Source: a phage. From it: DNA of 44,996 nucleotides. The stretch is taken from sequence record PZ789432.1; one strand, written 5' to 3'. Positions 1 to 44,996 of this stretch are shown in pieces. Under the pieces are notes generated by a model. The model ran no database searches. It was given only the letters and a program-made list of their open reading frames with translations, and was not told the DNA's origin. The translations under genes were made by a program, and so were the position numbers. How positions within the stretch are numbered: position 1 is the first letter of the stretch; every line of letters begins with the position of its first letter.

Positions 1-257
1 GCCCTCGCCGGGTTGCCCCCATATGGGGTAGATCGGCGGTTGACCTAGGAATTGGGCTGGGCTGGTCCGTCTTCGACGGGTGGGCGAGGGCTTGCCGAGG
101 TCTGCTCTTAGTGGCTGCACAAGGAGAACGCCTAGGAAGCGCTAGGGCACGCCTTAGTATTGGACAAGGTGATTGCCTTAGTGAAGCCTCTTAGTGCATT
201 CCTTAGGTCATTCAGGGCGTTTATGAGGGATTGACAGGGTGGATGCGTGTGTGGGCT
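1..257. repeat. left direct terminal repeat of the linear phage genome
   Basis: 1..257 recurs in the same orientation at 44742..44996. Contains the perfect palindrome CCCCATATGGGG at 17..28. The two copies differ by one substitution and a 2-nt indel at the inner edge (ggatgcgtgtgtgggct vs ggatgggtgtgggct). Confidence 0.85.
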
Positions 258-264
258 ATCTGTT
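258..264 (+). terminator. ATCTGTT motif, T7-type class II RNA polymerase pause/termination signal (concatemer-junction-like)
   Basis: Exact ATCTGTT immediately after the inner edge of the left terminal repeat (gtgtgtgggct|ATCTGTTcc), the same position as the T7 CJ pause site. Confidence 0.5.
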
Positions 265-595
265 CCTTTGCTACGCTCACTCACTGGTTCGCTGCGCTGC
301 GGTCAGTCGCTGATGTGTACCTTAGGTTATTCCTTGATGGATGGCTTAGGTTAGCCTTAGTGGACTACCTTAGTTAAAGCCTTAGTGCTTCAGCTTAGTA
401 TCAGCTTAGTAGTGTACCTTAGTCAGTCTTAGTGTCTTCTCTTAGTGATTGCACATGCTAAAGCATGTAAGATGCCATTAGGTCGCGGTCGGTAGACCGC
501 TAAAGAAGGAGAATGGTAATAAGATGCAGTAGGAGGAACACCAGAAACCTAGCCAACCTAGCCTATCCTAGCTCTGTATCTATTGCTTTTCCTTA

Positions 596-611
596 GTCTA
601 ACATGTGAGAC
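596..611. repeat. near-copy (1 mismatch) of the 16-bp palindrome GTCTCACATGTGAGAC
   Basis: gtctaacatgtgagac; differs from the perfect copies at one position. Confidence 0.5.
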
Positions 612-645
612 AACCTAGATTTATCTTAGTGATGATATCTTAGTG

Positions 646-674
646 TTGACAAGGCCGTCTCAATATAATACTAT
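646..674 (+). promoter_or_regulatory. sigma70-like early promoter (TTGACA, 17 bp spacer, TACTAT)
   Basis: Perfect -35 TTGACA at 646..651; -10 TACTAT at 669..674 after a 17-bp spacer; upstream of the first early genes, as for T7 A-type promoters. Confidence 0.5.
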
Positions 675-817
675 TCATCACGTAGGCAGCACTGAGGTGC
701 TTAGTAGCCAGCTAGTAAGGCATACGAAGAGACTAGCGCTTACATTGCTCTTTAACAATTTGCTTAGTGTAACCTATGTATGCCGTGGTTAATTACTTAT
801 TGAATGAGGGATTAACT

Positions 818-997
818 ATGACATTAAACAACCGTGAACTATCCGTTCTCTTCACTCTGTTGTGCTACATGATTCGTAACAACGAATTACTTACAGACGA
901 TGAGTTAGCCTTGTATCACCGCTTTCTTAACGAAGGTTGGACCGATACAATTAATCAATACCGTAACATGATAGATGAGTTGAGGGAGGGTAAATAA
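818..997 (+). CDS. hypothetical early protein (59 aa, mildly acidic)
   Basis: ORF track 776..997; preferred start ATG 818 preceded by GAGGGA; stop overlaps the next start (TAATG). Confidence 0.6.
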   Translation: MTLNNRELSVLFTLLCYMIRNNELLTDDELALYHRFLNEGWTDTINQYRNMIDELREGK

Positions 998-1221
998 TGT
1001 ATCAGCATGAGGTTTTCTTTGAGTCAGCTAGTGAAGCTATCCGCTTCCTTGAAGATATGCTACAAGCTGGCGTAGGTGTTGATGTACATCACTTCCTACT
1101 AGATTACGACACTGAATATCACCGAGTTACCTTAGTATCTGAGTATGACAACCAAGTCATTACTGAGTACCTAGGCAGTGAAGATTACGATTACGATGAA
1201 GTAATCACGACAAATCTCTAA
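997..1221 (+). CDS. hypothetical early protein, 74 aa, strongly acidic and aromatic-rich (candidate DNA mimic / anti-defense)
   Basis: ORF track; SD GAGGGAGGG upstream; about 17 Asp/Glu against 2 Arg and no Lys, 7 Tyr; translationally coupled to the upstream ORF; immediately upstream of ocr. Confidence 0.65.
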   Translation: MYQHEVFFESASEAIRFLEDMLQAGVGVDVHHFLLDYDTEYHRVTLVSEYDNQVITEYLGSEDYDYDEVITTNL

Positions 1222-1229
1222 ATTAACTG

Positions 1230-1258
1230 TTGACAGCCACGGCATACAAGGTTACATT
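1230..1258 (+). promoter_or_regulatory. sigma70-like early promoter (TTGACA, 17 bp spacer, TACATT)
   Basis: TTGACA at 1230..1235, -10-like TACATT at 1253..1258. Confidence 0.4.
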
Positions 1259-1350
1259 AAGCATCAAGACGGCGACGTCTTTAAACATCCCGCTCTTTAA
1301 CAATATGGTTTGTGTCTTGATAGGCTAACTAACTAACTAAGGTAATTATC

Positions 1351-1461
1351 ATGAAAGGTTTAATTTGTGTAGAACGTATGGTCAATGGTAAACTTGAAAT
1401 ATTACCACTGGAAAACCAATCTAGCTTCAAAGAGTGGTATGGCTGTTTCTCACTGATTTAA
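1351..1461 (+). CDS. hypothetical small early protein (36 aa)
   Basis: ATG 1351 preceded by ctaactaactaAGGtaattatc, the same leader context as ocr; below the ORF-track size cutoff. Confidence 0.3.
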   Translation: MKGLICVERMVNGKLEILPLENQSSFKEWYGCFSLI

Positions 1462-1612
1462 GGTAAAGGCTGGCATTAGTCAGCCTATCAAGGCGCAAAC
1501 CAAGCTCTTTAACAATTTGGATGGTAGCTTCTTAGTCTGGATAGGTTAAACCTAGGGGATTCTCTTGAGTCTCCTATAATGTAACCTAACTAACTAAATG
1601 AGGATTAATAAC

Positions 1613-1966
1613 ATGGCTATGTCTAATATGACTTACTCTCAGGTTTACAACACCGCTCATGCTGCATTAGTTGAACGTATCTGGAATGATGCTATTGATT
1701 GTATTGATAACGCACATGATGCAATCCATGATGCGGCGGATAGTGCTGTACCAATCTATTATGCTGACATCTTCTCCGTGATGGCGAGTGAAGGAATTGA
1801 TCATTTCTTCGAAGACTCCGGCCTGATGCCAGACACTAAGGATGTAACCGTAGTATTGCAAGCCCGTATCTATGAGCAACTCACAATTGATCTATGGGAA
1901 CGTGTTCAGTATATGATTGTTGAATACGTCAACTCCGCCGAATATTTAGAAGAAGAAGAGGAATAA
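1613..1966 (+). CDS. ocr: Ocr-like anti-restriction protein (T7 gp0.3 homolog, DNA mimic)
   Basis: Translation MAMSNMTY...[49 protein letters not shown]...EEEEE aligns over its full length with T7 Ocr as I remember it (117 aa); SD GAGG upstream of ATG 1613. Confidence 0.9.
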
Positions 1967-1968
1967 GA

Positions 1969-2082
1969 ATGGAAAAGCTATACAACTTCATCTTTTCAGA
2001 CGGTGTAACCCTGAAGTGTTCCCTGCGTTTCGCACAAATTCGTGAGGAAGTACTAGGCACTACATACAAACTATTTAGCTGA
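1969..2082 (+). CDS. hypothetical small protein (37 aa)
   Basis: ATG 1969 with GAGG 8 nt upstream; overlaps a promoter-like sequence; weak. Confidence 0.25.
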   Translation: MEKLYNFIFSDGVTLKCSLRFAQIREEVLGTTYKLFS

Positions 2083-2098
2083 CACTATAAGAGAAGGC
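2074..2098 (+). promoter_or_regulatory. phage RNAP promoter-like sequence (variant: atttagctgacactataagagaag)
   Basis: Matches the SP6-type core GACACTATA but has A in place of the +1 G; activity uncertain. Confidence 0.35.
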
Positions 2099-2158
2099 TT
2101 AACAAGGCGTTGCTACGGTAGCGCCTGATTAAACTTTCACTTACTAGGAGTTAAGACT

Positions 2159-2386
2159 ATGGATTTAGATAGCATCATTATGGCATTTGCTCTTATTGGC
2201 TTAAGCTGGTGCTCCTATAACCTTTACCGTGAGTTCTTATTTGATAAAGCTAAACGCAAACTAAGAAAAGAAGGCGGCAATTACCTTTGTGTAAGAGGTG
2301 GGCTTGTAGAATACATTGCACCTAACGGCACGGAATGCGCCATTAGCAAAGATGCATTTATAGAAACGTGGCATTACATCAAGTAA
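2159..2386 (+). CDS. hypothetical early membrane protein (75 aa, N-terminal TM helix)
   Basis: ORF track; SD AGGAG upstream; hydrophobic N-terminus IIMAFALIGLSW. Confidence 0.6.
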   Translation: MDLDSIIMAFALIGLSWCSYNLYREFLFDKAKRKLRKEGGNYLCVRGGLVEYIAPNGTECAISKDAFIETWHYIK

Positions 2387-2449
2387 CTAGCCTATAGCCT
2401 ACCTGAGTGGGCTATGTGATATTTACTTACACTATATAAGGTGACTATT

Positions 2450-3373
2450 ATGACTACTGAAAACATCCTCCTGTCTGTCCGTGAAGCTGCAACCGCTGAG
2501 ATTAAGCAGCATTTGGATAATATCGGCACTTCTTACATCAAAGTTGGCGCTTGTCTGAATGAATTACGCGGTGATTTCGAAGGTCAAAAAGACTTTTTAG
2601 CTTATGTCGAATCAGAGTTCGGCATCAAGAAAGCACAATGCTACAAGCTGATGAGTGTAGCCCGTGTCTTTGAAGGAGACGAACGCTTTAAAGGTGTGGC
2701 TATGCGTGTAATGCTGGCGCTTGTTCCTTTCGCTGATGAAAATATGATCATGGAGAAGGCCGCAGAACTCGCCGCAGAGGGCAAGCTGGACACTAACGCC
2801 GTAAACGCCCTGATTGATCCTAAGAAAGAGACAAAGGCCGAGACGGTACAACCTAAGGTTGAGTCGGTAAAACCGCAGGAGAACGCGACTGAGGCCGCAG
2901 AAACTATGCAAGGACATGCAACCTTTGAGGATTTCATATTAGAGAAGGCGAAAGAGGAGCTACAAAGTGTGCCGCCAGCAAGTGAGTCGGATGACGACAA
3001 ATCAGCACCGTGGGAAGAGGAAAGCAAGCCGGAAGCGCCAAAGACTGCGCCACTGGACAACACGGCTAACACCGAGAGTGCCGCTATTGCTGGCCTTCTG
3101 GCACAAATTAAAGCACTGACTGAGCAATTACAGGCAGCCAATGACCGCATCGCCTCCTTAAGTAGCGCACGCGAAAGCAAGAAGGCAGCCGCGCCTATGC
3201 TGCCGCAATTCAAATCTTCCTGCTTCTATGCTCGCTTAGGTTTAAGCGCTGAGGAGGCAACGAAGAAAACAGCAGTTAACAAGGCACGCCGCGAACTGGT
3301 TAAGCTAGGCTACGGCGAAGGCCATGAAGCATGGCCCTTAATCTCTGAGGCAGTAGAAGAATTAACTAAGTAA
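2450..3373 (+). CDS. hypothetical early protein (307 aa), Ala/Glu-rich with a C-terminal coiled-coil-like region
   Basis: ORF track 2441..3373 starts at GTG; ATG at 2450 preceded by AAGGTG. Sits where T7 has gp0.7, but I see no kinase motifs. Confidence 0.7.
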   Translation: MTTENILLSVREAATAEIKQHLDNIGTSYIKVGACLNELRGDFEGQKDFLAYVESEFGIKKAQCYKLMSVARVFEGDERFKGVAMRVMLALVPFADENMIMEKAAELAAEGKLDTNAVNALIDPKKETKAETVQPKVESVKPQENATEAAETMQGHATFEDFILEKAKEELQSVPPASESDDDKSAPWEEESKPEAPKTAPLDNTANTESAAIAGLLAQIKALTEQLQAANDRIASLSSARESKKAAAPMLPQFKSSCFYARLGLSAEEATKKTAVNKARRELVKLGYGEGHEAWPLISEAVEELTK

Positions 3374-3436
3374 CCTTATCGGTGGCATCTTCTTAGGTGT
3401 CACCTATTAAGGTTTCTTTCACTAGGAGTAAACAAG

Positions 3437-6064
3437 ATGCAAGACCTACACGCTATTCAACTTCAACTTGAAGAAGAAATGTTTAACGGCGGTATCCGTC
3501 GCTTTGAAGCGGACCAACAACGCCAGATTGCATCCGGTAATGAATCAGACACGGCATGGAATCGCCGCTTATTGTCCGAGTTAATCGCGCCAATGGCTGA
3601 AGGTATTCAGGCTTATAAGGAAGAGTACGAAGGCAAGCGCGGTCGTGCACCACGTGCATTGGCTTTCATTAACTGCGTAGAAAATGAAGTGGCAGCGTAT
3701 ATCACGATGAAAATCGTAATGGATATGCTTAACACTGATGTAACCTTGCAGGCTATAGCCATGAATGTAGCTGACCGCATTGAGGACCAAGTACGTTTTA
3801 GCAAGCTGGAAGGTCACGCCGCCAAATACTTTGAGAAAGTTAAGAAGTCACTTAAGGCAAGTAAGACTAAATCATATCGCCATGCGCACAACGTAGCGGT
3901 CGTGGCTGAGAAGTCAGTAGCTGACCGTGACGCTGATTTCTCTCGCTGGGAGGCGTGGCCTAGAGATACCTTGCTACAAATTGGTATGACCTTGCTAGAA
4001 ATACTGGAAAATAGTGTATTCTTCAATGGTCAGCCTGTCTTTCTTCGCACCTTGCGCACTAATGGTGGCAAGCATGGCGTTTACTACTTACAGACTAGCG
4101 AACACGTGGGTGAATGGATAACTGCATTTAAAGAGCACGTAGCTCAGCTGAGTCCAGCCTATGCACCTTGCGTTATTCCTCCGCGTCCGTGGGTTTCTCC
4201 GTTTAATGGTGGCTTTCACACCGAGAAGGTGGCAAGTCGCATCCGTCTAGTAAAAGGTAACCGTGAGCACGTCCGTAAGCTGACTAAAAAGCAAATGCCA
4301 GCGGTTTACAAGGCTGTTAACGCCTTACAAGCTACTAAGTGGCAGGTTAACAAGGAAGTATTGCAGGTAGTAGAAGATGTTATTCGTCTAGACCTCGGTT
4401 ATGGTGTACCTTCCTTTAAGCCGCTCATTGACCGCGAGAACAAACCAGCTAACCCTGTTCCTCTTGAGTTCCAGCACCTGCGAGGCCGTGAACTTAAAGA
4501 GATGCTAACGCCGGAACAATGGCAAGCCTTTATAAACTGGAAAGGAGAATGTACCAAGCTGTATACCGCTGAAACTAAGCGCGGAAGCAAGTCGGCGGCG
4601 ACCGTTCGCATGGTTGGACAAGCCCGTAAATACAGCCAGTTTGACGCAATTTATTTTGTGTATGCACTGGACAGCCGTTCACGCGTTTATGCGCAATCTA
4701 GCACGCTCTCGCCGCAATCAAACGACTTAGGCAAGGCATTGCTCCGTTTTACCGAAGGGCAGCGTCTTGATAGCACTGAGGCGCTTAAGTGGTTTTTGGT
4801 GAACGGGGCGAATAACTGGGGTTGGGATAAGAAAACTTTTGACGTGCGCACCGCTAACGTGCTGGATAGCGAATTTCAAGACATGTGCCGCGACATTGCA
4901 GCGGATCCGCTGACCTTCACTCAATGGGTAAATGCTGATTCCCCTTATGGCTTCCTTGCATGGTGCTTTGAATATGCGCGTTATCTGGATGCACTGGACG
5001 AAGGAACGCAAGACCAATTCATGACGCACCTACCCGTCCATCAAGATGGTAGTTGCTCTGGTATCCAGCACTATAGCGCGATGTTACGAGATGAAGTAGG
5101 TGCGAAAGCAGTAAACCTTAAGCCTTCTGACTCCCCTCAAGATATTTATGGCGCGGTTGCGCAGGTTGTTATCCAGAAGAATTACGCCTACATGAATGCA
5201 GACGACGCAGTGACTTTCACATCCGGAAGCGTCACACTTACAGGTGCAGAACTGCGTAGCATGGCTAGTGCGTGGGATATGATAGGAATCACTCGCGGCC
5301 TGACCAAAAAGCCCGTAATGACACTACCTTATGGCAGCACACGTCTAACCTGCCGTGAGTCAGTGATTGATTATATCGTTGATTTAGAAGAAAAAGAGGC
5401 CCAACGAGCTATTGCGGAAGGGCGTACCGCCAATCCTGTACACCCTTTTGATAATGACCGTAAGGACAGCCTGACACCTAGCGCAGCTTATAACTATATG
5501 ACAGCTTTAATCTGGCCTTCTATTTCGGAAGTGGTTAAAGCTCCTATAGTGGCGATGAAAATGATTCGTCAGCTTGCCCGTTTCGCAGCTAAAAGGAATG
5601 AAGGCTTAGAGTATACCTTGCCTACTGGCTTCATCTTGCAACAAAAGATTATGGCTACTGATATGCTCCGCGTATCCACTTGCCTGATGGGAGAAATCAA
5701 GATGAGTCTCCAGATTGAAACGGACGTAGTGGATGAAACGGCTATGATGGGCGCTGCTGCTCCTAACTTTGTGCATGGTCATGATGCCAGTCACCTTATC
5801 TTAACGGTCTGCGACCTTGTTGATAAAGGGATTACATCTATCGCAGTAATTCATGATTCTTTTGGCACTCATGCAGGTCGCACCGCAGACCTACGTGATA
5901 GTCTAAGGGCAGAAATGGTGAAGATGTATCAAGGCCGTAACGCTCTGCAAAGCCTGTTAGATGAGCATGAAGAACGCTGGTTAGTAGACACCGGAATCCA
6001 AGTGCCAGAGCAAGGAGAGTTTGACCTTAACGAAATCTTAGTATCTGACTATTGCTTCGCATAA
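3437..6064 (+). CDS. single-subunit DNA-dependent RNA polymerase (SP6-type)
   Basis: 875 aa; N-terminus [32 protein letters not shown] and C-terminus ...[12 protein letters not shown]...[10 protein letters not shown] closely match SP6 RNAP as I remember it; T7-family motifs present ([39 protein letters not shown]). Confidence 0.97.
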
Positions 6065-6073
6065 TATTAATAG

Positions 6074-6104
6074 GCCATTCCTTAGGGAGTGGCCTTTTCT
6101 TTTA
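6074..6104 (+). terminator. intrinsic terminator after the RNAP gene
   Basis: Hairpin ggccattcc-ttag-ggagtggcc (9-bp stem, one G-U pair) followed by TTTTCTTTT. Confidence 0.6.
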
Positions 6105-6137
6105 CCTATTACCTGTAACATTTAATTAACATAACCG

Positions 6138-6153
6138 TGTCTCACACGTGAGA
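6138..6153. repeat. 16-bp palindrome GTCTCACACGTGAGAC
   Basis: 7-bp inverted arms GTCTCAC/GTGAGAC; lies just upstream of a phage promoter. Confidence 0.8.
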
Positions 6154-6156
6154 CTT

Positions 6157-6179
6157 ATTTACCGGACACTATAGGATAA
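6157..6179 (+). promoter_or_regulatory. phage RNAP promoter (atttaccggacactatagg)
   Basis: Matches the genome-wide consensus ATTTACYGGACACTATAG; predicted +1 G at 6174. Confidence 0.7.
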
Positions 6180-6320
6180 CCGTCGGAGACGGAAAGAAAG
6201 GGAAGATAAAGGATATAAAAGGAAGTAATAGGTATTAAAGGTTATATAGGTTTACCTAGGAATACCTATTACCTTCTTCCTTCCTCTTATTACTACTTAA
6301 AGGAAGGGCAGACCTAAGTT

Positions 6321-6336
6321 GTCTCACATGTGAGAC
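6321..6336. repeat. 16-bp perfect palindrome GTCTCACATGTGAGAC
   Basis: Same family as 6138..6153; just upstream of a second phage promoter. Confidence 0.8.
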
Positions 6337-6341
6337 TTCGT

Positions 6342-6364
6342 ATTTACCGGACAATATAGATAAG
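6342..6364 (+). promoter_or_regulatory. phage RNAP promoter variant (atttaccggacaatatagataag)
   Basis: One core mismatch (C to A); second of two tandem promoters upstream of the gene 1.1-like ORF, as phi1.1A/phi1.1B in T7. Confidence 0.55.
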
Positions 6365-6389
6365 ACTAACTTACTTTGGAGATTTAACC

Positions 6390-6518
6390 ATGCGTAACTT
6401 TGAGAAGATGACCCGTAAAGCTAACCGTTTTGACATGGAAGAAGGGCAGACGAAAGGCAAGAAGCTGAATAAGCCTGTCCGTGACCGTGCATCTAAACGC
6501 GCAGCATGGGAGTTCTGA
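6390..6518 (+). CDS. T7 gene 1.1-like small basic protein (42 aa)
   Basis: MRNFEKMTRKANRFDMEEGQTKGKKLNKPVRDRASKRAAWEF resembles T7 gp1.1 as I remember it; SD GGAG upstream; below ORF-track cutoff. Confidence 0.6.
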   Translation: MRNFEKMTRKANRFDMEEGQTKGKKLNKPVRDRASKRAAWEF

Positions 6519-6521
6519 GTT

Positions 6522-6740
6522 ATGGCTAAATACAGAATCAAGACCTGTTTAAATAGTCACGGGCAAGAATTCTACGTAGTGCAACGTAAAGTATTAGGCT
6601 TAATATGGCTCACTTGTATGATGCCTATTGGCTATACTGATACAGAGGCTATCTTCTGCACCGAAAGGGATGCAAAGAAGTTTATCTCTAAGCGTAGAAA
6701 AGCTGACTCTTACCAACCTAGAATTATTAAGGTGAACTAA
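6522..6740 (+). CDS. hypothetical protein (72 aa)
   Basis: ORF track; between gene 1.1-like and primase-helicase. Confidence 0.55.
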   Translation: MAKYRIKTCLNSHGQEFYVVQRKVLGLIWLTCMMPIGYTDTEAIFCTERDAKKFISKRRKADSYQPRIIKVN

Positions 6741-8728
6741 TGGCTATTATTAATAACATCCCGTGCCCTGCCTGTCAAAAGAATGGACATGATATTACTG
6801 GCAACCATCTTATGATATTTGAGGATGGCGCTGGTTACTGTAACCGTGGTCACTTCCATGATAATGGTAAGCCTTATTACCATAAGCCAGAGGGTGGTAT
6901 CGAGATAACCGAATTGCCTATTACTGGCAATATCAAATATACACCTTCTCAATTCAAAGAAATGGAGAAGGAAGGGAAGATAAGCGACCCTAAGCTACGC
7001 GCCATCGCACTTGGTGGTATGCGTATGAAAGATCGTTGGGAGGTCATGAATGAGCAAGAAAGGGCAGACCAAGAAGCAGAGTGGAAGCTTGATGTTGAAT
7101 GGTTCCTCACGCTTAAGCGTAAGAACCTTGTATCCCGTCACATTCGAGGTGACATCGCAGCAATGTACGATGTGCGCGTTGGACACGATGAAGAGGGAAG
7201 AGTCAACCGTCACTATTATCCACGATATGAAAAGGGTGTGCTTGTTGGAGCAAAATGCCGGACGTTGCCGAAGGATTTTAAGTTCGGACACCTAGGTAAA
7301 CTCTTTGGTATGCAAGACCTTTTCGGTATGAACACTTTGTCTCACGTGTTAGACAAGGGGAGACGAAAGGATTGCTTGCTTATTGTAGGCGGTGAACTTG
7401 ATGCACTAGCAGCGCAGCAGATGCTCCTTGATTCTGCCAAGGGTACTAAGTGGGAAGGCCAGCCATACCATGTATGGTCTGTCAACAAAGGCGAGTCTTG
7501 TCTTGAAGAGATAGTGCAAAACCGTGAGCATATCGCCCAATTCAAGAAGATTATATGGGGTTTTGATGGAGATGAGGTAGGGCAGAAGCAGAATCAGCAA
7601 GCGGCTCGCCTGTTTCCTGGCAAATCCTATATCCTTGAATACCCCTCTGGTTGCAAAGATGCTAACAAGGCATTGATGGCTGGCAAGGCTAAAGAGTTTG
7701 TAGATGCATGGTTTAATGCCAAGTCATCTGATGAAGTCTTTGGTAGCCAGATTAAATCTATCGCATCTCAAAGGGATAAGCTCAAGGCTGCACGTCCAGA
7801 GCAAGGACTATCATGGCCTTGGCCTAAGCTGAACAAGGTCACGCTAGGTATTCGTAAGAACCAACTTATCATTGTAGGCGCAGGCTCTGGTGTAGGTAAG
7901 ACTGAGTTCCTTCGTGAAGTAGTTAAGCACCTCATTGAAGAACACGGTGAATCTGTAGGCATCATTTCTACAGAAGACCCGATGGTCAAGGTGTCCCGTG
8001 CTTTTATCGGCAAGTGGATTGATAAGCGCATTGAGTTACCGCCAACCAACGACCCGAAAGAAGATGGATACCGTGAGGTGTTCGACTACACCGAGGAAGA
8101 GGCTAACGCCGCCATTGATTATGTAGCTGATACAGGTAAGCTGTTTGTAGCTGACCTAGAGGGTGACTATTCGATGGAAAAGGTAGAGCAAACTTGCCTA
8201 GAGTTTGAGGCTATGGGCATTTCTAATATCATCATTGATAACTTAACGGGGATTAAATTAGATGAGCGTGCTTTTGGTGGGAAGGTTGGTGCACTTGATG
8301 AATGCGTCAAGCGGATTGGTACTATCAAAGACCGACACCCGGTTACTATATTCCTTGTATCACACCTTACACGTCCTCCGGCAAACCGTACCCAACACGA
8401 AGAAGGTGGCGAGGTTATCCTTTCTGACTTCCGAGGCTCAGGCGCTATCGGATTCTGGGCATCTTACGCCTTGGGGATTGAGCGTAATACAAGAGCTGAA
8501 ACGCTTGACGAAAGGACTACCACGTACATCTCATGTGTCAAAGACCGCGACCAAGGAATATTTTCCGGTACTCGTATAATGCTTAAAGGTGATATTGCTA
8601 CTGGTCGATTACGTGAACCAGAGCAAAGATCTCGACCGTTTGATACTGGTGCTCCAAAAGAACAAACTGTACCAGAAGAAGTAGTGGATAAAGGAGGATT
8701 TATTGCTGACGAAGTTGAAGAGTTTTGA
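6740..8728 (+). CDS. DNA primase/helicase (T7 gp4-like)
   Basis: 662 aa; N-terminal zinc ribbon CPACQ...CNRGH; Walker A VGAGSGVGKTEF; acidic C-terminus ending EEF. Confidence 0.93.
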   Translation: MAIINNIPCPACQKNGHDITGNHLMIFEDGAGYCNRGHFHDNGKPYYHKPEGGIEITELPITGNIKYTPSQFKEMEKEGKISDPKLRAIALGGMRMKDRWEVMNEQERADQEAEWKLDVEWFLTLKRKNLVSRHIRGDIAAMYDVRVGHDEEGRVNRHYYPRYEKGVLVGAKCRTLPKDFKFGHLGKLFGMQDLFGMNTLSHVLDKGRRKDCLLIVGGELDALAAQQMLLDSAKGTKWEGQPYHVWSVNKGESCLEEIVQNREHIAQFKKIIWGFDGDEVGQKQNQQAARLFPGKSYILEYPSGCKDANKALMAGKAKEFVDAWFNAKSSDEVFGSQIKSIASQRDKLKAARPEQGLSWPWPKLNKVTLGIRKNQLIIVGAGSGVGKTEFLREVVKHLIEEHGESVGIISTEDPMVKVSRAFIGKWIDKRIELPPTNDPKEDGYREVFDYTEEEANAAIDYVADTGKLFVADLEGDYSMEKVEQTCLEFEAMGISNIIIDNLTGIKLDERAFGGKVGALDECVKRIGTIKDRHPVTIFLVSHLTRPPANRTQHEEGGEVILSDFRGSGAIGFWASYALGIERNTRAETLDERTTTYISCVKDRDQGIFSGTRIMLKGDIATGRLREPEQRSRPFDTGAPKEQTVPEEVVDKGGFIADEVEEF

Positions 8729-9191
8729 GGCAGCAGGATATACCATCAAGGAGGATGGTACTATCCTTAACCCTAAAGGTGTAATACTTAAACCGAGCCA
8801 ATCAGGAAGGAAATTAAAGTATTTATATGTAAGTTGGAGACATCAAGGAAGAAGAGTAACAGAGCTTGTACACAGATTGGTTGCTAAGAAGTACATACCC
8901 AACCCACACAGTTTACCAGAAATTCATCATAAAGACTTTAACCCTCTTAATTGTCATAAAGACAATCTTGAATGGACAGATGGTAAGACTAATTGTGAGT
9001 ATAGTTATGCAAGGGTAGAAGCTGCACTTGCACGTCATGCTACTTTATTGTCACCTGATGGCATTAAGTACGACATATTTAATGTTCGTAAATTCTGCCG
9101 CGAACATGGCCTCAATCCACCTAGTGTATTTGAGGTGCTTAGTGGTAAACGGAAGTCACATAAAGGGTGGACTATTTACCGGACACTATAG
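8703..9191 (+). CDS. HNH homing endonuclease
   Basis: 162 aa; EIHHKDFNPLNCHKDNLEW HNH motif. No in-frame ATG; starts at TTG 8703 six nt after AAGGAGG, inside the last 26 nt of the helicase gene. Confidence 0.8.
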   Translation: MLTKLKSFEAAGYTIKEDGTILNPKGVILKPSQSGRKLKYLYVSWRHQGRRVTELVHRLVAKKYIPNPHSLPEIHHKDFNPLNCHKDNLEWTDGKTNCEYSYARVEAALARHATLLSPDGIKYDIFNVRKFCREHGLNPPSVFEVLSGKRKSHKGWTIYRTL

Positions 9192-9196
9192 AAGAG
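9174..9196 (+). promoter_or_regulatory. phage RNAP promoter (atttaccggacactatagaagag)
   Basis: Consensus match; +1 G at 9191; overlaps the HNH stop codon. Confidence 0.75.
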
Positions 9197-9225
9197 ACAA
9201 CCTTTGACGATGAACAGGAGTTTTA

Positions 9226-9387
9226 ATGGAAATTATTAAACCAGTATTGAATATCGGTATTGAGATCCTATTCATGCTTGTGATCGCAGATTATGCTGCA
9301 CGATATGGATTCAAGAAAGCTGTGAAACTTATCGTTGCATCTGGTTTTCTTATGTCAATGTTCTTTATTGTAACACGCCTTATCTAG
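9226..9387 (+). CDS. hypothetical small membrane protein (53 aa)
   Basis: ATG 9226 with SD CAGGAG; hydrophobic throughout. Confidence 0.4.
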   Translation: MEIIKPVLNIGIEILFMLVIADYAARYGFKKAVKLIVASGFLMSMFFIVTRLI

Positions 9388-9404
9388 TGTATTTATCAGG
9401 GCTT

Positions 9405-9420
9405 GTCTCACATGTGAGAC
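9405..9420. repeat. 16-bp perfect palindrome GTCTCACATGTGAGAC in a terminator-like context
   Basis: Flanks extend the pairing (gcttgtctcaca/tgtgagacaggc), followed by tcttatt. Confidence 0.8.
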
Positions 9421-9459
9421 AGGCTCTTATTAAGTACATTAAATAACTGGAGATTGATT

Positions 9460-10143
9460 ATGTATAAATTAGTATTGAATGTAGGTGATTATGTTCGTAA
9501 CATCAATGAAGCCTCACGTCGTTATCGTTGCCGTGGTGTAGTGGCTCGTGTAAGTGAGAACATGTATCATGTAGAATATGATGATGGTATTAAGGCTTCT
9601 TATCACAAGAAAACCGCACATAAATATCTTGAAAAGGTTGTAGAGGTAAACAATCAATGTAAGTGCATACATGATGAGGTTTGCGATAAATGTGCTCGCC
9701 AGATGCTTAAGAATTTCCTAGCCCCTCTTTATTATGGTGCTGGTCCTCAAACACTAGCAGAGTACATGGCAGAAAAGAAAACCACACTCAAGAAAGAGCG
9801 TCGCAATGTAATCACTGGTAAGACTCAAAGTGAGATGATTAAGCAATGTGGCACTGCATTAGGTGTTACACAGTTCAATACTCGTGCATTGGGTAAATCC
9901 ACAGGGCAAGCTATGGTGAAAATTGGTGAAGCTATGATGCAACCAAATGTACCTGTGCGAATCGTGGATATTGACCATGCAATCACAGAGCATGGTACAC
10001 CACGCCGTGTAGCTAACAATCATTTTGCCGACACTATAGAAGACATTATTCGTAAGCAAGGGTTGAAGGGTCTTCACATCTTAAATGGTGAAGAATTACT
10101 GTACCTACCTATCGTTACTGAAGAAACCTACGTGAATATCTAA
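9460..10143 (+). CDS. hypothetical protein (227 aa)
   Basis: ORF track 9454..10143 (TTG); first ATG at 9460 with SD GGAG; contains a Cys cluster CKCIHDEVCDKC. Confidence 0.7.
   Translation: MYKLVLNVGDYVRNINEASRRYRCRGVVARVSENMYHVEYDDGIKASYHKKTAHKYLEKVVEVNNQCKCIHDEVCDKCARQMLKNFLAPLYYGAGPQTLAEYMAEKKTTLKKERRNVITGKTQSEMIKQCGTALGVTQFNTRALGKSTGQAMVKIGEAMMQPNVPVRIVDIDHAITEHGTPRRVANNHFADTIEDIIRKQGLKGLHILNGEELLYLPIVTEETYVNI
10022..10044 (+). promoter_or_regulatory. phage RNAP promoter located inside a CDS (ttttgccgacactatagaagac)
   Basis: Core GACACTATAGAAGA identical to the consensus; lies within 9460..10143. Confidence 0.5.
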
Positions 10144-10153
10144 GGAGTTAATC

Positions 10154-10372
10154 ATGACTAAAGTATTAATTTATATGCGTGGACCTCATAAATGCTATGC
10201 AGTTGTAGCACCAAATGGTGTTAAGCCCTATAGTACTTCAAAAGGATTGGCATTAATAGGTGCTAGTAGTAGTGCAAGTTTCCAAATGGAACTTTTTGGT
10301 CATTGGACTGAATGGCAATTCCGTGAGGATTTTAAAGTCATTGGCAGCTTCATGGTGAAACATGCAGAATAA
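10154..10372 (+). CDS. hypothetical protein (72 aa)
   Basis: ORF track; strong SD AAGGAG upstream. Confidence 0.65.
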   Translation: MTKVLIYMRGPHKCYAVVAPNGVKPYSTSKGLALIGASSSASFQMELFGHWTEWQFREDFKVIGSFMVKHAE

Positions 10373-10385
10373 ACATAGTCTTAAA

Positions 10386-10538
10386 ATGTTCGATGGTCAT
10401 GAAGACCTGCAAGCCAAGATTACTAACCAAGCCTTCCTGTTCGCACAGTTAACTATGGCTGAAGCAAAGAAGAATAGCCTGACGCGTGAACAGGTTATCA
10501 AGGAAAGTGAAGTGAAACGTAAGATTCGCAGTCGATAA
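10386..10538 (+). CDS. hypothetical small protein (50 aa)
   Basis: ATG 10386; below ORF-track cutoff; followed by a palindrome. Confidence 0.35.
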   Translation: MFDGHEDLQAKITNQAFLFAQLTMAEAKKNSLTREQVIKESEVKRKIRSR

Positions 10539-10548
10539 GTCAAGGGTT

Positions 10549-10564
10549 GTCTCACACGTGAGAC
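10549..10564. repeat. 16-bp palindrome GTCTCACACGTGAGAC in a terminator-like context
   Basis: Extended stem ggttgtctcac/gtgagacagcc followed by tttcatc. Confidence 0.8.
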
Positions 10565-10595
10565 AGCCTTTCATCATATTGATTGGAGGTGCATT

Positions 10596-10703
10596 ATGCC
10601 ACGTGATTATGATTCTGATTGGGACTATTATGACTCAATGAATCCAAAACCCGAACGTTCAGATGATTACTACGAAACAGAGGCAATGTATGAAGACTAT
10701 TAA
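10596..10703 (+). CDS. hypothetical small acidic protein (35 aa)
   Basis: ATG 10596 six nt after GGAGG; MPRDYDSDWDYYDSMNPKPERSDDYYETEAMYEDY. Confidence 0.3.
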   Translation: MPRDYDSDWDYYDSMNPKPERSDDYYETEAMYEDY

Positions 10704-10908
10704 ATTAAGCAAGGTTTGCTCTTGCGGTAAAGGCTATCGCAGTCGTATTGATGGTAAGTGTGGACATTGTAGGTCTAAGAAAGAGGCTGCTTTGTTTTAC
10801 AAATACCACAATGAACTCTCCTATAACTACCCTCATCTAACACCTAATTCTTTATTAGGACTTGGTTATAGGGCTAAATACTTTGGAGCAATCTATGAAA
10901 TCAATTGA
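10690..10908 (+). CDS. hypothetical zinc-ribbon protein (72 aa)
   Basis: ORF track 10663..10908; ATG 10690 preferred (GAGG 6 nt upstream); CSCGKG...CGHC motif. Confidence 0.5.
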   Translation: MKTIKLSKVCSCGKGYRSRIDGKCGHCRSKKEAALFYKYHNELSYNYPHLTPNSLLGLGYRAKYFGAIYEIN

Positions 10909-11380
10909 TTGGAAGAAGGAAGCGGAAGGGCGCATCCTAGTTATGGACGCCGAGGCGAAAGGTCTACTTGATGCTATACGCTATGGTCATCGTGAAGACG
11001 TGCATATCATCTGCTGTATGGACCTGTTGACTACAGAGGAGTTTCTCTTCTTCGACCCGTATGAGATGCGTGACCCTGAAGCAAGAGAACGCCTGAAGGA
11101 ATGGGAAGGTCATCAAGATGGTGACTTGGTTGATGGTGTTAACTTCCTGAAGCATTGTGAAGCTATTGTGTCACAGAACTTCCTAGGGTATGACGGACTT
11201 CTCTTTGAGAAAGCATTCCCTGATATTTGGAAGGGCTTTAACTATACCGAGAAGCGCGGTAAGGGCAGACTCCGTGCTGACCTGTGTCCGGTGCGAGTCA
11301 TGGATACGCTGGTGATGAGTCGCCTGTTAAACCCAGATAAGACGCCTTCCTCCGCAAGCATATGCCAAAGGTATGGGTAA
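10895..11380 (+). CDS. DNA polymerase (Pol I family), fragment 1 of 4: 3'-5' exonuclease domain; frame-disrupted
   Basis: ORF track 10862..11380 (TTG), first ATG 10895; Exo motifs ILVMDAEAKGL and NFLGYDGLLFEKAF; VMDTLVMSRLL parallels T7 gp5 CIDTLVLSRLI. Homology continues in another frame. Confidence 0.85.
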   Translation: MKSIDWKKEAEGRILVMDAEAKGLLDAIRYGHREDVHIICCMDLLTTEEFLFFDPYEMRDPEARERLKEWEGHQDGDLVDGVNFLKHCEAIVSQNFLGYDGLLFEKAFPDIWKGFNYTEKRGKGRLRADLCPVRVMDTLVMSRLLNPDKTPSSASICQRYG

Positions 11381-11786
11381 CGTCGCCCCTCACTCAATTG
11401 AGGCGCACGGCATCCGTATAGGCCGCTATAAACCGGAGAACGAGGACTGGTCTAAACTAACTGACCACATGGTTCACCGTGTACGTGAGGACGTGGCGAT
11501 TGGTCGTGACTTGTTCCTCTGGCTCTTTAACGGGGAATGGATGGAGCATAAACGCCGTGGCGTGAATAAACGCACGGGCCTAGGCATTGAGACAGCCTTC
11601 CACATGGAGTCCATTGTGGCGCTGGAGATGAGCCGTCAGGCCGAGCGGGGGTTCCGTCTGGACATCGACAAGGCTTTGGCCCGATGCGAAGAATTGGACG
11701 CTAAGATTGATGAGACAGTCGCAGCGTTCCGCCCTCACATGCCTATGCGTATCAAGTCTAAACCTTTTAAACCGGAAGAAAAGTAA
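11373..11786 (+). CDS. DNA polymerase, fragment 2 of 4; frame-disrupted
   Basis: HSIEAHGIRIGRYK parallels T7 gp5 HALEAWGYRLGEMK; the frame is open upstream from 11331, so the shift lies near 11335..11372. Confidence 0.8.
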   Translation: MGNVAPHSIEAHGIRIGRYKPENEDWSKLTDHMVHRVREDVAIGRDLFLWLFNGEWMEHKRRGVNKRTGLGIETAFHMESIVALEMSRQAERGFRLDIDKALARCEELDAKIDETVAAFRPHMPMRIKSKPFKPEEK

Positions 11787-12445
11787 TGAAGTATGCCAAC
11801 GCGCAAATGAGTATGGAGCTAGCAACAATATACCTACTGTCCTTGACCCCTCACACTTTCTTCATGCCGAGAGACGAGGAGATCGCAAGACAGTATGGAG
11901 AGCTTGTCACTACTAAGTCTGGTGATTGGTCGGCTAGTGTTAAGAAAGACTTTCCTCACCTTAGAGGAAACCGTAATGACACGCCAAGCATCAAGTGGAT
12001 TGGCGCTTACTCGCCTGTTACTTTCGAAGAGATTCCCTTGGGTAACAGGGATACAGTTAAGCAAGTGCTCTATGATTATGGATGGAAAGGTGTTGAATTT
12101 AACGATACCGAGCAAGCGCATCTCGATGAGTACGGAGTGTTACCCAAACCTTGGAGTGGTAAGATAAATGAAAAGTCCCTCACTTTATGGCAAGAAAGAG
12201 CCGCACGTGAAGGTAAAACAGTACCTGATTGGTGCTTGGGTATCGCTGCATGGTACATACTCGTATCCCGTCGTGGTCAGATACTCAACCGTGGTGACGT
12301 TGAAGCCTTCAACGAGAAGGGGAACGTGGCCCTCGCAGGCTGGTGTACGAAAGTGTCGCGGCCTTGTACCTGTAGCATTCAACAAGGAGCTAGGAATCAA
12401 TGCGCAGCAATACTACGAGAGGTACGGATGTTGGCCTACGTCTGA
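11786..12445 (+). CDS. DNA polymerase, fragment 3 of 4; frame-disrupted
   Basis: Back in the frame of fragment 1; polymerase-like over its N-terminal two thirds. Confidence 0.7.
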   Translation: MKYANAQMSMELATIYLLSLTPHTFFMPRDEEIARQYGELVTTKSGDWSASVKKDFPHLRGNRNDTPSIKWIGAYSPVTFEEIPLGNRDTVKQVLYDYGWKGVEFNDTEQAHLDEYGVLPKPWSGKINEKSLTLWQERAAREGKTVPDWCLGIAAWYILVSRRGQILNRGDVEAFNEKGNVALAGWCTKVSRPCTCSIQQGARNQCAAILREVRMLAYV

Positions 12446-13448
12446 CAAAGATGACGGAGAGTGGCGTGTTCCAGCTGTTGCTATTAGTATTGGCACTTCT
12501 ACGTTCCGTATGCGTCATCGTAACGTGGTTAATATTCCTGCCCGTGGCTTGTATCCTTTACGTGATTTATTCATAGCAGGGAAAGGCAAGCTAATCCTTG
12601 GTTGTGACGGTGCAGGTCTTGAACTGCGTGTCCTGTCTCACTTCATGAATGACCCTGAGTACCAAGAGATTGTACTGCACGGTGATATTCATACGCATAA
12701 CCAGATGAAGGCTGGTCTTCCTAAGCGTGATATGGCGAAGACGTTTATATACGCCTTCCTCTATGGTTCTGGTATAGCCAACCTTGCAGCAGTCTGCGGT
12801 GTTACTGAGGAAGAAATGAAGGAAGTTGTGGCAAGATTCGAGATTGAACTACCGTCTCTTGCACGTCTTCGTGAGAATGTTATCGCACAAGGTAACAAGT
12901 TTGGCTACCTGCAAGCACCTGATGGGCATTGGGGTCGCATCCGCATGTCTGGTGGTGAACTTAAAGAGCACACGATGCTTAACGTATTACTCCAGATGAC
13001 TGGCTCTTTGTGTATGAAATATGCATTAGTCAAGGCATTTGCAGTAATGCGCAAGGAAGGTGTAGCTTTGGATGCTATGGGAAATCCTTGTGGTGTGGCT
13101 AACGTGCATGATGAAATCCAGATGGAAGTTCCTGAAGAGGAGGTCTTGTATCTTAACTACGACCTACCTTTCACCTTAGATGGGTTCGAAACAGAGAAGG
13201 CTGCTGTGAAAGCAGTTTTCGATGCAGAGGAGAAACGTGTTCATGTGGATTCTGAAGGACGTATGTGGTCTGCTGCAAACCTCGTTAGCGTTGATGCTGA
13301 TGCTGGTGTATTGCATTGCCAGCGCCGTTATCACCGTGCAGGTCATATCATTGCCGACGCCATGACTTGGGCAGGGCAGTATCTGAAGATGCGTTGCCCG
13401 ATGGCAGGAGAATATAAGATTGGCGCAAGCTGGAAGGAAACACACTGA
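12168..13448 (+). CDS. DNA polymerase, fragment 4 of 4: palm/fingers; frame-disrupted
   Basis: Motif A GCDGAGLELRVLSHF, TSTFRMRHRNVVNIP (T7 TGRATHAFPNLAQIP), KTFIYAFLYG, VHDEIQ. Reliable homology starts near 12430; the first ~260 nt of this ORF overlap fragment 3. Confidence 0.85.
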   Translation: MKSPSLYGKKEPHVKVKQYLIGAWVSLHGTYSYPVVVRYSTVVTLKPSTRRGTWPSQAGVRKCRGLVPVAFNKELGINAQQYYERYGCWPTSDKDDGEWRVPAVAISIGTSTFRMRHRNVVNIPARGLYPLRDLFIAGKGKLILGCDGAGLELRVLSHFMNDPEYQEIVLHGDIHTHNQMKAGLPKRDMAKTFIYAFLYGSGIANLAAVCGVTEEEMKEVVARFEIELPSLARLRENVIAQGNKFGYLQAPDGHWGRIRMSGGELKEHTMLNVLLQMTGSLCMKYALVKAFAVMRKEGVALDAMGNPCGVANVHDEIQMEVPEEEVLYLNYDLPFTLDGFETEKAAVKAVFDAEEKRVHVDSEGRMWSAANLVSVDADAGVLHCQRRYHRAGHIIADAMTWAGQYLKMRCPMAGEYKIGASWKETH

Positions 13449-13564
13449 TGGATAGGCTTGACATTATTTGCCTATTCTTCACTCTCTTTCTTACACTCCT
13501 TATGCTTGCTTGTTATGGGAGTATGAGACTAGATATACCTGATGAAGAAGAGGGTTACGACTAA
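13448..13564 (+). CDS. hypothetical small membrane protein (38 aa)
   Basis: ATG overlaps the polymerase stop (TGATG); hydrophobic core. Confidence 0.35.
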   Translation: MDRLDIICLFFTLFLTLLMLACYGSMRLDIPDEEEGYD

Positions 13565-13662
13565 TGCAAACTGCTTTTATTATTCTTGGTATCATATTAT
13601 TTATGGTAGTACTCTGGGCCTTCTCTGGCATTGACCCGGATTGTGATGGTAACTACGACTGA
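13564..13662 (+). CDS. hypothetical small membrane protein (32 aa)
   Basis: ATG overlaps the previous stop (TAATG); hydrophobic. Confidence 0.3.
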   Translation: MQTAFIILGIILFMVVLWAFSGIDPDCDGNYD

Positions 13663-13730
13663 GTTATACTCAAGGTCACTTACGGGTGGCCTTTATGGAT
13701 AACTTATCCCTACTTATTTTGTCTAACATG

Positions 13731-13753
13731 ATTTACTGTACACTATAGAAGGA
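13731..13753 (+). promoter_or_regulatory. phage RNAP promoter variant (atttactgtacactatagaagg)
   Basis: Consensus with G to T at -9; +1 G at 13748. Confidence 0.6.
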
Positions 13754-13817
13754 AAGCCTAGACAATCTAGGTTTATAAGGTAGTATAGGTAATTAAGTAA
13801 ATATAGGAGATATAAAC

Positions 13818-14195
13818 ATGTCTATGGTAACTACTCTGGTATTTGTAGCTCAATACTTTCGTGGTCTGGCTAATAAGTTCAAGTCCAAGGCTATCAAAGC
13901 TATTGAGTCTCGCATCGAGGCAGTACAGGCAGAGCAAGTTAAAGTTGAAGAACATCGTAGTTCTCAAATGATTGACTGTCATAACCGCTACTATGCATCT
14001 CGTGATGAACTAAATGCACGTCAAGTCAAAGAGGTAGAAGATATGCTGGCACGTCACCAGCAAGAGCGTGACAGCCTGAAAGCTGAATTTGAAGAGAACA
14101 AGGCATCAATTGCTCTTGTAAATCAAGCTGCATCTGACAGCCTGAAGAAAGAGATTGTTATGCTGGAAATAGAACTGGACAACTTGACTAAATAA
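13818..14195 (+). CDS. hypothetical coiled-coil protein (125 aa)
   Basis: ORF track; SD AGGAG; Glu/Lys/Gln-rich heptad-like sequence. Confidence 0.7.
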   Translation: MSMVTTLVFVAQYFRGLANKFKSKAIKAIESRIEAVQAEQVKVEEHRSSQMIDCHNRYYASRDELNARQVKEVEDMLARHQQERDSLKAEFEENKASIALVNQAASDSLKKEIVMLEIELDNLTK

Positions 14196-14204
14196 GGGGT
14201 TATG

Positions 14205-14501
14205 ATGGAAGAAGTGATTCAAGCTAAACATGTAGGTATCATCTTTCGTGATCTAGAGCAGCGTAAAGTTGCAGGTCACACTCGTCTGGCTAAAGAATAC
14301 GATACAGCAATCACTACTGTGGAACAAGCAGATGCCTATCGTGGTCCAGAGTTTACTCAAGGTGAAACTTGTCATCAATTGAGCCTTTCACTTTGTGACA
14401 CTATGGCTAGTGTAAATGTACAAGAGGTTGAAGATGGTGAATGTGTTAGTTATGTCTACCCTCTCGACACTATTGCACGTATTAAGGTAGTTCATAAGTA
14501 A
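14205..14501 (+). CDS. hypothetical protein (98 aa)
   Basis: ORF track 14202..14501; second ATG (14205) has better spacing to AAGGGG. Confidence 0.65.
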   Translation: MEEVIQAKHVGIIFRDLEQRKVAGHTRLAKEYDTAITTVEQADAYRGPEFTQGETCHQLSLSLCDTMASVNVQEVEDGECVSYVYPLDTIARIKVVHK

Positions 14502-14522
14502 TTACTGGACACTATAGAACAA
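14500..14522 (+). promoter_or_regulatory. phage RNAP promoter (aattactggacactatagaacaa)
   Basis: Consensus match; +1 G at 14517. Confidence 0.7.
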
Positions 14523-14578
14523 TAGGTCGGCTTAGTTCGGCCTATGATTGTGTAGTGTAACAATAGGAGACTAAATAA

Positions 14579-15385
14579 ATGGCACGTGGTGATTTTGATT
14601 TTGGTGCTCAGGTTACTAAAGCTGAAGGTAAAGTATTTAAGAACCCTGAAGTTGGTGATCATGAAGCAGTAATCTCTGGCATCATTCATGTTGGTTCCTT
14701 CCAAGATATCTTTAAGAAAGGTAATACCACTGAAGTTAAGAAGCCAGCAAACTTTGTTCTTGTTAAGATTATCCTGATGGGTGACGACGATAAGAATGAA
14801 GATGATTCTCGCATGGAACAATGGATGGCTGTGCCTCTGAAGTCTGGTGATAAGGCAACACTGACTAAGTTCCTGAATGCAGTTGACCCTAAAGAGTTGC
14901 TGGGTGGCTTCGATGATTTTATCGGTGAATGCCTGACTGCAACTATGGTTGGCTCTGGCGACAAGAATGATGATGGTACTTTCAAGTATGTTAACTGGAA
15001 AGGCTTTGGCGGTATGCCTGATAAGTTGAAGAAGCTTGTACTGGCTCAGGTAGAAGAGGAAGGTCTGTCTATGACAGGTCATATCACCTTCGACAAGCTG
15101 ACCAAAGAAATCCTTGATGACATCCCAGCTAACTTGGTGCGTCAATACTTCCTTAATGAAACACCTCGTGGTAAGAACCTGTCTGTTGCTGGTTCTCACG
15201 TAGAAGCAATCATTAAAGCTGCTCGTGAAGAAGACCCAGAGTGGAAGAAAGCCAAGAAGAAAGATGACGAGGATGCTACTCCAGCTAATCGTAAATCTCT
15301 GGATACTGGTGAGTCTGTTCCACAGGAAGTACCTGAAGCAGAAGATACTCCTGCACCGGAGATGGATGAGGACGCGGAATATTAA
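14579..15385 (+). CDS. hypothetical protein with acidic C-terminal tail (268 aa); possible ssDNA-binding or replisome accessory protein
   Basis: ORF track; SD AGGAG; C-terminal 40 aa very acidic, ending DEDAEY. Confidence 0.7.
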   Translation: MARGDFDFGAQVTKAEGKVFKNPEVGDHEAVISGIIHVGSFQDIFKKGNTTEVKKPANFVLVKIILMGDDDKNEDDSRMEQWMAVPLKSGDKATLTKFLNAVDPKELLGGFDDFIGECLTATMVGSGDKNDDGTFKYVNWKGFGGMPDKLKKLVLAQVEEEGLSMTGHITFDKLTKEILDDIPANLVRQYFLNETPRGKNLSVAGSHVEAIIKAAREEDPEWKKAKKKDDEDATPANRKSLDTGESVPQEVPEAEDTPAPEMDEDAEY

Positions 15386-15394
15386 GGAGAAAGG

Positions 15395-15613
15395 ATGAAA
15401 GTACAAATCGTAACTCTGCACTGCAAGAAAGGTATCACAACGCTCGGAGGTAGCACTTTCCACTCTTTCTCCGAAGGGGAGATTTATGCTGACCTGCACT
15501 ACATCTGGCGCGACGGACAGCACGTGGTGAACTACAGCGACCCAGCTACGGGGAAACGCCACGGCGTATCGCTTCCGGCGCATGACATTGCTCAGGTGAA
15601 CACAGTTTTATAA
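15395..15613 (+). CDS. hypothetical protein (72 aa)
   Basis: ORF track; SD AAGGAG 5 nt upstream. Confidence 0.6.
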   Translation: MKVQIVTLHCKKGITTLGGSTFHSFSEGEIYADLHYIWRDGQHVVNYSDPATGKRHGVSLPAHDIAQVNTVL

Positions 15614-15614
15614 A

Positions 15615-15630
15615 GTCTCACGTGTGAGAC
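15615..15630. repeat. 16-bp palindrome GTCTCACGTGTGAGAC
   Basis: Same family; 15 bp upstream of a phage promoter. Confidence 0.8.
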
Positions 15631-15644
15631 AAATCGGTGTCCGG

Positions 15645-15668
15645 TATTTACTGGACACTATAGAAGAG
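15645..15668 (+). promoter_or_regulatory. phage RNAP promoter (tatttactggacactatagaagag)
   Basis: Exact consensus; +1 G at 15663. Confidence 0.8.
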
Positions 15669-15718
15669 AAGAATTTTAATCGGCGATAATGCCATAACCA
15701 ACAAAAGGAGAATTTAAT

Positions 15719-16099
15719 ATGTTCAAGATTGAAACTATCGTAAACCGTGTTGTTAAAGGTGCTGCTCTGGTATCCGTTGAGTCTTTCATTATCGTCGATG
15801 AAGCTGATCAACTGGTAGCTGGTACTAAGGCTTACGATACCCGTGAAGAAGCTCAGGCTAAGATTGACAGCATGGGTAACTTCGCTGCTGGTTTGGAGTT
15901 CGCTCGTGCTTGCTTCCCTGAGCAGGCTGACAAAGCTCAGATTGGTAAGGCTAATATCGTAGCTGAATATCTGGATTGGATTGCTGCTGGTAAGCCGGTG
16001 AAAGAAGTTAAGTCTGCTGAAGAAGCTGAATCTCAGGCAGTAGAAGAAGAAGTAGCTGCACCGGTAGATGCTCCGGTAAGCGAAGAGGAAGAGTTTTAA
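15719..16099 (+). CDS. hypothetical acidic protein (126 aa) ending SEEEEF; candidate SSB-like or polymerase-interacting protein
   Basis: ORF track; strong SD AAAGGAG; framed by a consensus promoter and a hairpin terminator. Confidence 0.75.
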   Translation: MFKIETIVNRVVKGAALVSVESFIIVDEADQLVAGTKAYDTREEAQAKIDSMGNFAAGLEFARACFPEQADKAQIGKANIVAEYLDWIAAGKPVKEVKSAEEAESQAVEEEVAAPVDAPVSEEEEF

Positions 16100-16105
16100 T
16101 TGATG

Positions 16106-16137
16106 CCCTGTCTGCCTTAGTGTAGGCAGGGTCTTTT
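16106..16137 (+). terminator. hairpin + U-run terminator
   Basis: ccctgtctgc-cttagt-gtaggcaggg followed by TCTTTT; similar in sequence to the terminator after the capsid gene. Confidence 0.6.
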
Positions 16138-16163
16138 GCGTAATAGTTATTGGAGAATGAATT

Positions 16164-16469
16164 ATGCCGACTATTAAATCTCGTTTAGTAGCAGACTATG
16201 TGTATGGTCGTGACTTAAAGTTAATGCAAGATTACTTTAAAGTAATCATCCTGCTGGATGGAGAAGTGTTTCACACTAAAACATTCACCCTTCCTGAATT
16301 GTTTGATTTAGGTTATTGGGGTTATACATATCAGGCCATAGCAGACAAGGTGCTACTCAGTGTATTAGAGGAGTGGCCTACATGCGACCAAACTTCGACT
16401 TCGGAGCTACAGTATCGGAAGACAATAACCTGTTGCTGTGGCCAACTGAAGGTAATAGAATCGCTTTAA
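16164..16469 (+). CDS. hypothetical protein (101 aa)
   Basis: ORF track; SD GGAG; 3' end overlaps the exonuclease start. Confidence 0.55.
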   Translation: MPTIKSRLVADYVYGRDLKLMQDYFKVIILLDGEVFHTKTFTLPELFDLGYWGYTYQAIADKVLLSVLEEWPTCDQTSTSELQYRKTITCCCGQLKVIESL

Positions 16470-17026
16470 TAGATGCTGACATGTTACCCTACATCGTAGG
16501 TTATACAATCAGTGACATGACTTATGTACGAGCCACAACTCGTGTTAAGTCAGGACAAGTCCCATCAATCAAAGATACACCTGAGTGTAAGCAAGCGTGT
16601 GACCGTGTGAACTCCTTGCTCAACTCTTGGGTGTATGCAGCAGAGTGTGATGCAGCTAAGTTATTCATGACGAAATCAGAAGCTAACTTCCGTGTTCGCC
16701 TAGCCTTCACCAAGCCTTACAAGGGTCAACGTAAGACCGAGAAGCCTCCGTTCTTCTATGAATTGCGAGAGCATCTCTTAGAGGTTCATGGTGCAATCTT
16801 GGCAGATGGAGAAGAGGCTGATGACCTCATGAGCATTGCACAATGGGACAGCCACCGCCGCTTCCAGCAAGCTACAGGTAACGAGTTCCCTATCGGTAGT
16901 CCAGAGCATAAAGCATTCTCTGATACTTGCATCGTTTCCTTAGATAAGGATTTGATGATTGTTCCCGGTTGGCATCTTCAGCCGGGTCAAGAGAAGAAAT
17001 GGGTTAGAGCCTATGGGTTGGCTTGA
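16382..17026 (+). CDS. 5'-3' exonuclease (T7 gp6-like), fragment 1 of 2; frame-disrupted
   Basis: ORF track 16316..17026 (non-ATG); ATG 16382 after GAGGAG; IALIDADMLPY, EEADDLMSIAQ and IVSLDKDLMIVPGW parallel T7 gp6. Confidence 0.85.
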   Translation: MRPNFDFGATVSEDNNLLLWPTEGNRIALIDADMLPYIVGYTISDMTYVRATTRVKSGQVPSIKDTPECKQACDRVNSLLNSWVYAAECDAAKLFMTKSEANFRVRLAFTKPYKGQRKTEKPPFFYELREHLLEVHGAILADGEEADDLMSIAQWDSHRRFQQATGNEFPIGSPEHKAFSDTCIVSLDKDLMIVPGWHLQPGQEKKWVRAYGLA

Positions 17027-17411
17027 GCTACGCCGTAAGGCTAATGGTCAGGTTAAAGACCTTAAAGGTGCTGGCCTCATGTTTCATTATGCACAGATGA
17101 TTATCGGTGATGATATTGATAACTATGCTGGCATACCTGGACGTGGTGCTAAATACGCCTATGATCTTCTCAAAGATTGTAAGACAGAGAAAGAGTTGTA
17201 CATGGCAGTGCTTGGTGCTTACAAGGCTAAGTTCGGACATGGACAAGTTAAGATTAAGAATTACCGAGGTGGTTATCGTATCGGCAAGGCTTTTGACCTG
17301 ATGCTCGAATGTGGTCGCCTAGCGCACATGGCAAGATTCAAAGGTGATATATGGCGAGCCGATAAGAACCCAATCTTGTGGGGAGATGATGCGGAATGGT
17401 TAGCAAATTAA
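16959..17411 (+). CDS. 5'-3' exonuclease, fragment 2 of 2; frame-disrupted
   Basis: MFHYAQMIIGDDIDNYAGIPGRG parallels T7 gp6 HLFQTIKGDITDGYSGIAGWG; the frame changes near 16990..17026. Confidence 0.8.
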   Translation: MFPVGIFSRVKRRNGLEPMGWLELRRKANGQVKDLKGAGLMFHYAQMIIGDDIDNYAGIPGRGAKYAYDLLKDCKTEKELYMAVLGAYKAKFGHGQVKIKNYRGGYRIGKAFDLMLECGRLAHMARFKGDIWRADKNPILWGDDAEWLAN

Positions 17412-17806
17412 AATCATCGGAGGTAGCAGCTTATAAGAGGGATTTGCTAGAGAAGCAAGGGTGGAAGTGCCCACTATGTGGCGGCAGTCTCAAGGCTGTT
17501 ACTCCTATAAACCGTGTACTTGACCATGACCATGAGACAGGATTCTGCCGTGCTGTTGTATGCCGAGGCTGCAATGGTGCAGAAGGAAAGATTAAGGGTG
17601 TTATCTCTGGTTACGGTAAGGCTGGTAACAACCGTTACTTCCAGCTTCAATGGTTAGAGCGACTATATGAATACTGGAAGTTACATAGTACGCCTCAGAC
17701 AGATAAGTTATATCACAAACATCAAACGGAGGCAGAGAAGCGCGAGGCTAAGAACCGTAAGGCACGCCTTGCTTATGCAAGAAAGAAGGAGGTTAAAGTT
17801 GGGTAA
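17396..17806 (+). CDS. endonuclease VII-like Holliday junction resolvase
   Basis: 136 aa; GWKCPLCGG...LDHDHETGFCRAVVCRGCNGAEGKIKG parallels T4 endo VII (KCLICQ...HLDHDHELNG...VRGLLCNLCNAAEGQ). Confidence 0.8.
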   Translation: MVSKLKSSEVAAYKRDLLEKQGWKCPLCGGSLKAVTPINRVLDHDHETGFCRAVVCRGCNGAEGKIKGVISGYGKAGNNRYFQLQWLERLYEYWKLHSTPQTDKLYHKHQTEAEKREAKNRKARLAYARKKEVKVG

Positions 17807-18806
17807 GCTTCGCAGCTTGTACAAAGACTCCGAGGTACTTGATGCAATCGAGCAAGCTACCGACGAGAAAGGTAATGTTAATTATAATGAGATGGCACGT
17901 GTATTATCGTGTCACCCTGTGGGTAAGAAGATTACCCGCCAGTTGGCTCGATACTGGCATGGTCAATTCAAGAAGACCAAGAAGAATGGTGATTATTACC
18001 AGACCCTTCTGCAAGAAGATAAGCGTATCAAAGAAGAGCGTAAGCTCAGGACTCCTGACCGCTACGAGGATTTGGCTATTGTACCATTGCCTGACTCGCC
18101 TCATCGAAGTGTACTGGTAATCCCTGATACTCATGCACCTTATGAGCATCCAGATACCTTAGAGTTCCTTGCAGCAGTCGCGGCACGTTACCGTCCAGAT
18201 ACAGTGGTTCACTTAGGAGATGAGGCAGATAAACACGCCCTCTCCTTCCATGACTCTGACCCTAATCTGGATAGTGCTGGCATGGAGCTAGAGAAGGCTC
18301 GTGTCTTCATGCACAAGTTGCACAAGATGTTCCCTGTGATGCGCCTGTGTCATTCTAATCACGGCTCTATGCACTTCCGTAAGGCAAGCGCCAAGGGTAT
18401 TCCAGTGCAATATCTTCGCACCTACCGTGAAGTCTTTTTCCCAAATGGAGGTGGCGACCAGTGGGATTGGCAGCATACACATGTTCTTGAGTTGCCGAAT
18501 GGTGAACAAGTGGCATTCAAGCATCAACCTGCTGGCTCTGTCCTAGCAGATGCAGCGCATGAGCGTATGAACCTTGTGTGTGGTCACTTGCACGGTAAGA
18601 TGTCTGTGGAGTACGCACGTAATACACATGAACAGTATTGGGCTGTGCAAGGTGGCTGCTTAATTGATGAGTCATCCCGTGCATTTGCCTATGGGCGTGA
18701 GTCTAAATACAAGCCAGCATTAGGTTGTGTGGTTATTCTGGAGGGTGTGCCTCATATTGTCCCGATGCAAACCAATAGCGACAACCGTTGGATTGGCAAG
18801 ATTTAG
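17799..18806 (+). CDS. calcineurin-like metallophosphoesterase
   Basis: ORF track 17667..18806 (frame open upstream); motifs VIPDTHAP, LGDEAD, HSNHG, GHLHG. Likely start TTG 17799 six nt after AAGGAGG; first ATG is at 17892. Confidence 0.75.
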   Translation: MGKLRSLYKDSEVLDAIEQATDEKGNVNYNEMARVLSCHPVGKKITRQLARYWHGQFKKTKKNGDYYQTLLQEDKRIKEERKLRTPDRYEDLAIVPLPDSPHRSVLVIPDTHAPYEHPDTLEFLAAVAARYRPDTVVHLGDEADKHALSFHDSDPNLDSAGMELEKARVFMHKLHKMFPVMRLCHSNHGSMHFRKASAKGIPVQYLRTYREVFFPNGGGDQWDWQHTHVLELPNGEQVAFKHQPAGSVLADAAHERMNLVCGHLHGKMSVEYARNTHEQYWAVQGGCLIDESSRAFAYGRESKYKPALGCVVILEGVPHIVPMQTNSDNRWIGKI

Positions 18807-18823
18807 TTGACACTATAGAACAA
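18801..18823 (+). promoter_or_regulatory. phage RNAP promoter (atttagttgacactatagaacaa)
   Basis: The copy closest to the classical SP6 promoter (ATTTAGGTGACACTATAG); +1 G at 18818. Confidence 0.7.
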
Positions 18824-18906
18824 AGGGCTAGGTAAGACTTTATCGGCTGGCGTATCCAAATGATATTGCACTAGCCCTTGATTGTATAGTGAATGGAGGA
18901 TTCAAT

Positions 18907-19410
18907 ATGTCACACTATGAATGTAAGAAGTGTCATAAGCGTTATGATTACTGTACTTGTGGTCAAGAGAAAACATCTTTTAAAGTTGGAGACAAGGTAT
19001 TTCGTAATGAAAAAGATTCGATCCCTTGGAATCAATACTGCAAAGAAGCTGGTATTGACCCTGATAGCCCTGTAACCATAGATGATATTGATGGCATTAA
19101 CTTGTGCTTTCGTGAGGTGAGGGGTACAGGTTGGGATTCCAAAAAATTCAAACTTGCATCTGATAAGTTAGACAACAATATGGTAACTCAGCCTAAGCAC
19201 TACGAGTTCTTTGATGGCGTAGAAGCAATTACTATCATCGCCCGTAGTATGACTGAGAAGCAATTCGCGGGGTATTGCATGGGTAATGCTTTGAAGTATC
19301 GTCTGCGTGCAGGTAAGAAGTTCAATACTGAAGAAGACCTGAAGAAAGCAGACTACTACAAAGAGTTATTCCAGAAGCATCGTCACGAATGTATTGATGA
19401 GGATATTTAA
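18907..19410 (+). CDS. hypothetical protein: N-terminal Cys4 zinc ribbon plus DUF3310-like C-terminal domain
   Basis: ORF track 18889..19410 (GTG); ATG 18907 after GGAGG; YECKKCHKRYDYCTCG; C-terminal HYEFFDGVEAI...GNALKYRLRAGKK...EDLKKADYY resembles DUF3310 as I remember it. Confidence 0.65.
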   Translation: MSHYECKKCHKRYDYCTCGQEKTSFKVGDKVFRNEKDSIPWNQYCKEAGIDPDSPVTIDDIDGINLCFREVRGTGWDSKKFKLASDKLDNNMVTQPKHYEFFDGVEAITIIARSMTEKQFAGYCMGNALKYRLRAGKKFNTEEDLKKADYYKELFQKHRHECIDEDI

Positions 19411-19411
19411 T

Positions 19412-19585
19412 ATGGAAGGTAAACTATATAGAGGGTACTTCGGTAACTTATATAAAGTAAGCTCTCGCGGTTTTGTATTGACCTCTGATGATGAAGGTGC
19501 AATGTGGCACCTAAGTGCATATGGTTCTAACTTAGCACACTTTAAAGAGGCAATAGTCAAAGGTGTGATGAAGGAGGTGAAATGA
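19412..19585 (+). CDS. hypothetical protein (57 aa)
   Basis: ORF track 19394..19585; ATG 19412 follows the previous stop; alternative ATG 19397. Confidence 0.5.
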   Translation: MEGKLYRGYFGNLYKVSSRGFVLTSDDEGAMWHLSAYGSNLAHFKEAIVKGVMKEVK

Positions 19586-20529
19586 ACATCTTCCAATTCC
19601 TAGGTCTTCCAGAAGACCACCGCAATCATCCATTCATGCTGGTGAAGCATCGCGGTGAAGTTCCTGAGAAGAAACTTACTTTTCCATGTTATGCACAGGT
19701 GAAACGAGATGGAATATTCAGTGCTGTTGTGGTGCGCAATGATGGTGCTGTTGCCGTCTTTGGTCGTACTGGTAAGAAGCTCGCAAATGTTGAAGCCTTG
19801 GAAAAGACATTTAGTGTATTTCCTGTCGGGTTGTATCTTGGTGAGTTGCAATCTATGGCTGTTGATGTTTATCTTGAAGCTCTGTCAGGAGTGGTAAACC
19901 CTAATCGTACAGAGCCACTTGACTTCATAGGCCAGCAGATTAAAGACAACCTGTATATCGACTTCTTCGATATGTTAACTATTAAGGCATTCCATGATGG
20001 ATTCACTGATGTTTCTTATCTCAAACGTTACGATGCTTTACATCGTCGTATCGGCACTCATCTTAGCGGGTGCAACGCTATCCTTCCTATCACTCCTTGC
20101 CATAATGAGCGAGAAGTTGAAGCGTTTGCGCAAGAGCAAATAGATGCAGGACGTGAGGGTGCTGTATTCAAACTGGACTGCGATTATGAAGCAGGACACA
20201 AAGGTTATCGTCAGACTAAAGAAGTCCGTAAGGTAACTTATGACCTTACTTGTATTGGCTTTGAAGAAGGTAAAGGTAAATACAAAGGTAAGGTAGCTAA
20301 CCTCATTTTCAAGTGGAAAGGGGGCAAGACAATCAAAGCTATGCTCGGTAAAGGGTGGACTCATGCAGATGCAGAACAGATGTTCCACGATATTAAACAT
20401 GGCGGACGGTTGAATGTCATTGGTAAAATCTTTGAAGTCAAAGGTCTTCAGGATTCAAGCAAGGGCAACATTCGTCTGCCCAAAGCGGGAGAATTAAGAC
20501 ATGACAAAGATGAACCAGATTTCTTTTGA
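19582..20529 (+). CDS. ATP-dependent DNA ligase
   Basis: 315 aa; adenylation motif I AQVKRDGIF (KxDG); SD AAGGAGG. Confidence 0.85.
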   Translation: MNIFQFLGLPEDHRNHPFMLVKHRGEVPEKKLTFPCYAQVKRDGIFSAVVVRNDGAVAVFGRTGKKLANVEALEKTFSVFPVGLYLGELQSMAVDVYLEALSGVVNPNRTEPLDFIGQQIKDNLYIDFFDMLTIKAFHDGFTDVSYLKRYDALHRRIGTHLSGCNAILPITPCHNEREVEAFAQEQIDAGREGAVFKLDCDYEAGHKGYRQTKEVRKVTYDLTCIGFEEGKGKYKGKVANLIFKWKGGKTIKAMLGKGWTHADAEQMFHDIKHGGRLNVIGKIFEVKGLQDSSKGNIRLPKAGELRHDKDEPDFF

Positions 20530-20716
20530 TAGCATGAAGGCAACTCGTGCAGTTGAGGTAGCAGAAGCTATCTTTGAAACTTTATCATGTGGCATGGAAG
20601 TGCCATATACTTTACTTGCTGATGCAGAAGAACTTGGTCTTTCTGTAGAAGCTATCCAAGAGAAGGTTGACGAATTATATGGTACAGACGAAGAAGAAAC
20701 CGACGATTTCATTTGA
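20501..20716 (+). CDS. hypothetical small acidic protein (71 aa)
   Basis: ORF track; start overlaps the ligase 3' end; acidic C-terminus EEETDDFI. Confidence 0.55.
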   Translation: MTKMNQISFDSMKATRAVEVAEAIFETLSCGMEVPYTLLADAEELGLSVEAIQEKVDELYGTDEEETDDFI

Positions 20717-20720
20717 AGGA

Positions 20721-20849
20721 ATGGAGATGCTTGAGATGATTCTCAAGCCTTCTTCTCCGAAGGTGACTAAGACTCATGAAGAGTTAATCGTTGATGAAGT
20801 GAAGCGTTACATCATGGATTGTGTCAGAGCACAACTGGTGGTCCAATGA
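20721..20849 (+). CDS. hypothetical small protein (about 42 aa)
   Basis: ORF track 20667..20849; first ATG after the upstream stop is 20721; alternative ATG 20736. Confidence 0.3.
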   Translation: MEMLEMILKPSSPKVTKTHEELIVDEVKRYIMDCVRAQLVVQ

Positions 20850-21307
20850 TACGTCCAGCTTCCTTCCTAGATATTCCTGAGATTATAAACCTTGGGAATA
20901 AATATGTGGAAGAGGAAGTCAAGGTAGTGGCCCATCACTCAGCATCATGGAATGCAGAACAAAGCGCACATAACCTTTGCGCATCTCTTAGTAGAGAAGA
21001 TTTATTCCTATGGGTTGCTGTAGATGAAGGGCGGATTGTAGGGTTCCTGTGGGCTGGCTATCACGAGTTGGCCCCTTGGACACCTGTAAGGGTTGCCTCT
21101 GACATTCTCTTTTATATTATACCAGAGAAGCGAGGAACCCTACTTGGTATGCGTCTCATCAAAGCCCTAAAGCAATGGGCCAATGATAATGAATGCTCTG
21201 AGGTTCGCCTGTCTATCGCCTCTGGTATTAATGAAGAACGTGTCGGACGTATGTATAAGCGACTTGGCTTTGAACCGTTTGGCACTGTGTACAACCTGAA
21301 GTTCTAA
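20846..21307 (+). CDS. GNAT-family N-acetyltransferase
   Basis: ORF track 20819..21307 (TTG), ATG 20846; acetyl-CoA-binding region IIPEKRGTLLGMRLIKAL and C-terminal YKRLGFEPFG. Confidence 0.75.
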   Translation: MIRPASFLDIPEIINLGNKYVEEEVKVVAHHSASWNAEQSAHNLCASLSREDLFLWVAVDEGRIVGFLWAGYHELAPWTPVRVASDILFYIIPEKRGTLLGMRLIKALKQWANDNECSEVRLSIASGINEERVGRMYKRLGFEPFGTVYNLKF

Positions 21308-21316
21308 GGAGATAAC

Positions 21317-21526
21317 ATGGGTGTTGTAAAGAAAGCATTTAAGGCTATCGGTCTTGCTCAAGATGCACCACGTATTGAAGCCAAAGTCCCAGCACAGCAG
21401 CTTGAGCGTAAGCCTGAGACTGAAGCTGAAGATATTCAAATTGGTGCAGGTGGTGATGATTCGACTGCATCTGCAAAAGGTAAGCGCGGCCTTGTCCGTC
21501 CGGTAGCTTCTAGCTTGAAGGTGTAA
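21317..21526 (+). CDS. hypothetical protein (69 aa), possibly virion-associated
   Basis: ORF track; SD AAGGAG; directly upstream of portal. Confidence 0.6.
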   Translation: MGVVKKAFKAIGLAQDAPRIEAKVPAQQLERKPETEAEDIQIGAGGDDSTASAKGKRGLVRPVASSLKV

Positions 21527-21527
21527 T

Positions 21528-23078
21528 ATGAAACAGAGCACAGATTTGGAGTATGGAGGTAAGCGGTCTAAGATACCTAAGCTATGGGAGAAGTTCTCCA
21601 CTAAACGTAGCTCTTTCCTTGATAGGGCGAAGCATTACTCCAAATTAACCTTGCCCTATCTGATGAATGACAAAGGTGATAACGAGACTTCGCAGAATGG
21701 ATGGCAAGGTGTAGGTGCTCAGGCAACTAATCATCTAGCCAACAAGCTAGCGCAAGTACTATTCCCTGCACAGCGTTCCTTCTTCCGTGTAGACTTAACT
21801 GCACAAGGTGAGAAGGTTCTTAATCAGCGTGGCCTGAAGAAGACAGAGCTAGCTACCATCTTCGCTCAAGTGGAAACACGGGCAATGAAAGAGTTAGAGC
21901 AACGTCAATTCCGGCCTGCTGTAGTAGAAGCATTTAAGCATCTTATTGTTGCTGGCAGCTGTATGCTATACAAGCCGAGCAAAGGTGCAATCAGTGCTAT
22001 CCCAATGCATCACTACGTAGTTAACCGTGACACCAATGGCGACCTGTTAGACATTATCTTACTGCAAGAGAAAGCCTTACGCACCTTTGACCCAGCTACA
22101 CGTGCTGTAGTAGAGGTTGGCCTGAAAGGTAAGAAGTGCAAGGAAGATGACAGCATTAAGCTGTACACACATGCTAAGTATCTTGGTGATGGATTTTGGG
22201 AACTCAAGCAGTCTGCTGATGATATCCCTGTGGGTAAGGTGAGTAAAATCAAATCAGAAAAGCTACCTTTCATCCCATTAACTTGGAAGCGAAGCTATGG
22301 TGAGGATTGGGGTCGCCCTCTTGCAGAGGATTACTCCGGTGATTTATTCGTTATCCAATTCTTATCTGAAGCGGTTGCCCGTGGTGCTGCGCTGATGGCA
22401 GATATCAAGTACCTGATTCGTCCTGGTGCTCAAACTGATGTTGACCACTTTGTTAACTCTGGCACTGGTGAGGTTGTCACTGGTGTAGAAGAAGACATCC
22501 ATATTGTACAGTTAGGTAAGTACGCAGACCTCACACCTATTAGCGCGGTTCTAGAGGTATACACTCGCCGTATCGGTGTTGTCTTCATGATGGAGACAAT
22601 GACACGCCGTGACGCCGAACGTGTTACTGCTGTAGAAATCCAGCGAGATGCGTTAGAGATTGAGCAGAACATGGGTGGTGTATACTCCCTCTTTGCTACT
22701 ACTATGCAATCGCCAGTAGCGATGTGGGGTCTGCTGGAGGCAGGGGAGTCCTTCACTAGTGACTTAGTGGACCCTGTGATTATCACAGGTATTGAAGCTT
22801 TAGGACGCATGGCTGAGTTGGATAAACTGGCTAACTTTGCTCAGTATATGTCACTGCCATTACAATGGCCTGAGCCTGTCCTAGCTGCTGTGAAATGGCC
22901 TGACTATATGGATTGGGTGCGTGGTCAAATCTCTGCTGAACTGCCGTTCCTTAAATCGGCTGAAGAGATGGCACAAGAACAGGAAGCACAGATGCAAGCA
23001 CAGCAAGCACAGATGCTTGAAGAAGGTGTGGCTAAGGCCGTGCCGGGTGTAATTCAACAAGAACTTAAGGAGGCGTAA
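21528..23078 (+). CDS. portal (head-to-tail connector) protein
   Basis: 516 aa; position before scaffold and capsid, and size, match T7 gp8-like portal. Confidence 0.88.
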   Translation: MKQSTDLEYGGKRSKIPKLWEKFSTKRSSFLDRAKHYSKLTLPYLMNDKGDNETSQNGWQGVGAQATNHLANKLAQVLFPAQRSFFRVDLTAQGEKVLNQRGLKKTELATIFAQVETRAMKELEQRQFRPAVVEAFKHLIVAGSCMLYKPSKGAISAIPMHHYVVNRDTNGDLLDIILLQEKALRTFDPATRAVVEVGLKGKKCKEDDSIKLYTHAKYLGDGFWELKQSADDIPVGKVSKIKSEKLPFIPLTWKRSYGEDWGRPLAEDYSGDLFVIQFLSEAVARGAALMADIKYLIRPGAQTDVDHFVNSGTGEVVTGVEEDIHIVQLGKYADLTPISAVLEVYTRRIGVVFMMETMTRRDAERVTAVEIQRDALEIEQNMGGVYSLFATTMQSPVAMWGLLEAGESFTSDLVDPVIITGIEALGRMAELDKLANFAQYMSLPLQWPEPVLAAVKWPDYMDWVRGQISAELPFLKSAEEMAQEQEAQMQAQQAQMLEEGVAKAVPGVIQQELKEA

Positions 23079-23773
23079 TGTCTTTCTCATTTACTGAACC
23101 GTCAACCACTCACCCTACTGCTGAAGAGGGTCCGGTAGAAACCAAGGAGGTAACAACTGATGCTGCTACTACTGATACTCCTGCTGACGCTGGCACTGCT
23201 GTACAAGATGACAATGCTGGTGCACAACCTACTGAAGACACCGGAGGAGAAGCTTCTGGACAGCCTTCAGAAAAAGGAGACAATGGCGGAGAGAATGGTG
23301 AACCTAAGCCAGATGATACCGCGACCGACACTGAGGAAGTGCAATACTTCTTCGGAGAACATGAAGTAACAGTAGACATCCCACAGGATGTAACTGACAG
23401 CCTTAAAGAGAAAGGCATTGATGCCAAGCAGGTTGCCAAGGAACTCTATTCCAAAGGTGGCAAGTTTGAACTGTCAGATGCAACCAAGCAGAAATTGTAT
23501 GATGCTTTTGGCAAGTTTGCGGTAGATGCTTACCTGTCAGGTCTAAAGGCTCAAAATGAAGCCTTCTTCCTGAAAGAAGCCAACGCAGCTAAAGAGTTGG
23601 AAGCAGCTAACACCCAACGCTTCTCTGATGTTTCTAAGGAAATTGGTGGCGAAGAAGGTTGGTCCCGTCTTGAGGAGTGGGCACTTGAAGCGCTGTCTGA
23701 TGACGAACTCAACGGCATTCAATGCGGTGATGGAATCTGGCAACCAGTACCTCCAGCAGTACGCTGTGCGTGA
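23078..23773 (+). CDS. capsid scaffolding protein, fragment 1 of 2; frame-disrupted
   Basis: SD AAGGAGG; acidic, Ala/Thr/Glu-rich N-terminus; reading frame is lost near 23712. Confidence 0.75.
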   Translation: MSFSFTEPSTTHPTAEEGPVETKEVTTDAATTDTPADAGTAVQDDNAGAQPTEDTGGEASGQPSEKGDNGGENGEPKPDDTATDTEEVQYFFGEHEVTVDIPQDVTDSLKEKGIDAKQVAKELYSKGGKFELSDATKQKLYDAFGKFAVDAYLSGLKAQNEAFFLKEANAAKELEAANTQRFSDVSKEIGGEEGWSRLEEWALEALSDDELNGIQCGDGIWQPVPPAVRCA

Positions 23774-23999
23774 ACTGGAAAGTCGCCGGAAGGCTGCACA
23801 GGGTGATGACAAACCAAACCTGATTGAACCCTCTGCACCTGCTGCTGCGTCTGAAGATAATGGCCCACTCTCTCGTGAGCAGTACCTGCGTGAGATGATG
23901 ACTCTTAGCTCTCGCTTCGGTACAGACAAGAAAGCTGCTGCTGAGTATCAGGCTAAACTGGATGCTCGCCGTCGTGCTGGTATGGCTCGCGGTCTGTAA
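23628..23999 (+). CDS. capsid scaffolding protein, fragment 2 of 2; frame-disrupted
   Basis: Removing one G from aacGGcattc at ~23711 joins ...ALSDDELN to AFNAVMESGNQYLQQYAV... giving a ~307-aa protein. Confidence 0.7.
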   Translation: MFLRKLVAKKVGPVLRSGHLKRCLMTNSTAFNAVMESGNQYLQQYAVRELESRRKAAQGDDKPNLIEPSAPAAASEDNGPLSREQYLREMMTLSSRFGTDKKAAAEYQAKLDARRRAGMARGL

Positions 24000-24003
24000 T
24001 CAG

Positions 24004-24027
24004 TATTTACTGGACACTATAGAAGGG
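24004..24027 (+). promoter_or_regulatory. phage RNAP promoter for the capsid gene (tatttactggacactatagaaggg)
   Basis: Exact consensus; +1 G at 24022; transcript starts with hairpin gggagaaaatgtctccc. Confidence 0.8.
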
Positions 24028-24076
24028 AGAAAATGTCTCCCTAAATTATCAATTTGATTTATAAGGAGGTTTATTA

Positions 24077-25282
24077 ATGAGCACCCCGAATAACCTGACC
24101 AACGTTGCAGTCTCCGCTTCCGGCGAGGTAGACAGCCTTCTCATTGAGAAATTCAATGGCAAGGTAAATGAGCAGTACCTGAAAGGTGAGAACATCATGT
24201 CCTACTTTGATGTTCAGACTGTTACTGGTACTAACACTGTAAGCAACAAATATTTGGGTGAAACCGAGTTGCAGGTTCTGGCACCGGGCCAGTCTCCGGC
24301 TGCAACCTCTACTCAGGCCGATAAAAACCAACTGGTAATTGACGCCACTGTTATTGCTCGTAACACTGTGGCTCACCTGCATGACGTACAGGGTGATATT
24401 GATAGCCTGAAGCCGAAGCTTGCTACTAACCAAGCGAAGCAGCTGAAGAAGATGGAAGATGAAATGCTGATTCAGCAGATGCTGCTGGGCGGTATTGCTA
24501 ACACTCAGGCTAAGCGTACTAATCCGCGTGTTAAAGGACATGGCTTCTCTGTCAACGTAGAAGTTGCAGAAAGTGAAGCACTGGTCAACCCGCAGTATGT
24601 AATGGCGGCTGTAGAGTTTGCTCTGGAGCAGCAGCTTGAGCAGGAAGTAGACATCTCTGATGTAGCTATCCTGATGCCGTGGCGCTACTTCAACGTACTG
24701 CGTGATGCAGACCGTATCGTTGACAAGAGCTACACCATTAGCCAGTCTGGTGCAACCATTCAGGGTTTTGTTCTGTCTTCTTACAACTGCCCTGTTATCC
24801 CGTCTAACCGCTTCCCTAAATTCTCTGCTGGTCAGAAACATCACCTGCTGTCAAATGAAGACAACGGTTATCGTTATGACCCGACTGCAGAAATGAATGG
24901 CGCTATCGCTGTACTGTTCACTGCTGATGCGTTGCTGGTTGGTCGTTCTATTGATGTTACTGGCGATATCTTCTATGAGAAGAAAGAGAAGACCTACTAC
25001 ATTGATACTTTCATGTCTGAAGGTGCAATCCCTGATCATTGGGAAGCAGTGTCTGTTGTGACAACTAAGCGTAACTCATCTACTGGTGAGGCTGAGGGTA
25101 CTGATGGAGCACAGCACACTCAAGTTCTTAACCGTGCACAGCGCAAAGCTGTATACGTCAAGAATGCTGCTCCGGCAGGTGCTGCCGCTGCTGCTAGTCT
25201 GTCTGCTGAAGACTTAGTTGCTGCTGTCCGTGCTGTCATGGCAAATGACATTAAGCCGACTGCAATGAAACCTGCTGAGTAA
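24077..25282 (+). CDS. major capsid protein
   Basis: 401 aa; strong SD AAGGAGG; framed by promoter and terminator like T7 gene 10. Confidence 0.85.
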   Translation: MSTPNNLTNVAVSASGEVDSLLIEKFNGKVNEQYLKGENIMSYFDVQTVTGTNTVSNKYLGETELQVLAPGQSPAATSTQADKNQLVIDATVIARNTVAHLHDVQGDIDSLKPKLATNQAKQLKKMEDEMLIQQMLLGGIANTQAKRTNPRVKGHGFSVNVEVAESEALVNPQYVMAAVEFALEQQLEQEVDISDVAILMPWRYFNVLRDADRIVDKSYTISQSGATIQGFVLSSYNCPVIPSNRFPKFSAGQKHHLLSNEDNGYRYDPTAEMNGAIAVLFTADALLVGRSIDVTGDIFYEKKEKTYYIDTFMSEGAIPDHWEAVSVVTTKRNSSTGEAEGTDGAQHTQVLNRAQRKAVYVKNAAPAGAAAAASLSAEDLVAAVRAVMANDIKPTAMKPAE

Positions 25283-25290
25283 TACCTATG

Positions 25291-25323
25291 CCCTATCTAC
25301 CTTGCGTAGGTAGGGTTCTTTTT
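25291..25323 (+). terminator. hairpin + U-run terminator after the capsid gene (T-phi analog)
   Basis: ccctatctac-cttgc-gtaggtaggg followed by TTCTTTTT. Confidence 0.65.
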
Positions 25324-25336
25324 GTTAGGAGGATTC

Positions 25337-26074
25337 ATGCCTGTAATTAAACAAACCAGTAAAGTAGGACACATGATGGAAGATGTGGCCTTCCAGATTA
25401 TTGATAGCAAGCTTGAAGCGGTCAACTTGTGTATGCGAGCTATTGGTCGTGAGGGTGTGGATTCTCTCGACTCAGGCGATCTTGATGCAGAAGATGCAAG
25501 TAAGATGATTGATATTGTATCCCAGCGCTTCCAGTATAACAAAGGCGGTGGCTGGTGGTTCAATCGTGAACCTAACTGGCAGCTTGCACCAGACACGAAC
25601 GGTGAGATTAACTTGCCTAATAACTGCCTAGCTGTATTGCAGTGCTACGCATTGGGTGAGAAGAAAGTGCCTATGACTATGCGTGCAGGTAAGCTTTACT
25701 CCACATGGAGTCACACCTTTGATATGCGCAAGCATGTTAATGCTAATGGCATGATTCGTCTTACCTTACTCACCTTACTACCCTACGAGCATCTACCTAC
25801 AAGTGTAATGCAGGCTATTGCCTATCAAGCTGCTGTAGAGTTTATTGTGTCTAAGGATGCAGATCAGACTAAGCTAGCCACTGCGCAGCAGATAGCCACT
25901 CAGCTTCTTATGGATGTACAATCTGAGCAAATGTCACAGAAGCGATTAAACATGCTGGTACATAACCCCACTCAGCGTCAGTTTGGTATCATGGCTGGTG
26001 GCTCTCAGAATGTACCTGCTTACTCTCATTCACCTTATGAAAGTTGGGCGCTCCGTCCGTGGGAGGATCGTTAA
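25337..26074 (+). CDS. tail tubular protein A (T7 gp11-like)
   Basis: ORF track 25322..26074; ATG 25337 after AGGAGGA; position and size. Confidence 0.75.
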   Translation: MPVIKQTSKVGHMMEDVAFQIIDSKLEAVNLCMRAIGREGVDSLDSGDLDAEDASKMIDIVSQRFQYNKGGGWWFNREPNWQLAPDTNGEINLPNNCLAVLQCYALGEKKVPMTMRAGKLYSTWSHTFDMRKHVNANGMIRLTLLTLLPYEHLPTSVMQAIAYQAAVEFIVSKDADQTKLATAQQIATQLLMDVQSEQMSQKRLNMLVHNPTQRQFGIMAGGSQNVPAYSHSPYESWALRPWEDR

Positions 26075-28476
26075 TGGAAGTACAAGGTTCATTAGGTAGA
26101 CAAATCCAAGGGATTAGCCAGCAGCCGCCAGCGGTACGCTTGGATGGTCAGTGCACAGCTATGGTTAATATGATACCTGATGTAGTGAATGGTACTCAAT
26201 CACGCATGGGTACAACTCATATTGCAAAGATACTTGATGCTGGGACTGATGACATGGCTATTCATCATTATCGCAGAGGTGATGGTGATGAAGAGTATTT
26301 CTTCACGTTGAAGAAAGGACAAGTTCCTGAGATATTTGATAAGTATGGGCGCAAATGTAATGTGACTTCACAAGATGCACCTATGACCTACCTCTCTGAG
26401 GTTGTTAATCCAAGGGAAGATGTACAATTCATGACGATAGCTGATGTTACTTTCATGCTTAATCGTAGGAAAGTAGTTAAAGCTAGTAACAGGAAGTCAC
26501 CTAAAGTTGGAAACAAAGCCATTGTGTTTTGTGCGTATGGTCAATATGGTACATCTTATTCCATTGTAATTAATGGGACCAACGCTGCTAGTTTTAAAAC
26601 ACCGGATGGTGGAAGTGCAGACCATGTTGAACAAATTCGAACTGAACGTATCACTTCTGAATTGTACTCTAAGTTGCAGCAATGGAGCGGTGTGAGTGAC
26701 TATGAAATACAAAGAGACGGTACTAGTATATTTATCGAGAGACGGGATGGTGCTAGCTTTACAATAACAACCACCGATGGTGCAAAAGGTAAGGACTTAG
26801 TGGCTATCAAGAATAAAGTTAGCTCTACTGACCTACTCCCTTCTCGTGCGCCTGCTGGTTATAAAGTACAAGTGTGGCCCACTGGCAGCAAACCTGAGTC
26901 TCGTTACTGGCTGCAAGCTGAGCCTAAAGAGGGAAACCTTGTGTCTTGGAAAGAAACAATAGCTGCTGATGTATTACTTGGGTTTGATAAAAGCACAATG
27001 CCTTACATTATTGAACGTACAGATATCATCAACGGCATAGCTCAATTCAAGATAAGACAAGGTGATTGGGAAGATCGTAAAGTAGGGGATGACTTGACTA
27101 ACCCTATGCCCTCTTTTATTGATGAGGAGGTACCACAGACAATAGGTGGAATGTTCATGGTGCAGAACCGCCTATGCTTTACAGCAGGTGAAGCGGTTAT
27201 TGCTTCTCGTACATCATACTTCTTCGATTTCTTTCGTTATACGGTTATCTCTGCATTGGCAACTGACCCATTTGATATTTTCTCAGATGCTAGTGAAGTC
27301 TACCAGCTAAAACATGCAGTGACCTTAGATGGCGCTACCGTGTTGTTCTCTGATAAGTCACAATTCATACTGCCAGGCGATAAGCCTTTAGAGAAGTCAA
27401 ATGCACTGCTTAAGCCTGTTACAACATTTGAAGTGAACAATAAAGTGAAGCCAGTAGTAACTGGTGAATCGGTAATGTTTGCCACTAATGATGGTTCTTA
27501 CTCTGGTGTACGAGAGTTCTATACCGACTCTTATAGTGACACTAAGAAGGCACAAGCAATCACAAGTCATGTGAATAAACTCATCGAAGGTAACATTACC
27601 AACATGGCAGCAAGCACCAATGTCAACAGGTTACTTGTCACTACCGATAAGTATCGTAACATAATCTACTGCTACGATTGGTTATGGCAAGGAACAGACC
27701 GTGTACAATCAGCATGGCATGTATGGAAGTGGCCTATAGGTACAAAGGTGCGAGGTATGTTTTATTCTGGTGAATTACTTTACCTGCTCCTTGAGCGAGG
27801 AGATGGCGTATATCTGGAGAGGGTGGACATGGGTGATGCACTAACCTACGGTTTGAATGACCGCATCAGAATGGATAGGCAAGCAGAGTTAGTCTTCAAG
27901 TATTTTAAAGCAGAAGATGAATGGGTATCTGAACCGCTCCCTTGGACTCCTACTAACCCAGAACTTTTAGATTGCATCTTAATCGAGGGTTGGGATTCAT
28001 ATATTGGTGGCTCTTTCTTATTCAAGTACAACCCTAGTGACAATACTTTGTCTACAACCTTTGATATGTATGATGACAGTCATGTAAAAGCGAAGGTTAT
28101 TGTTGGTCAGATTTACCCTCAAGAGTTTGAACCTACGCCTGTGGTTATCAGAGACAATCAAGACCGTGTATCCTACATTGATGTACCAGTTGTAGGATTG
28201 GTTCACCTTAATCTTGACATGTACCCCGATTTCTCCGTAGAAGTTAAGAATGTGAAGAGTGGTAAAGTACGTAGAGTGTTAGCGTCAAACCGTATAGGTG
28301 GTGCTCTCAATAATACAGTAGGCTATGTTGAACCGAGAGAAGGTGTCTTCAGATTTCCACTGAGAGCTAAGAGCACGGATGTTGTTTATCGTATTATTGT
28401 AGAGTCACCTCACACATTCCAGCTTCGTGATATTGAGTGGGAAGGGAGCTACAATCCAACCAAAAGGAGGGTCTAA
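26074..28476 (+). CDS. tail tubular protein B (T7 gp12-like)
   Basis: ORF track 26044..28476; ATG 26074 overlaps the upstream stop; GISQQPP motif as in T7 gp12 N-terminus. Confidence 0.85.
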   Translation: MEVQGSLGRQIQGISQQPPAVRLDGQCTAMVNMIPDVVNGTQSRMGTTHIAKILDAGTDDMAIHHYRRGDGDEEYFFTLKKGQVPEIFDKYGRKCNVTSQDAPMTYLSEVVNPREDVQFMTIADVTFMLNRRKVVKASNRKSPKVGNKAIVFCAYGQYGTSYSIVINGTNAASFKTPDGGSADHVEQIRTERITSELYSKLQQWSGVSDYEIQRDGTSIFIERRDGASFTITTTDGAKGKDLVAIKNKVSSTDLLPSRAPAGYKVQVWPTGSKPESRYWLQAEPKEGNLVSWKETIAADVLLGFDKSTMPYIIERTDIINGIAQFKIRQGDWEDRKVGDDLTNPMPSFIDEEVPQTIGGMFMVQNRLCFTAGEAVIASRTSYFFDFFRYTVISALATDPFDIFSDASEVYQLKHAVTLDGATVLFSDKSQFILPGDKPLEKSNALLKPVTTFEVNNKVKPVVTGESVMFATNDGSYSGVREFYTDSYSDTKKAQAITSHVNKLIEGNITNMAASTNVNRLLVTTDKYRNIIYCYDWLWQGTDRVQSAWHVWKWPIGTKVRGMFYSGELLYLLLERGDGVYLERVDMGDALTYGLNDRIRMDRQAELVFKYFKAEDEWVSEPLPWTPTNPELLDCILIEGWDSYIGGSFLFKYNPSDNTLSTTFDMYDDSHVKAKVIVGQIYPQEFEPTPVVIRDNQDRVSYIDVPVVGLVHLNLDMYPDFSVEVKNVKSGKVRRVLASNRIGGALNNTVGYVEPREGVFRFPLRAKSTDVVYRIIVESPHTFQLRDIEWEGSYNPTKRRV

Positions 28477-29198
28477 TGGCTATAGGTTCAGCCGTTATGG
28501 CTGGTATGTCTTCTATTGGTAGTATGTTTGCAGGCAGTGGTGCAGCAGCCGCTGCTGGAGGTGCTGCCGCAGGTGGCGGAGGCTTGCTAGGTTCTCTAGG
28601 TGGCTTCCTAAGCGGCTCTACTGCTGGCTTCTCTAATGCTGGGCTTCTTGGTGCTGGCCTTCAAGGTTTAGGCTTGATTGGTGATCTCTTTGGTGGAAGT
28701 GATGAAGCCAAGGCAATGAAGAAAGCACAAGAAGAACAGTGGCGGCAGCAACTTATTGCTACACAAGAAGCATACAAAACAGTAGCAGATGCAGAGCGTT
28801 CTGCTGCTAAACAATATCATGCAGATGCAATAAGCAATCAGGCTTCACTACTACAGCAGCGAGCACAGGTTGCATTACTAGCAGGTGCTACTGGTACTGG
28901 TGGTAACTCTGTAACTTCTATGCTGAATGACTTAGCAGCAGAGGGCGGGAGGAACCAGAGTACAATTATTGATAACTATGAGAATCAGAAGATTAACTTC
29001 ACCAATCAGCTTAAGTCTATCCAGCGAGGTGGACAGATGCAGATGCGTGAGTTTAAGAAGCCTTCTGCCGTGAGCACCTTGGTGCAAGGTATACCGAGTC
29101 TGGCATCTGCCTATGTAACAGGTAGTAAGTCCGGCATGGCTTTAGGTAAAGCTTTAACTGATTCTCGTACATATTCATCTGGAACAAGAGGTATTTAA
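28476..29198 (+). CDS. internal virion protein (Gly/Ala-rich)
   Basis: ORF track 28437..29198; ATG 28476 after AAGGAGG; Gly/Ala-rich N-terminal segment. Confidence 0.7.
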   Translation: MAIGSAVMAGMSSIGSMFAGSGAAAAAGGAAAGGGGLLGSLGGFLSGSTAGFSNAGLLGAGLQGLGLIGDLFGGSDEAKAMKKAQEEQWRQQLIATQEAYKTVADAERSAAKQYHADAISNQASLLQQRAQVALLAGATGTGGNSVTSMLNDLAAEGGRNQSTIIDNYENQKINFTNQLKSIQRGGQMQMREFKKPSAVSTLVQGIPSLASAYVTGSKSGMALGKALTDSRTYSSGTRGI

Positions 29199-32146
29199 TG
29201 GCAATTGAGCGACAAGCAGTACAAGGTCTGCCACAAGTGCAGGCCACTTCTCCTAATGTCATGACCTTTGCACCTCAGCGAGTTGGAGGTGTGGAGGCTG
29301 GCGTAGCTTCTACCTCCGGTAGTCGATTTATCGAAGACCTTATTCGAGCAGCCAGTAGTGTAGCTGATGTAACCACTGGTATCCTTAATCAAAAGATTGA
29401 GGAAGATAAGGTTGTTCAAATGGAACGGGCATATAACGGATTAATGCCTTCTGAGGATGCAACTCGTGGTGGCGCTCGTGCTAACATGCTTGTCAAAGCT
29501 CAACTGCTAGCTAATGATGAAGCAGCACGAATGAAAGACATGGCTACTCGTTTCCAAGGGACGGATGACGAGTGGACACAACTTATGGTTGACTCTCGTA
29601 ATGAGATGCAGAATAAGCTGTTCCAGCAATACCCTGAGTTGCAAGGTGACAAAGATACTATGCGTATGGTCACTAATGTCTTCCAAGAACAGCAGCCTCA
29701 GATTTGGGCGACACGAACCCAGCATAAACTTGACCGTGAACAAGCAGACCGTGAGGATACCTTTGACGGGCGAGTGGCTTCTACTTGGGATTCTAATATT
29801 GACCCTGAAGCATCTGGCTATGCTTTACAGGAACGAATCCGCGAAGGTCTTACTCAAGGATTACTACCTGAACAGATGCACAAGAAGTTAGTCCAGCGAG
29901 CAATTTCACTTGCACAAGGCGGTGATGTTAGCATGGCTGAAGCCCTGAAGTATGTGAAGGACGATAAGGGTGTTTCTGTTTATGCTAAGAATCCACAGCT
30001 TATCACAGCCATCACTAGTGGTAATGCAGTTTGGGCTAGGAATAATGTAGCTGATGTAACTCGTATGTCTTTCGAAGTTAAAGAATCATACCTTGCAGGT
30101 GATTTAACTGATGAAGAATTGTTGGAACGAGCACAGCACATTAATAATCTGACAGGTAACTATGTCTTCTCTAATCCAGAACTAGAGGCACTGATGCGCC
30201 AACGGGCTAAGCAGAATGCAGAGCTAGGTGCAATGCAGGATATGCGACGTGAGCTTTACTCCGACCGCCTGACTGGCTTCCAAGGTAAGACTGATAAAGA
30301 GAAGAAGGCTTACATTGATGTTATCAAACAGGATAGCCAACTTTATGCAGACCAGCAAATCAAACAACGTGGCTTGGACCCTTACAGTCAAGAGGCTGAA
30401 GCTATTCGTGGTGCAGTGGAAGTGCAGCGCCTGCAATTCATGAACTCCAAAGGCTTAGTGGATGATACCTTTGAGTCTCGTATCAAAGCCATGGAATCTA
30501 TGCTATCGCCTGAGCACTTTGCCAAGGGCGAACCACAGGAGTTGATGACTATTCGCCAGTTGTGGGAACAGTTGCCAGAAGAGAGCCGAGGTGTCTTTGG
30601 TGACACGGTTAATGGCTACATGGATAACTACAACACTGCACTACAAATGGGAGAGACACCTTTGCAGGCTGCAAGGTTTGCGCGTGAAGCACAGCAGAAA
30701 TTCTCTCGTACTGAGAAGGAAACCAAGAAGTTCAACTCAGCTATTGGAGATGCACTGGATGAGGTATCTGGTGCTGGCTGGTTTGATGGTAAAACCGAAG
30801 TGTCAGACTTAGGTAAAGCTATTGCGGAAGAAGAGTTACGAGCTAAGGCCAATATGTTGTGGTCTAGTGGTATGCGTAACATGGATTCTATCAAGAAGGC
30901 TTTAATTACTTGGGGCAATAAACGCTACACTCAAACAGAGGATGCAAAGACTTCCGGTGGCTATTTCATTAAAGGTGATTACACTTCTGCATCTGATATG
31001 CTTATGTCAGTTGGGAAAGGCGTAAACCCTACCGATGTACCTCTGGCGCTTGGTAGGTATGTAGAAACACAGATGCCAGAATTGAAGAAGGAGCTTCAAG
31101 AGTGGGAAACTAAAGATGATATATACATTGATTACAATGAACAGAAAGGTACTTTCGTGATTCGTGCTGGTGCAGCAGGTCGCCCTCTTTCTGGAGTAAT
31201 CCCTGTAACCTCTTTAGATACCACTTCACTACTAGATTCTGCCTATCAGAAGAAAGTAGAGGAACGAGATAAAGGCGAGTATGTTCACCCTTATCGTACA
31301 GATATTGGTGCACAAGAGCCTATGCCAGCTAAACCCACTGCCAAAGATATTGGTAAATTTGGACTAGCTAACTTCCTCATGTCTTCTGCTTTTGCTTCTG
31401 GTGAGAATCTGCCTTCTAACTTCGAGATTAACTATCGAGGTAATATGCAACAATTCTATGACAAGCTAGCTATGGATGAGAATAAAGATAAAGTTGGCTT
31501 TAATAAGGCAACTGGAACCTTTACTCCATATAAAGATGCTCACGGTGAGTCTATCGGTTACGGTCATTTCTTAACGGAAGAAGAGAAGCGAAACGGGTAT
31601 ATTAAGATTGGTGATGAACTAGTTCCCTATCGAGGGTCTATGTCTCAGCTTACAGAGAGCAAGGCTCGCGCTCTTATGGAGCAAGATGCCAAGAAGCATG
31701 TGCCTCCTACTCGTGACTGGAAGATTCCGTTTGACCAGATGCATCCTGCACAGCAACGTGGCTTGATGGATTTAACCTACAATTTAGGTAAAGGTGGAAT
31801 CCAGAACTCACCGCGTGCTCTTGCTGCATTCAAAGCTGGTAAGCTTACGGAAGGCTTTATCGAAATGCTGGGCACTGCATCAAGTGAAGGTAAACGTATT
31901 CCGGGCCTACTGAAGCGACGCGCTGAGGCATACAATATGGCAGCTGCTGGTGGTGTACCTAAGATCACAGAAGTGGAGACGAGGGAAGATGGCTCTATGT
32001 GGGTTAAGTTTGGTGGACCTATGCCAGCAGGCTCTATTTCTGCGTGGACGCATAAACGTATTGGAGCCGATGGCTGGTATCAGGTTTATGAGGCTGCACC
32101 TACCAAGTTAGCTAAAGACTCTAAGGTAGGTAAAGTTAAATTGTAG
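29198..32146 (+). CDS. internal virion protein with C-terminal lysozyme-like domain
   Basis: 982 aa; C-terminal region (~31400..31950) ...GESIGYGHFLTEEEK...LMDLTYNLGKGG... resembles T4-lysozyme-type muramidases. Confidence 0.75.
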   Translation: MAIERQAVQGLPQVQATSPNVMTFAPQRVGGVEAGVASTSGSRFIEDLIRAASSVADVTTGILNQKIEEDKVVQMERAYNGLMPSEDATRGGARANMLVKAQLLANDEAARMKDMATRFQGTDDEWTQLMVDSRNEMQNKLFQQYPELQGDKDTMRMVTNVFQEQQPQIWATRTQHKLDREQADREDTFDGRVASTWDSNIDPEASGYALQERIREGLTQGLLPEQMHKKLVQRAISLAQGGDVSMAEALKYVKDDKGVSVYAKNPQLITAITSGNAVWARNNVADVTRMSFEVKESYLAGDLTDEELLERAQHINNLTGNYVFSNPELEALMRQRAKQNAELGAMQDMRRELYSDRLTGFQGKTDKEKKAYIDVIKQDSQLYADQQIKQRGLDPYSQEAEAIRGAVEVQRLQFMNSKGLVDDTFESRIKAMESMLSPEHFAKGEPQELMTIRQLWEQLPEESRGVFGDTVNGYMDNYNTALQMGETPLQAARFAREAQQKFSRTEKETKKFNSAIGDALDEVSGAGWFDGKTEVSDLGKAIAEEELRAKANMLWSSGMRNMDSIKKALITWGNKRYTQTEDAKTSGGYFIKGDYTSASDMLMSVGKGVNPTDVPLALGRYVETQMPELKKELQEWETKDDIYIDYNEQKGTFVIRAGAAGRPLSGVIPVTSLDTTSLLDSAYQKKVEERDKGEYVHPYRTDIGAQEPMPAKPTAKDIGKFGLANFLMSSAFASGENLPSNFEINYRGNMQQFYDKLAMDENKDKVGFNKATGTFTPYKDAHGESIGYGHFLTEEEKRNGYIKIGDELVPYRGSMSQLTESKARALMEQDAKKHVPPTRDWKIPFDQMHPAQQRGLMDLTYNLGKGGIQNSPRALAAFKAGKLTEGFIEMLGTASSEGKRIPGLLKRRAEAYNMAAAGGVPKITEVETREDGSMWVKFGGPMPAGSISAWTHKRIGADGWYQVYEAAPTKLAKDSKVGKVKL

Positions 32147-32163
32147 TACCTAACTCAAGGCTT

Positions 32164-32179
32164 GTCTCACATGTGAGAC
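32164..32179. repeat. 16-bp perfect palindrome GTCTCACATGTGAGAC in a terminator-like context
   Basis: Extended stem cttgtctcaca/tgtgagacagg followed by tcttt. Confidence 0.8.
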
Positions 32180-32210
32180 AGGTCTTTATGATAGGCACTA
32201 TGGAGGAACT

Positions 32211-35200
32211 ATGGAACAAGATATTAAGACTAATTGGGCTGGATATGTCCAGTCTACTCCTGAGCCGTTTTCTATTGAGGCGGCTCCGGTATCGGCTCCT
32301 ACGATACGCCAGCGTAATGAGTTACAAGAGCAAGTTCTTGAAGCTAAAGCGGATGCTGATATCTTAGGTGCTGTAGGTGCTGCCTTCCAGAATGAGTGGT
32401 TGGCATTCGGAGGCAAGCGGTGGTATGACCGTGCCACTGCTGATTTCACACCTCAACCAGACTTCGAGATACAACCTGAGCAACGTGAAGCACTACGTTT
32501 CAAATATGGTACAGATATGATGCAGACAATCACTGAGGGTGTTCGTTCTGAGGATGAATTGAACTTCCGTATTCAGAATGCTGATGAAGACCTTGAGCGC
32601 AATAAGCGCATTGCTCAGGCTGGCTGGGTTGGCTCTGTGGCGACGATTGGCGCTGCTGTGCTTGACCCTGTGGGATGGGTTGCCTCTATTCCAACCGGTG
32701 GTGCCGCTAAAGTTGGACTCGTAGGCCGTGCTGTGCGTGGCGCTATCGCCGCTGGCGTAAGTAATGCCGCTATTGAATCCATATTGGTCCAAGGTGACAT
32801 GACTCGTGATTTAGATGACATTATGGTAGCACTAGGCTCCGGTATGGCTATGGGTGGCGTTATTGGAGCTGTAGCGCGTGGTAGGGCCACTAAGCTCAGT
32901 GAGCAAGGAGATGACAGGGCTGCGAGCATTGTGCGCAGTGCAGACGCAGGGGACCGCTATGTGCGTGCTGTTGCTGATGATAGTATCGGTGCGATGCGTG
33001 TTAAGGGTGAAGAGGTACTCACTGAGGGTGCATTTGATATCTCTAGCAAAGGTGAAGATTTGCTGAAAACCCTACAGCGGGAAGGTAATGCAATTGATAT
33101 GACCCCTCGCCGCTGGGCCGGAACTCTGTCTGCCCTTGGGACTGTCGTGCACTCCTCTCATGATACTAGTGTTCGTGGCCTCGGTGCTCGCCTGTTTGAG
33201 TCTCCGCAAGGTTTAGGTATGCAAAAGGCATCTGCCAGTCTTATGCAGAATACCAACTTGAATCGACTGAAGTCTGCTGATATGAACCGTTTCAATGACG
33301 GGTTTGACTTATGGCTCAAAGAAAATAATATCAATCCAGTTGCAGGCCATACTAACTCTCACTATGTGCAGCAATATAATGAGAAGGTATGGGAAGCTGT
33401 ACGCATCGGTATGGATGAGTCTACGCCTAAGTCTATCCGCATGGCAGCAGAGGGGCAGCAAGCTATGTACCGTGAAGCCTTAGCTTTAAGGAAGCGCTCC
33501 GGTGAAGCTGGCTTTGAAAACATTAAAGCAGATAATAAGTATATGCCTGATATCTTTGACACTATGAAAGCTCGCCGTCAATTTGATAGGATAGGAAAGG
33601 ATATAGATAAAGAAGATATCATTGAGTTATTCTCTCGTGCTTATCAGAACGGCGCTCGTAAAATTCCAAAAGAAGTAGCGGATGAAATTGCACGAGCACA
33701 AGTAAACCGCGTTGCTGGATGCCACCTTGACCGGACAGCTATGAGCTTTGAAAAGGCTATGTCTGGTCAAACCAAAGCAGAATATGAAGCACTAATGCGC
33801 AAAGCAGGCTTTAGTGATGAAGAGATTGAAAAGATGGTAGAAGCTCTGGATAATAAAGAAACCAGAGATAATATCTCTAACCGAGCTAAGATGAGTTTAG
33901 GCTTAGATGTCACTCAAGAGTACAATGGCATTCGTATGCGTGACTTTATGAACACTAACGTGGAAGAGTTAACAGATAACTACATGAAGGAAGCGGCAGG
34001 TGGTGCTGCCTTGGCTCGTCAAGGTTTCTCTACCTATCAGGCTGCACTTAATGCAATTGATCTTGTAGAGCGAAATGCACGAAATGCAGCTAAAGATACA
34101 AAAGCACACGCACAATTTGAAGCGGAGTCGGCTAAGATCCGTCAATCAGAGCCTGATTACAAGAGGGCACAAGAGAAGATTGAAGAGTTAAAGAAGCGAC
34201 TTAAATTGAAAGAGAAAGATGAAGCAGCTGGTCTGGCTATTGATGAAGAAATCCGTCAGATGCGAGAAGGGCTTCGCTTGATTATGGGTAAATCTATCGA
34301 TTCAAACCCACAAGATTTGTCTACTAAAATGCTGCGTCGTGGGCGTGACATTACAGGTGTACTTCGCTTAGGTCAGATGGGCTTCGCACAGCTAGGTGAA
34401 CTTGCTAACTTCATGGGTGAGTTTGGTATTGCTGCCACCACTATGGCTTTAGGTAAGCAATTCCGCTTCACCTCTAAGGCGTTGCGTAATGGCGATGGCT
34501 TCTTTCGAGATAAGAATTTAGCTGAGGTTGAGCGAATGGTAGGTTACATTGGTGAAGACAACTGGCTAACAACTAAGGGTGCGCGTCCAGATGAGTTTGG
34601 TGATGTAACCACAGTGCGAGGGATGATGGCCCATTTTGACCAGTCCATGAACTCTATACGACGTGCTCAGACAAACCTATCCCTCTTCCGCATGGCACAG
34701 GGTTCTCTGGAGCGAATGACCAATAGGCAAATAGCTTTGTCTTTCATTGACCATCTTGAAGGCAAGAAGATTATTCCTCAGAAGAAACTGGAGGAACTTG
34801 GTCTTACTCAGGAGTTCATGACTAACCTACAGAAGCACTATGATGCTAACTCTAAAGGCTCTGGCTTGCTTGGCTTTGATACAATGCCTTATGCCATGGG
34901 TGAAACTTTAGCTAATGCTATTCGTCGTAAGTCAGGTCTAATTATCCAACGTAACTTCATTGGTGATGAAGGTATCTGGATGAACAAAGCACTAGGTAAG
35001 ACATTTGCACAGCTTAAGTCATTCTCTCTTGTATCTGGTGAGAAGCAATTTGGTCGAGGGATTCGCCACGATAAAATTGGTCTTGCTAAGAAGACAGCTT
35101 ATGGTTTTGCTTTGGGTTCAATAGTGTATGCGGCAAAAGCCTATGTGAACTCTATTGGTCGAGAAGACCAAGATGAATATTTGGAAGAGAAGTTATCGCC

Positions 35201-35534
35201 TAAAGGGTTGGCCTTTGGTGCAATGGGTATGATGAGTACAACTGCTGTATTTAGTCTAGGTGGAGATTTCTTAGGTGGCCTAGGTGTTCTACCTTCTGAG
35301 TTAGTACAATCCCGTTATGAGGCTGGCTTTCAGACTAAGGGTTTGATAGACCAAATACCACTAGTAGGTGTTGGTCAAGATGCATATCGTTTAGCAGATT
35401 CTATAACTAAATACGCAGAGGGCGATACAGAAGGTGTAGATGTGGCACGTAGGGCTTTACGCTTAGTGCCTCTAGCTAATGTAATAGGAATCCAGAACGC
35501 ATTGCGTTATGGCTTAGATGAACTGGAGGATTAA
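32211..35534 (+). CDS. large internal virion (core) protein, T7 gp16-like by position
   Basis: 1107 aa; SD GGAGG; last of three internal proteins between tail tube and tail adaptor genes. Confidence 0.75.
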   Translation: MEQDIKTNWAGYVQSTPEPFSIEAAPVSAPTIRQRNELQEQVLEAKADADILGAVGAAFQNEWLAFGGKRWYDRATADFTPQPDFEIQPEQREALRFKYGTDMMQTITEGVRSEDELNFRIQNADEDLERNKRIAQAGWVGSVATIGAAVLDPVGWVASIPTGGAAKVGLVGRAVRGAIAAGVSNAAIESILVQGDMTRDLDDIMVALGSGMAMGGVIGAVARGRATKLSEQGDDRAASIVRSADAGDRYVRAVADDSIGAMRVKGEEVLTEGAFDISSKGEDLLKTLQREGNAIDMTPRRWAGTLSALGTVVHSSHDTSVRGLGARLFESPQGLGMQKASASLMQNTNLNRLKSADMNRFNDGFDLWLKENNINPVAGHTNSHYVQQYNEKVWEAVRIGMDESTPKSIRMAAEGQQAMYREALALRKRSGEAGFENIKADNKYMPDIFDTMKARRQFDRIGKDIDKEDIIELFSRAYQNGARKIPKEVADEIARAQVNRVAGCHLDRTAMSFEKAMSGQTKAEYEALMRKAGFSDEEIEKMVEALDNKETRDNISNRAKMSLGLDVTQEYNGIRMRDFMNTNVEELTDNYMKEAAGGAALARQGFSTYQAALNAIDLVERNARNAAKDTKAHAQFEAESAKIRQSEPDYKRAQEKIEELKKRLKLKEKDEAAGLAIDEEIRQMREGLRLIMGKSIDSNPQDLSTKMLRRGRDITGVLRLGQMGFAQLGELANFMGEFGIAATTMALGKQFRFTSKALRNGDGFFRDKNLAEVERMVGYIGEDNWLTTKGARPDEFGDVTTVRGMMAHFDQSMNSIRRAQTNLSLFRMAQGSLERMTNRQIALSFIDHLEGKKIIPQKKLEELGLTQEFMTNLQKHYDANSKGSGLLGFDTMPYAMGETLANAIRRKSGLIIQRNFIGDEGIWMNKALGKTFAQLKSFSLVSGEKQFGRGIRHDKIGLAKKTAYGFALGSIVYAAKAYVNSIGREDQDEYLEEKLSPKGLAFGAMGMMSTTAVFSLGGDFLGGLGVLPSELVQSRYEAGFQTKGLIDQIPLVGVGQDAYRLADSITKYAEGDTEGVDVARRALRLVPLANVIGIQNALRYGLDELED

Positions 35535-36497
35535 TGAGTTATACTTTCACAGAACATATAGCCAACGGTACGCAAGTAACCTATCCCTTTAGCTTTGCTG
35601 GTAGGGATAAAGGTTATCTTCGTGCCTCAGATGTGATAGTGGAGATCTCTTCAAGGTAACACTTGGATTGAGGTTACATCTGGCTGGCAACTAACTGGCA
35701 CGCACCAGATTACTTTTGATGTAGCACCAGTTGCAGGTTTGAAGTTCCGTATTCGAAGGGAAGTACAAAAGGAGTATCCATACGCTGAGTTTGACCGTGG
35801 TGTTACCTTGGATATGAAGTCTTTAAATGGTTCTTTCATTCATATACTGGAGATTACACAGGAGTTACTTGACGGGTTTTATCCAGAAGGATACTTCATT
35901 AAACAGAATGTAAGCTGGGGCGGCAATAAGATTACTGATTTGGCTGATGGCACAAATCCGGGAGATGCAGTAAACAAAGGGCAGCTTGATGCCATTGACA
36001 AGAAGCATACAGATTGGAATGCCAAACAGGACATTGAGATTGCTGGCCTTAAGGCTGGTATGACTTCTGGTATTGCGCACAGAACTGTTCCTTGGTACAC
36101 GATAGCCCAAGGTGGTGAGATTTCCGTAAAACCACCTTATGAATTTCAAGATGCACTAGTTTTCCTTAATGGGGTATTGCAGCACCAAATTGTAGGCGCA
36201 TACTCTATAAGCAACAACACTATCACTTTCGCAGAGTCGCTTGTGGCGGGTACAGAGGTGTATGTGCTGATTGGTAGTCGTGTGGCTACATCTGAACCTA
36301 ATATTCAGTTAGAGTTGAACTTTGACTTAGTAGAAGGCCAACAAGTAGTACAGATTGGCTCTGCATTTAAGTACATTGAGGTCTACCTTGATGGATTATT
36401 ACAACCTAAACTTGCTTATCAGGTAGACGGTGACATTGTTACTTTCTCAGAGGGAGTGCCAGAATGCCGGATGACTGCTAAGATTATCACAGCATAA
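35534..36497 (+). CDS. tail fiber/tailspike adaptor (T7 gp17 N-terminal-domain-like); frame-disrupted
   Basis: ATG 35534 gives MSYTFTEHIANGTQVTYPFSFAGRDKGYLRASDVIVEISSR* (ends 35659). Homology continues in another frame from ~35640 (NTWIEVTSGWQLTG...; ORF track 35739..36497). One indel near 35648..35656 restores ~321 aa. Confidence 0.7.
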
Positions 36498-36506
36498 GGA
36501 GGTAGG

Positions 36507-36701
36507 ATGATTAACTCCGAACTGGTAGATAGTGGTGTGAAGCTTGCGCCACCTGCACTCGTATCAGGTGGGTACTTCCTCGGTATCAGTTGGGATAATT
36601 GGGTGTTAATAGCAACATTCATTTATACCGTGTTGCAAATTGGGGACTGGTTTTATAATAAGTTCAAGATTTGGAGGGAGAAGCGTGAGCGTACACAATA
36701 A
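36507..36701 (+). CDS. holin (T7 gp17.5-like)
   Basis: 64 aa; SD AAGGAGG; TM segment and WVLIATFIYTVLQIGDWFYNKFKIWREK paralleling T7 gp17.5 AAIAYTVVQIGAKVVDKMIDWKK. Confidence 0.65.
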   Translation: MINSELVDSGVKLAPPALVSGGYFLGISWDNWVLIATFIYTVLQIGDWFYNKFKIWREKRERTQ

Positions 36702-36984
36702 ACATGCAGCTACAGAGGATGAGGTTGGCATTCTGCATGGTGCTATTACCAAAATCTTCAATAAGAAAGCACAGGCAATACTGGACACTATAGAAGAAGA
36801 CCCTGATGCAGCATTACATTTAGTGTCTGGTAAGGATATTGGTGCGATGTGTAAGTGGGTTCTTGATAACGGCATTACCGCCACACCTGCTGCACAGCAG
36901 GAAGAGTCCAAGTTATCTAAGCGCCTCAAGGCTATCCGAGAGGCATCCAGTGGTAAGATAATTCAATTCACTAAGGAGGATTGA
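36685..36984 (+). CDS. terminase small subunit (T7 gp18-like)
   Basis: ORF track 36640..36984; no in-frame ATG early; GTG 36685 five nt after GGAGGGA; directly upstream of terminase large subunit. Confidence 0.6.
   Translation: MSVHNKHAATEDEVGILHGAITKIFNKKAQAILDTIEEDPDAALHLVSGKDIGAMCKWVLDNGITATPAAQQEESKLSKRLKAIREASSGKIIQFTKED
36778..36800 (+). promoter_or_regulatory. phage RNAP promoter inside the terminase small subunit gene (aatactggacactatagaagaag)
   Basis: Core ACTGGACACTATAGAAGA identical to consensus; +1 G at 36793. Confidence 0.55.
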
Positions 36985-38882
36985 TGGCTAAGGCAAGAGA
37001 ATCACAAGCGGAGGCTCTTGCCAGATGGGAGATGCTACAGGAGTTACAGCAGACCTTTCCTTACACAGCGGAAGGTTTGCTTCTCTTTGCAGATACAGTT
37101 ATTCATAACTTAATTGCAGGCAACCCTCATCTGATTCGTATGCAGGCTGATATCTTGAAGTTCCTATTTTACGGACACAAGTACCGCCTCATCGAAGCGC
37201 CTCGTGGTATCGCTAAGACAACACTATCAGCAATCTATACGGTATTCCGTATTATTCATGAACCGCATAAGCGTATCATGGTTGTGTCCCAAAACGCCAA
37301 GCGAGCAGAGGAAATCGCAGGTTGGGTAGTTAAAATCTTCCGTGGCTTAGACTTTCTTGAGTTTATGCTGCCGGATATCTACGCTGGGGACCGTGCATCC
37401 GTTAAGGCGTTTGAGATTCATTACACCCTACGTGGTAGTGATAAGTCTCCTTCTGTATCCTGTTACTCAATCGAAGCAGGTATGCAGGGTGCTCGTGCTG
37501 ATATTATTCTAGCGGATGACGTAGAGTCGATGCAGAATGCTCGTACGGCAGCGGGCCGTGCCTTGCTTGAGGAACTGACTAAGGAGTTTGAATCTATCAA
37601 CCAGTTTGGGGATATCATTTACCTTGGTACACCTCAGAACGTAAACTCTATCTACAACAACCTACCTGCTCGTGGTTACTCTGTTCGTATCTGGACTGCG
37701 CGTTACCCTTCAGTAGAGCAAGAGCAATGTTATGGCGACTTCCTTGCACCTATGATTGTTCAAGATATGAAGGACAACCCAGCACTTCGCTCAGGGTACG
37801 GGTTGGATGGTAATAGTGGTGCACCTTGTGCCCCTGAAATGTATGATGATGAAGTCCTGATTGAGAAGGAAATCTCTCAGGGTGCTGCTAAGTTCCAGCT
37901 TCAGTTCATGCTTAACACTCGCATGATGGATGCTGACAGATACCCATTACGCCTGAACAATCTAATCTTCACCTCGTTTGGTACAGAGGAAGTCCCTGTG
38001 ATGCCTACGTGGAGTAATGATTCCATAAACATCATTGGTGATGCACCTAAGTATGGTAACAAGCCTACGGATTTCATGTACAGACCTGTAGCTCGCCCAT
38101 ACGAATGGGGTGCTGTCTCCCGCAAGATTATGTATATTGACCCTGCGGGTGGCGGTAAGAATGGGGATGAGACGGGTGTGGCTATCGTATTCCTGCACGG
38201 CACATTCATTTACGTGTATCAGTGCTTCGGTGTGCCGGGTGGATACCGCGAATCGTCCCTGAATCGCATTGTGCAGGCCGCAAAGCAGGCGGGTGTTAAA
38301 GAGGTATTCATTGAGAAGAACTTTGGTCATGGCGCGTTTGAGGCGGTAATTAAGCCGTACTTTGAACGAGAGTGGCCTGTAACTCTGGAAGAGGATTACG
38401 CCACCGGACAGAAAGAATTGCGTATCATTGAGACGCTGGAGCCGCTCATGGCAGCCCATAGGCTTATCTTCAATGCAGAAATGGTGAAGTCAGACTTTGA
38501 GTCGGTACAGCACTATCCGCTTGAACTACGCATGTCCTACAGTCTTTTCAATCAAATGTCGAACATAACGATTGAGAAGAACAGCCTCCGGCACGATGAC
38601 CGCCTAGACGCCCTGTATGGCGCTATACGGCAATTAACTTCTCAGATAGACTATGACGAGGTTACACGGATTAATCGCCTCAGAGCGCAGGAGATGCGAG
38701 ATTACATCCATGCTATGAACACACCTCATCTACGCAGGGCAATGCTATATGGGGATTACGGTACTGAGCGAAGAGTGACCAACACTTCCGTAGCGATGCA
38801 GCAGCGAGTTTACGGGCAGAACTACCGAAATAAATCGGCAAGCAGAAATACACTTTCTGCAAGGATTTCAAGGACTTATTAA
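36984..38882 (+). CDS. terminase large subunit
   Basis: 633 aa (ORF track 36981, ATG 36984); position and size as T7 gp19; acidic nuclease-type segments in C-terminal half. Confidence 0.9.
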   Translation: MAKARESQAEALARWEMLQELQQTFPYTAEGLLLFADTVIHNLIAGNPHLIRMQADILKFLFYGHKYRLIEAPRGIAKTTLSAIYTVFRIIHEPHKRIMVVSQNAKRAEEIAGWVVKIFRGLDFLEFMLPDIYAGDRASVKAFEIHYTLRGSDKSPSVSCYSIEAGMQGARADIILADDVESMQNARTAAGRALLEELTKEFESINQFGDIIYLGTPQNVNSIYNNLPARGYSVRIWTARYPSVEQEQCYGDFLAPMIVQDMKDNPALRSGYGLDGNSGAPCAPEMYDDEVLIEKEISQGAAKFQLQFMLNTRMMDADRYPLRLNNLIFTSFGTEEVPVMPTWSNDSINIIGDAPKYGNKPTDFMYRPVARPYEWGAVSRKIMYIDPAGGGKNGDETGVAIVFLHGTFIYVYQCFGVPGGYRESSLNRIVQAAKQAGVKEVFIEKNFGHGAFEAVIKPYFEREWPVTLEEDYATGQKELRIIETLEPLMAAHRLIFNAEMVKSDFESVQHYPLELRMSYSLFNQMSNITIEKNSLRHDDRLDALYGAIRQLTSQIDYDEVTRINRLRAQEMRDYIHAMNTPHLRRAMLYGDYGTERRVTNTSVAMQQRVYGQNYRNKSASRNTLSARISRTY

Positions 38883-38902
38883 TTACTGGACACTATAGAA
38901 GG
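38880..38902 (+). promoter_or_regulatory. phage RNAP promoter (ttaattactggacactatagaagg)
   Basis: Consensus; +1 G at 38897; followed by AT-rich motifs shared with 6226..6270 and hairpin gggtgtac-tcct-gtacaccc. Confidence 0.75.
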
Positions 38903-39037
38903 AAGGCCCAGATAATAAGAGAAAATAATAGGTAATATATAGGTTAACCTAGGTTATATAGGTATGCCTTAGTATGGGTGTACTCCTGTACACCCTATTC
39001 CTTACTACCTTACTATATTTACATAATAGGAGAGACA

Positions 39038-39316
39038 ATGGCTAATGATTATAGTAGTCAACCATTAACAGGTAAGTCTAAGAGAAAGCAGGTACAACCT
39101 GTAAGTGAAGAACTAATGCTTCCGGTAATCAAAAAAGAGGAAGCTAGTAAGAAAAACAATGCTATTAATGATGCCACCAAATCAGGTAAACAGAAAGGGG
39201 CCATGGTGTGCCTTGAAGTGGAAGGTGGTGTATTGAAGATTGCTATCGCGGTTGATGGCAAAGAAGATTCAGAGTGGAAGTTAGTAACAGTGGAACCAGT
39301 TGTTAACCCAGTTTAA
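39038..39316 (+). CDS. hypothetical protein (92 aa), paralog A of a tandem pair
   Basis: ORF track 38978..39316 (GTG); ATG 39038 after AGGAG; shares SGKQKGAMV.LE...L.IA.A motif with the next ORF. Confidence 0.65.
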   Translation: MANDYSSQPLTGKSKRKQVQPVSEELMLPVIKKEEASKKNNAINDATKSGKQKGAMVCLEVEGGVLKIAIAVDGKEDSEWKLVTVEPVVNPV

Positions 39317-39334
39317 GAGAAGGAGGAAGATTAC

Positions 39335-39628
39335 ATGGCTAAATATGGTACTAAAGGTTCTGTTACGGGTCAGGCTTTTCGAGTGAAAGCAGTACAAACT
39401 ATTGCAACGGCAATCCCGATGCCTGTTGTTAAAGAAGTAGACCTTAAGAGTAAAGATCACCCTATCAACATCAAACATTTATCAGGTAAACAGAAAGGTG
39501 CAATGGTTGCTCTTGAGAAAAGTGACACAACCTTACATATTGCTGTTGCACGTGGTAGTGAACCAACAGACCCTTGGGATGTAACTGGCATGGACTCGCT
39601 CGCTGTCACTCCAGCAGGTGGAGAATAA
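39335..39628 (+). CDS. hypothetical protein (97 aa), paralog B of a tandem pair
   Basis: ORF track; SD AAGGAGG; LSGKQKGAMVALEKSDTTLHIAVARG parallels KSGKQKGAMVCLEVEGGVLKIAIAVDG upstream. Confidence 0.7.
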   Translation: MAKYGTKGSVTGQAFRVKAVQTIATAIPMPVVKEVDLKSKDHPINIKHLSGKQKGAMVALEKSDTTLHIAVARGSEPTDPWDVTGMDSLAVTPAGGE

Positions 39629-39985
39629 TGCTTAACAAATACTTCAAGCGCCGTGAGTTCGCTTGCCGTTGTGGGTGCGGTACATCCACTGTTGATGCTG
39701 AATTACTACAGGTAGTCACAGATGTGCGTGAGCACTTTGGTTCGTACCTGTAGTAATCACTTCGGGGCATCGCTGTGCTAAGCACAATGCCAACGTAGGA
39801 GGAGCTAAGAAGGTTCCATGCATCTTACTGGTAAGGCTGCTGACATTAAGGTATCTAGGTGTCTGGTACCAATCGGAGGTACGTACAGTACCTCTGCTAA
39901 TAAATACCCTGATAAGTATGGCATTGGTGCTTATACCTACTTTTACCCATATCGACGTTACGAGACAACGAGTGCACGATGGTAA
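39628..39985 (+). pseudogene. endolysin, zinc peptidase M15-type, with about four frame disruptions in this sequence
   Basis: Successive frames give MLNKYFKRREFACRCGCG...VREHFGS / PVVITSGHRCAKHNANVGGAKK / SMHLTGKAADIKV...GIGAYTY / FTHIDV / ...SARW*, together the M15 hallmark. Each break is at a short G or T run. Confidence 0.75.
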
Positions 39986-40094
39986 GATGTGTTGAATGGT
40001 GTGAACGCATGGTTGCCAAAGCATCCAGAGGATGGCAACTATGATGACTGGAAGAACTACTCTGAATTGTTAGCTCAATGGAAAGGGAGATGCA

Positions 40095-40190
40095 ATGAAA
40101 AAGCTGTTTAAGTCTAAGAAGGTTGTAGGTGCACTGGTTGCACTGGTTATTGCACTTGTTTCTGTAGGTCTTGGCGTAGACCTTGGCTGA
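40095..40190 (+). CDS. hypothetical small membrane protein (31 aa)
   Basis: ATG 40095 after AAGGGAG; MKKLFKSKKVVGALVALVIALVSVGLGVDLG. Confidence 0.35.
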   Translation: MKKLFKSKKVVGALVALVIALVSVGLGVDLG

Positions 40191-40324
40191 AGGTACGGAA
40201 GGTTCCTGTCACTGACGTGGTCTGCCAAGTGATCACCTGTGAATAAGGTGCTTGAAGTGGTGGCAGGTCTTATTGGCCTGCTGCTTGCCGCTAAGAAGAA
40301 GCAAGGAAGAAAAGGAGGCACAAA

Positions 40325-40426
40325 GTGAAGCGAATCATGCTAGCGACAATCCTGCTGATTGGTTCGCTGACCACTTCCGGGTGTCAGACAGGCGTTACCA
40401 GAGAGTCCAATGGTGAAACCGTCTGA
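40325..40426 (+). CDS. small lipoprotein-like ORF (candidate o-spanin-like)
   Basis: GTG 40325 six nt after AGGAGG (or ATG 40337); MLATILLIGSLTTSGCQTG has a signal peptide with lipobox-like TSGC. No intact i-spanin ORF is visible. Confidence 0.35.
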   Translation: MKRIMLATILLIGSLTTSGCQTGVTRESNGETV

Positions 40427-40564
40427 AGCCGACGCTGACGGCAGTTTACGAGGTAGACGATAAGGTCTGCTTCAGTAAGCCTGACGCTACAAAATTAGGT
40501 TTGTATATTCTTTCGCTAGAACGCGGATATAATTAATACATAGCTTTATGTATCAGTGTCTTAC

Positions 40565-40588
40565 GATTTACTGGACACTATAGAAGAG
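40565..40588 (+). promoter_or_regulatory. phage RNAP promoter upstream of the tailspike genes (gatttactggacactatagaagagg)
   Basis: Exact consensus; +1 G at 40583. Confidence 0.8.
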
Positions 40589-40667
40589 GTAAGATAGCGC
40601 CGTTCTTTTGAGCGGCCTATTACTAGCCAATCTTCATAGGGAGGGTTGGAAAGTAATAGGAGATAGC

Positions 40668-41792
40668 ATGGCTAAATTAACCAAACCTAAGACTGAAGGA
40701 ATCTTGCATAAAGGACAATCTTTGTATGAGTACCTTGATGCGAGAGTTTTAACATCAAAGCCGTTTGGTGCTGCAGGTGACGCCACTACTGATGATACGG
40801 AGGTTATAGCTGCTTCACTAAACTCTCAAAAAGCTGTCACAGTCTCAGATGGTGTATTCTCTAGCTCTGGTATTAATAGTAATTACTGTAACTTAGACGG
40901 CAGGGGTAGTGGAGTACTAAGTCACCGTTCAAGTACAGGTAACTACTTAGTATTTAACAATCTACGTGCAGGTCGCTTAAGTAATATTACGGTAGAAAGT
41001 AATAAGGCGACTGATACAACTCGGGGACAGCAGGTATCTCTTGCTGGTGGAAGTGATGTTACTGTAAGTGACGTTAACTTCTCAAACGTTAAAGGTACTG
41101 GTTTCAGTTTAATAGCATACCCTAATGGTGCGCCACCTAATGGGCTTATGATTAAAGGTATTCGAGGTAGCTACTCCGGCTATGCTACTAATAAGGCAGC
41201 CGGATGCGTACTTGCTGACTCCTCAGTTAACTCCCTAATAGATAACGTCATTGCTAAGAACTACCCTCAGTTCGGAGCCGTAGAGTTGAAAGGTACAGCC
41301 AGTTATAACATAGTCAGTAATGTTATAGGGACAGATTGCCAGCATGTAACTTACAACGGCACTGAAGGGCCAATAGCTCCTTCTAATAACCTTATCAAGG
41401 GTGTGATGGCTAATAACCCTAAGTATGCAGCGGTTGTTGCAGGCAAAGGAAGTACGAACTTAATCTCAGACGTGCTCGTAGATTACTCAACTTCTGATGC
41501 TAGGCAGGCTCATGGTGTTACCGTAGAGGGGTCTGATACCGTCATAAATAATGTGCTTATGTCAGGATGTGATGGTACTAACTCTTTAGGACAAAGTCAG
41601 ACTGCTACAATTGCGCGCTTTATAGGTACAGCTAATAACAACTATGCGTCTGTATTTCCTAGCTACAGTGCTACAGGTGTTATTACTTTCGAATCCGGCT
41701 CTACCCGTAACTTCGTAGAGGTAAAGCACCCTGGCAGGAGAAATGACCTTCTCAGTTCTGCTAGTACTATTGACAGGTGCAGCTACTATTGA
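40668..41792 (+). CDS. tailspike 1 (beta-helix polysaccharide depolymerase, K5-lyase-like), N-terminal fragment; frame-disrupted
   Basis: ORF track 40608..41792 (TTG); ATG 40668 after AGGAG; beta-helix-like repeats; frame lost near 41775. Confidence 0.8.
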   Translation: MAKLTKPKTEGILHKGQSLYEYLDARVLTSKPFGAAGDATTDDTEVIAASLNSQKAVTVSDGVFSSSGINSNYCNLDGRGSGVLSHRSSTGNYLVFNNLRAGRLSNITVESNKATDTTRGQQVSLAGGSDVTVSDVNFSNVKGTGFSLIAYPNGAPPNGLMIKGIRGSYSGYATNKAAGCVLADSSVNSLIDNVIAKNYPQFGAVELKGTASYNIVSNVIGTDCQHVTYNGTEGPIAPSNNLIKGVMANNPKYAAVVAGKGSTNLISDVLVDYSTSDARQAHGVTVEGSDTVINNVLMSGCDGTNSLGQSQTATIARFIGTANNNYASVFPSYSATGVITFESGSTRNFVEVKHPGRRNDLLSSASTIDRCSYY

Positions 41793-42567
41793 TGGCACTA
41801 ATAATAGTAACGTAGTGCACGCACCTGCCTTAGGGCAGTACATCGGTAGTATGTCAGGTAGGTTCGAATGGCGGATTAAGTCCATGTCACTCCCTTCAGG
41901 CGTTCTTACTTCTGCTGATAAGTACAGAATGCTTGGGGATGGTGCTGTGTCATTAGCTGTAGGTGGGGGCACTTCTTCTCAAGTTCGCCTATTTACTTCT
42001 GATGGTACTTCTCGGACAGTGTCCCTCACCAACGGTAACGTGCGTCTTTCTACCAGTAGCGCAGGCTATTTGCAGTTAGGTGCTGATGCAATGACCCCAG
42101 ATAGTACTGGTACATACGCATTAGGTTCCGCCAGTCGAGCATGGTCTGGCGGTTTTACTCAAGCAGCATTCACTGTTACCTCAGATGCTCGGTGTAAAAC
42201 AGAACCTCTTACTATCTCAGATGCCTTACTGGATGCTTGGTCTGAAGTTGACTTTGTGCAGTTTCAGTATTTGGATCGTGTTGAGGAGAAAGGTGCAGAC
42301 TCAGCTAGATGGCACTTTGGCATCATCGCTCAGCGAGCTAAGGAGGCTTTCGAACGTCACGGTATAGATGCACATCGCTACGGCTTCTTGTGCTTCGACA
42401 GTTGGGAGGATGTATACGAGGAAGATGCAAATGGCTCTCGTAAACTGATTACACCAGCAGGTTCCCGCTATGGTATTCGTTACGAGGAAGTACTGATATT
42501 AGAGGCTGCGTTGATGCGGCGGACTATTAAGCGTATGCAGGAAGCACTAGTTGCCATTCCTAAGTAA
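41743..42567 (+). CDS. tailspike 1, C-terminal fragment with intramolecular chaperone (peptidase S74-like) domain; frame-disrupted
   Basis: C-terminus ...DARCKTEPLTISDALLDAWSEVDFVQFQYLD...ARWHFGIIAQ...YGFLCFD... parallels the autocleaving chaperone domain of K1F endosialidase (...GERKTEPVVFDDAFLDAWGDV...ARIHFGVIAQ...YAVLCYD). Joined length ~633 aa. Confidence 0.8.
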   Translation: MTFSVLLVLLTGAATIDGTNNSNVVHAPALGQYIGSMSGRFEWRIKSMSLPSGVLTSADKYRMLGDGAVSLAVGGGTSSQVRLFTSDGTSRTVSLTNGNVRLSTSSAGYLQLGADAMTPDSTGTYALGSASRAWSGGFTQAAFTVTSDARCKTEPLTISDALLDAWSEVDFVQFQYLDRVEEKGADSARWHFGIIAQRAKEAFERHGIDAHRYGFLCFDSWEDVYEEDANGSRKLITPAGSRYGIRYEEVLILEAALMRRTIKRMQEALVAIPK

Positions 42568-42573
42568 GCAACA

Positions 42574-42596
42574 GGCAGTGCGTAAGCACTGCTTTT
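42574..42596 (+). terminator. hairpin + U-run terminator after tailspike 1
   Basis: ggcagtgc-gtaa-gcactgc followed by TTTT. Confidence 0.55.
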
Positions 42597-42652
42597 CACG
42601 CAACTTTTCTTAAAGGTTATCATGGTGGTAGCCTTTCAGAAAAGGAGGTTAC

Positions 42653-44365
42653 ATGCTTCAAAGATTAAGTGCTTACTTGGTGAAGTACAAGAGTAAACTA
42701 ACAGGTACTATTGAGCGCCTGCTATCTGATAAACTATCGGATACAATAGACGTTGCGGATTTTGGAGTTAATCCCTCTTCTAATGACAACAGGCAAGCCC
42801 TTCAAGCTGCATTCAATGCGGTCAGATTGCTAGGCGGTGGTACTGTATCAGTCACTAAAGCTGGCGAATATAAACTCAGTGGTACTGTTGAGATATTTGC
42901 TAATACACACTTCAAGGTTGCTAAAGGTGTAACATTTGTACGTGACTACGAAACAGGAGATACGCTATTCAGATTATCACAAGGGCAAGCTAGTAATGTA
43001 ACAGTCAGTGGAGGTATCTATGAAGGCAATGGTCACACTAAGGGAGATACACCTTTTGTAGTATTTGCATCTACTAGTAATAATGATTTGAAGTTTGAAG
43101 GCATAACAGTTAACAATGTAGTGGACTACCACGCCATAGATTTAGCAGATTGGAACAACGTAGTTATTCGTGATTGTAAATTCCTAGGGTTTAAGAATAC
43201 AGGCAGTCGTAACTTCTCAGAGGCTATACAGTTAGACCCAGGTCTTATTACAGTTGGTCACTATGTACAGTCAAGCGGTATGCTGGTGGAGAATTGCTAT
43301 GCTGGTCCAAACCCAGAATCAGGGTTTGGGGGTTATGGTGCACTAATCGGAAATCACGCCTCAGCTTATGGTGTACAGGACAACAATATCCGTATCTTGA
43401 ATTGCACTACAGATGGTGCTCTCTTTGCAGGTGTACGTGTATTTAACTGGAAAAACTGGACAGTACGTGGTTGTACCTTTAGAAACTCTAATGCAAGAGG
43501 TGTTCATGTTACACCTGTCTCCTCTCAAACTAAACCGCAAGGAACTCGACAAGGTAGTGTTGTAGATTGTACTTTTGATGGCGTAAGAACACCAGTGCTA
43601 ATTGCTGCACCATCTTGGCCTTTTACAGATATTAGTGACATTTGGCATGACCATATTGAAATTTCTAATAATACTATGATCCTCACAGAGGATGTATCCT
43701 ATGGTGTAGATGCAAGGTGGTGTAAGAATTTAATTGTAAAAGGTAACACTGGTTCTGGCGGCTTAGGGTTAATCGGTTTACGCTTTGGAACAAAGTACCA
43801 CATCGAAGGTAATACTTGGGAAAACGGAAGAGGTAGTGGGATTTGGTTAGGTGAGTCTGATGCTACTACATTCATTGGTACTGGCTTATCTGGAGAAGGT
43901 ATACTTAGTCGTAATATCCTCTCTAAATTAGGGCAATATGGTATTCATGTAAACTGCAAGGCTGGCGGTCTAGTGATTAAAGCTAATAATATGAAGGAAG
44001 TATCTACAGCTGAAGCAGGTAGGCACTTCATTAGCATAGACACAGGAGCTAACAACATCCTAGTAGAAGGTAATATTGGAGTAGATGGAGAAAGCCCTAA
44101 CAAGCCAAGCTTGGGTATTCGTGTTACTTCTTCTTGTTCCAATATTAAACTCATTGGCAATGATTGCTATGGTACACAGGCGCCTCAGAATAACCAAGGG
44201 GTTGGTTCTAGTACGGTGATTGTTTATGGACTAAATGGCAATCCTACAACTTTAGGCGTAGGTGCACCTGTTGGCTCTTTAGCAACTGATATCAATGGGT
44301 CTGGTGGTAGTACATTGTACGTTAAAGAATCTGGTACATCTGCTCAAGGTTGGGTTGCAAAGTAG
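42653..44365 (+). CDS. tailspike 2 (pectate-lyase-fold beta-helix depolymerase)
   Basis: 570 aa; SD AAGGAGG; N-terminal DVADFGVNPSSNDNRQALQAAFNA...GGGTV typical of pectate-lyase-type tailspikes, followed by beta-helix-like repeats. Confidence 0.85.
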   Translation: MLQRLSAYLVKYKSKLTGTIERLLSDKLSDTIDVADFGVNPSSNDNRQALQAAFNAVRLLGGGTVSVTKAGEYKLSGTVEIFANTHFKVAKGVTFVRDYETGDTLFRLSQGQASNVTVSGGIYEGNGHTKGDTPFVVFASTSNNDLKFEGITVNNVVDYHAIDLADWNNVVIRDCKFLGFKNTGSRNFSEAIQLDPGLITVGHYVQSSGMLVENCYAGPNPESGFGGYGALIGNHASAYGVQDNNIRILNCTTDGALFAGVRVFNWKNWTVRGCTFRNSNARGVHVTPVSSQTKPQGTRQGSVVDCTFDGVRTPVLIAAPSWPFTDISDIWHDHIEISNNTMILTEDVSYGVDARWCKNLIVKGNTGSGGLGLIGLRFGTKYHIEGNTWENGRGSGIWLGESDATTFIGTGLSGEGILSRNILSKLGQYGIHVNCKAGGLVIKANNMKEVSTAEAGRHFISIDTGANNILVEGNIGVDGESPNKPSLGIRVTSSCSNIKLIGNDCYGTQAPQNNQGVGSSTVIVYGLNGNPTTLGVGAPVGSLATDINGSGGSTLYVKESGTSAQGWVAK

Positions 44366-44376
44366 TAGGAAGTTGA

Positions 44377-44526
44377 ATGCCATTAATCAAATCAGTTAAG
44401 CAAAGTGCTGTACGCCAGAACACAGAAGAGCTTATTCAATCAGGCCGTGACCCTAAGCAGGCTTATGCCATTGCCAAGGATGTACAACGTCGTGCCATGA
44501 AGAAACCTTCTGCATCTTCTGCGTAA
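44377..44526 (+). CDS. hypothetical small basic protein (49 aa)
   Basis: ATG 44377 after AGGAAG; MPLIKSVKQSAVRQNTEELIQSGRDPKQAYAIAKDVQRRAMKKPSASSA. Confidence 0.45.
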   Translation: MPLIKSVKQSAVRQNTEELIQSGRDPKQAYAIAKDVQRRAMKKPSASSA

Positions 44527-44597
44527 GCAAGTTAATATCTTAGTGTACACAAGGGCAGACCTAGGTTTGCTCTTAGTGTATTTACAATGGAGGTCTT

Positions 44598-44678
44598 ATG
44601 TATATACCTATGGAAGCAATAGTAGGTTGCCTATGCTTGTTGATAGGTTTCGTTATAGGCTTAATAGCAAATCCTTAG
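44598..44678 (+). CDS. hypothetical small hydrophobic peptide (26 aa)
   Basis: ATG 44598 after TGGAGG; weak. Confidence 0.25.
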   Translation: MYIPMEAIVGCLCLLIGFVIGLIANP

Positions 44679-44741
44679 TCCTGTACAAGGATTAACCAAG
44701 TCAAAATTTTGATGTAGGCGTGTGTCAGCTCTCTCGCCCTC

Positions 44742-44996
44742 GCCCTCGCCGGGTTGCCCCCATATGGGGTAGATCGGCGGTTGACCTAGGAATTGGGCTG
44801 GGCTGGTCCGTCTTCGACGGGTGGGCGAGGGCTTGCCGAGGTCTGCTCTTAGTGGCTGCACAAGGAGAACGCCTAGGAAGCGCTAGGGCACGCCTTAGTA
44901 TTGGACAAGGTGATTGCCTTAGTGAAGCCTCTTAGTGCATTCCTTAGGTCATTCAGGGCGTTTATGAGGGATTGACAGGGTGGATGGGTGTGGGCT
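44742..44996. repeat. right direct terminal repeat
   Basis: Same orientation copy of 1..257; preceded by extra ctcgccctcgccctcgcc units that the truncated left copy does not show. Confidence 0.85.

Follow-up and report, generated by a model that had tools for sequence, protein, structure and literature searches.

A strand-specific CTTAGT array at the ends of a K1-5-like phage genome, an apparent lineage-specific counterpart of the T7 terminal-repeat-flanking repeats

Introduction

What purpose is served by some 20 copies of a six-base word, crowded into the left, non-coding end of a phage genome? A sequence-only reading of this DNA had drawn attention to such an array of CTTAGT(G) motifs, had likened it to the CCTAAAG repeats at the ends of T7 DNA, and had called the role of the T7-end repeats unclear. 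The last of these statements agrees with the literature searched, which offers no description of CTTAGT arrays and no test of the T7 arrays, the 2004 genome papers on SP6 and K1-5 lying outside its scope. Dunn and Studier are said to have described the T7 short-repeat arrays in 1983 and to have named them SRL and SRR; to our knowledge, no function has been established for them since. The repeats that flank the terminal repeat of T7, among the phages studied most closely, have for decades been a small loose end, tied to a poorly understood step, by which one repeat in the concatemer becomes two.

The Genome and Its Concatemer Junction

The window, by which we mean the whole stretch of 44,996 bp analyzed here, is a complete Vectrevirus genome, that of a K1-5/K1E-like podophage (Autographiviridae, Molineuxvirinae). 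Vectrevirus LI10P3 is the best match to its left 1.4 kb (94% identity), with K1-5 at ~93%. Most of the core proteins share about 85-100% identity with their K1-5 counterparts (99% in the case of the RNA polymerase), the tail-spike region being the main exception. The terminase small subunit, a member of the T7 gp18 family (Pfam PF11123, E = 2.8e-16) encoded at 36685..36984 on the + strand, has 100% identity to K1-5 gp39 and shares 79-81% of its residues with the proteins of SP6, PM93, and KpnP_VR702; a sequence-based search found no solved structure homologous to it. The genome has the properties of those that bear T7-type arrays: it belongs to a podophage, its terminal repeat is short, its RNA polymerase is of the single-subunit kind, and its small terminase is of the gp18 type.

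Bases 1-245 are an exact copy of 44742-44986, beyond which the match, with two 1-nt indels, continues to 257/44996. The direct terminal repeat (DTR) at the left occupies 1..257 and the right copy 44742..44996, both on the + strand. At the DTR boundary the window reads CTATCTGTT, and directly after that boundary, at 258..264 on the + strand, stands ATCTGTT. This is the class II signal at which T7-type RNA polymerases pause or terminate, and it occurs just once on the + strand of the window, as it does on that of the T7 genome. Zhang and Studier reportedly proposed in 2004 that maturation and packaging begin as the prohead-terminase complex meets a polymerase that has paused at TATCTGT(T/A). In T7 concatemers, ATCTGTT at the junction acts as a class II signal at which T7 RNA polymerase undergoes strictly sequence-specific pausing or termination (bioRxiv 10.1101/2021.01.11.426313; 10.64898/2026.02.12.705533).

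Matches to the phage promoter consensus ATTTACTGGACACTATAGAAG number 11 in the window, the last of them at 40575, and no phage promoter within 6 mismatches of that consensus is found in 1-1500 or beyond 43000. With the last promoter at 40575 and none near the ends, late transcription could cross the concatemer junction and reach the pause site. The array itself was considered as a phage RNA-polymerase promoter and rejected, as neither end matches the consensus of about 21 nt.

A Dense, Strand-Specific Array

Over the whole window and both strands, CTTAGT is found 61 times, compared with 30.6 +/- 5.5 in dinucleotide-preserving shuffles (0/100 of which reach 61), so that the motif is far above chance, and the refutation by base composition that the sequence-only reading had named fails. 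The excess is confined to the genome ends. Within the 43.6 kb of the genome body, 16 copies on the + strand face 21 on the - strand, with no strand skew, whereas positions 107-768 hold 17 CTTAGT and 3 CTTAGG, all on the + strand and none on the - strand, a number that bears out the earlier count of about 20. At the body rate 0.29 CTTAGT would be expected per 681 bp, where 17 are seen (Poisson P = 1.5e-24); for the strand bias of 20:0, P = 2e-6. The unique right end carries three more copies (44539, 44572, and 44674; 44539..44679, + strand, just left of the right DTR), against 0.09 expected (P = 1e-4); two had been noticed before, and both are genuine. Four further CTTAGT are accounted for by the right DTR copy, which carries the same five motif copies as the left. 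The picture is one of many same-orientation copies of a 6-7-bp core, well beyond chance and placed within the terminal repeat (5), to its right (15), and to its left (3). In the 23 unique copies, a non-A base at -1 precedes CTTAG, followed by T (20/23) and G (12/23), a consensus summarized as B-CTTAGT-g; their flanks contain no further sequence information.

The left-end copies fall into three groups, with five inside the DTR, 10 in a dense array, and five, more sparsely set, beyond two hairpins. The five in the DTR lie in its right half (107, 153, 177, 190, and 202, the last being CTTAGG). Because the DTR spans 1-257, they are inside the repeat and not beyond it, so that the earlier placement of all copies between the terminal repeat and the first gene holds for 15 of the 20. 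To the right of ATCTGTT, a C/T-rich, indel-rich spacer of 56 bp (265..320, + strand), whose length varies in an alignment of 17 relatives, leads to the dense array (321..447, + strand), with CTTAGG at 321 and 345 and CTTAGT at 356, 369, 381, 394, 405, 418, 428, and 441. Directly after the last array copy comes hairpin 1 (ACATGC taaa GCATGT; 453..468, + strand) and, downstream of it, hairpin 2 (GCGGTC ggta GACCGC; 485..500, + strand). Three CCTAGC copies (548-572) then precede a lone motif copy at 592..597 (+ strand), which overlaps the left arm of the palindrome GTCTAAC at GTGAGAC (596-611). Further right, a pair of CTTAGTG at 625 and 639, 14 bp apart (625..645, + strand), adjoins the predicted first strong sigma-70-type early promoter (646..674, + strand; TTGACA, 17-nt spacer, TACTAT, scoring 10/12 in a consensus scan), the second copy abutting the -35 TTGACA. 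This predicted promoter would mark the right limit of an untranscribed leader. The remaining two copies, CTTAGTA at 700 and CTTAGTG at 763 (700..769, + strand), fall in the 5' leader of the first early transcript, and the first gene starts at 818. At the opposite genome end, the copies at 44539 and 44572 flank an imperfect palindrome centered on CCTAGG (44551-44574).

The spacing of the copies is not uniform. Intervals of 10-15 bp, as had been described for the array as a whole, are found in the block 345-441 (10-13 bp) and at 177-202, and elsewhere the gaps are 24-151 bp. The further judgment that the array is too short and irregular for a tandem satellite is half right in its appeal to irregularity, the dense block being a degenerate tandem lattice of ~12 bp that has since decayed. 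The periods reported by TRF are 24 bp at 318-387, 11 bp at 390-411, and 14 bp at 622-649.

No match to Rfam was obtained for the region 1-1700 at E values up to 1, and the fold of 258-530 is indistinguishable from that of shuffled controls (z = 0.25), with no predicted self-structure. Both results fit a protein site on duplex DNA, and a structured RNA family, for which the fold energy would need to lie below that of the shuffles, was rejected.

Conservation Among Relatives

A search of IMG/VR with the first gene product returned 18 relatives, from which 17 distinct arrays entered an alignment of cores and spacers; a pattern scan of the same resource for three closely spaced CTTAGT said little about distribution, as most of its hits were perfect tandem repeats of no relation to the array, in contigs of giant viruses and others. 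In the 17 relatives, 49/60 core columns are invariant versus 9/64 spacer columns (Fisher P = 1e-14), a pattern that points to purifying selection acting on the cores and not on the spacers. Wherever the upstream DNA suffices, the order is the same, with the DTR end followed by ATCTGTT, a spacer of 45-76 bp, and the dense array. Change among these relatives takes the form of whole units gained or lost (relatives L129 and L136 each lack two) with the lattice kept, and in the SP6 group units have decayed in place. Spacings pooled across relatives run from 10 to 14 bp, with a mode of 12 and a mean of 11.9, and the wider gaps, of 22-24 and 33-37 bp, correspond to multiples of this lattice.

The occurrence of the motif at the ends of related phages, whose absence the earlier reading would have taken as a refutation, extends beyond the 17 metagenomic relatives to K1-5, SP6, the Proteus phage PM93, and the Klebsiella phage KpnP_VR702, in whose first 900 bp it is strand-exclusive (16, 12, 11, and 10 copies, respectively). 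The left end of the window can be aligned to those of PM93 and KpnP_VR702 over just 19-47% of the query. Motif and layout are common to phages of Escherichia, Salmonella, Proteus, and Klebsiella although their left ends otherwise barely align. PM93, whose sequence starts TGGGCT|ATCTGTT, has the array, the palindrome, and both hairpins, the latter with different yet complementary arms. At the right end, K1-5, SP6, and T7 each carry three + strand copies of their motif within 400 bp before the right repeat.

The elements that accompany the array are preserved in several ways. Between haplotypes of hairpin 1, 4/6 pairs change on both sides (ACATGC/GCATGT versus ATAGCT/AGCTAT), and a third version, ACAAGC/GCTTGT, occurs in the Proteus phage. 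The stem of hairpin 2 shows no change among the E. coli, Salmonella, and Klebsiella relatives, K1-5 differing by one loop base, and PM93 has GCTTGC tgga GCAAGC in its place, a hairpin all the same. The palindrome at 596-611 is kept as far away as Era103 and PM93; the motif copy at 592 may be incidental because several relatives read CCTTGTC there. The arrangement CTTAGTG-N6/7-CTTAGTGTTGACA is retained in K1-5, SP6, a Klebsiella phage, and metagenomic relatives. Several close Vectrevirus relatives also have the leader copies, at positions of about -118 and -55 relative to gene 1.

These observations bear on the simplest explanation of all, that the array is a functionless by-product, either a tandem duplication in decay or a chance cluster. 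The dense block does have the signature of a tandem repeat, and whole units do come and go among relatives. Against such an origin stand a Poisson P of 1e-24, cores that remain invariant while spacers diverge, retention of the motif across four genera with unalignable flanks, and the parallel layout in T7 and T3. The probability left to this explanation is minimal, and both the functionless-repeat and the chance readings are effectively refuted.

A Layout Shared by T7-like Lineages

The proposed likeness to the CCTAAAG arrays at the T7 ends is supported by the T7 sequence, where the same layout is found, including ATCTGTT at the boundary. The first 900 bp of T7 contain 11 CCTAAAG and 0 on the other strand. 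Three of the T7 copies lie within the 160-bp terminal repeat, and the remaining left-end copies (15 by a permissive pattern) lie rightward; ATCTGTT is at 161-167, and a 13-bp lattice, starting 14 bp past the repeat boundary, extends from 175 to 332. Three copies occupy the 150 bp preceding the right repeat. In T3, where the DTR ends at 231, ATCTGTT at 232 is followed by C(C/T)TAAAG at steps of 12-13 bp. The junction signal is thus placed at the repeat boundary in K1-5 (234), SP6 (174), T7 (161), T3 (232), and the window (258), and it is present in every relative with enough upstream DNA.

As T7, T3, K1-5, and SP6 share this layout, the array can be regarded as the form that a common feature of T7-type genomes takes in the SP6 group. 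Comparative sequence evidence indicates that it is a real and selected counterpart, in the SP6/K1-5 group (Molineuxvirinae), of the arrays that flank the T7 terminal repeat. Its core is CTTAGT(G) and not CCTAAAG, which makes it a lineage-specific version and not the T7 motif itself. Other lineages have strand-specific left-end motifs that are less regular, among them CCATAGG in gh-1, CCTTATGG and GGCTAGGC in Era103, and CCTGGC in phiKMV. Era103, a member of the same subfamily, shows no regular lattice of CTTAGT, and its boundary sequence is ATCTATC, so that the arrangement is not obligatory in this form.

The distribution of motifs also says something about what might read them. T7 and K1-5 infect one host and have two motifs, and the SP6-group phages infect four host genera and have one; the motif follows the phage lineage and not the host. 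A host factor as the reader is disfavored on these grounds, and the motif reader is more likely to be phage-encoded than host-encoded.

The small terminase can be named as a putative candidate for that reader. Identification of the reader by differential protein divergence was tried and abandoned, for Era103, with its other motif, is uniformly more diverged in all core proteins. The small terminase has 52% identity to that of Era103, the RNA polymerase 60%, and the large terminase 65%; the divergence of the small terminase merely tracks overall divergence and does not single it out.

A Possible Role in Packaging, and the Alternatives

How, then, might such an array work? The reading to which we lean, with a confidence slightly short of an even chance, is that it is a cis-acting, duplex-DNA binding array for a phage-encoded factor that takes part in maturation and packaging at the concatemer junction. 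A binding array of this kind would account for the presence of copies within the repeat and to either side of it, for their fixed polarity, for the lattice, and for a motif specific to the lineage. The terminase cut sites adjoin motif copies, which are found 68-203 bp left of the left cut and, at the right cut, from the repeat interior to 510 bp rightward. In a concatemer, the 23 copies would come together in one zone of about 1.2 kb round a single repeat, 3 to its left, 5 inside, and 15 to its right. The dense block would start about 60 bp downstream of the ATCTGTT at which the phage RNA polymerase is expected to pause, at the right boundary of the repeat. The cores would be putative binding sites for a phage-encoded protein, the leading candidate being the small terminase subunit, and this protein may assemble head-to-tail along the lattice and so aid the prohead-terminase complex at the junction. 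That the lattice is near but unequal to the helical repeat suggests either a head-to-tail oligomer or DNA wrapped on a ring. Two modes of action can be envisaged. The array could provide a landing pad next to the paused polymerase at the right-end cut, or it could serve as a polar “end is near” signal, comparable with lambda cosQ, met by a motor that packages toward the left end.

Some observations speak against a packaging role. If packaging runs from right to left, the dense block is on the non-packaged side of the initiating cut, unlike lambda cosB. In addition, the conserved copies that abut the early promoter (625 and 639) and those in the leader (700 and 763) are left unexplained. Both sets of copies keep alive an alternative concerned with the entering end and early transcription, in which the array would be the target of a host factor, or of a virion protein that has been ejected, serving to hold or protect the left end as it enters, or to modulate the first early promoter. 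The left end of T7 enters the cell first, and the 15 copies between the repeat and gene 1 lie in what is the first-entering DNA of T7-type phages; the CTTAGTG pair abutting the -35 element is kept in K1-5, SP6, and a Klebsiella phage, with an additional copy within the early promoter spacer of K1-5. This alternative must also contend with three conserved copies at the right end, the last to enter, and with a dense block that adjoins the repeat boundary 200-300 bp upstream of the promoter. The difference between the T7 and K1-5 motifs despite a shared host counts against a host factor, though not against an ejected phage protein. On balance we regard an entering-end function as rather unlikely.

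The position of the array relative to the repeat raises another question, that of how the repeat is duplicated. Protein-bound arrays might restrict 5'-3' resection, or halt the strand-displacement synthesis by which the repeat is duplicated, so that only the repeat is exposed or copied. Arrays to either side of the repeat, as found in the window, K1-5, SP6, and T7, and a dense block that begins just past the repeat boundary, are what such control of replication or recombination would lead one to expect, and the left repeat's completion is unresolved in the literature. It sits poorly with the five copies within the repeat itself, with a single orientation that presents opposite polarity toward the two resecting ends, and with the strong asymmetry between 15 copies at the left side and 3 at the right. 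We consider it quite improbable.

Directly downstream of the pause signal ATCTGTT comes the array, and TTAGTG is one base from TTACTG, the -15 to -10 part of the phage promoter consensus. These two facts would suit an element of phage-RNA-polymerase transcription, whether as half-promoter decoys, as extra slow-down sites, or as CUUAGU repeats in the RNA read through past the junction pause. A 6-mer with one mismatch would, by a rough estimate, be met by chance in a 21-nt consensus in several percent of cases, however, and CCTAAAG of T7 bears no comparable resemblance to the T7 promoter. Nor is a phage promoter within reach of either end, and the shuffled-fold and Rfam results given above offer nothing in favor of a role at the RNA level. 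We regard a transcriptional element as very improbable.

The packaging reading can be taken further, to a proposal that is speculative and that we hold to be possible but doubtful. The polar array would be the sequence-specific part of the T7-type packaging signal, on which an oligomer of the small terminase, or another phage protein, polymerizes head-to-tail along the ~12-13-bp lattice beside the polymerase paused at ATCTGTT. The array would then set the place of the junction cut, the direction of packaging, and possibly which co-infecting relative's DNA is packaged, and the motif (CTTAGT, CCTAAAG, CCATAGG, and others) would co-evolve with its reader. Were this true, repeats that have lacked an explanation since T7 was sequenced in 1983 would acquire a function.

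Independently of the mechanism, the comparative picture, with invariant cores and diverging spacers, strand polarity, a 12-13-bp lattice, a position just past the pause signal, and a motif that goes with the lineage, makes the function of the array more testable. It could also be of use in the design of packaging signals for K1-5/SP6-type transducing particles and synthetic phage genomes, where trimming of “non-coding” ends could remove a needed element.

Comparison with Known Systems

Several known classes of repeated DNA elements provide a frame for these results. CRISPR loci have repeats of 23-50 bp with unique spacers of similar length, and usually cas genes. The core of the present array has 6-7 bp, with intervening sequence of 4-7 bp in the dense block, and the lytic phage that carries it lacks cas genes; CRISPR was rejected, as it had been from the start on grounds of size and irregularity. 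Plasmid and phage iterons resemble the array in being direct, phased repeats that bind protein, but have units of 17-22 bp and are found in origins with AT-rich and DnaA elements. Chi and KOPS share with it a short, strand-polar motif read by a tracking enzyme, yet are dispersed genome-wide with strand skew, unlike CTTAGT in the genome body. Unit size, context, and the lack of a genome-wide skew rule out readings of the array as iterons or as Chi/KOPS-like sites.

Terminase recognition elements offer a nearer parallel. The R-sites of lambda cosB, cosQ, and the pacL and pacR boxes of SPP1 are recognition elements with demonstrated small-terminase binding, and the translocating motor encounters lambda cosQ, a polar element, ahead of the terminal cut. 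Like these cos and pac elements, the array consists of repeated short sites clustered beside a terminase cut site. The cos and pac elements have few copies of longer sites, whereas the window has about 23 very short cores, which are putative binding sites, and its dense block is on the unpackaged side of the initiating cut.

The arrays of T7 and T3 have in common with that of the window a same-strand core of 6-7 bp, copies inside the repeat, a dense 12-13-bp lattice just to its right, and ATCTGTT at the boundary. T7 shares, in addition, the three copies left of the right repeat, a single-subunit RNA polymerase, and a small terminase of the gp18 family. The two differ in the core (CTTAGT(G) in the window, CCTAAAG in T7), in the lattice (about 12 bp versus 13 bp), in the distance from the boundary to the dense block (about 60 bp versus 14 bp), and in what follows that block, which is a pair of conserved hairpins in the window and a phage promoter (phiOL) in T7. 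The kind of element is already known from T7, and the existence of a CTTAGT version will not surprise a T7 specialist.

A conserved pause signal at the repeat boundary

ATCTGTT, the class II signal at which T7-type RNA polymerase pauses, lies on the + strand at 258-264, precisely where the direct terminal repeat (DTR) ends on its right side, and this is its single + strand occurrence in the whole genome. The same heptamer is found at the equivalent boundary position in K1-5, SP6, T7, T3, and Proteus phage PM93. gh-1 has TATCTGTA where the window has ATCTGTT, and Era103 has ATCTATC.

The two DTR copies are not fully identical: a few bases short of the boundary (246-248 in the left copy versus 44987-44988 in the right), they read GCGTGTGTGGGCT and GGGTGTGGGCT, respectively, a difference of two single-base indels. 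Either the repeat end is genuinely heterogeneous, or sequencing or assembly of a GT-rich run produced an artefact.

Elements downstream of the dense array

Directly after the CTTAGT(G) array come two small hairpins, at 453-468 and 485-500, linked by a conserved TAAGATGC. In the first of these, four of the six pairs are altered on both sides between haplotypes; in PM93, the arms of both hairpins differ from those of the window yet stay complementary. Neither is followed by a downstream T-run, and neither has a match in an Rfam scan of window positions 1-1700 at E values up to 1.

Another type of element is a near-palindrome, GTCTAAC-AT-GTGAGAC, at 596-611, which precedes the first early promoter by approximately 35 bp. 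Its K1-5 version is perfect (GTCTAAC-AC-GTTAGAC), as is the counterpart in Klebsiella and metagenomic relatives (GTCCAAC-AC-GTTGGAC), and the palindrome is found in Era103 and PM93 too. Its layout resembles the operator of a dimeric regulator. Three copies of CCTAGC, spaced 9-10 bp apart, occupy 548-572 in a genome where CTAG-containing motifs are scarce elsewhere (123 observed versus ~170 expected). This triplet is kept in close Vectrevirus relatives, partly in SP6, and is missing from the Klebsiella relatives. Era103 has GCTAGGC repeats of its own.

The box GCTCTTTAACAAT occurs at 747-759 and again at 1292-1304, in each case ~70-100 bp downstream of one of the two sigma-70-type early promoters (at 646 and 1230); it may serve the early transcripts as a site of RNA processing or of regulation. 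A (CTAA)4 run at 1323-1340, just upstream of a small gene starting at 1351, puts a stop codon into each of the three reading frames.

Genome ends compared with other lineages

At the right end, the imperfect palindrome AAGGGCAGACCTAGGTTTGCTCTT (44551-44574), with CCTAGG at its center, is situated between the CTTAGTG copies at 44539 and 44572; KpnP_VR702 shows a similar arrangement, CTTAGTCTACCCAAGGGCTGACTTAGGTTGGCTCTTAGTG. The phage RNA polymerase promoter consensus, ATTTACTGGACACTATAGAAG, occurs at 11 sites within window positions 6166-40583, the last copy at 40575, and none is present near either genome end, so that the phage has no counterpart of the phiOL and phiOR promoters located at the ends of T7.

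Other T7-type lineages have their own repeated, strand-specific left-end motifs: CCTTATGG and GGCTAGGC together with a ~30-40-bp repeat unit in Era103 (L145/L149, 277-640), seven copies of CCATAGG in gh-1 (L147, 1-500), and ten of CCTGGC in phiKMV (L146, 1-900). Thus, lineage-specific end motifs may be general across the family.

Follow-up and report, generated by a model that had tools for sequence, protein, structure and literature searches.

Concatemer-junction architecture and non-identical terminal repeats in the genome record of an SP6-like phage

The phage genome record PZ789432.1 begins and ends with the same sequence in the same orientation, and the two copies of that sequence are not quite identical. 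This raises two questions, namely, whether the repeat marks a concatemer junction of the kind described for phage T7 and why its two copies should differ. We analyzed the whole record, a stretch of 44,996 nucleotides that we refer to as the window, together with the genome ends of related phages.

The repeat and the genome that carries it

A direct repeat was found at both ends of the window, along with a short extension that precedes one of its copies:

1..257, + strand: left repeat copy as recorded, homologous to the repeats of K1-5, K1E, and SP6
44742..44996, + strand: right repeat copy as recorded, ending in GGGCT
44730..44741, + strand: TCTCTCGCCCTC, present only ahead of the right copy, extending the CTCGCC units past the start of the left copy

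Positions 1-245 match 44742-44986 exactly, and a chance origin is impossible for an exact repeat of 245 nt. After the exact part, C246 is opposed to G44987, and five matching bases follow (250/251 identical). The left copy then has two more bases than the right copy (GT within 248-252), after which a shared GGGCT completes each copy (253-257 and 44992-44996). The difference can also be written as one block change, with CGT on the left and G on the right. These results bear out a first-pass annotation made from the window alone, which had described a terminal repeat of ~255 bp, copies that differ by a substitution and a 2-nt indel, and extra CTCGCC units upstream of the right copy.

PZ789432.1 is a complete linear genome of an SP6-like podophage (Vectrevirus, the K1E/K1-5/SP6 group). 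Its ends share 81-93% identity with Vectrevirus records (K1E, K1-5, and relatives), and its structural genes reach up to 98%. A search of the phage collection returned no record identical to PZ789432.1 and nothing above 93% at the ends. An ORF scan of the whole genome placed every large ORF on the + strand, and Pfam searches recovered an Ocr homolog as well as the polymerase and terminase genes listed here. A promoter scan identified 10 SP6-type phage promoters, all on the + strand, with the consensus TTACTGGACACTATAGAAG.

3437..6064, + strand: SP6-type single-subunit RNA polymerase, 875 aa (Pfam RNA_pol, 5.7e-90; RPOL_N, 1.9e-31)
36640-36984, + strand: T7-type terminase small subunit (Pfam DNA_Packaging_2, 5e-16)
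36981-38882, + strand: T7-type terminase large subunit (Pfam Terminase-T7_RNaseH-like, 1.6e-35)
40568..40586, + strand: tenth and last SP6-type promoter

The phage polymerase shares 32% identity with T7 RNA polymerase over its full length. Transcripts from the promoter at 40568..40586 head rightward to the right repeat copy and, in a concatemer, into the ATCTGTT motif that follows the repeat. A scan of 43000-44996 returned no strong intrinsic terminator; the hairpins at 43404-43419 and 44551-44574 have no strong T run. A tblastn search of T7 gp3.5 against the genome gave no credible match to this amidase (lysozyme), which is absent from the SP6 annotation too.

Members of the T7 supergroup (Autographiviridae) carry a short, exact direct terminal repeat. 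PZ789432.1 has a same-orientation repeat at both linear ends, and this repeat is homologous to those of recognized members, aligning along its whole length with the repeats of K1-5, K1E, other Vectrevirus, and SP6 (81-93% identity against Vectrevirus; 16-genome alignment). It also encodes a T7-type terminase (gp18-like and gp19-like) and a phage single-subunit RNA polymerase. What it lacks is identity between the two copies.

Several other features of the genome were recorded along the way. At 8703-9191, between the primase/helicase and the genes that follow, lies an ORF of 162 aa whose HNH_3 and I-HmuI NUMOD-like matches are weak (E ~4e-4, below the Pfam cutoffs); it may be a homing endonuclease. 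A 36-nt stretch occurs twice with 83% identity, 300 nt apart (39181-39216 and 39481-39516), in the neighboring small ORFs 38978-39316 and 39335-39628; these have no Pfam match and are probably tandem paralogs, like SP6 gp42/gp43. In the early region, GCTCTTTAACAA, which we take to be the boxA antitermination sequence of Escherichia coli rrn operons, has three exact copies (747-758, 1292-1303, and 1504-1515) versus 0.36 expected, which suggests that early-gene transcription by the host polymerase is made termination resistant. Finally, a family of ~35-nt elements (9396-9430, 10540-10574, and 32155-32189) has the perfect palindrome GTCTCACATGTGAGAC at its base, with a T-rich tail behind it, and the core is also found at 6323-6334. 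In phage transcripts, these elements may act as hairpin terminators or as RNase III sites.

Record ends and conserved blocks of the junction

To compare termini, we used seven records with both ends read, T7 and six SP6-like phages, whose repeats have the following lengths:

T7: 160 bp
SP6: 174 bp
K1-5: 234 bp
Mt1B1_P10: 267 bp
KAW1A4500: 267 bp
Ro_P3a: 283 bp
mutPK1A2: 286 bp

The left and right copies are exactly identical in all seven. This agrees with the earlier view that non-identical copies are anomalous for true terminal repeats.

The comparators also differ from PZ789432.1 in where they end. All six SP6-like right ends read ...GTGGGCTA (GGGCTA), and PZ789432.1 stops one base short at ...GTGGGCT. 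SP6-like left ends start with TCTCTCGG (SP6), TCTCGCC, CTCGCC, or TCGCC, which correspond to 44730-44734 in the right copy and fall 8-12 nt outside the first base of the left copy. The SP6 genome starts with TCTCTCGGCC and has the same context there (GTGTGTCAGC/TCTCTCG, with the slash at the terminus); T7 and T3 left ends start with TCTC as well. Since comparator termini lie outside those of this record at both ends, the record looks trimmed at both tips. Judged by its relatives, it probably lacks 8-12 nt at the left end and 1 nt at the right end. The true left end is predicted, probably, at ~44730-44734 (TCTCTCGCC...), with TCTCTCGCCCTC as the probable outermost part of the true repeat. The actual repeat would then probably measure ~264-270 rather than the recorded 255-257, in a family whose range is 174-286. 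A suspicion raised at first pass, that the real repeat might be longer than it appears, is supported by these comparisons.

One comparator has an irregularity of its own. PQ197423.1 (Raoultella phage vB_Ro_P3a) reads GGGCTAATCTGTT at 278-290, with one extra A at the repeat edge relative to all other junctions, and is flagged as circular despite a 283-bp repeat at both ends. Both features are probably curation artefacts in that record.

We then reconstructed and aligned the concatemer junctions of 16 SP6-like genomes, comprising PZ789432.1 and 15 relatives. The alignment revealed the following conserved blocks:

3-11: CCTCGCCGG, invariant across the 16 junctions
17-23: CCCCATA, invariant in 16/16 junctions
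231..237, + strand: TTGACAG, invariant in 16/16 junctions, ~20 nt inside the inner repeat edge
251..265, + strand: GTGGGCTATCTGTTC, invariant in 16/16 junctions, holding the inner boundary (257/258) and T-ATCTGTT (257-264)
44697..44725, + strand: conserved block AAGTCAAAATTTTGAT.TAGGCGTGTGT, just outside the right copy
44701-44712: palindrome TCAAAATTTTGA within the preceding block, ~20 nt outside the right copy, invariant in the 16 junctions

Near the left end, CCCCATA lies within a 12-bp palindrome, CCCCATATGGGG, that a whole-genome search located only at 17-28 and 44758-44769. The palindrome had been singled out at first pass and is real as a sequence feature. Its symmetry is incidental, and only the CCCCATA core is conserved. 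Perfect 12-bp palindromes occur in the genome at chance level (13 versus 11.0 +/- 3.3 in shuffles), and palindromy is absent in K1-5 and SP6 (CCCCATAGGG) and in T3 (CCCCATAGCCCC, which cannot form a hairpin). A hairpin reading of CCCCATATGGGG was rejected, as its fold was no better than that of shuffles (z = 0.02). The core, in turn, sits 27-30 nt from the left terminus in T7, T3, and SP6, a fixed distance that argues for a sequence-specific left-end site and not a hairpin; plausibly, CCCCATA is such a site for end recognition. If the terminus is placed at 44730, the offset here is 29, identical to that of SP6, which provides independent support for 44730 as the true left end.

TTGACAG and the block at 44697..44725, including TCAAAATTTTGA, are candidate packaging or processing signals. 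TTGACAG is possibly part of an end-recognition site or a -35-like hexamer. A sigma-70 promoter formed by TTGACA (231-236) and TATCTG was considered and discarded; the spacer would be 18-20 nt, and the promoter scan found no acceptable -10 element. At 44694-44700, the window lacks one A, having AACC-AAGTC in place of the AACCAAAGTC that stands in an invariant block of all 15 relatives, SP6 included. This one-base homopolymer difference is either a real mutation or imperfect sequence near the right end.

The window also carries a reiterated hexamer, CTTAGT (often CCTTAGT), always on the + strand, at 107-195, 356-446, 592-768, and 44539-44936. The first 770 nt hold 17 copies and the last 460 nt hold 7; the whole genome has 61 versus 30.6 expected. 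These arrays look like the SP6-group counterpart of the short arrays that flank the T7 repeat, which we take to be CCTAAAG heptamers.

The ATCTGTT motif at the inner repeat edge

ATCTGTT is located at 258-264 on the + strand, directly 3' of the last base shared by the two repeat copies and exactly where the first-pass annotation had placed it. The same motif abuts the repeat in T7 (161-167, after a 160-bp repeat) and T3 (232-238, after 231 bp). It also sits at the repeat edge in SP6 (174-180) and K1-5 (234-240), and at the inner edge in 11 SP6-like junctions besides those two; its position is conserved in Mt1B1_P10. It was reportedly noted there already in the SP6 and K1-5 genome papers. This arrangement is already known as the concatemer-junction architecture of T7-supergroup phages.

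The motif had been identified with the class II pause and termination signal that T7 RNA polymerase recognizes at the concatemer junction. Its position supports that identification, with the refinement that the polymerase here is SP6 type and that its recognition of the motif is presumed by analogy. The class II signal requires HATCTGTT (H = A, C, or T) on the non-template strand (PMC11347151; bioRxiv 10.64898/2026.02.12.705533). In PZ789432.1, T257 precedes ATCTGTT on the + strand, and in the junction the motif stands at the right (inner) edge of the repeat, in the direction of late transcription. Its effect is exerted 6-8 nt beyond the motif (bioRxiv 10.1101/2021.01.11.426313). Whether the transcript is released or the polymerase only pauses depends on a T-rich tract downstream. 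There, the window reads CCTTTGC, most relatives read CGTTTC, and T7 reads ACAGTCT. The short T run differs both from the TTTT of strong class II terminators and from the T-poor context of T7.

When both strands are counted, ATCTGTT is not enriched in the genome (4 copies versus 7.8 expected). The sense strand of PZ789432.1, SP6, K1-5, and T7, by comparison, carries exactly one copy per genome, at the repeat edge, versus 2.6-3.7 expected, and antisense copies in the same four genomes (1-4) match chance. The probability of zero other sense copies is ~0.03-0.07 per genome, which is weak for any single genome, and the three SP6-like genomes are related. Even so, T7 shows the pattern again, and the position agrees to the base. 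The motif is thus co-oriented with transcription by the phage polymerase, as all genes and promoters are on the + strand, and is avoided elsewhere on the sense strand. Such orientation-specific avoidance is predicted for a transcription signal. A scan of IMG/VR with the 14-mer GTGGGCTATCTGTT was abandoned, as it returned mostly chance matches and only ~8 related loci.

How much of the T7 mechanism would carry over is less certain. Loop 172-179 of T7 RNA polymerase, which is involved in class II recognition, is not clearly conserved here, and the alignment is too loose to judge residues 172-173, on which class II recognition depends. Together with the lack of a gp3.5 homolog, this means that the T7 mechanism may not transfer in full. 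If pausing at ATCTGTT is used by the SP6-type polymerase, it would work without a lysozyme partner. The literature searched contained no test of an SP6-type polymerase at its own junction.

It is also conceivable that the conserved CTATCTGTT serves mainly as a terminase recognition and cleavage site rather than as a pause signal, its likeness to the T7 class II signal being due to shared cut-site ancestry. The cut site either overlaps the motif or adjoins it (GGGCTA/TCTGTT in six SP6-like records and CCCT/ATCTGTT in T7), the invariant block of 15 nt exceeds the 8 nt needed for class II function, and SP6-like phages do without the lysozyme partner that T7 uses. Against this, avoidance on the sense strand only fits an orientation-dependent transcription signal, and the pause function in T7 is described as genetically supported in the part of PMC3276506 that cites Zhang and Studier (2004). 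The two roles of CTATCTGTT are not mutually exclusive, and we give a mainly terminase-directed role a minor but appreciable chance.

Compared with the T7 class II signal, then, the motif in PZ789432.1 shares the HATCTGTT sequence on the non-template strand, its place directly after the repeat, its orientation, and its status as the sole sense-strand copy, while the polymerase, the missing gp3.5 homolog, and the downstream context set it apart. The repeats of T7 and T3 have the same organization, with a TCTC left tip, CCCCATA ~27-30 nt in, oligomer arrays in and beside the repeat (CCTAAAG in T7 versus CTTAGT here), and the inner ATCTGTT; beyond those short motifs, they have no alignable similarity to PZ789432.1. 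The repeats of Vectrevirus and SP6 have in common with it the outer CTCGCC units, CCCCATA, TTGACAG, the inner GTGGGCTATCTGTTC, and the AAGTCAAAATTTTGA block outside the right copy. PZ789432.1 departs from them in its non-identical copies, in tips that are shorter on both sides, and in its own version of a G/T tract near the inner edge.

The mismatch between copies and its implications

Both differences between the left and right copies fall within this tract:

238..250 (right equivalent 44979-44989), + strand: hypervariable G/T tract, from the alignment

The tract lies between TTGACAG and GTGGGCT, and hardly any two phages have the same version of it; its length varies by 0, +2, or +4. It is located just inside the cut site and is a hotspot of length and sequence change among the aligned genomes. 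The right-copy tract has the modal length, which is common to 13 of the 15 relatives, and its sequence (GGATGGGT) is one base from that of the nearest relative (GGATGGGC). The left-copy tract is 2 nt longer, a length that is also found in one relative from IMG/VR. Signs as to which copy is correct conflict. The left variant is ~250 nt inside the record, where the consensus should be good, and the right variant is of modal length and nearly identical to that of the closest relative. We searched for an independent assembly of the same phage with a degenerate pattern covering both variants and obtained no match in IMG/VR or JGI metagenomes; exact-protein look-ups with the tailspike, polymerase, and Ocr ORFs gave no match either.

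In T7-like phages, each concatemer junction contains a single repeat copy, and the second copy is synthesized at packaging (PMC10438801). With such single-copy junctions, a difference between left and right is not stably heritable, and any allele would be at both ends equally after one growth cycle. The most likely source of the mismatches is that the repeat was imperfectly finished or polished at the ends of the record, which we infer from the identical copies in all seven comparators, the trimming of both tips, and the A missing from AACCAAAGTC. For T7-like phages, assemblies with truncated terminal repeats and with repeat indels left uncorrected have been documented (PMC10438801). An end-assembly artefact, as proposed at first pass, thus remains the likely cause, or else a mixed stock.

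The latter is the next most likely cause, although we consider it unlikely in its own right. Both variants would be real alleles of the tract that coexist in the stock, with the assembler or consensus caller having put one at each end. The tract mutates readily, as its variation in sequence and length among close relatives shows, and both recorded lengths are found in nature. Concatemer replication would spread the alleles equally to both ends, and a mix of ~50:50 could yield a discordant consensus. No such discordance is seen in any of the seven comparator records, however, and plaque-purified stocks are usually clonal; moreover, the trimmed termini and the missing A in an invariant block point to general problems of end quality. 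Less probable still is a difference that is real, in which a slippage-prone G/T tract just inside the cleavage and pause site changes when fill-in synthesis generates the second repeat copy at packaging. If this were true, virions or whole stocks would have non-identical ends, and the process would drive the rapid turnover of the tract among relatives. We find it barely credible that the repeat is truly imperfect, with homology ending at 245/44986 and the last 10-12 nt being end specific and kept separately. The raw record alone would allow this, as the copies differ from 246 onward, but the final GGGCT is again common to both, in all relatives the tract belongs to a repeat whose two copies match exactly, and end-specific variants could not be maintained by single-copy junctions (PMC10438801).

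The best explanation overall, to which we assign a probability of about 0.78, is that PZ789432.1 is an SP6-like genome with a T7-supergroup repeat and pause-motif junction and that the mismatches between copies come from finishing of the record. Under this explanation, replicating genomes would be linked head to tail, each junction containing a single repeat copy, and late transcripts made by the phage single-subunit RNA polymerase would run rightward through that junction. The polymerase would meet T-ATCTGTT on the non-template strand exactly at the end of the repeat and, by analogy with T7, may pause a few bases downstream of it. We infer that the paused complex would help the T7-type terminase to start maturation. 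A terminase cut at ...GGGCT(A)/TCTGTT would create the right genome end, and subsequent duplication of the repeat would leave each packaged genome with a copy at both ends. Because both copies would descend from single-copy junctions, they should be identical.

For practical purposes, the record needs correction at both tips before it serves as a reference, for engineering, or for any end-dependent use, such as work on packaging signals or cell-free rebooting. For the biology of the group, the locus holds little news and is one more example of a T7-supergroup concatemer junction. It does show that the nine-base CTATCTGTT at the repeat edge, with no other copy on the sense strand, is common to T7 and the distant SP6 group, and that this pattern persists although the SP6 group is without the lysozyme partner.

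Follow-up and report, generated by a model that had tools for sequence, protein, structure and literature searches.

The palindrome family and its location

The window analyzed in this work, the whole 44,996-nucleotide stretch of phage DNA in record PZ789432.1, is a K1E-like Vectrevirus genome, and the features of interest within it are listed in Table 1. The pattern GTCTCACAYGTGAGAC has six exact matches in this sequence (6139-6154, 6321-6336, 9405-9420, 10549-10564, 15615-15630, and 32164-32179), whereas none was found in 100 dinucleotide-preserving shuffles of the window, and the repeated 16-bp family that was originally predicted is therefore real. When up to two mismatches were allowed, the only additional copies (0.04 expected) were those at 596-611 (GTCTAACATGTGAGAC) and 7339-7354 (GTCTCACGTGTTAGAC), both of which had been recognized earlier and differ by a single mismatch from the family pattern. 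The window thus contains eight copies in total, where none is expected by chance, of a repeated inverted-repeat site of the kind seen in operator systems of the ParB/KorB type. The positions given previously were correct for five of the six exact copies, the first of which starts at 6139 and not at 6138. Similarly, the description of these copies as perfect palindromes holds for those with an AT centre (6321, 9405, and 32164), but not for the AC/GT-centred copies, which are 7+2+7 inverted repeats. The copy at 15615-15630 matches the pattern on the minus strand, the plus strand reading ...CACGTGTG....

The approximately eight sites are distributed over the left third of the genome, with a single late site in addition. 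Promoters lie immediately downstream of four of the copies: three are phage promoters and one is the first host-type early promoter. As predicted, the copies at 6139, 6321, and 15615 adjoin the phage promoters starting at 6157, 6342, and 15646, but the intervening gaps are of 2, 5, and 15 nt rather than in the range of 5-20 nt. The first of these copies covers approximately positions -35 to -20 from the predicted transcription start site at 6174, and the centre of the copy at 15615 lies at about -40.5, a spacing that is identical in SP6 and about equal in PM116. The copy at 6321 is the positional equivalent of the T7 R1.1 site, being situated between the two promoters that follow the RNA polymerase (RNAP) gene and upstream of the gene 1.1 homologue; gene 8 (6390-6518) matches the profile PF08200 (Phage_1_1). 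The first sigma-70-type early promoter has its TTGACA at 646-651, and the left-end copy lies 34 nt upstream of it.

Table 1. Features of the palindrome family, adjoining promoters and candidate reader gene in the window.
Feature	Position	Strand	Remarks
Left-end copy, GTCTAACATGTGAGAC	596..611	.	One half-site of the older GTCTAAC type
Gene 6, candidate reader (DUF3102 family)	2450..3373	+	Early protein, 307 aa
Core-only copy, AC centre	6139..6154	.	No flank extension; RNA fold z = +0.5
Phage promoter P1, ATTTACCGGACACTATAGGATA	6157..6178	+	Directly 3' of a palindrome
Core-only copy, AT centre	6321..6336	.	5 nt before phage promoter 6342-6363
Phage promoter P2, ATTTACCGGACAATATAGATAA	6342..6363	+	Directly 3' of a palindrome
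In-gene copy, GTCTCACGTGTTAGAC	7339..7354	.	Inside primase/helicase ORF 6740-8728; encodes SHVLD
Type A element	9385..9441	+	Two-tier hairpin; apical 16 nt are palindrome 9405-9420
Type A element	10529..10586	+	Capped by palindrome 10549-10564; z = -4.9
Core-only copy, GT centre on + strand	15615..15630	.	15 nt before phage promoter 15646-15667
Phage promoter upstream of gene 18	15646..15667	+	Palindrome upstream
Type A element	32143..32201	+	Between gp35 and gp36; capped by palindrome 32164-32179; z = -3.7

Predicted RNase III-type hairpins at three of the sites

A two-tier sense-strand hairpin in which about 20 positions are paired and an internal loop is present was observed only for the copies at 9405, 10549, and 32164 (type A elements); those at 596, 6139, 6321, 7339, and 15615 did not form one in either the flank-extension or the fold tests, and the RNA folds of the core-only copies were no better than those of shuffled sequence (z 0.2-0.7). 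Each of the three type A elements consists of a lower stem, an internal loop, and a 13-bp upper stem, and that at 9385-9441 has a predicted fold of -31.7 kcal/mol (z = -6.4). The consensus for type A elements contains 23 pairs, 13 of which show double compensatory changes. The extended flanking complementarity that had been noted for these copies was confirmed, though it is present on the sense strand only, because G.U pairs are included in it.

The flanks of the type A elements (ACTCAAGG...CCTTTATGA) align by MAFFT with the T7 sites R0.3, R0.5, R1.1, R4.7, and R18.5. The stem-loops and cut sites of the first three follow the annotation in the T7.1 record DQ100054. The flanks ACUCAAGG ... CCUUUAU/GA (slash at the cut) are common to the type A copies and the T7 R sites, and those of the element at 32143-32201 (ACTCAAGG...TCTTTATGA) are nearest to the T7 consensus. 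Both groups of sites are intercistronic and combine a two-tier hairpin with the ACUCAAGG / CCUUUAUGA flanks, but the type A elements have an upper stem that exceeds that of the T7 sites by about 3-4 bp and ends in a fixed palindrome. In addition, the double-stranded extension that RNase III requires is missing from five of the eight window copies, and in the Colwellvirinae an R-type site and a palindrome can be separate neighbours (9735-9780 in L161). Judging from these sequence features, the hairpins at 9405, 10549, and 32164 are better explained as predicted T7-type RNase III processing signals than as terminators, and RNase III-type cuts are expected near 9430, 10575, and 32190.

Conservation of the family and a candidate reader

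The palindrome family was found at syntenic places in every phage lineage whose RNAP is at least 39-40% identical to that of the window, among them the Molineuxvirinae and the Colwellvirinae. T7-like phages do not have it, and all 21 loci with RNAP identity below 39% (T7 included) lack both the family and a homologue of the gene 6 product (gp6). The conservation in K1E, K1-5, and SP6 that the original prediction called for was borne out, with 8/8 syntenic sites in K1E and 7 or 8 in K1-5. Syntenic copies number 6-9 per genome in K1E, K1-5, SP6, PP1, pKP-M186, F4M1D, and Nifs112, and 5-12 in relatives. The half-site varies between lineages (GTCTCAC, GTCCAAC, GTTTCAC, GTCTACA, GTCTAG...) and the centre is of 2 or 3 nt, but a single lineage-specific variant is common to all copies within a genome, except in K1-5, where one non-cognate GTCCAAC site is kept. 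Copies within genes follow the variant despite the resulting amino-acid change (SHVLD vs. SNVLD in the primase; VSNVLD vs. VSRCET in the RNA polymerase), and relatives with the GTCCAAC or GTCTAAC motif have SNVLD at the primase site equivalent to 7339-7354. These sequence comparisons indicate that the family is under selection for its sequence and not for structure alone. In the Colwellvirinae and other lineages, too, the left end has a recurrent copy that lies 20-45 nt before a TTGACA. Isolated half-sites were neither avoided nor enriched, which, like the non-cognate site of K1-5, counts against an operator role.

With regard to strand symmetry, the mismatches of the core on the sense strand include 8 U.G vs. 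6 C.A by a hand tally from the copy listings; SP6 has six U.G copies in sense orientation and F4M1D three C.A copies. Additionally, 17-mers are known with either a C or a G centre, and the asymmetric site of L182 was found in both orientations. Position 8 of the half-site is a purine on both strands, hence a double-stranded DNA site fits better than a sense RNA. In these respects, the core behaves like a predicted double-stranded DNA operator.

The earlier suggestion of a shared reader, either a dimeric protein or an RNA hairpin, in place of independent terminators was partly upheld. Both of its branches gained support: RNA processing from the 13 covarying pairs and T7-alignable flanks of the three type A elements, and a protein reader from gp6. 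The gp6 gene co-occurs with the palindromes: a homologue is present in 50 of the 80 comparison loci (79 RNAP-anchored loci and T7), all 50 of which belong to the palindrome-bearing clade. In the structural model, the N-terminal domain (residues 10-125; AF2 pLDDT ~95) is a KorB/ParB/SopB-like helix-turn-helix; an acidic, disordered linker connects it to a coiled coil (206-247), and residues 250-307 at the C terminus form a J-like domain in which GHE replaces HPD. The top three Foldseek matches in the PDB were the DNA complexes of VirB, KorB, and P1 ParB. The likeness is one of predicted fold only, as no sequence-level homology to KorB/ParB-type proteins was found.

The residues at positions 63 and 66 of the putative recognition helix covary with the palindrome variant. 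Of the 57 loci in which both the gp6 helix and the motif could be read, 52 match the following code and none conflicts with it: Q63 with K66 and GTCTCAC (GTTTCAC if residue 65 is S); Q63 with N66 or H66 and GTCCAAC/GTCTAAC; Y/W63 with R66 and GTCTACA or GTCTAGT; Y63 with N66 and GTCTAYT; H63 with R66 and GTAACAC; and S63/E66 and GTTCGAG. Three of the other five loci have no family at the criterion used, and two have other helix variants with weak two-copy families. At least six distinct helix/motif classes are seen, and the K/N switch is nested inside one clade: the Vectrevirus phages have K66 and GTCTCAC, though their gp6 and RNAP are nearest to those of the N/H-type SP6 and Klebsiella phages. 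The pairing of Lys with a C:G position and of Asn with an A:T position is chemically sensible. The association is confounded by shared ancestry, with only about 6-7 independent switches counted. Based upon these results, the palindromes are most likely the DNA binding sites of a hitherto uncharacterized early phage protein with a predicted KorB/ParB-like DNA-binding fold.

Proposed function and alternative explanations

The explanation that best accounts for the whole of these observations, and which we consider probable on the sequence and model evidence, is that the palindromes are double-stranded DNA operators of gp6, three of which are reused as tips of RNase III hairpins. We infer the binding of gp6 to these sites, its binding as a dimer, and the effect of this binding. 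In view of its coiled coil, gp6 is probably a dimer, in which one recognition helix would read each half-site (GTCTCAC-R). At the promoter-adjacent sites it could repress, insulate, or roadblock transcription, as KorB does at the operators of RK2, an IncP plasmid with 12 OB operators, and promoter-proximal regulation or a transcription roadblock is the function that we favour. As the whole genome is transcribed rightwards, every operator would also be an RNA hairpin. At the three intercistronic sites the operator would be built into the tip of a T7-type processing hairpin, and a cut by host RNase III in the 3' internal loop (CUUUAU/GA) would leave the palindrome hairpin as the 3' end of the upstream mRNA. 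Unlike KorB and its OB operators, or VirB, ParB-parS, and SopB-sopC, gp6 has no partner ATPase and no ParB/Srx CTPase domain (absent from the model and from its Pfam matches), carrying instead the coiled coil and J-like domain; its replicon is a strictly lytic T7-like phage, and the half-sites are 2-3 extra bp apart. Another comparison is provided by the stoperators of mycobacteriophage L5, where many copies of one short protein-binding site (putative in our case) are likewise spread across transcribed intergenic phage DNA and an elongation block is proposed. However, the L5 sites are 13-mers without symmetry that point in the direction of transcription, and the protein that binds them is a temperate phage's immunity repressor.

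More tentatively, SP6-like phages (Molineuxvirinae, Colwellvirinae, and relatives) may possess a genome-wide circuit, in which an early KorB-like gp6 with a J-like domain binds 5-12 operators, with the early-to-middle switch, promoter insulation, or the initiation of replication under its control and host Hsp70 perhaps as a recruited partner. Such operators would be dual-coded as RNase III hairpin tips and coding sequence, and a two-residue code (Q/Y/W/H63, K/N/H/R66) would make their specificity predictable and engineerable. The regulation of T7-like lytic phages is thought to occur almost wholly via RNA polymerases, promoters, RNase III sites, and polymerase inhibitors; if true, conserved operators with a site-specific DNA-binding protein of their own would be an unrecognized layer of control. 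This would also assign a function to DUF3102, a phage family of wide distribution, and provide a natural protein-DNA recognition code for which single-residue swaps are a test, as well as orthogonal operator/reader pairs adjoining orthogonal phage promoters for engineering. SP6 and K1E/K1-5 serve as model phages and in therapy, and the RNA polymerase of SP6 is in standard laboratory use; the palindrome/reader system appears to be undescribed in the literature searched.

The alternative that the elements are solely sense-strand RNA stem-loops, serving as mRNA punctuation for processing or 3'-end stabilization and perhaps read by an RNA-binding protein, with the gp6 covariation a phylogenetic coincidence or due to binding of the RNA hairpin by gp6, is in our assessment unlikely. 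Three copies do lie within RNA structures confined to the sense strand, SP6 has its six sense U.G copies, and the copies show an enrichment in transcribed DNA between genes (86 intergenic vs. 44 coding, with ORF cover of 0.8-0.9). In the Colwellvirinae many copies abut Shine-Dalgarno sequences, directly 5' of them, which hints at an RNA-level role. The loop may be 2 or 3 nt long, and 16- and 17-bp copies are present side by side in PM116, L148, L164, and L198, a variation in half-site spacing that a hairpin would accommodate far more easily than a rigid dimer. However, the core-only copies fold like shuffled sequence, the core has no overall strand bias, its centre and orientation are symmetric, the left-end copy precedes the first early promoter, sequence-specific recognition of a 7-bp A-form stem is difficult, and Pfam/PHROG scans of selected window proteins of unknown function did not reveal a candidate RNA-binding protein. 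Strand symmetry is also compatible with single-stranded DNA hairpins or cruciforms that function in replication (origin or priming) or recombination, on whichever strand and whether or not gp6 takes part. Such a role is suggested by the cluster of sites around the equivalent of the T7 primary origin (after the RNAP gene, with two promoters) and by the combination of J-like and DNA-binding domains in gp6, as in some replication initiators, but a 16-bp palindrome extrudes poorly and the 32164 site is far from any presumed origin; we regard it as quite improbable.

Bacterial REP elements and T4-type PeSL cassettes resemble this family in being repeated intergenic palindromes that form RNA hairpins, at gene ends or adjacent to promoters, and that lie at mosaic junctions. 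Vectrevirus homology breakpoints occur within 35 nt of palindromes (at 630, 9385, and 10590), and the foreign-type copy of K1-5 adjoins a mosaic junction. However, breakpoints are as common at promoters, so that the association with junctions is modest, and in-gene copies evolve in place without indels. Elements of this kind would be marked by positions that vary between related genomes and by a mobility enzyme or excised circles. The positions of the window family have instead stayed in place over long evolutionary distances, with synteny between genera and between subfamilies from the Molineuxvirinae to the Colwellvirinae, coding sequence included, and the family has a covarying putative DNA-binding protein and, in the Pfam/PHROG scans of the selected proteins, no transposase-like match. 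It is hence very improbable that the copies owe their identity to copying or gene conversion and serve module exchange. Least credible is a role in the termination or pausing of the phage or host RNA polymerase. The original prediction had described 9405, 10549, and 32164 as terminator-like, with U-rich tails, but these tails proved to be weak (UUAUUAAG, UUUCAUCAU, and UUUAUGAU). ARNold calls a terminator at the equivalent of 9405 in phage R4596, and 6139 and 6321 are weak 6-bp candidates in a consensus scan, the sole family members on its list, but their "tails" are the AT-rich start of the next promoter. No copy has the G+C-rich hairpin and U run of an intrinsic or class I terminator (the core-only stem is of 6 bp; the 3' tails read UUAUUUACC, UUCGUAUUU, AAAUCGG, and the three above), two copies are within essential genes, a shared sequence is not needed for terminators, and true terminator-like hairpins are found elsewhere, at 6072-6095 and 16105-16132. 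A shared gp6 operator would explain the single sequence common to the apparent "terminators" of these genomes, and the three intercistronic hairpins could be annotated as predicted T7-type RNase III signals.

The palindrome family in the window and in related phages

The window is the complete genome of a K1E-like Vectrevirus (Molineuxvirinae), whose 5900-16100 stretch is 92-97% identical to the records of K1E, EEc4 and other relatives. The direct terminal repeat at its two ends indicates that the whole genome, with both ends, is included. Exact matches to GTCTCACAYGTGAGAC were found at six positions in the window and in 0 of 100 shuffled sequences, and when up to two mismatches were allowed, the copies at 596 and 7339 were the sole additions (0.04 expected). 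The family of six copies and two near-copies described in the original prediction is thus borne out, and its coordinates hold except that the first copy starts at 6139 rather than 6138; the description of the copies as perfect palindromes applies to those with an AT centre and not to the remaining ones.

Positions and characteristics of the palindromes and of other features in the window and its relatives
Feature	Genome	Position	Characteristics
Direct terminal repeat	window	1-258; 44732-44996	about 260 bp
Palindrome 596	window	596	type B; near-copy; the -35 element of the leading early promoter lies 34 nt downstream
Gene 6 (gp6)	window	2450-3373 (+)	307 aa; early gene just 5' of the RNA polymerase gene; relatives named DUF3102
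Hairpin	window	6072-6095	classical terminator-like; after the RNA polymerase gene; unrelated to the palindromes
Palindrome 6139	window	6139	type B; exact
ORF-free transcript	window	6174-6340	about 165 nt, from promoter 6157 up to the next palindrome and promoter
Palindrome 6321	window	6321	type B; exact; position of T7 R1.1
T7 gene 1.1 homologue	window	6390-6518	PF08200
Palindrome 7339	window	7339	type B; near-copy; in-gene
Palindrome 9405	window	9405	type A; exact; fold z = -6.4; predicted cut near 9430
Palindrome 10549	window	10549	type A; exact; fold z = -4.9; predicted cut near 10575
DNA polymerase and exonuclease	window	10862-13448 and 16316-17411	several overlapping ORFs in different frames
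gp16	window	14579-15385	ends ..DEDAEY
Palindrome 15615	window	15615	type B; exact
Inverted repeat	window	15635-15660	GGTGTCCGGT / ACTGGACACT, enclosing promoter 15646
gp18	window	15719-16099	ends ..EEEEF
Hairpin	window	16105-16132	classical terminator-like; unrelated to the palindromes
Palindrome 32164	window	32164	type A; exact; fold z = -3.7; predicted cut near 32190
Non-cognate palindrome	K1-5	9570-9585	GTCCAACGTGTTGGAC, single, in a GTCTCAC-type genome
Tandem array	Roth32	14500-14590	(CTATAGTAAG)x9, after the RNA polymerase gene
Second palindrome family	Roth32	7693, 14362, 22362	GTACTAG-N4-CTAGTAC
RNase III-type site and palindrome	L161	9735-9780	T7-like RNase III-type site CTCAAGGCATCTTTCGAGGTGCCTTTATGA; separate from the palindrome, 18 nt apart; directly 5' of SD and start codon
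Quasi-palindrome	L182	e.g. 79, 4385, 12631	GTCTACTATAATAGAC

The family is present in SP6, K1-5 and K1E, the three relatives in which a check of its conservation had been proposed. All eight window sites are found at syntenic positions in K1E, and K1-5 contains seven sites of the window type together with an eighth syntenic site of the foreign GTCCAAC form. The homology of K1-5 to K1E stops about 25 nt downstream of the latter site, so that a mosaic junction adjoins this element. Coding sequences are the sole annotation in the records of these three phages; in the relative R4596, the counterpart of 9405 is labelled as an ARNold terminator. A generalised search pattern, GTCNNACRYGTNNGAC, detected 7-9 copies each in SP6, PP1, the Klebsiella phages pKP-M186-2.1 and F4M1D, K1E, K1-5, and R4596. 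The stem differs among these lineages, being GTCCAAC-RY-GTTGGAC in PP1 and the Klebsiella phages, mostly GTCTAAC..GTTGGAC in SP6, and GTCTCAC..GTGAGAC in the Pantoea phage Nifs112, while in the Proteus phage PM116 a GTCCAAC stem encloses a 3-nt centre at five sites (one of them mismatched) and a 2-nt centre at the left-end copy.

In a comparison of T7 and 79 loci collected from IMG/VR by means of an RNA polymerase alignment, the family was observed in every lineage with RNA polymerase identity of at least about 40%, including the Colwellvirinae (subfamily name as in PMC13552874) phages Alpheus, Njord, and phiA318, and in none of the 21 loci with identity below 39%, T7 among them. The further forms encountered are GTCTCAC-(ACT/AGT/GCT)-GTGAGAC, GTTTCAC-NNN-GTGAAAC, GTCTACA-NN-TGTAGAC, GTCTAG-N4-CTAGAC, GTCTAYTATARTAGAC, GTTCGAGATCTCGAAC, and GTAACACGCGTGTTAC. 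A scan of IMG/VR for the GTCCAAC form gave chiefly single chance matches outside 44-kb contigs. The Klebsiella phage Roth32 carries a second palindrome family alongside its GTCTAG family, and also a tandem array.

The conserved copy positions are the left end, the region after the RNA polymerase gene (one or two copies, each directly 5' of a phage promoter), the interior of the primase gene, the regions after the primase/helicase gene, before the DNA polymerase region and before the gene 18 promoter, and the interval between gp35 and gp36. Copies occur preferentially between genes (86 intergenic vs 44 coding, where ORFs make up 80-90% of the sequence), and despite this enrichment in-gene copies are retained. 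At the primase copy, SHVLD is encoded with GTCTCAC and SNVLD with GTCCAAC or GTCTAAC; similarly, a copy within the RNA polymerase gene encodes VSNVLD where it is a 16-mer and, at the same place, VSRCET where it is a 17-mer. These motif-linked amino acid changes argue for selection on the nucleic acid element. Judging from sequence comparison, the palindromes of one genome change in concert. Mosaic junctions, at 630, 9385, and 10590, adjoin some of the copies; a role as recombination hotspots was not favoured, as this coincidence is modest and no stronger than that at promoters.

Hairpin-forming and core-only copies

The copies at 9405, 10549, and 32164 (type A) had been described as terminator-like with extended flanking complementarity. 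The complementarity is confirmed on the sense strand, where the flanks lengthen the stem by 7 bp (1 bp when only Watson-Crick pairs are allowed); it is limited to this strand because the extension holds conserved G.U pairs. In the RNA fold an internal loop separates a lower stem from an upper stem of 13 bp, and this architecture recurs at syntenic sites in every genus; RNAalifold analysis of 13 sequences gave 23 pairs, and compensatory double changes occur in 13 of these. The flanks, of the form (A)CTCAAGG...[core]...CCTTTATGA, align by MAFFT with those of the T7 RNase III processing sites R0.3, R0.5, R1.1, R4.7, and R18.5. The T7.1 record annotates the stem-loops R0.3, R0.5, R1, R1.1, and R1.3, with the cut sites of R0.3, R0.5, R1, and R1.1 located at CCTTTATG|A or the equivalent position. 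On the basis of this fold, its covariation and the alignment with T7 R sites, the type A copies are predicted to be T7-type RNase III processing signals rather than terminators. An Rfam scan of the window matched no family.

The remaining copies (type B) lack such flank extensions, and their folds do not surpass those of shuffled sequence. Three of them lie immediately 5' of phage promoters, all 13 of which are on the + strand in the window; the placement that had been noted thus holds, with spacings of 2, 5, and 15 nt in place of the 5-20 bp claimed. Four sites lie just 5' of promoters, with centres at about -27, -30, and -40 from phage transcription start sites, and the palindrome directly adjoins the promoter in PM116 and Nifs112. 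The arrangement at 596 is repeated in distant lineages, and 6321 is flanked by two tandem promoters and precedes the gene 1.1 homologue. In Colwellvirinae an R-type site and a palindrome can be separate neighbours, which indicates that the palindrome is a module in its own right, incorporated at some sites into predicted RNase III hairpins. Such a pair is seen in the phiA318-like locus L161.

Several features point to the core being read as double-stranded DNA rather than as sense RNA. By hand tally, the mismatches in imperfect copies are without strand bias (8 U.G vs 6 C.A on the sense strand), the centre of 17-mers is C or G, and position 8 of the half-site is a purine on both strands. The locus L182 contains nine copies of an asymmetric quasi-palindrome, always with one ACT half and one ATT half, and their occurrence in both orientations favours a site read as DNA in this lineage. 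Isolated half-sites were neither avoided nor enriched (62 observed vs 49 expected). An RNA-level function may coexist with the proposed role as a DNA operator, as many Colwellvirinae copies abut a Shine-Dalgarno sequence. For the DNA operator, the coexistence of 16- and 17-bp sites in some genomes means that a flexible dimer would be needed.

gp6 as the candidate reader of the palindromes

In tblastn profiles gp6, gp16, gp18, and partly gp17 are the few window proteins that are common to all palindrome-bearing lineages and absent from T7, and gp6 and the palindromes co-occur perfectly at the clade level. An AlphaFold2 model of gp6 (86 sequences) was confident at residues 10-125 and 250-307, and its best three Foldseek matches in PDB were VirB-DNA, KorB-DNA, and P1 ParB-DNA, with weak to moderate fold scores; no link to ParB/KorB was found at the sequence level. 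Within the second helix of the helix-turn-helix (residues 61-74), positions 63 and 66 track the palindrome. Q63 with K66 is found with GTCTCAC (GTTTCAC if residue 65 is S), Q63 with N66 or H66 with GTCCAAC/GTCTAAC, Y/W63 with R66 with GTCTACA or GTCTAGT, Y63 with N66 with GTCTAYT, H63 with R66 with GTAACAC, and S63/E66 with GTTCGAG. Both helix and motif were readable in 57 loci, of which 52 fit this code and none conflict; three of the other five had no family at the criterion used, and two had other helix variants with weak two-copy families. Shared ancestry is a partial confounder of this covariation. Vectrevirus provides the most telling case: by RNA polymerase and overall gp6 it is closest to SP6 and the Klebsiella phages (N66 or H66, GTCCAAC), yet it has K66 and GTCTCAC, as in the distant Eracentumvirus and Colwellvirinae. 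A Lys opposite a C:G pair and an Asn opposite an A:T pair are chemically plausible.

Other readers were also considered. Sites of the host factors CRP, MatP (matS), SlmA (SBS), and chromosomal ParB were rejected, since their half-site order or spacing does not fit and the variants track the phage lineage and not the host. Recognition by primase was likewise rejected, as SP6 primase uses 5'-GCA-3', which does not occur in the motif. Pfam, PHROG, and PDB sequence searches with gp10, gp16, gp17, gp18, gp22, and the small proteins shed no light on the reader. The candidate gp22 ("HTH + metallophosphatase") was set aside: tblastn detected homologs in 4 of 5 Molineuxvirinae comparators, whereas the Colwellvirinae, L198-group, and Roth32 sequences, the majority of them not extending to the gp22 region, gave none. 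The gp16 and gp18 proteins and the primase/helicase (..EVEEF) have acidic ends; an acidic tail with a terminal aromatic residue, like that of gp16 and gp18, is present in T7 gp2.5 and gp4. Both gp16 and gp18 are probably replisome partners, and gp16 is a likely SSB.

Predicted role and other signals of the genome

The best-supported interpretation, predicted from these comparisons, makes the palindromes operators for gp6, three of which additionally form the tips of predicted RNase III hairpins. Of the two originally suggested explanations for the repeated core, a dimeric-protein site now has a candidate in gp6, whose helix tracks the motif, and a shared RNA hairpin is supported for type A copies only. 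By analogy with KorB operators, we favour a role in which gp6 binding would repress, insulate or roadblock transcription in the early-to-middle transition, and the left-end site may serve in autoregulation of the early operon encoding gp6. It is also possible that gp6 acts at the replication origin region or recruits a chaperone via its J-like domain. The literature searched, which lay outside the original SP6 and K1-5 genome papers, contained no mention of the exact 16-mers, DUF3102 function, RNase III in SP6/K1-5, or SP6-like transcript ends. A site-specific helix-turn-helix protein with a repeated operator is a known kind of system; as far as we can tell, the novelty lies in its occurrence among lytic T7-like phages, in its combination of domains, and in operators that double as RNase III hairpin tips and as protein-coding sequence.

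The ORF-free transcript downstream of promoter 6157 is strongly structured (-46 kcal/mol, z = -2.3) and occupies the place of the T7 phi1.1A-R1.1-phi1.1B primary-origin region. In the DNA polymerase and exonuclease regions, the blastn alignment to K1E is unbroken, and the frame breaks are apparent frameshifts, either sequencing errors or real. Lastly, changes in the sequence of promoter 15646 are accompanied in SP6, pKP-M186, and PM116 by changes in the left arm of the inverted repeat around it, and hence a promoter-containing hairpin seems to be conserved at this location.

Follow-up and report, generated by a model that had tools for sequence, protein, structure and literature searches.

Putative rrn-type boxA elements and predicted flanking RNA helices in the early region of a K1-5-like phage

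The early region of a complete Vectrevirus genome (K1-5/K1E-like; K1-5/SP6-like), analysed over its whole length of 44,996 bases and referred to here as the window, carries three copies of a 13-nt box that is, by its sequence, an rrn-type boxA, the RNA site for NusB-NusE. Double-stranded RNA is predicted to start 1-15 nt 3' of every box, in the form of two long-range helices and one hairpin resembling R0.3 of T7. We consider it probable that this early region combines rrn-type boxA antitermination with helices that serve processing, and the phage seems to reuse the logic of ribosomal operons for transcription as well as processing.

The repeated box and the layout of the early region

A preliminary description of this DNA reported a conserved 13-nt box upstream of three early genes, and the three copies of GCTCTTTAACAAT were confirmed at 747-759, 1292-1304 and 1504-1516, all on the + strand. 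There are no other exact copies on either strand of the window, and 100 dinucleotide-preserving shuffles gave a mean of 0.00 and a maximum of 0. With up to 2 mismatches allowed the count is 4, which is not above chance, so that the significance rests on the exact triple match. The (T/A)TG extension described after the box is present as TTTG, TATG and TTTG, and the spacing of 60-110 nt to the early start codons corresponds to distances, counted from the start of each box, of 71 nt (ATG 818), 59 nt (ATG 1351) and 109 nt (ATG 1613, ocr). The starts given for the boxes were correct, while the ends at 1308 and 1520 each ran one base too long for a 16-mer. The boxes lie within the following layout.

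646..674, + strand: P1, predicted early sigma-70-like promoter, TTGACA-17-TACTAT, 10/12 consensus matches
688..701, + strand: small hairpin AGCAC-UGAG-GUGCU, 5' of boxA1, in the boxB position of rrn leaders
747..759, + strand: putative boxA copy 1, GCTCTTTAACAAT, about 66 nt after the inferred P1 start
818..1221, + strand: cassette within helix 1, gene 1 (818-997, phrog_9275) and gene 2 (997-1221, phrog_6403), from PHROG matches with no function assigned
1230..1258, + strand: P2, predicted early sigma-70-like promoter, TTGACA-17-TACATT, 10/12 consensus matches
1266..1281, + strand: small hairpin AAGACG-GCGA-CGUCUU with a GNRA loop, between the P2 start and boxA2, from folding
1292..1304, + strand: putative boxA copy 2, GCTCTTTAACAAT, about 27-29 nt after the inferred P2 start
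1351..1461, + strand: 36-codon ORF within helix 2, from the ORF list
1504..1516, + strand: putative boxA copy 3, GCTCTTTAACAAT, lacking its own promoter, similar to the spacer boxA of rrn
1613..1966, + strand: ocr-like anti-restriction gene (phrog_2568, E 2.8e-46)
2073..2093, + strand: first SP6-type phage-polymerase promoter, 3' of all three boxA copies
3437..6064, + strand: single-subunit phage RNA polymerase gene, final gene of the early unit
6072..6105, + strand: strong intrinsic-terminator-like hairpin with a T run, from sequence

The hexamers of P1 are identical in K1-5, P2 is kept throughout Vectrevirus and Zindervirus, and the P1 transcript would have its 5' start near 681. Transcription by the host polymerase likely ends at the 6072..6105 hairpin. 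A PHROG scan gave no match for the 36-codon ORF at 1351..1461, and relatives carry other small genes between the arms of helix 2. In K1-5, the counterpart of the 688..701 hairpin reads GGUGC-UGAG-GCACC, with three compensatory pair changes; the hairpin is probably dispensable, being missing from many related modules, and several relatives present unstructured sequence in place of the one at 1266..1281. A promoter belonging to boxA3 was considered and rejected: there is no sigma-70-like site 5' of this copy, and the TATCAA in the 3' arm has no -35 partner.

Sequence identity, position, strand and conservation of the box are direct observations, and they bear on its assignment as follows. The phage box and the leader boxA of E. 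coli rrnB have 16 consecutive bases, TGCTCTTTAACAATTT, in common, the T7 early region holds the identical 13-mer 3' of promoters A1-A3, and all three copies fit both the rrn boxA TGCTCTTTAACAA and GYTCTTTAANA, the functional gamma-proteobacterial boxA consensus reported in PMC5725501. In T7, boxA reportedly functions as an antiterminator, and phages mutated in it can do without gp2 (Savalia 2010, cited in PMC3709561). The copies are sense-oriented, stand 3' of predicted sigma-70-like promoters and all precede the phage promoter at 2073; boxA is thus confined to the stretch transcribed by the host polymerase, in line with the report that T7-type polymerases do not use Nus factors (PMC5725501). 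Centroid folds predict a single-stranded box in each of the three contexts, and no complementary partner is conserved alongside it. We regard it as very likely that the box functions as a boxA in this phage. An Rfam scan of positions 1-7000 (E up to 1) returned a chance microRNA match only; boxA and the cassette helices do not form a curated family.

The exact 12-mer occurs in 13 related phages (K1-5, K1E, SP6, Kenya-K31, PP1, Alpheus, Kpp-61, PM85, Kp_H01, R24D, Era103, PP99 and Tola), in 1-3 copies, on the + strand only and 5' of the polymerase gene. The hosts of SP6-supergroup phages with the 12-mer span seven genera, Escherichia, Salmonella, Klebsiella, Proteus, Pectobacterium, Vibrio and Pseudomonas, and the 12-mer is kept while its flanks diverge or are unrelated. 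Most one-base variants fall at free (degenerate) positions of the consensus; the third SP6 copy, GATCTTTAACAA, departs from it. The number of copies varies, three relatives having one and Roth32 none, and is therefore not essential.

Predicted double-stranded segments beside the boxes

The predicted double-stranded elements are the arms of two long-range helices and a local hairpin.

761..788, + strand: helix 1, 5' arm, TGCTTAGTGTAACCTaTGTATGCCGTGG, from inverted repeat and folding
1237..1263, + strand: helix 1, 3' arm, CCACGGCATACAAGGTTACATTAAGCA, from inverted repeat and folding
1306..1332, + strand: helix 2, 5' arm, inverted repeat of 27 nt, 89% complementary, including the first ctaactaa
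1476..1502, + strand: helix 2, 3' arm, ending 1 nt before boxA3
1532..1597, + strand: local two-tier hairpin, candidate RNase III site just 5' of ocr, folding z -4.2

Both helices are 27-30 bp long, enclose small gene cassettes and have their 3' ends just before the next boxA, and in every case, in the window as well as in relatives, the 5' arm begins 1-2 nt after the boxA 12-mer. Helix 1 (dG -48.8 kcal/mol, z -10.1) and helix 2 (dG -42.2, z -7.4) are each present in the MFE and the centroid structure of the whole transcript, with z-scores there of -5.8 and -4.5. The 3' arm of helix 1 overlaps the spacer and -10 of P2 and ends at the inferred P2 start site, and the first part of the 3' arm of helix 2 can alternatively form a local hairpin at 1467-1486. 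Complementarity and covariation were observed in the alignments, where 98.1% of cells are paired for helix 1 and 90% for helix 2, with 6 and 4 compensatory pairs, respectively, counts inflated by the many close relatives among the aligned sequences. Slid controls gave 22-44% paired cells, as against 98% and 90%. The non-Watson-Crick cells in the arms comprise 34 G.U and 4 A.C, an asymmetry that points to pairing of + strand RNA rather than DNA.

Across phage genomes, 26/28 consecutive boxA pairs in a first genome set enclose a helix, with 0/200 shuffles as good, and so do 7/7 in further genomes, with 0/100 shuffles as good; helix dG ranges from -37 to -61 kcal/mol, and the 2 of 28 pairs in which the helix is absent are copies 1-2 of L137 and copies 1-2 of PP1. 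The arm sequences of PP1, Alpheus, PM85 and R24D are unrelated, yet complementary, and across genomes the following sigma-70 promoter frequently falls on the 3' arm. A crude ungapped scan of viral contigs found the SP6-like helices again, together with what may be a second family in lambdoid phages, whose contigs also contain rrn-type boxA, and gives no basis for generality. On the folding and alignment evidence, the helices are very probably real RNA structures. They resemble the leader-trailer type in being long helices that flank genes and covary; what they enclose is protein-coding cassettes, and the rRNA enclosure and ribosome assembly that mark that family are absent. They work like the leader-trailer family of rRNA operons but are not members of it.

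Other elements in the same stretch were examined and discarded. In a short fold, ACGUAGG of the P1 leader (682-688) pairs with CCUAUGU (771-777); this pairing is absent from the full-transcript centroid and is lost in relatives with other upstream modules. A leftward promoter within the 5' arms, judged by eye, has no -35 in the window and altered key positions in Alpheus.

The third box is followed by the pre-ocr hairpin at 1532-1597, which has a 10-bp upper stem, a 4x5 internal loop and a 15-bp interrupted lower stem. RNase III sites of the T7 type typically consist of two stems with an internal loop between them, and the irregular double-stranded RNA of about 20 bp or more that characterizes them is found in this hairpin and not in the 13-nt box. 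Counted on a gap-free alignment with the stated structure, 98% of hairpin cells are paired, with 2 compensatory pairs. SP6, Kenya-K31 and L132, folded separately and compared with T7 R0.3, present the same pre-ocr shape with different upper stems; RNAalifold on the combined Vectrevirus and Zindervirus alignment gave a poor consensus, MAFFT having misaligned these differing stems. The 3' strand of the hairpin is ctaactaactaa, which had rightly been described as common to two of the leaders, at 1325-1336 (continuing to 1340) and 1586-1597. This sequence contains three TAA triplets, one in each reading frame.

Proposed mechanism and alternative readings

Factor binding, antitermination, cleavage and looping are the steps that we infer. 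Host RNA polymerase would start at P1 and P2, and the nascent RNA would expose GCUCUUUAACAA, to which NusB-NusE(S10) would bind. Together with NusA, NusG and SuhB, boxA would convert the polymerase into a faster form resistant to pausing and Rho, as in rRNA operons, and the modified enzyme would secure the early unit of roughly 5.4 kb, through its long untranslated leaders as far as the gene for the phage RNA polymerase. By staying tethered to the host polymerase, boxA could keep the 5' arm at the RNA exit channel for as long as the 3' arm, 170-480 nt downstream, takes to emerge. RNase III would then cut the 27-30 bp helices and the pre-ocr hairpin, freeing cassette mRNAs with paired ends and cutting off the spent boxA; the antitermination complex would be reloaded by the next copy.

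These parts differ in strength. From the predicted structures, cleavage of the helices and hairpin by RNase III is somewhat favoured, and assistance by boxA in forming the helices is a tentative proposal, modelled on the looping scheme that has experimental support for the leader-trailer helices of rRNA (PMC10250234; bioRxiv 10.64898/2026.03.17.712431). With similar reserve we suggest that the early operon of the SP6 supergroup may be a miniature rRNA operon for mRNA, with a tethered boxA, a co-transcriptional helix, an RNase III cut and a reload. Reloading after every cut is not consistently applied, since no boxA lies 3' of the pre-ocr hairpin. Translation of the early genes could itself guard against Rho, making antitermination less needed, and ribosomes on the enclosed genes might disturb the cassette helices. 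The literature searched contained no experiments on this phage group, and the promoters, starts, binding and cleavage given here are predictions; it likewise yielded nothing on boxA or RNase III sites in SP6/K1-5-type phages, and an earlier mention of boxA is possible in the SP6 and K1-5 genome papers and in Savalia 2010, which lay outside the search.

The preliminary description had likened the boxes to the RNase III processing sites that separate early cistrons in T7. Their position between early cistrons, the neighbourhood of the T7 box to R0.3 and the double-stranded segments nearby would suit this reading, and the comparison with T7 proved a good lead, the T7 box lying just 5' of the R0.3 RNase III hairpin. 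RNase III, however, requires about two helical turns of double-stranded RNA, and folding the box with its flanks left it unpaired in all three contexts, with conserved stems beside each copy. Its invariance next to covarying paired flanks is the pattern of a sequence-specific single-stranded site, and its sequence is that of a known NusB-NusE site. We give practically no credence to the box itself as the processing site; the suggestion survives for the flanks, which are predicted to form double-stranded RNA of RNase III-substrate size. The same description allowed for a regulatory-protein site. Exact repeats near promoters might indeed mark a DNA operator for a phage or host regulator of the early promoters, but the box is non-palindromic, keeps the sense orientation in all genomes examined, lies 27-240 nt 3' of the promoters within the transcribed leader, and has the sequence of an RNA element that is functional in rRNA operons and in T7; copy 3, moreover, has no promoter nearby; such an operator is very improbable. 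Lambda-like nut sites, at which a phage N-like protein would act on the small hairpins beside boxA, deserve equally little weight. Hairpins do stand 10-45 nt 5' of boxA1 (with compensatory changes) and of boxA2 (with a GNRA loop), but the order from hairpin to boxA is that of rrn and not the lambda-type boxA followed by a boxB hairpin with N, many related modules keep boxA without hairpins, and rrn-type boxA is reported to suffice without N (PMC10250234). No N-like gene was found among the PHROG matches of the early ORFs.

More can be said for cassettes at the DNA level, bounded by terminal inverted repeats, in which the boxA copies would be target duplications or recombination joints and not RNA signals. 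The layout of cassette 2 is symmetrical: the gene lies between the two arms of the 27-nt inverted repeat, and 1 nt separates each arm from a copy of the 13-bp direct repeat. Further, one boxA is joined to varying modules, and different genes lie between the same arms in different phages, so module exchange at boxA and arm sequences does happen. Against this, the excess of G.U over A.C is not expected of DNA repeats, the arms stay complementary although their sequences vary from cassette to cassette within one genome and from genus to genus, 3' arms double as promoters, the PHROG scan found no transposase or homing gene in the cassettes, and the repeated "target" is exactly the functional host consensus. 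Taken as a replacement for RNA signals, this reading is unlikely. Still less likely is that boxA serves mainly as a decoy drawing NusB, NusE and SuhB from host rRNA operons, or as a translational or Rho-promoting repressor in the manner of suhB. With strong early promoters and as many as three boxA on each transcript, the early RNA could bind NusB-NusE dimers in large numbers, and boxA-dependent repression is documented for suhB (PMC5725501). Nevertheless, the suhB boxA is close to the Shine-Dalgarno sequence, whereas the phage boxes stand 59-109 nt 5' of start codons with stems between; the fixed juxtaposition with helix arms is left unexplained, and the T7 data, as reported in the citing article, indicate antitermination.

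The boxA alone is ordinary, a host antitermination signal borrowed by the phage and known already from T7. Its combination with long-range helices around protein-coding cassettes, of which we found no description in the literature searched, bears on the Nus/boxA complex as an RNA-looping chaperone that joins distant RNA segments for processing, so far studied on rRNA only. If the looping proposed here is true, it would be the first natural non-ribosomal case of boxA-mediated RNA looping, conserved with unrelated arms in phages of enterobacteria, Vibrio and Pseudomonas. With three units in 900 nt, a wealth of natural variants and plaques or mRNA ends as a simple read-out, the phage region would make a compact test system. 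The finding also affects the annotation of the early region in K1-5/SP6-like therapeutic phages and the engineering of these phages: early expression may suffer from insertions placed between boxA and arm or within an arm that is also a promoter.

Comparison with known systems

The suhB 5' UTR and the leaders of CRISPR arrays are reported as cases in which rrn-type boxA works outside rRNA operons (PMC5725501; PMC7665894); unlike the phage copies, these are single elements acting on Rho termination or translation, and their coupling to leader-trailer helices is not described in the available text of PMC5725501. At nutL and nutR of lambda, as proposed for the phage, boxA and host Nus factors modify the host polymerase; the order of elements is reversed in the phage, with no evident requirement for N. 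The lambda boxA is a weaker form, and the phage boxA matches the full rrn consensus.

The T7 early region shares with the phage the same 13-mer and transcription by the host polymerase, and the order of boxA, two-tier hairpin and ocr at copy 3 is that of boxA, R0.3 and gene 0.3 in T7. T7, however, has one boxA for three promoters, where the present group has 2-3 copies, two of them coupled to long-range helices, and the RNase III sites known from T7 are local hairpins.

In rrn operons, the elements follow the order boxB-boxA-boxC, and the antitermination complex rrnTAC comprises NusA, B, E, G, SuhB and S4. E. coli rrn and the phage have in common an identical boxA core, a hairpin before boxA, a boxA about 30 nt after a promoter (for rrnB, the inferred P2), and a second, promoter-less boxA after the 3' strand (the spacer boxA); in rrnB, the 5' strand of the leader-trailer helix also begins directly after boxA, and the helices are of RNase III-substrate size in both (PMC10250234). 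The phage differs in that its helices, shorter than some of those of rRNA, enclose protein-coding cassettes of 0.15-0.45 kb instead of rRNA, that it has no conserved boxC sequence, that its 3' arm and the next sigma-70 promoter often coincide, and that three units stand in tandem within 900 nt of a virulent phage genome.

boxA in the early leaders

The first 255 or so bases of the window recur at its end (1-255 = 44742-44996), and it is therefore a complete linear genome with a direct terminal repeat. Escherichia phage 6948 is 97.9% identical over window 600-2200, a stretch that also matches many Vectrevirus genomes (K1-5/K1E group, SP6-like Molineuxvirinae). In T7-like phages, the left end is the first region transcribed by host RNA polymerase, and at the left end of the window lie three copies of a 13-nt box, GCTCTTTAACAAT. 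The preliminary description is confirmed: the box is exact at 747, 1292 and 1504 on the + strand, 71, 59 and 109 nt from box start to the start codons at 818, 1351 and 1613; it occurs nowhere else in the window (0.00 expected from shuffles). The motif ctaactaactaa, described as common to two leaders, was recovered at 1325 and 1586.

Features of the early region
646-674, predicted sigma-70-like promoter P1
747 (+), boxA1, first copy of the box
761-788, helix 1, 5' arm
818-1221, genes 1 and 2, between the helix 1 arms
1230-1258, predicted sigma-70-like promoter P2
1237-1263, helix 1, 3' arm
1292 (+), boxA2, second copy
1306-1332, helix 2, 5' arm
1351-1461, 36-codon ORF, between the helix 2 arms
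1476-1502, helix 2, 3' arm
1504 (+), boxA3, third copy
1532-1597, local hairpin before ocr
2073-2093 (+), first SP6-type phage promoter
3437-6064, single-subunit phage RNA polymerase gene
6072-6095, strong terminator-like hairpin after the polymerase gene

boxA1 has 16 consecutive bases in common with the E. coli rrnB leader cacTGCTCTTTAACAATTTatc, and T7 carries the identical 13-mer downstream of promoters A1-A3, just 5' of gene 0.3 and its RNase III hairpin, R0.3. According to PMC3709561, citing Savalia et al. 2010, the T7 element is a boxA anti-termination element whose mutation renders gp2 dispensable. PMC5725501 gives GYTCTTTAANA as the functional gamma-proteobacterial boxA consensus, which all three window copies fit, and reports Nus factors to be without effect on T7-type polymerases, in keeping with the confinement of the boxes upstream of the first phage promoter. 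Upstream of boxA1 and boxA2 are P1 and P2, each with 10 of 12 consensus matches; judged by its -10 hexamer, P2 would start about 27-29 nt before boxA2, and in rrnB boxA lies about 30 nt past the inferred P2 start.

Using the exact 12-mer GCTCTTTAACAA as search key, we found three copies in K1-5, K1E and Pectobacterium phage PP1, two plus one variant in SP6, two in Pseudomonas phage Alpheus, and further matches in Salmonella phage Kenya-K31 and 16 related viral contigs. Among further genomes taken as a test, Proteus PM85, Klebsiella Kp_H01 and Vibrio R24D have three copies, Klebsiella Kpp-61 two, Era103, PP99 and Tola one each, and Roth32 no exact copy. All early-region matches lie upstream of the polymerase gene and on its strand, within highly divergent flanks; the one-base variants GTTCTTTAACAA and GCTCTTTAATAA are consensus-compatible, and GATCTTTAACAA, seen once, falls outside. 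A conserved box on one strand amid variable flanks is what a strand- and sequence-specific RNA site would show; this and related points contradict a DNA operator. At least 120 IMG/VR contigs of many kinds (L006-L125 among the matches listed) carry the exact rrn-type boxA (GCTCTTTAACAATNYG), which is therefore not special to the SP6/K1-5 group. The matches listed include T7-/T3-like phages and lambdoid prophages, divergent promoter pairs with a boxA on each (L033, L042), and a promoter and boxA directly 5' of phage tRNA genes (L102, L103).

Several other elements were seen in the window. The hexamer CTTAGT(G) has 40 copies genome-wide, 17 of them in the first 800 bases, where its reverse complement is absent; the copies at 100-770 form a left-end array of short repeats that recalls those near the T7 left end, with one copy inside the helix 1 5' arm (763) and another in the pre-ocr hairpin (1531). 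There are seven SP6-type promoters (ATTTAnnnGACACTATAGAAG-like), all + (2073-2093, 9174, 10022, 15646, 18801, 24005, 40566), and a similar sequence at about 2420-2445, after a terminator-like hairpin (2393-2416). In the non-coding stretch beyond the polymerase gene terminator, the palindrome GTCTCACA(C/T)GTGAGAC occurs twice (6139-6154 and 6321-6336), each time with a T-rich tail, and an 18-nt inverted repeat lies between the two within 6219-6278.

Helices between successive boxA copies

The preliminary description compared the boxes to RNase III processing sites. Folding each box with its flanks does not bear this out for the box itself, which is unpaired in the centroid structures of single leaders and whole transcripts alike and has no conserved complementary partner. 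The suggested comparison with T7 R0.3 finds its counterpart beside it: boxA3 is followed not by a long-range helix but by a local two-tier hairpin (1532-1597, z -4.2) in the R0.3 position, with the ctaactaactaa motif as its 3' strand and ocr directly downstream.

A repeat search showed that 1306-1332, right after boxA2, is 89% complementary to 1476-1502, right before boxA3 (helix 2), and that 761-775 and 777-788, after boxA1, are complementary to 1249-1263 and 1237-1248 (helix 1), the helix 1 3' arm being the spacer and -10 region of P2. Folding full transcripts gave both helices, in the minimum-energy structure as well as the centroid (z -4.5 and -5.8), and no comparable inverted repeat was found elsewhere in 1-6300. 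The helix 2 5' arm includes the first ctaactaa motif, and the shared motif is therefore structural, besides supplying three-frame stop codons. The start of the helix 2 3' arm can instead pair locally at 1467-1486 (AGGCUGGC-AUUA-GUCAGCCU), a hairpin that covaries among relatives, with G.U pairs in SP6 and PP1, and that may be a transient structure preceding closure of the long-range helix.

For 28 consecutive boxA pairs from 16 genomes, the 45 nt downstream of one copy were paired with the 95 nt upstream of its successor; 26 gave duplex energies of -37 to -61 kcal/mol, with 0/200 shuffles as good, and copies 1-2 of L137, a related contig, and of PP1 lack such a helix. The start of the 5' arm is always 1-2 nt past the 12-mer. 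The arrangement recurs in PP1 and Alpheus with arms whose sequences are unrelated to the window's, and there the 3' arms double as sigma-70-like promoters. In PM85, Kp_H01, Kpp-61 and R24D, fetched later as a prediction test, the helix was present in 7/7 consecutive pairs (z -7.2 to -12.8). The paired fraction of cells was 98.1% in helix 1 (30 pairs, 6 compensatory; slid controls 24-38%) and 89.8% in helix 2 (25 pairs, 4 compensatory; slid controls 22-44%), in a sample with many close relatives, where cell counts overstate how many changes arose independently; stronger evidence comes from the unrelated arm pairs of distant genera. The pre-ocr hairpin is 98% paired with 2 compensatory pairs, and SP6, Kenya-K31 and L132 keep its shape with upper stems of different sequence. 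Sequence, position and conservation, together with the pairing of the arms, are observed features.

In several genera, the helix 3' arm is also the next sigma-70-like promoter (spacer, -10, often -35), with overlaps at window 1237-1263, L145 1306-1346, L143 2092-2127, and L153 ~1450-1500 and 1855-1892. By eye, no leftward promoter was found in the complementary 5' arm, which lacks the -35 or has changes at key positions.

RNA pairing or DNA repeats

The layout is symmetrical, and it suggests a DNA-level alternative in which the cassettes carry terminal inverted repeats and boxA is a duplicated target or recombination joint. Module exchange at boxA is indeed evident: the box is a mosaic junction in related loci (L003-L005, L126-L143), where one and the same 12-mer links at least three upstream module types (a helix arm, a promoter with a hairpin, or one without) to at least three downstream types. 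Different phages carry different small genes between the same helix arms, which suggests cassette exchange via recombination at conserved boxA/arm sequences. However, non-Watson-Crick cells number 18 G.U against 1 A.C in the helix 2 core and 16 against 3 in helix 1, an asymmetry expected for + strand RNA pairing and not for inverted repeats maintained in DNA. The DNA-level alternative leaves this bias unexplained, and against it also stand arm sequences that differ within one genome and a putative "target" matching a consensus that functions in the host; the exchange of modules is probably a by-product. A decoy or repressor role for boxA, or a lambda-like requirement for N protein, are possible readings that draw no specific support.

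boxA in T7 is already known. For the SP6/K1-5 group, the literature searched describes neither boxA nor RNase III sites nor long-range helices; the original SP6/K1-5 genome papers lie outside it and may already mention the boxA copies. Conserved boxA with leader-trailer-like helices around mRNA cassettes, and promoters within the 3' arms, appears undescribed.

A model drawn from the rRNA operon

We infer factor binding, antitermination, cleavage and looping at the phage elements; the most likely mechanism is as follows. Host polymerase from P1 or P2 would be converted via boxA to an rRNA-type antitermination complex, which would transcribe the early unit fast and Rho-resistantly. With boxA tethered, the 5' arm beside it would stay close to the exit channel, allowing the helix to form once the 3' arm appears; RNase III would then cleave the closed helix, and the following boxA would re-establish the link. 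Transcripts started at P2 would lack the helix 1 3' arm, since its end coincides with the inferred start, and processed and primary RNAs of the second unit would therefore start nearly alike.

A second boxA/long-range-helix case, or merely a repeated palindromic site, may be present in lambdoid contigs (L047, on the reverse strand, and about a dozen similar ones) that match phages such as SfIV near cI. There, CTGGATATCC... stands immediately 3' of boxA and has its complement, ...GGGGATATCCAG, 420-700 nt farther downstream; the 5' arms vary between contigs.

In E. coli rRNA operons (rrn), the order after P2 is boxB-boxA-boxC, with a second set before 23S; the helices are 25-40 bp and RNase III-cut, boxA is necessary and sufficient, and NusB-bound boxA is modeled as an anchor that keeps the 5' strand at the RNA exit channel while the trailer has yet to emerge (PMC10250234). 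In the 16S leader-trailer helix of rrnB, the 5' strand starts directly after boxA (trailer pairing -57.9 kcal/mol), and a second boxA (GCTCTTTAAAAATCTGG) lies in the spacer without a promoter of its own. The window repeats this design three times within 900 nt: a first unit of promoter, small hairpin, boxA, 5' arm, cassette and 3' arm; a second of next boxA, 5' arm, cassette and 3' arm; and a third of boxA, local hairpin and ocr, the phage cassettes being protein-coding.

What the first reader, a model, noticed from the sequence alone, without database searches (positions are those of the whole stretch)
818..1966. Early module: Ocr homolog preceded by two translationally coupled acidic small proteins
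1613..1966 is an unmistakable Ocr (T7 gp0.3) homolog, the DNA-mimic inhibitor of type I restriction enzymes. Immediately upstream, 818..997 and 997..1221 form a TAATG-coupled pair. The second (74 aa) is extremely acidic and aromatic-rich (net charge about -15), the compositional signature of DNA-mimic anti-defense proteins, but I could not match it to Ocr, ArdA or any other family. Sitting at the first-injected genome end, these are the best candidates here for an undescribed anti-defense function.
Basis: partly seen in the sequence, partly recalled or inferred. Interest (0 to 1): 0.75.

Follow-up and report, generated by a model that had tools for sequence, protein, structure and literature searches.

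The report
K1-5-type phage early operon before Ocr
The window is a complete K1-5/K1E-like coliphage genome, and the flagged region holds its known first three early genes: two small proteins of unknown function, one of them a strikingly acidic variant of a fast-evolving phage-only family, and a genuine Ocr anti-restriction protein. It is a sensible but untested anti-defence candidate, not a new discovery.

Summary
All sequence observations hold. ORF A (818..997, 59 aa) and ORF B (997..1221, 74 aa) overlap in TAATG. B has net charge -15 and 11 aromatic residues. ORF 1613..1966 is a full-length Ocr, 66% identical to T7 Ocr.

The window is a complete Vectrevirus genome (SP6 supergroup) with 257-bp terminal repeats. 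A, B and Ocr are K1-5 genes 1, 2 and 3. These ORFs have been catalogued for years: A is phrog_9275, and B is phrog_6403, which includes SP6 gp4. Both families have no assigned function.

Both genes are under purifying selection (dN/dS 0.13 and 0.16). B models confidently (pLDDT 91.5) as a ferredoxin-like beta-alpha-beta-beta-alpha-beta domain. Its best structural matches are generic CutA/PII-like folds, and no known DNA mimic appears among the top matches.

The extreme acidity is not a family trait. K1-5-type alleles have a median net charge of -12. Other alleles, from SP6, Klebsiella, Citrobacter, Lelliottia and Pectobacterium phages, have a median of -4.

B diverges far faster than its flanks, and it follows unrelated upstream ORFs in other genera. 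It therefore behaves as an exchangeable allele, not an obligate partner of A.

The most likely role is an early stoichiometric inhibitor of a host nucleic-acid-binding protein. Whether that target is a defence system or a housekeeping protein is unresolved.

The parts
1..257 (.). Left direct terminal repeat of the linear genome
   Evidence: Bases 1-257 match the last 257 bases of the window at 99.2% identity.
646..674 (+). Sigma-70-type promoter-like site P1 (TTGACA, 17 nt, TACTAT), upstream of A and B
   Evidence: Consensus scan gives 10 of 12 matches. This is a consensus match only. Its position is analogous to the T7 A promoters.
747..758 (+). boxA-like element 1 (GCTCTTTAACAA)
   Evidence: Three exact copies on the plus strand, with 0.36 expected by chance. 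It matches the gamma-proteobacterial boxA consensus GYTCTTTAANA (PMC5725501). T7 has the same sequence at nt 812-830, downstream of promoter A3.
818..997 (+). Gene A (K1-5 gene 1 homologue): 59 aa, three-helix protein, function unknown
997..1221 (+). Gene B (K1-5 gene 2 homologue): 74 aa, hyper-acidic ferredoxin-like protein, function unknown
1230..1258 (+). Sigma-70-type promoter-like site P2 (TTGACA, 17 nt, TACATT)
   Evidence: Consensus scan gives 10 of 12 matches.
1292..1303 (+). boxA-like element 2
1351..1461 (+). Unannotated 36-aa ORF inside a variable cassette slot between B and Ocr
   Evidence: 100% conserved in K1-5, VEc3, AAPEc6 and two metagenomic phages. Replaced by other small genes in K1E, mutPK1A2 and LL11, and absent in CrRp3. 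No PHROG or Pfam hit, so coding status is uncertain.
1504..1515 (+). boxA-like element 3
1613..1966 (+). Ocr (T7 gp0.3 homologue), 117 aa, net charge -20
   Evidence: PF08684 at 142 bits. phrog_2568 'ocr-like anti-restriction' at E 2.8e-46. End-to-end alignment to PDB 1S7Z with 77/117 identical residues.

Best explanation
Shown by the evidence. The region is the standard left-end early operon of a K1-5/K1E-like Vectrevirus. A host-RNA-polymerase promoter and a boxA element precede gene 1 (A) and gene 2 (B). A second promoter/boxA unit, a variable cassette slot and a third boxA then lead into Ocr. A and B are genuine genes under purifying selection. B is the K1-5-clade allele of a fast-diversifying early protein family restricted to SP6-like phages (Molineuxvirinae); the family is phrog_6403 and includes SP6 gp4. 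B has a compact ferredoxin-like fold. It is unrelated to Ocr, ArdA or any T7 protein. It is not an obligate partner of A.

Inferred mechanism. B is made within the first minutes of infection. It acts as a stoichiometric protein-binding inhibitor of a host protein. Its working surface is proposed to be the loop-rich end of the domain, formed by the beta2-beta3 hairpin (DYDTEY) and the alpha2-beta4 loop (SEDYDYDE). That end is mildly acidic across the whole family. In the K1-5 clade it has gained about ten extra negative charges interleaved with tyrosines. Such a surface would compete with nucleic acid for the basic groove of a DNA- or RNA-binding host protein. The target is most plausibly an immune nuclease or sensor acting on incoming DNA, so B would complement Ocr. 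A is a separate small helical effector with a more conserved target.

Confidence. The descriptive part carries about 0.9. The value given below refers to the mechanistic inference, namely a nucleic-acid-competitive anti-defence inhibitor.
For: Purifying selection is shown.

The B-family gene lies just upstream of the anti-restriction gene, sometimes with one or two small variable ORFs between them. That gene is Ocr in K1-5, K1E, SP6, CrRp3, Kpp-61, LL11 and VEc3. It is a SAM-hydrolase-type gene in phD2B and PP1.

Divergence is mosaic and resembles that of Ocr. In CrRp3 against the window, the RNA polymerase N-terminus is 97% identical, A 85%, the 307-aa protein 86%, Ocr 55% and B 29%.

B has the highest negative charge density of any ORF of at least 50 aa in the genome.

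The acidic gain is concentrated in the loops named above (alignments).

Leading injected regions of Autographiviridae are reported to be variable and rich in anti-defence genes (PMC12455610).
Against: No experiment or paper on these proteins was found.

The acidity is clade-specific. Other alleles of the family have a median net charge of -4, with some at 0 or +1. DNA mimicry therefore cannot be the ancestral function of the family.

The family is nearly universal in the subfamily regardless of host genus. That pattern fits a conserved housekeeping target as well as it fits a defence target.

Two phages isolated on the same host strain, APEC 45, carry different allele types: ULINTec4 has a near-neutral allele and ULINTec6 an acidic one.

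Confidence: 0.33

Rival explanations
1. A and B are host-takeover factors aimed at conserved housekeeping proteins, not anti-defence proteins. Candidate targets are nucleoid-associated proteins such as HU or H-NS, RNA polymerase, and the cell-division or cytoskeletal machinery. Precedents are T7 gp0.4, gp0.6, gp2 and gp5.5, and SPO1 Gp46.
For: Nearly every SP6-like phage has a B-family gene, whatever the host: Escherichia, Salmonella, Klebsiella, Citrobacter, Lelliottia, Raoultella or Pectobacterium. A is 60-98% identical across these hosts and has many invariant polar residues, which suggests a conserved partner. SP6-like phages have no homologue of the T7 early takeover proteins, and no T7 protein matches the A or B family HMMs (best E about 0.05 against 56 proteins). 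Small acidic early proteins that target HU are documented (title and abstract of PMC8892312, seen).
Against: B diverges far faster than its flanks and exists as at least six allele classes. That is unusual for a protein docking onto a conserved housekeeping target. An inhibitor of host RNA polymerase made as the very first product would also interfere with the phage's own early transcription; this point is inference from T7 biology.
Confidence: 0.3
2. A and B are two subunits of one functional complex, for example effector plus chaperone or adaptor. The TAATG coupling would then enforce their stoichiometry.
For: The start of B overlaps or abuts the stop of the upstream ORF, with a Shine-Dalgarno inside that ORF, in all 11 phages examined. 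The order A then B is conserved in K1-5, SP6, CrRp3, Kpp-61, LL11 and VEc3.
Against: The partners are freely exchanged. A alleles 85-87% identical to the window's A are paired with B alleles anywhere from 29% to 92% identical to the window's B. K1E has an extra gene 1.5 inserted between A and B. In PP1, phD2B and a metagenomic contig, B follows unrelated ORFs. Klebsiella phage VLCpiA2a has B with no A. The variation at A's C-terminus tracks the gene junction, not the B allele type.
Confidence: 0.1
3. B is a CutA/PII-like oligomer that binds a small ligand, either a metal or a nucleotide. It could act as a sponge for an immune second messenger, so charge would be incidental.
Confidence: 0.07
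4. The two small ORFs are annotation noise with no function.
For: They are short and have no curated family. Gene callers disagree on A's start, giving 73 or 59 aa.
Against: dN/dS is 0.13 and 0.16. Both have strong Shine-Dalgarno sites. The AF2 models are confident. Both are conserved in 65-102 GenBank phage genomes and about 100-116 protein clusters at 90% identity.
Confidence: 0.02

Closest known systems
Escherichia phage K1-5 genes 1, 2 and 3; K1E gp1/gp2/gp3; SP6 gp3/gp4/gp5
   Same: Same genes in the same order at the same left-end position. A is 98% identical to K1-5 gp1 and B is 92% identical to K1-5 gp2. The exact B sequence occurs in 5 GenBank records.
   Different: The window's Ocr is the T7-like full-length allele, whereas K1-5 and K1E carry an allele only 58% identical over the core. 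The window, like K1-5, lacks the small acidic ORF found upstream of A in SP6, CrRp3, mutPK1A2 and VEc3. SP6 gp4 is a much less acidic allele of B (net -7).
T7 Ocr (gp0.3, Pfam PF08684), a DNA-mimic inhibitor of type I restriction-modification and BREX
   Same: ORF 1613..1966 is a true member. B shares only three things with Ocr: very early expression, small size and high negative charge density (-0.20 per residue for B, -0.17 for the window's Ocr using its 117-aa start, -0.24 for T7 Ocr).
   Different: B has no sequence relationship to Ocr (no Pfam hit; E 1.4 against T7 gp0.3). Its predicted fold is alpha/beta ferredoxin-like, whereas Ocr is a largely helical elongated dimer (the latter from established knowledge of PDB 1S7Z).
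CutA1 and PII-like ferredoxin-fold proteins
   Different: Identity is 10-14% and there is no family HMM hit. B lacks a T-loop. It is confined to phages, on contigs of about 44 kb. This is fold resemblance only.
Other small acidic phage inhibitors of host nucleic-acid-binding proteins (T7 gp2, T7 gp5.9, SPO1 Gp46, Ugi, ArdA)
   Same: Small size, acidity and an early or host-directed role. This is the 'works like' analogy behind the best explanation.

Membership tests
Ocr (PF08684), tested on ORF 1613..1966 | Family HMM score above the curated cut-off | tested here: met
   142.2 bits against a cut-off of 25, E 8.5e-42. phrog_2568 at E 2.8e-46.
Ocr (PF08684), tested on ORF 1613..1966 | Full-length colinear alignment with T7 Ocr, and a strongly acidic composition | tested here: met
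   Residues 1-117 align to 1-117 of PDB 1S7Z with 77/117 identical. Net charge is -20.
Ocr (PF08684), tested on ORF 1613..1966 | Binds and inhibits type I restriction-modification enzymes as a DNA-mimicking dimer | not testable with these tools
   Requires biochemistry or plating assays.
Ocr or ArdA DNA mimics, tested on ORF B 997..1221 | Sequence membership by family HMM | tested here: not met
   No Pfam or NCBIfam family at E of 1 or below except sub-threshold noise (MmeI_TRD at E 0.09; MCM at E 0.11). The B-family HMM against T7 gp0.3 gives E 1.4.
Ocr or ArdA DNA mimics, tested on ORF B 997..1221 | A known mimic fold | tested here: not met
DNA mimic as a functional class, tested on ORF B | Surface array of carboxylates that matches DNA phosphate spacing and competes with DNA for a target | not testable with these tools
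Composition alone (net -15) is suggestive. Acidity is not conserved in the family.
phrog_6403 (unknown function), tested on ORF B | Full-length family HMM match | tested here: met
   E 2.5e-28 over positions 1-74 of the protein and 1-69/69 of the profile. SP6 gp4, CrRp3 cds3 and PP1 gp04 match the same family at E 1e-24 to 1e-32.
phrog_9275 (unknown function), tested on ORF A | Full-length family HMM match | tested here: met
   E 8e-40 over positions 1-58 of 59.
CutA1 / PII-like, tested on ORF B | Fold similarity | tested here: met
CutA1 / PII-like, tested on ORF B | Family HMM match; a T-loop between beta2 and beta3 (for PII) | tested here: not met
   No Pfam hit. The beta2 (28-36) and beta3 (39-48) strands are joined by a two-residue turn.
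Pentatricopeptide repeat proteins, tested on ORF B | A significant individual repeat match | tested here: not met
   The PDB and representative-library hits to PPR proteins come from summing 5-11 sub-threshold matches of about 7 bits each to one 22-residue helix-turn segment. No single stretch passes. This is a repeat artefact.
rrn-type boxA antitermination element, tested on 747, 1292 and 1504 | Match to the consensus GYTCTTTAANA on the transcribed strand, downstream of a host promoter | tested here: met
   Three exact GCTCTTTAACAA copies, with 0.36 expected by chance. The consensus is from PMC5725501. Two of the three lie about 75 and 35 nt downstream of sigma-70-like sites.
rrn-type boxA antitermination element | NusB/NusE binding and antitermination activity | not testable with these tools
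   Requires biochemistry or nus mutants.

The most novel reading that the evidence does not exclude
B would be a new structural class of nucleic-acid mimic. It would be a ferredoxin-like early protein 'supercharged' in the K1-5 clade, from about -4 to about -13, to block a DNA-binding immune protein of E. coli. Because near-neutral alleles of the same family survive in sister phages, the family would offer a natural before-and-after series showing how a DNA mimic evolves from an ordinary protein-binding domain.
Probability: 0.18. Interest if true: 0.65.

Novelty: new member of a known kind. Interest (0 to 1): 0.38.

Why it matters
If B, and possibly A, neutralise a host defence, SP6/K1-5-type phages would carry a second counter-defence layer expressed even before Ocr. 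Several of these phages are phage-therapy candidates against K1-capsulated, uropathogenic and avian-pathogenic E. coli, Salmonella and Klebsiella. The allele carried could then help predict host range. The family's charge dimorphism gives a clean experimental handle: swap acidic and neutral alleles in one phage backbone. If B instead targets a housekeeping protein, it would fill the gap left by the absence of T7-type takeover genes in this subfamily. In either case the present evidence only nominates a candidate. The genes themselves are already catalogued.

Tried and rejected
(1) Curated family searches (Pfam, NCBIfam) gave nothing above noise for A or B.

(2) PDB sequence profiles returned only a PPR repeat artefact for B and E values above 0.29 for A.

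(3) A profile search of 1.84 billion representative proteins found only four genuine clusters, all phage-like, plus PPR artefacts. One hit is a 190-aa protein with a B-like C-terminal domain. It sits on a 1.1-kb contig, so its context is uninformative.

(5) A- and B-family HMMs against all 56 T7 proteins found no homologue.

(6) I first suspected that the recurring GCTCTTTAACAAT belonged to RNase III hairpins. RNA folds of the three regions were no better than shuffles (z of +0.8, +0.2 and -0.7). The element was reinterpreted as boxA.

(7) Rfam returned only a sub-threshold miRNA-model hit on both strands at 2082-2153.

(8) Seven full-text literature searches, plus reading the accessory-gene screens and the anti-defence encyclopaedia, gave no functional data for K1-5 gp1/gp2 or SP6 gp3/gp4. 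The SP6 genome paper was not available.

(9) Type I site avoidance in the leading region: there are no EcoKI, EcoBI, EcoAI or EcoR124I sites in the first 7 kb. With only 2-7 sites per genome this is not significant.

(10) Co-folding A with B was not attempted.

Full report
WHAT IS IN THE SEQUENCE

The window is a complete linear phage genome. Its first 257 bases recur at the right end at 99% identity. A 1.85-kb query around the finding matches 99 GenBank phages. The best matches are 94-98% identical Escherichia phages of the genus Vectrevirus (Molineuxvirinae, the SP6/K1-5/K1E group).

- ORF A runs 818..997 (59 aa) and ORF B runs 997..1221 (74 aa). They overlap as TAATG at 995-999, and each has a strong Shine-Dalgarno sequence.
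- B has 17 acidic and 2 basic residues, giving net -15 and pI 4.05, with 11 aromatic residues. It is the most acidic ORF of at least 50 aa in the genome, per residue more acidic than Ocr.
- A is only mildly acidic (net -4).
- ORF 1613..1966 is a bona fide Ocr. It hits PF08684 at 142 bits against a cut-off of 25. It aligns end to end with T7 Ocr (1S7Z) with 77/117 identical residues.

WHAT THE GENES ARE

A, B and Ocr correspond to K1-5 genes 1, 2 and 3, to K1E gp1, gp2 and gp3, and to AAPEc6 gp01-03. PHROGs places A in phrog_9275 and B in phrog_6403, both 'unknown function'. The ORFs have been catalogued for years, but nobody has assigned them a function.

- I found nothing on them in seven full-text searches, two accessory-gene screen papers or an anti-defence encyclopaedia.
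- Both are real genes. Pairwise dN/dS over ten phages is 0.13 for A and 0.16 for B.
- A occurs in 102 GenBank phage records.
- The exact window sequence of B occurs in five records.
- The 73-aa version of A offered by some gene callers is an artefact. Codons 776-817 (MYAVVNYLLNEGLT) are the remnant of a small upstream ORF. That ORF is intact in CrRp3, SP6, mutPK1A2 and VEc3 but deleted here and in K1-5.

STRUCTURE

B models with high confidence (pLDDT 91.5, pTM 0.78) as beta1-alpha1-beta2-beta3-alpha2-beta4, the ferredoxin-like topology.

- Against predicted viral structures, the only strong matches are uncharacterised proteins of other SP6-like phages, CrRp3 and PP1.
- PDB and large-library profile hits of B to pentatricopeptide-repeat proteins are artefacts. 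They come from summing many 7-bit matches of one helix-turn segment.
- Neither family has a homologue in T7.

THE FAMILY VIEW CHANGES THE INTERPRETATION

A profile built from diverse members recovers 98 clusters. All are 49-74 aa and single-domain, mostly on phage-sized contigs of about 44 kb. Members include SP6 gp4, CrRp3 cds3, LL11 gp04, VEc3 gp03, Kpp-61 ORF5, phD2B_004 and PP1 gp04, all confirmed as phrog_6403.

Net charge is bimodal. The K1-5-type clade has 46 clusters; it also carries a five-residue insertion and the EDYDYDE loop, and its median is -12 (range -6 to -15). The 49 clusters binned as 'other' have a median of -4; apart from one K1-5-type sequence (P0014, -13) that the motif filter misplaced into this bin, they range from +1 to -9. 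Extreme acidity is therefore a derived feature of one clade, not the signature of the family. DNA mimicry cannot be the family's ancestral mechanism.

The family-wide conserved features are:
- the N-terminal M-(Y/F)-x-H-E-(I/V)-(Y/F) strand;
- a Y/F-x-V-x-L strand;
- the C-terminal (Y/F)-(D/E)-(D/E)-V-I-T strand.

From the fold topology, the beta2-beta3 hairpin and the alpha2-beta4 loop lie at the same end of the domain. That end is mildly acidic in all alleles and takes most of the extra charge in the K1-5 clade.

EVOLUTIONARY BEHAVIOUR

B diverges far faster than its neighbours. Against CrRp3, a phage of the same genus, the identities to the window are as follows:

| Protein | Identity to window |
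|---|---|
| RNA polymerase N-terminus | 97% |
| A | 85% |
| 307-aa early protein | 86% |
| Ocr | 55% |
| B | 29% |

Ocr shows the same allelic mosaicism, with alleles at 88-97% and 55-60% identity to the window's. The upstream partner of B is not fixed:
- K1E has an extra gene between A and B.
- PP1, phD2B and a metagenomic contig place unrelated ORFs in front of B.
- VLCpiA2a has B without A.

In every case the start of B overlaps or abuts the upstream stop, with an internal Shine-Dalgarno. The coupling is a conserved expression arrangement, not evidence of a two-protein machine.

In every genus examined, the B-family gene lies just upstream of the anti-restriction gene, sometimes with one or two small variable ORFs between them. 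That gene is Ocr in most phages and a SAM-hydrolase-type gene in phD2B and PP1.

EXPRESSION CONTEXT

Two strong sigma-70-like sites lie at 646-674 and 1230-1258, each matching 10 of 12 consensus positions. Each is followed by an exact GCTCTTTAACAA, and a third copy precedes Ocr. That is three exact copies where 0.36 are expected by chance.

The sequence fits the gamma-proteobacterial boxA consensus GYTCTTTAANA (PMC5725501). It also occurs in T7 at nt 812-830, downstream of promoter A3. My first idea, that these were RNase III hairpin arms, was not supported by folding.

Host RNA polymerase probably transcribes A, B and Ocr as an antitermination-modified complex during genome entry. This step is inferred.

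MECHANISM AND ITS RIVALS

I rank the explanations as follows.
- About 0.33: B is an early stoichiometric inhibitor whose acidic, tyrosine-rich loop surface competes with nucleic acid on a host DNA- or RNA-binding protein, most plausibly an immune factor. It would complement Ocr.
- About 0.30: the target is a housekeeping protein and B is a host-takeover factor. The near-universal distribution of the family and the lack of T7-type takeover genes in this subfamily favour this.
- About 0.10: an obligate A-B complex. Partner swapping argues against it.
- About 0.07: a CutA/PII-like ligand binder or sponge. There is fold resemblance only, and no T-loop.
- About 0.02: non-genes. This is excluded by the selection and conservation data.

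NOVELTY AND VERDICT

The Ocr gene is already known. A and B are known ORFs of unknown function. By sequence and fold they belong to no characterised anti-defence or takeover family. They fit the known kind 'small early phage effectors'.

The useful new points from this analysis are:
- the confident ferredoxin-like model;
- the clade-specific supercharging;
- the Ocr-like mosaic divergence;
- the independence of A and B.

This is a reasonable experimental candidate, not a demonstrated novelty. Interest is 0.38.

Noticed in passing
window 747-758, 1292-1303, 1504-1515 (near-copy at 44274-44285): Three exact copies of GCTCTTTAACAA, a perfect match to the boxA antitermination consensus GYTCTTTAANA. 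Each lies upstream of an early gene unit. T7 has the same sequence at nt 812-830, after promoter A3. This suggests Nus-factor-modified host transcription of the early region.
   Followed up: partly
window about 1355-1468 (ORF 1351..1461): A variable cassette slot between gene B and Ocr, flanked by repeated promoter/boxA units. Here it holds an unannotated 36-aa ORF that is 100% conserved in K1-5, VEc3 and AAPEc6. K1E, mutPK1A2 and LL11 carry different small genes in this slot, and CrRp3 and one metagenomic phage have none. The repeats may mediate cassette exchange.
   Followed up: partly
window 776-817: In-frame codons MYAVVNYLLNEGLT upstream of gene A. They are the stump of a small acidic ORF of the SP6 gp2 / CrRp3 cds5 family (…YEAYFNSLDEGEEALSFAEF…), which is intact in sister phages but deleted here and in K1-5. 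This explains why databases hold both 73-aa and 59-aa versions of gene 1.
   Followed up: yes
window 1325-1342 and 1586-1603: CTAACTAACTAA(C/A)… motifs place stop codons in all three frames immediately before the Shine-Dalgarno of the next gene (the 36-aa ORF and Ocr).
   Followed up: no
window about 100-650: Dense array of short CTTAGT(G)-containing direct repeats, with several families of 22-32 nt units, in the non-coding left end between the terminal repeat and the first promoter.
   Followed up: no
window 20501-20716 and 10596-10703: Two further hyper-acidic small ORFs of unknown function. One is 71 aa with net charge -14 (phrog_5860). The other is 35 aa with net charge -9 (phrog_15473).
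   Followed up: partly
window 1613-1966 compared with L002, L012, L013, L014: Ocr itself exists as two allele classes within Vectrevirus. The T7-like full-length type found here is 88-97% identical among some phages. The K1-5/K1E/CrRp3 type is only 55-58% identical over the core. Several GenBank records mislabel this gene as 'protein kinase'.
   Followed up: partly
window 2450-3373: A 307-aa early protein (phrog_4571, unknown function) is conserved in every SP6-like phage examined, at 46-95% identity. It occupies the position just upstream of the RNA polymerase gene, where T7 has its gene 0.7 kinase. It has no Pfam or NCBIfam family.
   Followed up: no
window 2082-2153: An extended inverted repeat between the 37-aa and 75-aa genes. 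It gives a sub-threshold Rfam miRNA-model hit on both strands (25 and 22 bits, cut-off 97). It may be an RNA processing or terminator hairpin. A terminator-like hairpin also lies at 2393-2416.
   Followed up: no
L016 422-994 (metagenomic contig, protein P0168): A 190-aa predicted protein in which a B-family domain (residues 118-185, starting with its own MHKHEIF) is fused in frame to an unrelated 117-residue N-terminal part. It is either a natural fusion or loss of the upstream stop codon.
   Followed up: partly

Follow-up and report, generated by a model that had tools for sequence, protein, structure and literature searches.

Homologs of the phage T7 genes ocr and 1.1 are already known from SP6-like phages (SP6, K1-5, K1E), the annotations of which have included them for some two decades. 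In T7, Ocr (gp0.3) is an acidic protein of 117 residues with the N-terminus MAMSNMTY and a poly-Glu tail, and its gene is the first substantial one at the left end, upstream of the RNA polymerase (RNAP) gene; gp1.1 (PF08200) is a basic protein of 42 residues with the motif MRNFEKMT...KG.KLNK..RDR..KR.W, encoded directly after RNAP behind a phage promoter and followed by gene 1.2, the product of which is a dGTPase inhibitor. SP6 Gp5 (NP_853565) is a T7-class Ocr that occupies the same slot in an SP6-type genome, with a gene 4 homolog after it; it inhibits the BREX system of Salmonella and is thus an experimentally working Ocr (PMC11341690), and it was considered anti-restriction in Scholl 2004, to go by the citing passage in PMC4837284. 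Phages K1-5 and K1E carry in this slot, as gp3, an Ocr of another allelic class ('MERNANAYY'), which is 83-86% identical to the Ocr of the T7-like Kayfunavirus phages K1F/EcoDS1. The T3-type SAMase (T3, Era103, phD2B), an anti-restriction protein unrelated to Ocr, is the other occupant of the pre-RNAP slot and is found in both subfamilies, Studiervirinae and Molineuxvirinae.

The stretch of DNA analyzed here, 44,996 nt and hereafter the window, is the genome of an ordinary K1-5/K1E-type coliphage (Vectrevirus, Molineuxvirinae, SP6 supergroup), and the terminal repeats of 251 nt at its two ends mark it as a whole linear genome. Genome-wide similarity and synteny, SP6-type promoters and direct terminal repeats all place it in Vectrevirus: records of that genus match positions 1-8556 at 92-96% nucleotide identity, the gene order of K1-5/K1E is kept, and most proteins are 85-100% identical to theirs. 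Core proteins are 99% K1-5/K1E-like, about 85% SP6-like and 25-37% T7-like (DNAP 34%, portal 31%, tail tube 27-31%, TerL 37%; primase/helicase in Table 1). The SP6-type promoter pattern is matched 13 times on the plus strand and 16 times on both strands, against 0.43 expected, with approximately 12 of the matches reading TTAC(T/C)GGACACTATAGAAG or nearly so. The SP6/K1-5-type backbone recognized in the preliminary description is thereby borne out. The Vectrevirus isolates 6948, EEc4 and AAPEc6 carry the window-type ocr, already annotated as 'protein Ocr', and are 92-99.9% identical to the window in the ocr region and 94-96% across 1-8556 at the nucleotide level; they lack the frameshifting insertions that the window has in DNAP. 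At least 10 frameshifting indels lie in essential genes of the window (e.g., DNAP, exonuclease, scaffold), which makes the quality of its sequence doubtful.

The features of the left end are collected in Table 1. A scan of the region for sigma-70-like sites returned 9 against 10.1 expected, no excess above chance, and the early promoters listed are therefore candidates only. Judging by its stem and T-tract, the hairpin after RNAP is likely the end of early transcription, and the promoter-like site 5' of gene 1.1 is the positional counterpart of T7 phi1.1A/B; this hairpin and promoter, lying between RNAP and gene 1.1, would place ocr and gene 1.1 in different transcription units. The neighborhood differs from that of T7, since no T7 homologs of gp4, gp5 or gp6 were found and the window is without the 0.4-0.7 genes, and after gene 1.1 come gene 8.5 and the primase gene, in place of gene 1.2. 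Gene 8.5 was considered as a homolog of T7 gene 1.2 and rejected, as T7 gp1.2 gives no match; a search of the window for homologs of T7 gp1.2 and of the Era103 SAMase found none. Across the gene 5 region (2151-2400), nucleotide identity between the window and K1-5 is 36-58%.

Table 1. Features at the left end of the window, with positions counted from its first nucleotide; percentages are identities to the phages named.
Feature	Positions	Strand	Details
Left direct terminal repeat	1..251	+	right copy 44742-44992; two 251-nt copies, 100% identical
Sigma-70-like site, candidate early host-RNAP promoter 5' of ocr	646..674	+	TTGACA-17-TACTAT; 10/12 consensus matches
Sigma-70-like site, candidate early promoter	1230..1258	+	TTGACA-17-TACATT; 10/12 consensus matches
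Shine-Dalgarno GAGGA (1601-1605) and spacer, left swap boundary	1601..1612	+	precedes the ocr ATG at 1613
ocr, T7-class ('MAMSNMTY') allele, 117 aa, DNA-mimic anti-restriction protein (by homology)	1613..1966	+	PF08684, 1S7Z
Poly-Glu tail (GAA/GAG run) and stop codon, right swap boundary	1950..1968	+	K1-5/K1E identity restored from 1951
Gene 4, 37 aa, backbone gene	1969..2082	+	PHROG 11746; follows ocr in K1-5, K1E and SP6 too
SP6-type phage promoter-like site	2075..2093	+	TTAGCTGACACTATAAGAG; 1 mismatch to pattern
Gene 5, 75 aa, K1E-type allele	2159..2386	+	K1E 97%; no match in K1-5 (different or absent)
gp6, 310 aa, SP6-group-specific early gene	2441..3373	+	K1-5/K1E 86-88%, SP6 63%; PHROG 4571
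Single-subunit RNA polymerase, SP6/K1-5 type	3437..6064	+	K1-5/K1E 99%, SP6 85%, T7 31%
Terminator-like hairpin with T-tract directly after RNAP	6072..6105	+	hairpin 6072-6095; 10-bp stem, 6 G-C pairs, then TTTCTTTT
SP6-type phage promoter-like site 5' of gene 1.1	6159..6177	+	TTACCGGACACTATAGGAT; 2 mismatches
Gene 1.1 homolog, 42 aa, basic	6390..6518	+	PF08200; K1-5/K1E 95-98%, SP6 74%, T7 59%
Gene 8.5, 72 aa	6522..6740	+	K1E 93%; absent from K1-5 and SP6
Primase/helicase, backbone gene closing the region	6740..8728	+	K1-5/K1E 94-95%, SP6 90%, T7 25%

Both genes lie exactly where the preliminary description had placed them. Window Ocr scores 142.2 bits against the Pfam family PF08684, 'DNA mimic ocr' (cut-off 25), with residues 3-99 on positions 1-97 of 101; it matches PHROG 2568 (E=2.8e-46), and residues 1-117 align by sequence homology with 1-117 of the solved T7 Ocr (1S7Z_A, E=8.3e-41). 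A longer ORF from 1598 merely includes the ocr Shine-Dalgarno sequence, and the start is the ATG at 1613. The gene holds the leftmost early position, upstream of RNAP, in the gene order of T7, SP6 and K1-5. Window Ocr shares its length, N-terminus and poly-Glu tail with T7 Ocr, to which it is 64-66% identical (66% over the full length), and it is acidic as the family is (24 D/E, 4 K/R, pI about 4), whereas T7 Ocr has 34 D/E and 6 K/R. Mutagenesis indicates that Ocr needs far fewer acidic residues than 34 (PMC3439906), and full activity of the window protein is assumed here. Its identity to SP6 Gp5 is 61% in spite of the relatedness of the two RNAPs, Gp5 being nearer to T7 Ocr (77-78%), and its identity to K1-5 Ocr is 45% or 58% depending on the alignment (64 loci, or a local match of 77 aa). 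To judge from its homologs T7 Ocr and SP6 Gp5, Ocr would be the first protein made, from host promoters, and would block type I restriction enzymes and BREX PglX by binding to them while the remaining genome is not yet exposed.

The product of gene 1.1 scores 58.8 bits against PF08200, 'Bacteriophage 1.1 protein' (cut-off 21), with residues 1-41 on positions 1-40 of 40, and like the other members of that family it is a basic protein of approximately 40 residues (13 K/R in 42, pI 10.7) encoded just 3' of RNAP behind a phage promoter-like site; its length, motif and position are those of T7 gp1.1. Gene 1.1 is a conserved small basic gene in what would be the first position after RNAP driven by a phage promoter. 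Its DNA is near-identical to that of K1-5/K1E and distant from that of T7, and no breakpoints relative to sister SP6-group genomes were found around it. The gene is essentially universal, with 77 phage records at gp1.1 identities of at least 90% and 76 records with RNAP at the Vectrevirus level, and gp1.1 identity is 90-100% in Vectrevirus, 68-78% in Zindervirus/Klebsiella phages and 63% in Proteus phages. Inside the SP6 group gp1.1 mostly tracks the backbone, with a weak deep discordance: T7 and the window (59%) are more alike than T7 and T3 (40%), T7 and K1F-like phages (41%) or the window and phD2B (40%), and SP6 and UAB_Phi78 are 98% identical in RNAP and 66% in gp1.1, but in a protein of only 42 residues such discordance is weak evidence either way. 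Purely vertical descent is plausible for gene 1.1 alone, inside the SP6 group.

For ocr, the comparison with K1-5/K1E gives a different picture from that of gene 1.1. In a near-identical backbone, nucleotide identity is 98-100% until about 1600, approximately 52% exactly across the ocr ORF, and 82-100% from 1951 onward; within 1601-1950, identity to K1-5 is mostly 52-70%, with 22% in the last 50 nt, and beyond 1951 it stands at 88-100%. On the left the window equals K1-5 as far as ...TAAATGAGGATTA and diverges thereafter. The breakpoints, near 1603-1612 on the left and near 1950-1968 on the right, bound the ocr ORF only, and crossover would have taken place at the conserved ribosome-binding site on one side and at the poly-Glu tail and stop codon on the other.

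Trees were built by neighbor-joining (about 115 columns) from 64 ocr+RNAP loci of IMG/VR, which were retrieved by ocr or RNAP patterns and are not an unbiased census; the Ocr alignment served as the query, the window RNAP as query returning only 16 very close loci. Bootstrapping was applied to the class split and the subfamily split: two deep Ocr classes separated in 200 of 200 replicates, and the Studiervirinae/Molineuxvirinae split appeared in the Ocr tree in none of 200. Both classes are present in both subfamilies and inside single genera (Vectrevirus 6+6 loci, Zindervirus 4+4, Teseptimavirus 13+1), genomes with RNAPs 97-99% identical carry Ocr proteins only about 45-50% identical, and a third allele of the T7 class, 69% identical to window Ocr, lies on a Vectrevirus contig whose RNAP is 96% identical. 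The possibility, raised in the preliminary description, that both proteins are universal and co-phylogenetic in the SP6 group mostly holds for gp1.1 and fails for Ocr, the tree of which departs from that of RNAP although ocr is present in both Vectrevirus and Zindervirus.

Taken together, the discordant Ocr phylogeny and the ORF-bounded swap support horizontal exchange for the ocr ORF alone, which appears to be the only part of the region with a non-vertical history. We consider it highly probable that the window is a Vectrevirus genome in which the T7-class ocr is a swappable single-ORF module and gene 1.1 was inherited with the backbone. Recombination between co-infecting phages would swap ocr as such a module in enterobacterial Autographiviridae, not only from one genus to another but also between Studiervirinae and Molineuxvirinae. 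The synonymous sites of window ocr are saturated against each of T7, SP6 and K1-5, so that the age and direction of its acquisition are not readable from them and any direction of transfer has to be inferred; conceivably the gene is an allele of the T7 class that has descended vertically in Vectrevirus for a very long time. Among 5.8 billion proteins no closer outside donor of the window-type allele was found, matches of at least 83% identity being followed by matches of at most 74%, and those of the former with a long contig all lie on Vectrevirus-size contigs (43.6-46.8 kb). The DNA of window ocr is 70.7% identical to that of T7 over 291 nt and 66% over the whole ORF (pS 0.79, saturated), which argues against a recent T7 donor; within the T7 class, window ocr represents an old sub-lineage that resides in Vectrevirus. 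Our literature search found nothing explicit on Ocr allele classes or on ocr exchange between SP6-like and T7-like phages, which may nonetheless have been published.

The alternative that survives best, although we regard it as improbable, is that both ocr and gene 1.1 descended vertically from an ancestor shared by T7-like and SP6-like phages and stayed T7-like through slow evolution under strong purifying selection. Their positions are indeed syntenic across both subfamilies, within the SP6 group gp1.1 identity declines stepwise along with that of the backbone, and saturated ocr synonymous sites between the window and T7 are expected for an old split; however, such descent fits neither the disparate Ocr proteins of genomes with near-identical RNAPs, nor breakpoints bounded by the ORF, nor the absence of the subfamily split from the Ocr tree. 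Furthermore, ocr dS is far below RNAP dS in several cross-subfamily pairs (Klebsiella SP6-like L082 and Przondovirus, ocr 91% aa and dS 0.85 with RNAP 34% aa; SP6 and T7, ocr 78% aa and dS 1.1 with RNAP saturated), while the control, the SAMase that can fill the slot instead of Ocr, diverges as fast as the backbone, the Era103/phD2B proteins being 29-31% identical to that of T3, the same as RNAP. Nor is the gp1.1 family intrinsically slow, since T7 and T3 share 40% in gp1.1 despite 82% in RNAP.

A very unlikely reading holds that the Vectrevirus ocr alleles diverged where they sit, in an arms race and by rapid evolution free of recombination. Selection is plausible for a protein that PARIS senses and that itself inhibits R-M and BREX, and about 10 of the acidic residues of T7 Ocr are gone from the window allele, but between the window and K1-5 the ocr dS is saturated (pS 0.80, 51% aa) against an RNAP dS of 0.41 (99% aa) and near-identical flanking DNA, and selection at the protein level cannot saturate silent sites. 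The closeness of the K1-5-class allele to that of K1F-like phages, which belong to the other subfamily, also speaks against divergence in place.

The preliminary description had suggested instead that the early region (1613-6518) may be an exchanged cassette; a stronger form of this would have the whole region imported fairly recently into an SP6-type backbone, the donor being a T7/T3-like phage. Ocr and gp1.1, at 59-66% identity to T7, are real outliers beside the core proteins, as had been described, and exchange of the ocr ORF stands, but for the cassette as a whole we see scarcely any room: T7-like similarity does not run through it, gp4, gp5 and gp6 lacking T7 matches, and the interval between ocr and gene 1.1 holds gp6 and RNAP, both of SP6 type. 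Nucleotide identity is not raised toward T7 in ocr, where silent sites are saturated, or in gene 1.1, which is nearly that of K1-5/K1E, and T3 has a SAMase in the 0.3 slot and no ocr; additionally, the flanks of ocr are K1-5-like, and both genes recur at corresponding positions in SP6, K1-5 and K1E. The frameshifted essential genes lend some color to the idea that the T7-like ocr stems from chimeric assembly or from contamination, but this can practically be dismissed, as the early region is frameshift-free, the allele at identities of at least 80% and its context recur in about 46 independent phage records (phage 6948 is 99.9% identical across 1450-2160), and the window-type allele is also found on metagenome contigs of 43-47 kb.

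A further proposal, which we put forward tentatively and hold to be doubtful, is that Ocr variants are functionally distinct alleles, a cross-subfamily polymorphism kept by frequency-dependent selection and moved by ORF-precise swapping. The alleles would comprise the T7 class, the K1-5/K1F/KP32 class and variants such as the L094 type and the window type, which is 10 acidic residues poorer. Selection would come from defenses that Ocr either blocks (type I R-M, BREX) or sets off (PARIS-like sensors), and swapping at the conserved ribosome-binding site and poly-Glu tail would move the alleles between phages; gp1.1 may show a comparable dimorphism, of a short and a long form, which likewise crosses subfamilies. 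The window itself matters little here, given that SP6 Gp5 has already been tested as an Ocr and that the window's ocr DNA is 99.9% identical to that of a deposited phage. What matters is the wider pattern, in which T7-like and SP6-like phages with shared hosts exchange anti-restriction alleles as single genes and within the bounds of the ORF, in contrast to the SAMase, which in the same slot diverges with the backbone. In the engineering of phages for therapy, the choice of ocr allele may alter the host range on R-M, BREX or PARIS strains, and for the evolution of anti-defense genes ocr is a clear worked example of exchange at the level of the module.

The window (44,996 bases) spans an entire linear phage genome. 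Over positions 1-8556 it shares 92-96% DNA identity with many deposited genomes of Vectrevirus, the K1-5/K1E-like genus of the SP6 group (Molineuxvirinae), including Escherichia phages 6948, EEc4, AAPEc6, K1E, and K1-5. Compared protein by protein, most products are 85-100% identical to those of K1-5 or K1E and 37-97% to those of SP6, while core proteins with a T7 homolog are only 25-37% identical to it (primase/helicase 25%, portal 31%, RNAP 31%, DNA polymerase 34%, TerL 37%). An SP6-type promoter pattern had 16 matches on the two strands against 0.43 expected; the plus strand has 13 of them, and around a dozen read TTAC(T/C)GGACACTATAGAAG or a near variant. Protein identities and promoter excess bear out the SP6/K1-5-like backbone proposed in the preliminary description, and the T7 resemblance it noted for two early genes also held at the coordinates it gave, with Ocr 64-66% and gp1.1 59% identical to T7, both far above the core genes. 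Against Pfam PF08684 (DNA mimic ocr) Ocr scored 142 bits, above the cut-off of 25, and it also matched PHROG 2568; it aligned end to end with 1S7Z, the solved structure of T7 Ocr (E=8e-41). It has 24 acidic and 4 basic residues compared with 34 and 6 in T7 Ocr. The very basic, conserved peptide predicted from gene 1.1 matched PF08200 (Bacteriophage 1.1 protein; 58.8 bits, cut-off 21).

Coordinates of features in the window and in the compared loci
Feature	Position	Detail
Direct terminal repeats	1-251 and 44742-44992	251 nt
ocr	1613-1966	ATG at 1613; 117 aa; GAGGA at 1601-1605
Gene 5	2159-2386	K1E-type; absent or different in K1-5
gp6 indel region	2901-3000	roughly 100 nt; unlike both K1-5 and K1E
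Strong terminator-like hairpin	6072-6095	directly 3' of RNAP; T-tract follows
SP6-type promoter-like site	6159-6177	upstream of gene 1.1
Gene 1.1	6390-6518	42 aa
Gene 8.5	6522-6740	K1E-type; absent or different in K1-5
HNH/I-HmuI-like homing endonuclease ORF	8703-9191	162 aa; PHROG 59, E=5e-30
DNA polymerase gene	10895-13448	five frame segments
DNA polymerase insertions	about 11339; about 11784; about 11901; about 12323	+1; +1 (makes TAA); +4 (AGCT); +1
Other frameshifts vs K1-5	about 17004-17017; about 23710; about 35643; 39744-39809; about 41770	
gp1.7-like nucleotide kinase	18889-19410	
Second tailspike	42653-44365	570 aa
SAMase, L025 (Era103)	2159-2590	
SAMase, L023 (phD2B)	1720-2136	
SAMase, L027 (Aeromonas phage HJG)	1117-1542	
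Long gp1.1, L023 (phD2B)	6390-6560	
K1-5-class ocr and divergent block, L063 (IMG/VR 3300045988_000519)	about 6440-7590	RNAP 99% to T7
T7-class Ocr, L094 (Logan SRR25644130 contig)	3417-3764	RNAP 96% to window

The suggestion that 1613-6518 is one cassette from a T7-like phage did not survive, as the intervening genes (gene 4, gene 5, gp6, and RNAP) are all of the SP6 group and the DNA is far from T7. RNAP is 99% identical to K1-5 and 85% to SP6, and gp6 had no T7 match in protein comparison. The ocr DNA is 70.7% identical to T7 over 291 nt and 66% over the whole ORF, with a saturated synonymous-difference proportion (0.79), and gene 1.1 DNA is near-identical to K1-5/K1E and distant from T7. 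The hairpin after RNAP and the promoter-like site indicate that ocr is early and that gene 1.1 comes first after a phage promoter, paralleling T7, where phi1.1A/B precede gene 1.1.

For gene 1.1 a cassette origin is refuted by the criterion set in the preliminary description, because gp1.1 identity to the window falls with the backbone inside the SP6 group (Vectrevirus 90-100%, Zindervirus and Klebsiella relatives 68-78%, Proteus relatives 63%, phD2B 40-47%). At greater depth, T7 gp1.1 is 59% identical to that of the window, 40% to that of T3 at 82% RNAP identity, and 41-44% to K1F-like or KP32-like forms, and SP6 and UAB_Phi78 are 98% identical in RNAP and only 66% in gp1.1. A short form (...KRDR..KR..WE) is common to T7, SP6, and the window, and a long form (...KRGGG.KG... 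plus 15-20 residues) to phD2B and K1F/KP32-like phages (57-59 aa; L067, L087, and L091 among the latter); K1F-like and KP32-like long forms are 91% identical at 60% RNAP identity. This weak discordance, over 42 residues, is only suggestive and hints that gene 1.1 forms may also cross subfamily lines.

The true anomaly is the ocr ORF alone. DNA identity between the window and K1-5 is 98-100% up to about 1600, 52-70% over most of 1601-1950 with 22% in the final 50 nt, and again 88-100% from 1951. In the alignments, divergence begins within the ribosome-binding site, with shared sequence running through ...TAAATGAGGATTA, and ends in the stop codon and the GAA/GAG run encoding the poly-Glu tail. 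The K1-5/K1E Ocr, which starts MERNANAYY, shares only 45% identity with that of the window across the 64-locus alignment and 58% over a 77-aa local match, despite 99% identity of RNAP. Beyond ocr, other small ORF-sized modules, including genes 5 and 8.5 and the gp6 indel region, also make the left end a patchwork.

SP6, K1-5, K1E, and UAB_Phi78 all carry ocr ahead of RNAP and, immediately preceding primase/helicase, a homolog of gene 1.1; the two are labeled in RefSeq as "ocr-like anti-restriction" and "other names: gp1.1". In the phage collection, 76 records had RNAP at least 95% and 77 had gp1.1 at least 90% identical to the window; about 46 records with window-type Ocr (at least 80%) and 29 or more genomes, 43.7-46 kb in size, with K1-5-type Ocr (at least 85%) together make up essentially all Vectrevirus records, comparing totals of separate searches rather than individual records. 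Ocr is not subfamily-wide: Tuodvirus phD2B and Eracentumvirus Era103 have a T3-type SAMase in this leftmost early slot, as T3 does at its 0.3 position instead of ocr, and Klebsiella phage VLCpiA2b has neither. The slot SAMases, labeled "SAM-dependent methyltransferase" in RefSeq, occurred in SP6-like phages infecting Erwinia and Lelliottia as well as in a Colwellvirinae phage.

Neighbour-joining trees of short alignments were built from 64 non-redundant loci with ocr and complete RNAP, fished from IMG/VR and reference genomes by ocr or RNAP patterns. Ocr split into a T7 class (MAMSNMTY), which includes the window, and a K1-5 class in 200 of 200 bootstraps; the Molineuxvirinae/Studiervirinae split appeared in none of the 200. 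Both classes occurred inside single RNAP-defined genera (T7 and K1-5 class, respectively: Vectrevirus 6 and 6, Zindervirus-level 4 and 4, Teseptimavirus 13 and 1), and K1F-like and KP32-like phages in the set were of the K1-5 class throughout. K1-5 Ocr is 83-86% identical to Ocr of K1F, EcoDS1, and CLB_P1, and Ocr of L082, a Klebsiella SP6-like locus (RNAP 69% to the window), nests within the Klebsiella KP32-like clade.

The ocr differences between the window and K1-5 (51% aa, pS 0.80, saturated; RNAP 99% aa, dS 0.41) and between L063 and T7 (52% aa; RNAP 99% aa) can only be allele replacement, because protein selection cannot saturate silent sites beside identical flanks. In three further pairs the transfer postdates the split of the lineages: L082 and Przondovirus L086 (ocr 91% aa, dS 0.85; RNAP 34% aa, dS >2.4), Zindervirus-level L093 and Vectrevirus L017 (ocr dS 0.38; RNAP dS 1.89), and SP6 and T7 (ocr 78% aa, dS 1.1; RNAP saturated). 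In the slot, SAMase of T3 and Era103/phD2B is 29-31% identical and RNAP likewise 30-31%, so slow evolution is not an inherent trait of proteins in this slot, and the case for horizontal transfer of Ocr is the stronger for it; because its divergence equals that of the backbone, SAMase may be the older occupant. Horizontal exchange, supported by breakpoints and the discordant tree, therefore stands for the ocr ORF and not for the whole early region. Between the window and T7, silent sites of ocr (pS 0.79) and RNAP are both saturated, so the window allele is old and the direction of its movement unreadable. No outside donor of this allele was found among 5.8 billion proteins, where all matches of at least 83% with a long contig lay on 43.6-46.8 kb contigs. 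A third T7-class allele, on the Vectrevirus-type contig L094, is 69% identical to the window and 70% to T7; its identity to the window, T7, and SP6 alleles is roughly the same (68-70%).

Elsewhere, about 10 frameshifting indels disrupt essential genes, none within 1-9000. The four DNA polymerase insertions relative to K1-5/K1E are likely sequencing or assembly errors, and the nearest relatives (98% identical) lack the 7 inserted bases; deliberate or real inactivation is possible. Genes with other frameshifts are those of the exonuclease, scaffold, tail adaptor gp37, and K5-lyase-type tailspike gp46, plus that of the endolysin, which has two. The homing endonuclease ORF overlaps the primase/helicase end, a place where K1-5, K1E, and SP6 lack it; megablast matches to relatives end at about 8556. 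The gp1.7-like kinase, another mosaic gene, is 98% identical to K1-5, 59% to K1E, and 63% to SP6, and its C-terminal DUF3310 (64% to T7 gp1.7) makes it the third gene with above-background T7 similarity. The first tailspike is 97-98% identical to K1-5 gp46 (K5 lyase) and the second resembles the K1-5/K1E endosialidase (34%) over its N-terminal 100-114 residues only; these sequences make K5, together with a capsule or O-antigen distinct from K1, the probable targets of the phage.

Judging from studies of T7 and SP6, Ocr would act as a dimer that mimics bent DNA and blocks type I R-M enzymes and BREX PglX. SP6 Gp5 inhibits Salmonella BREX (PMC11341690) and, as Scholl (2004) is cited in PMC4837284, was proposed to explain SP6 growth regardless of type I systems; PARIS can be triggered by Ocr (PMC9122126, PMC11464382). 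Direct observation covers gene identities and positions, sites resembling promoters and terminators, breakpoints, and the disagreement between trees; the exchange itself would have occurred by recombination between co-infecting phages through short conserved sequences at both ORF ends. In L063 the left breakpoint relative to T7 again lies at the ocr start codon, but the divergent block extends through genes 0.4-0.6 up to the gene 0.7 start. The presence of these genes is already known from annotations of SP6, K1-5, and K1E and of dozens of other Vectrevirus entries, and the window matches phage 6948 at 99.9% identity over the ocr region; no statement of the two-class, cross-subfamily Ocr pattern was found in the searchable literature. 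Early and anti-defence genes of phages are well known to be mosaic, and the two-class Ocr pattern is a case of it that is not specific to the window.
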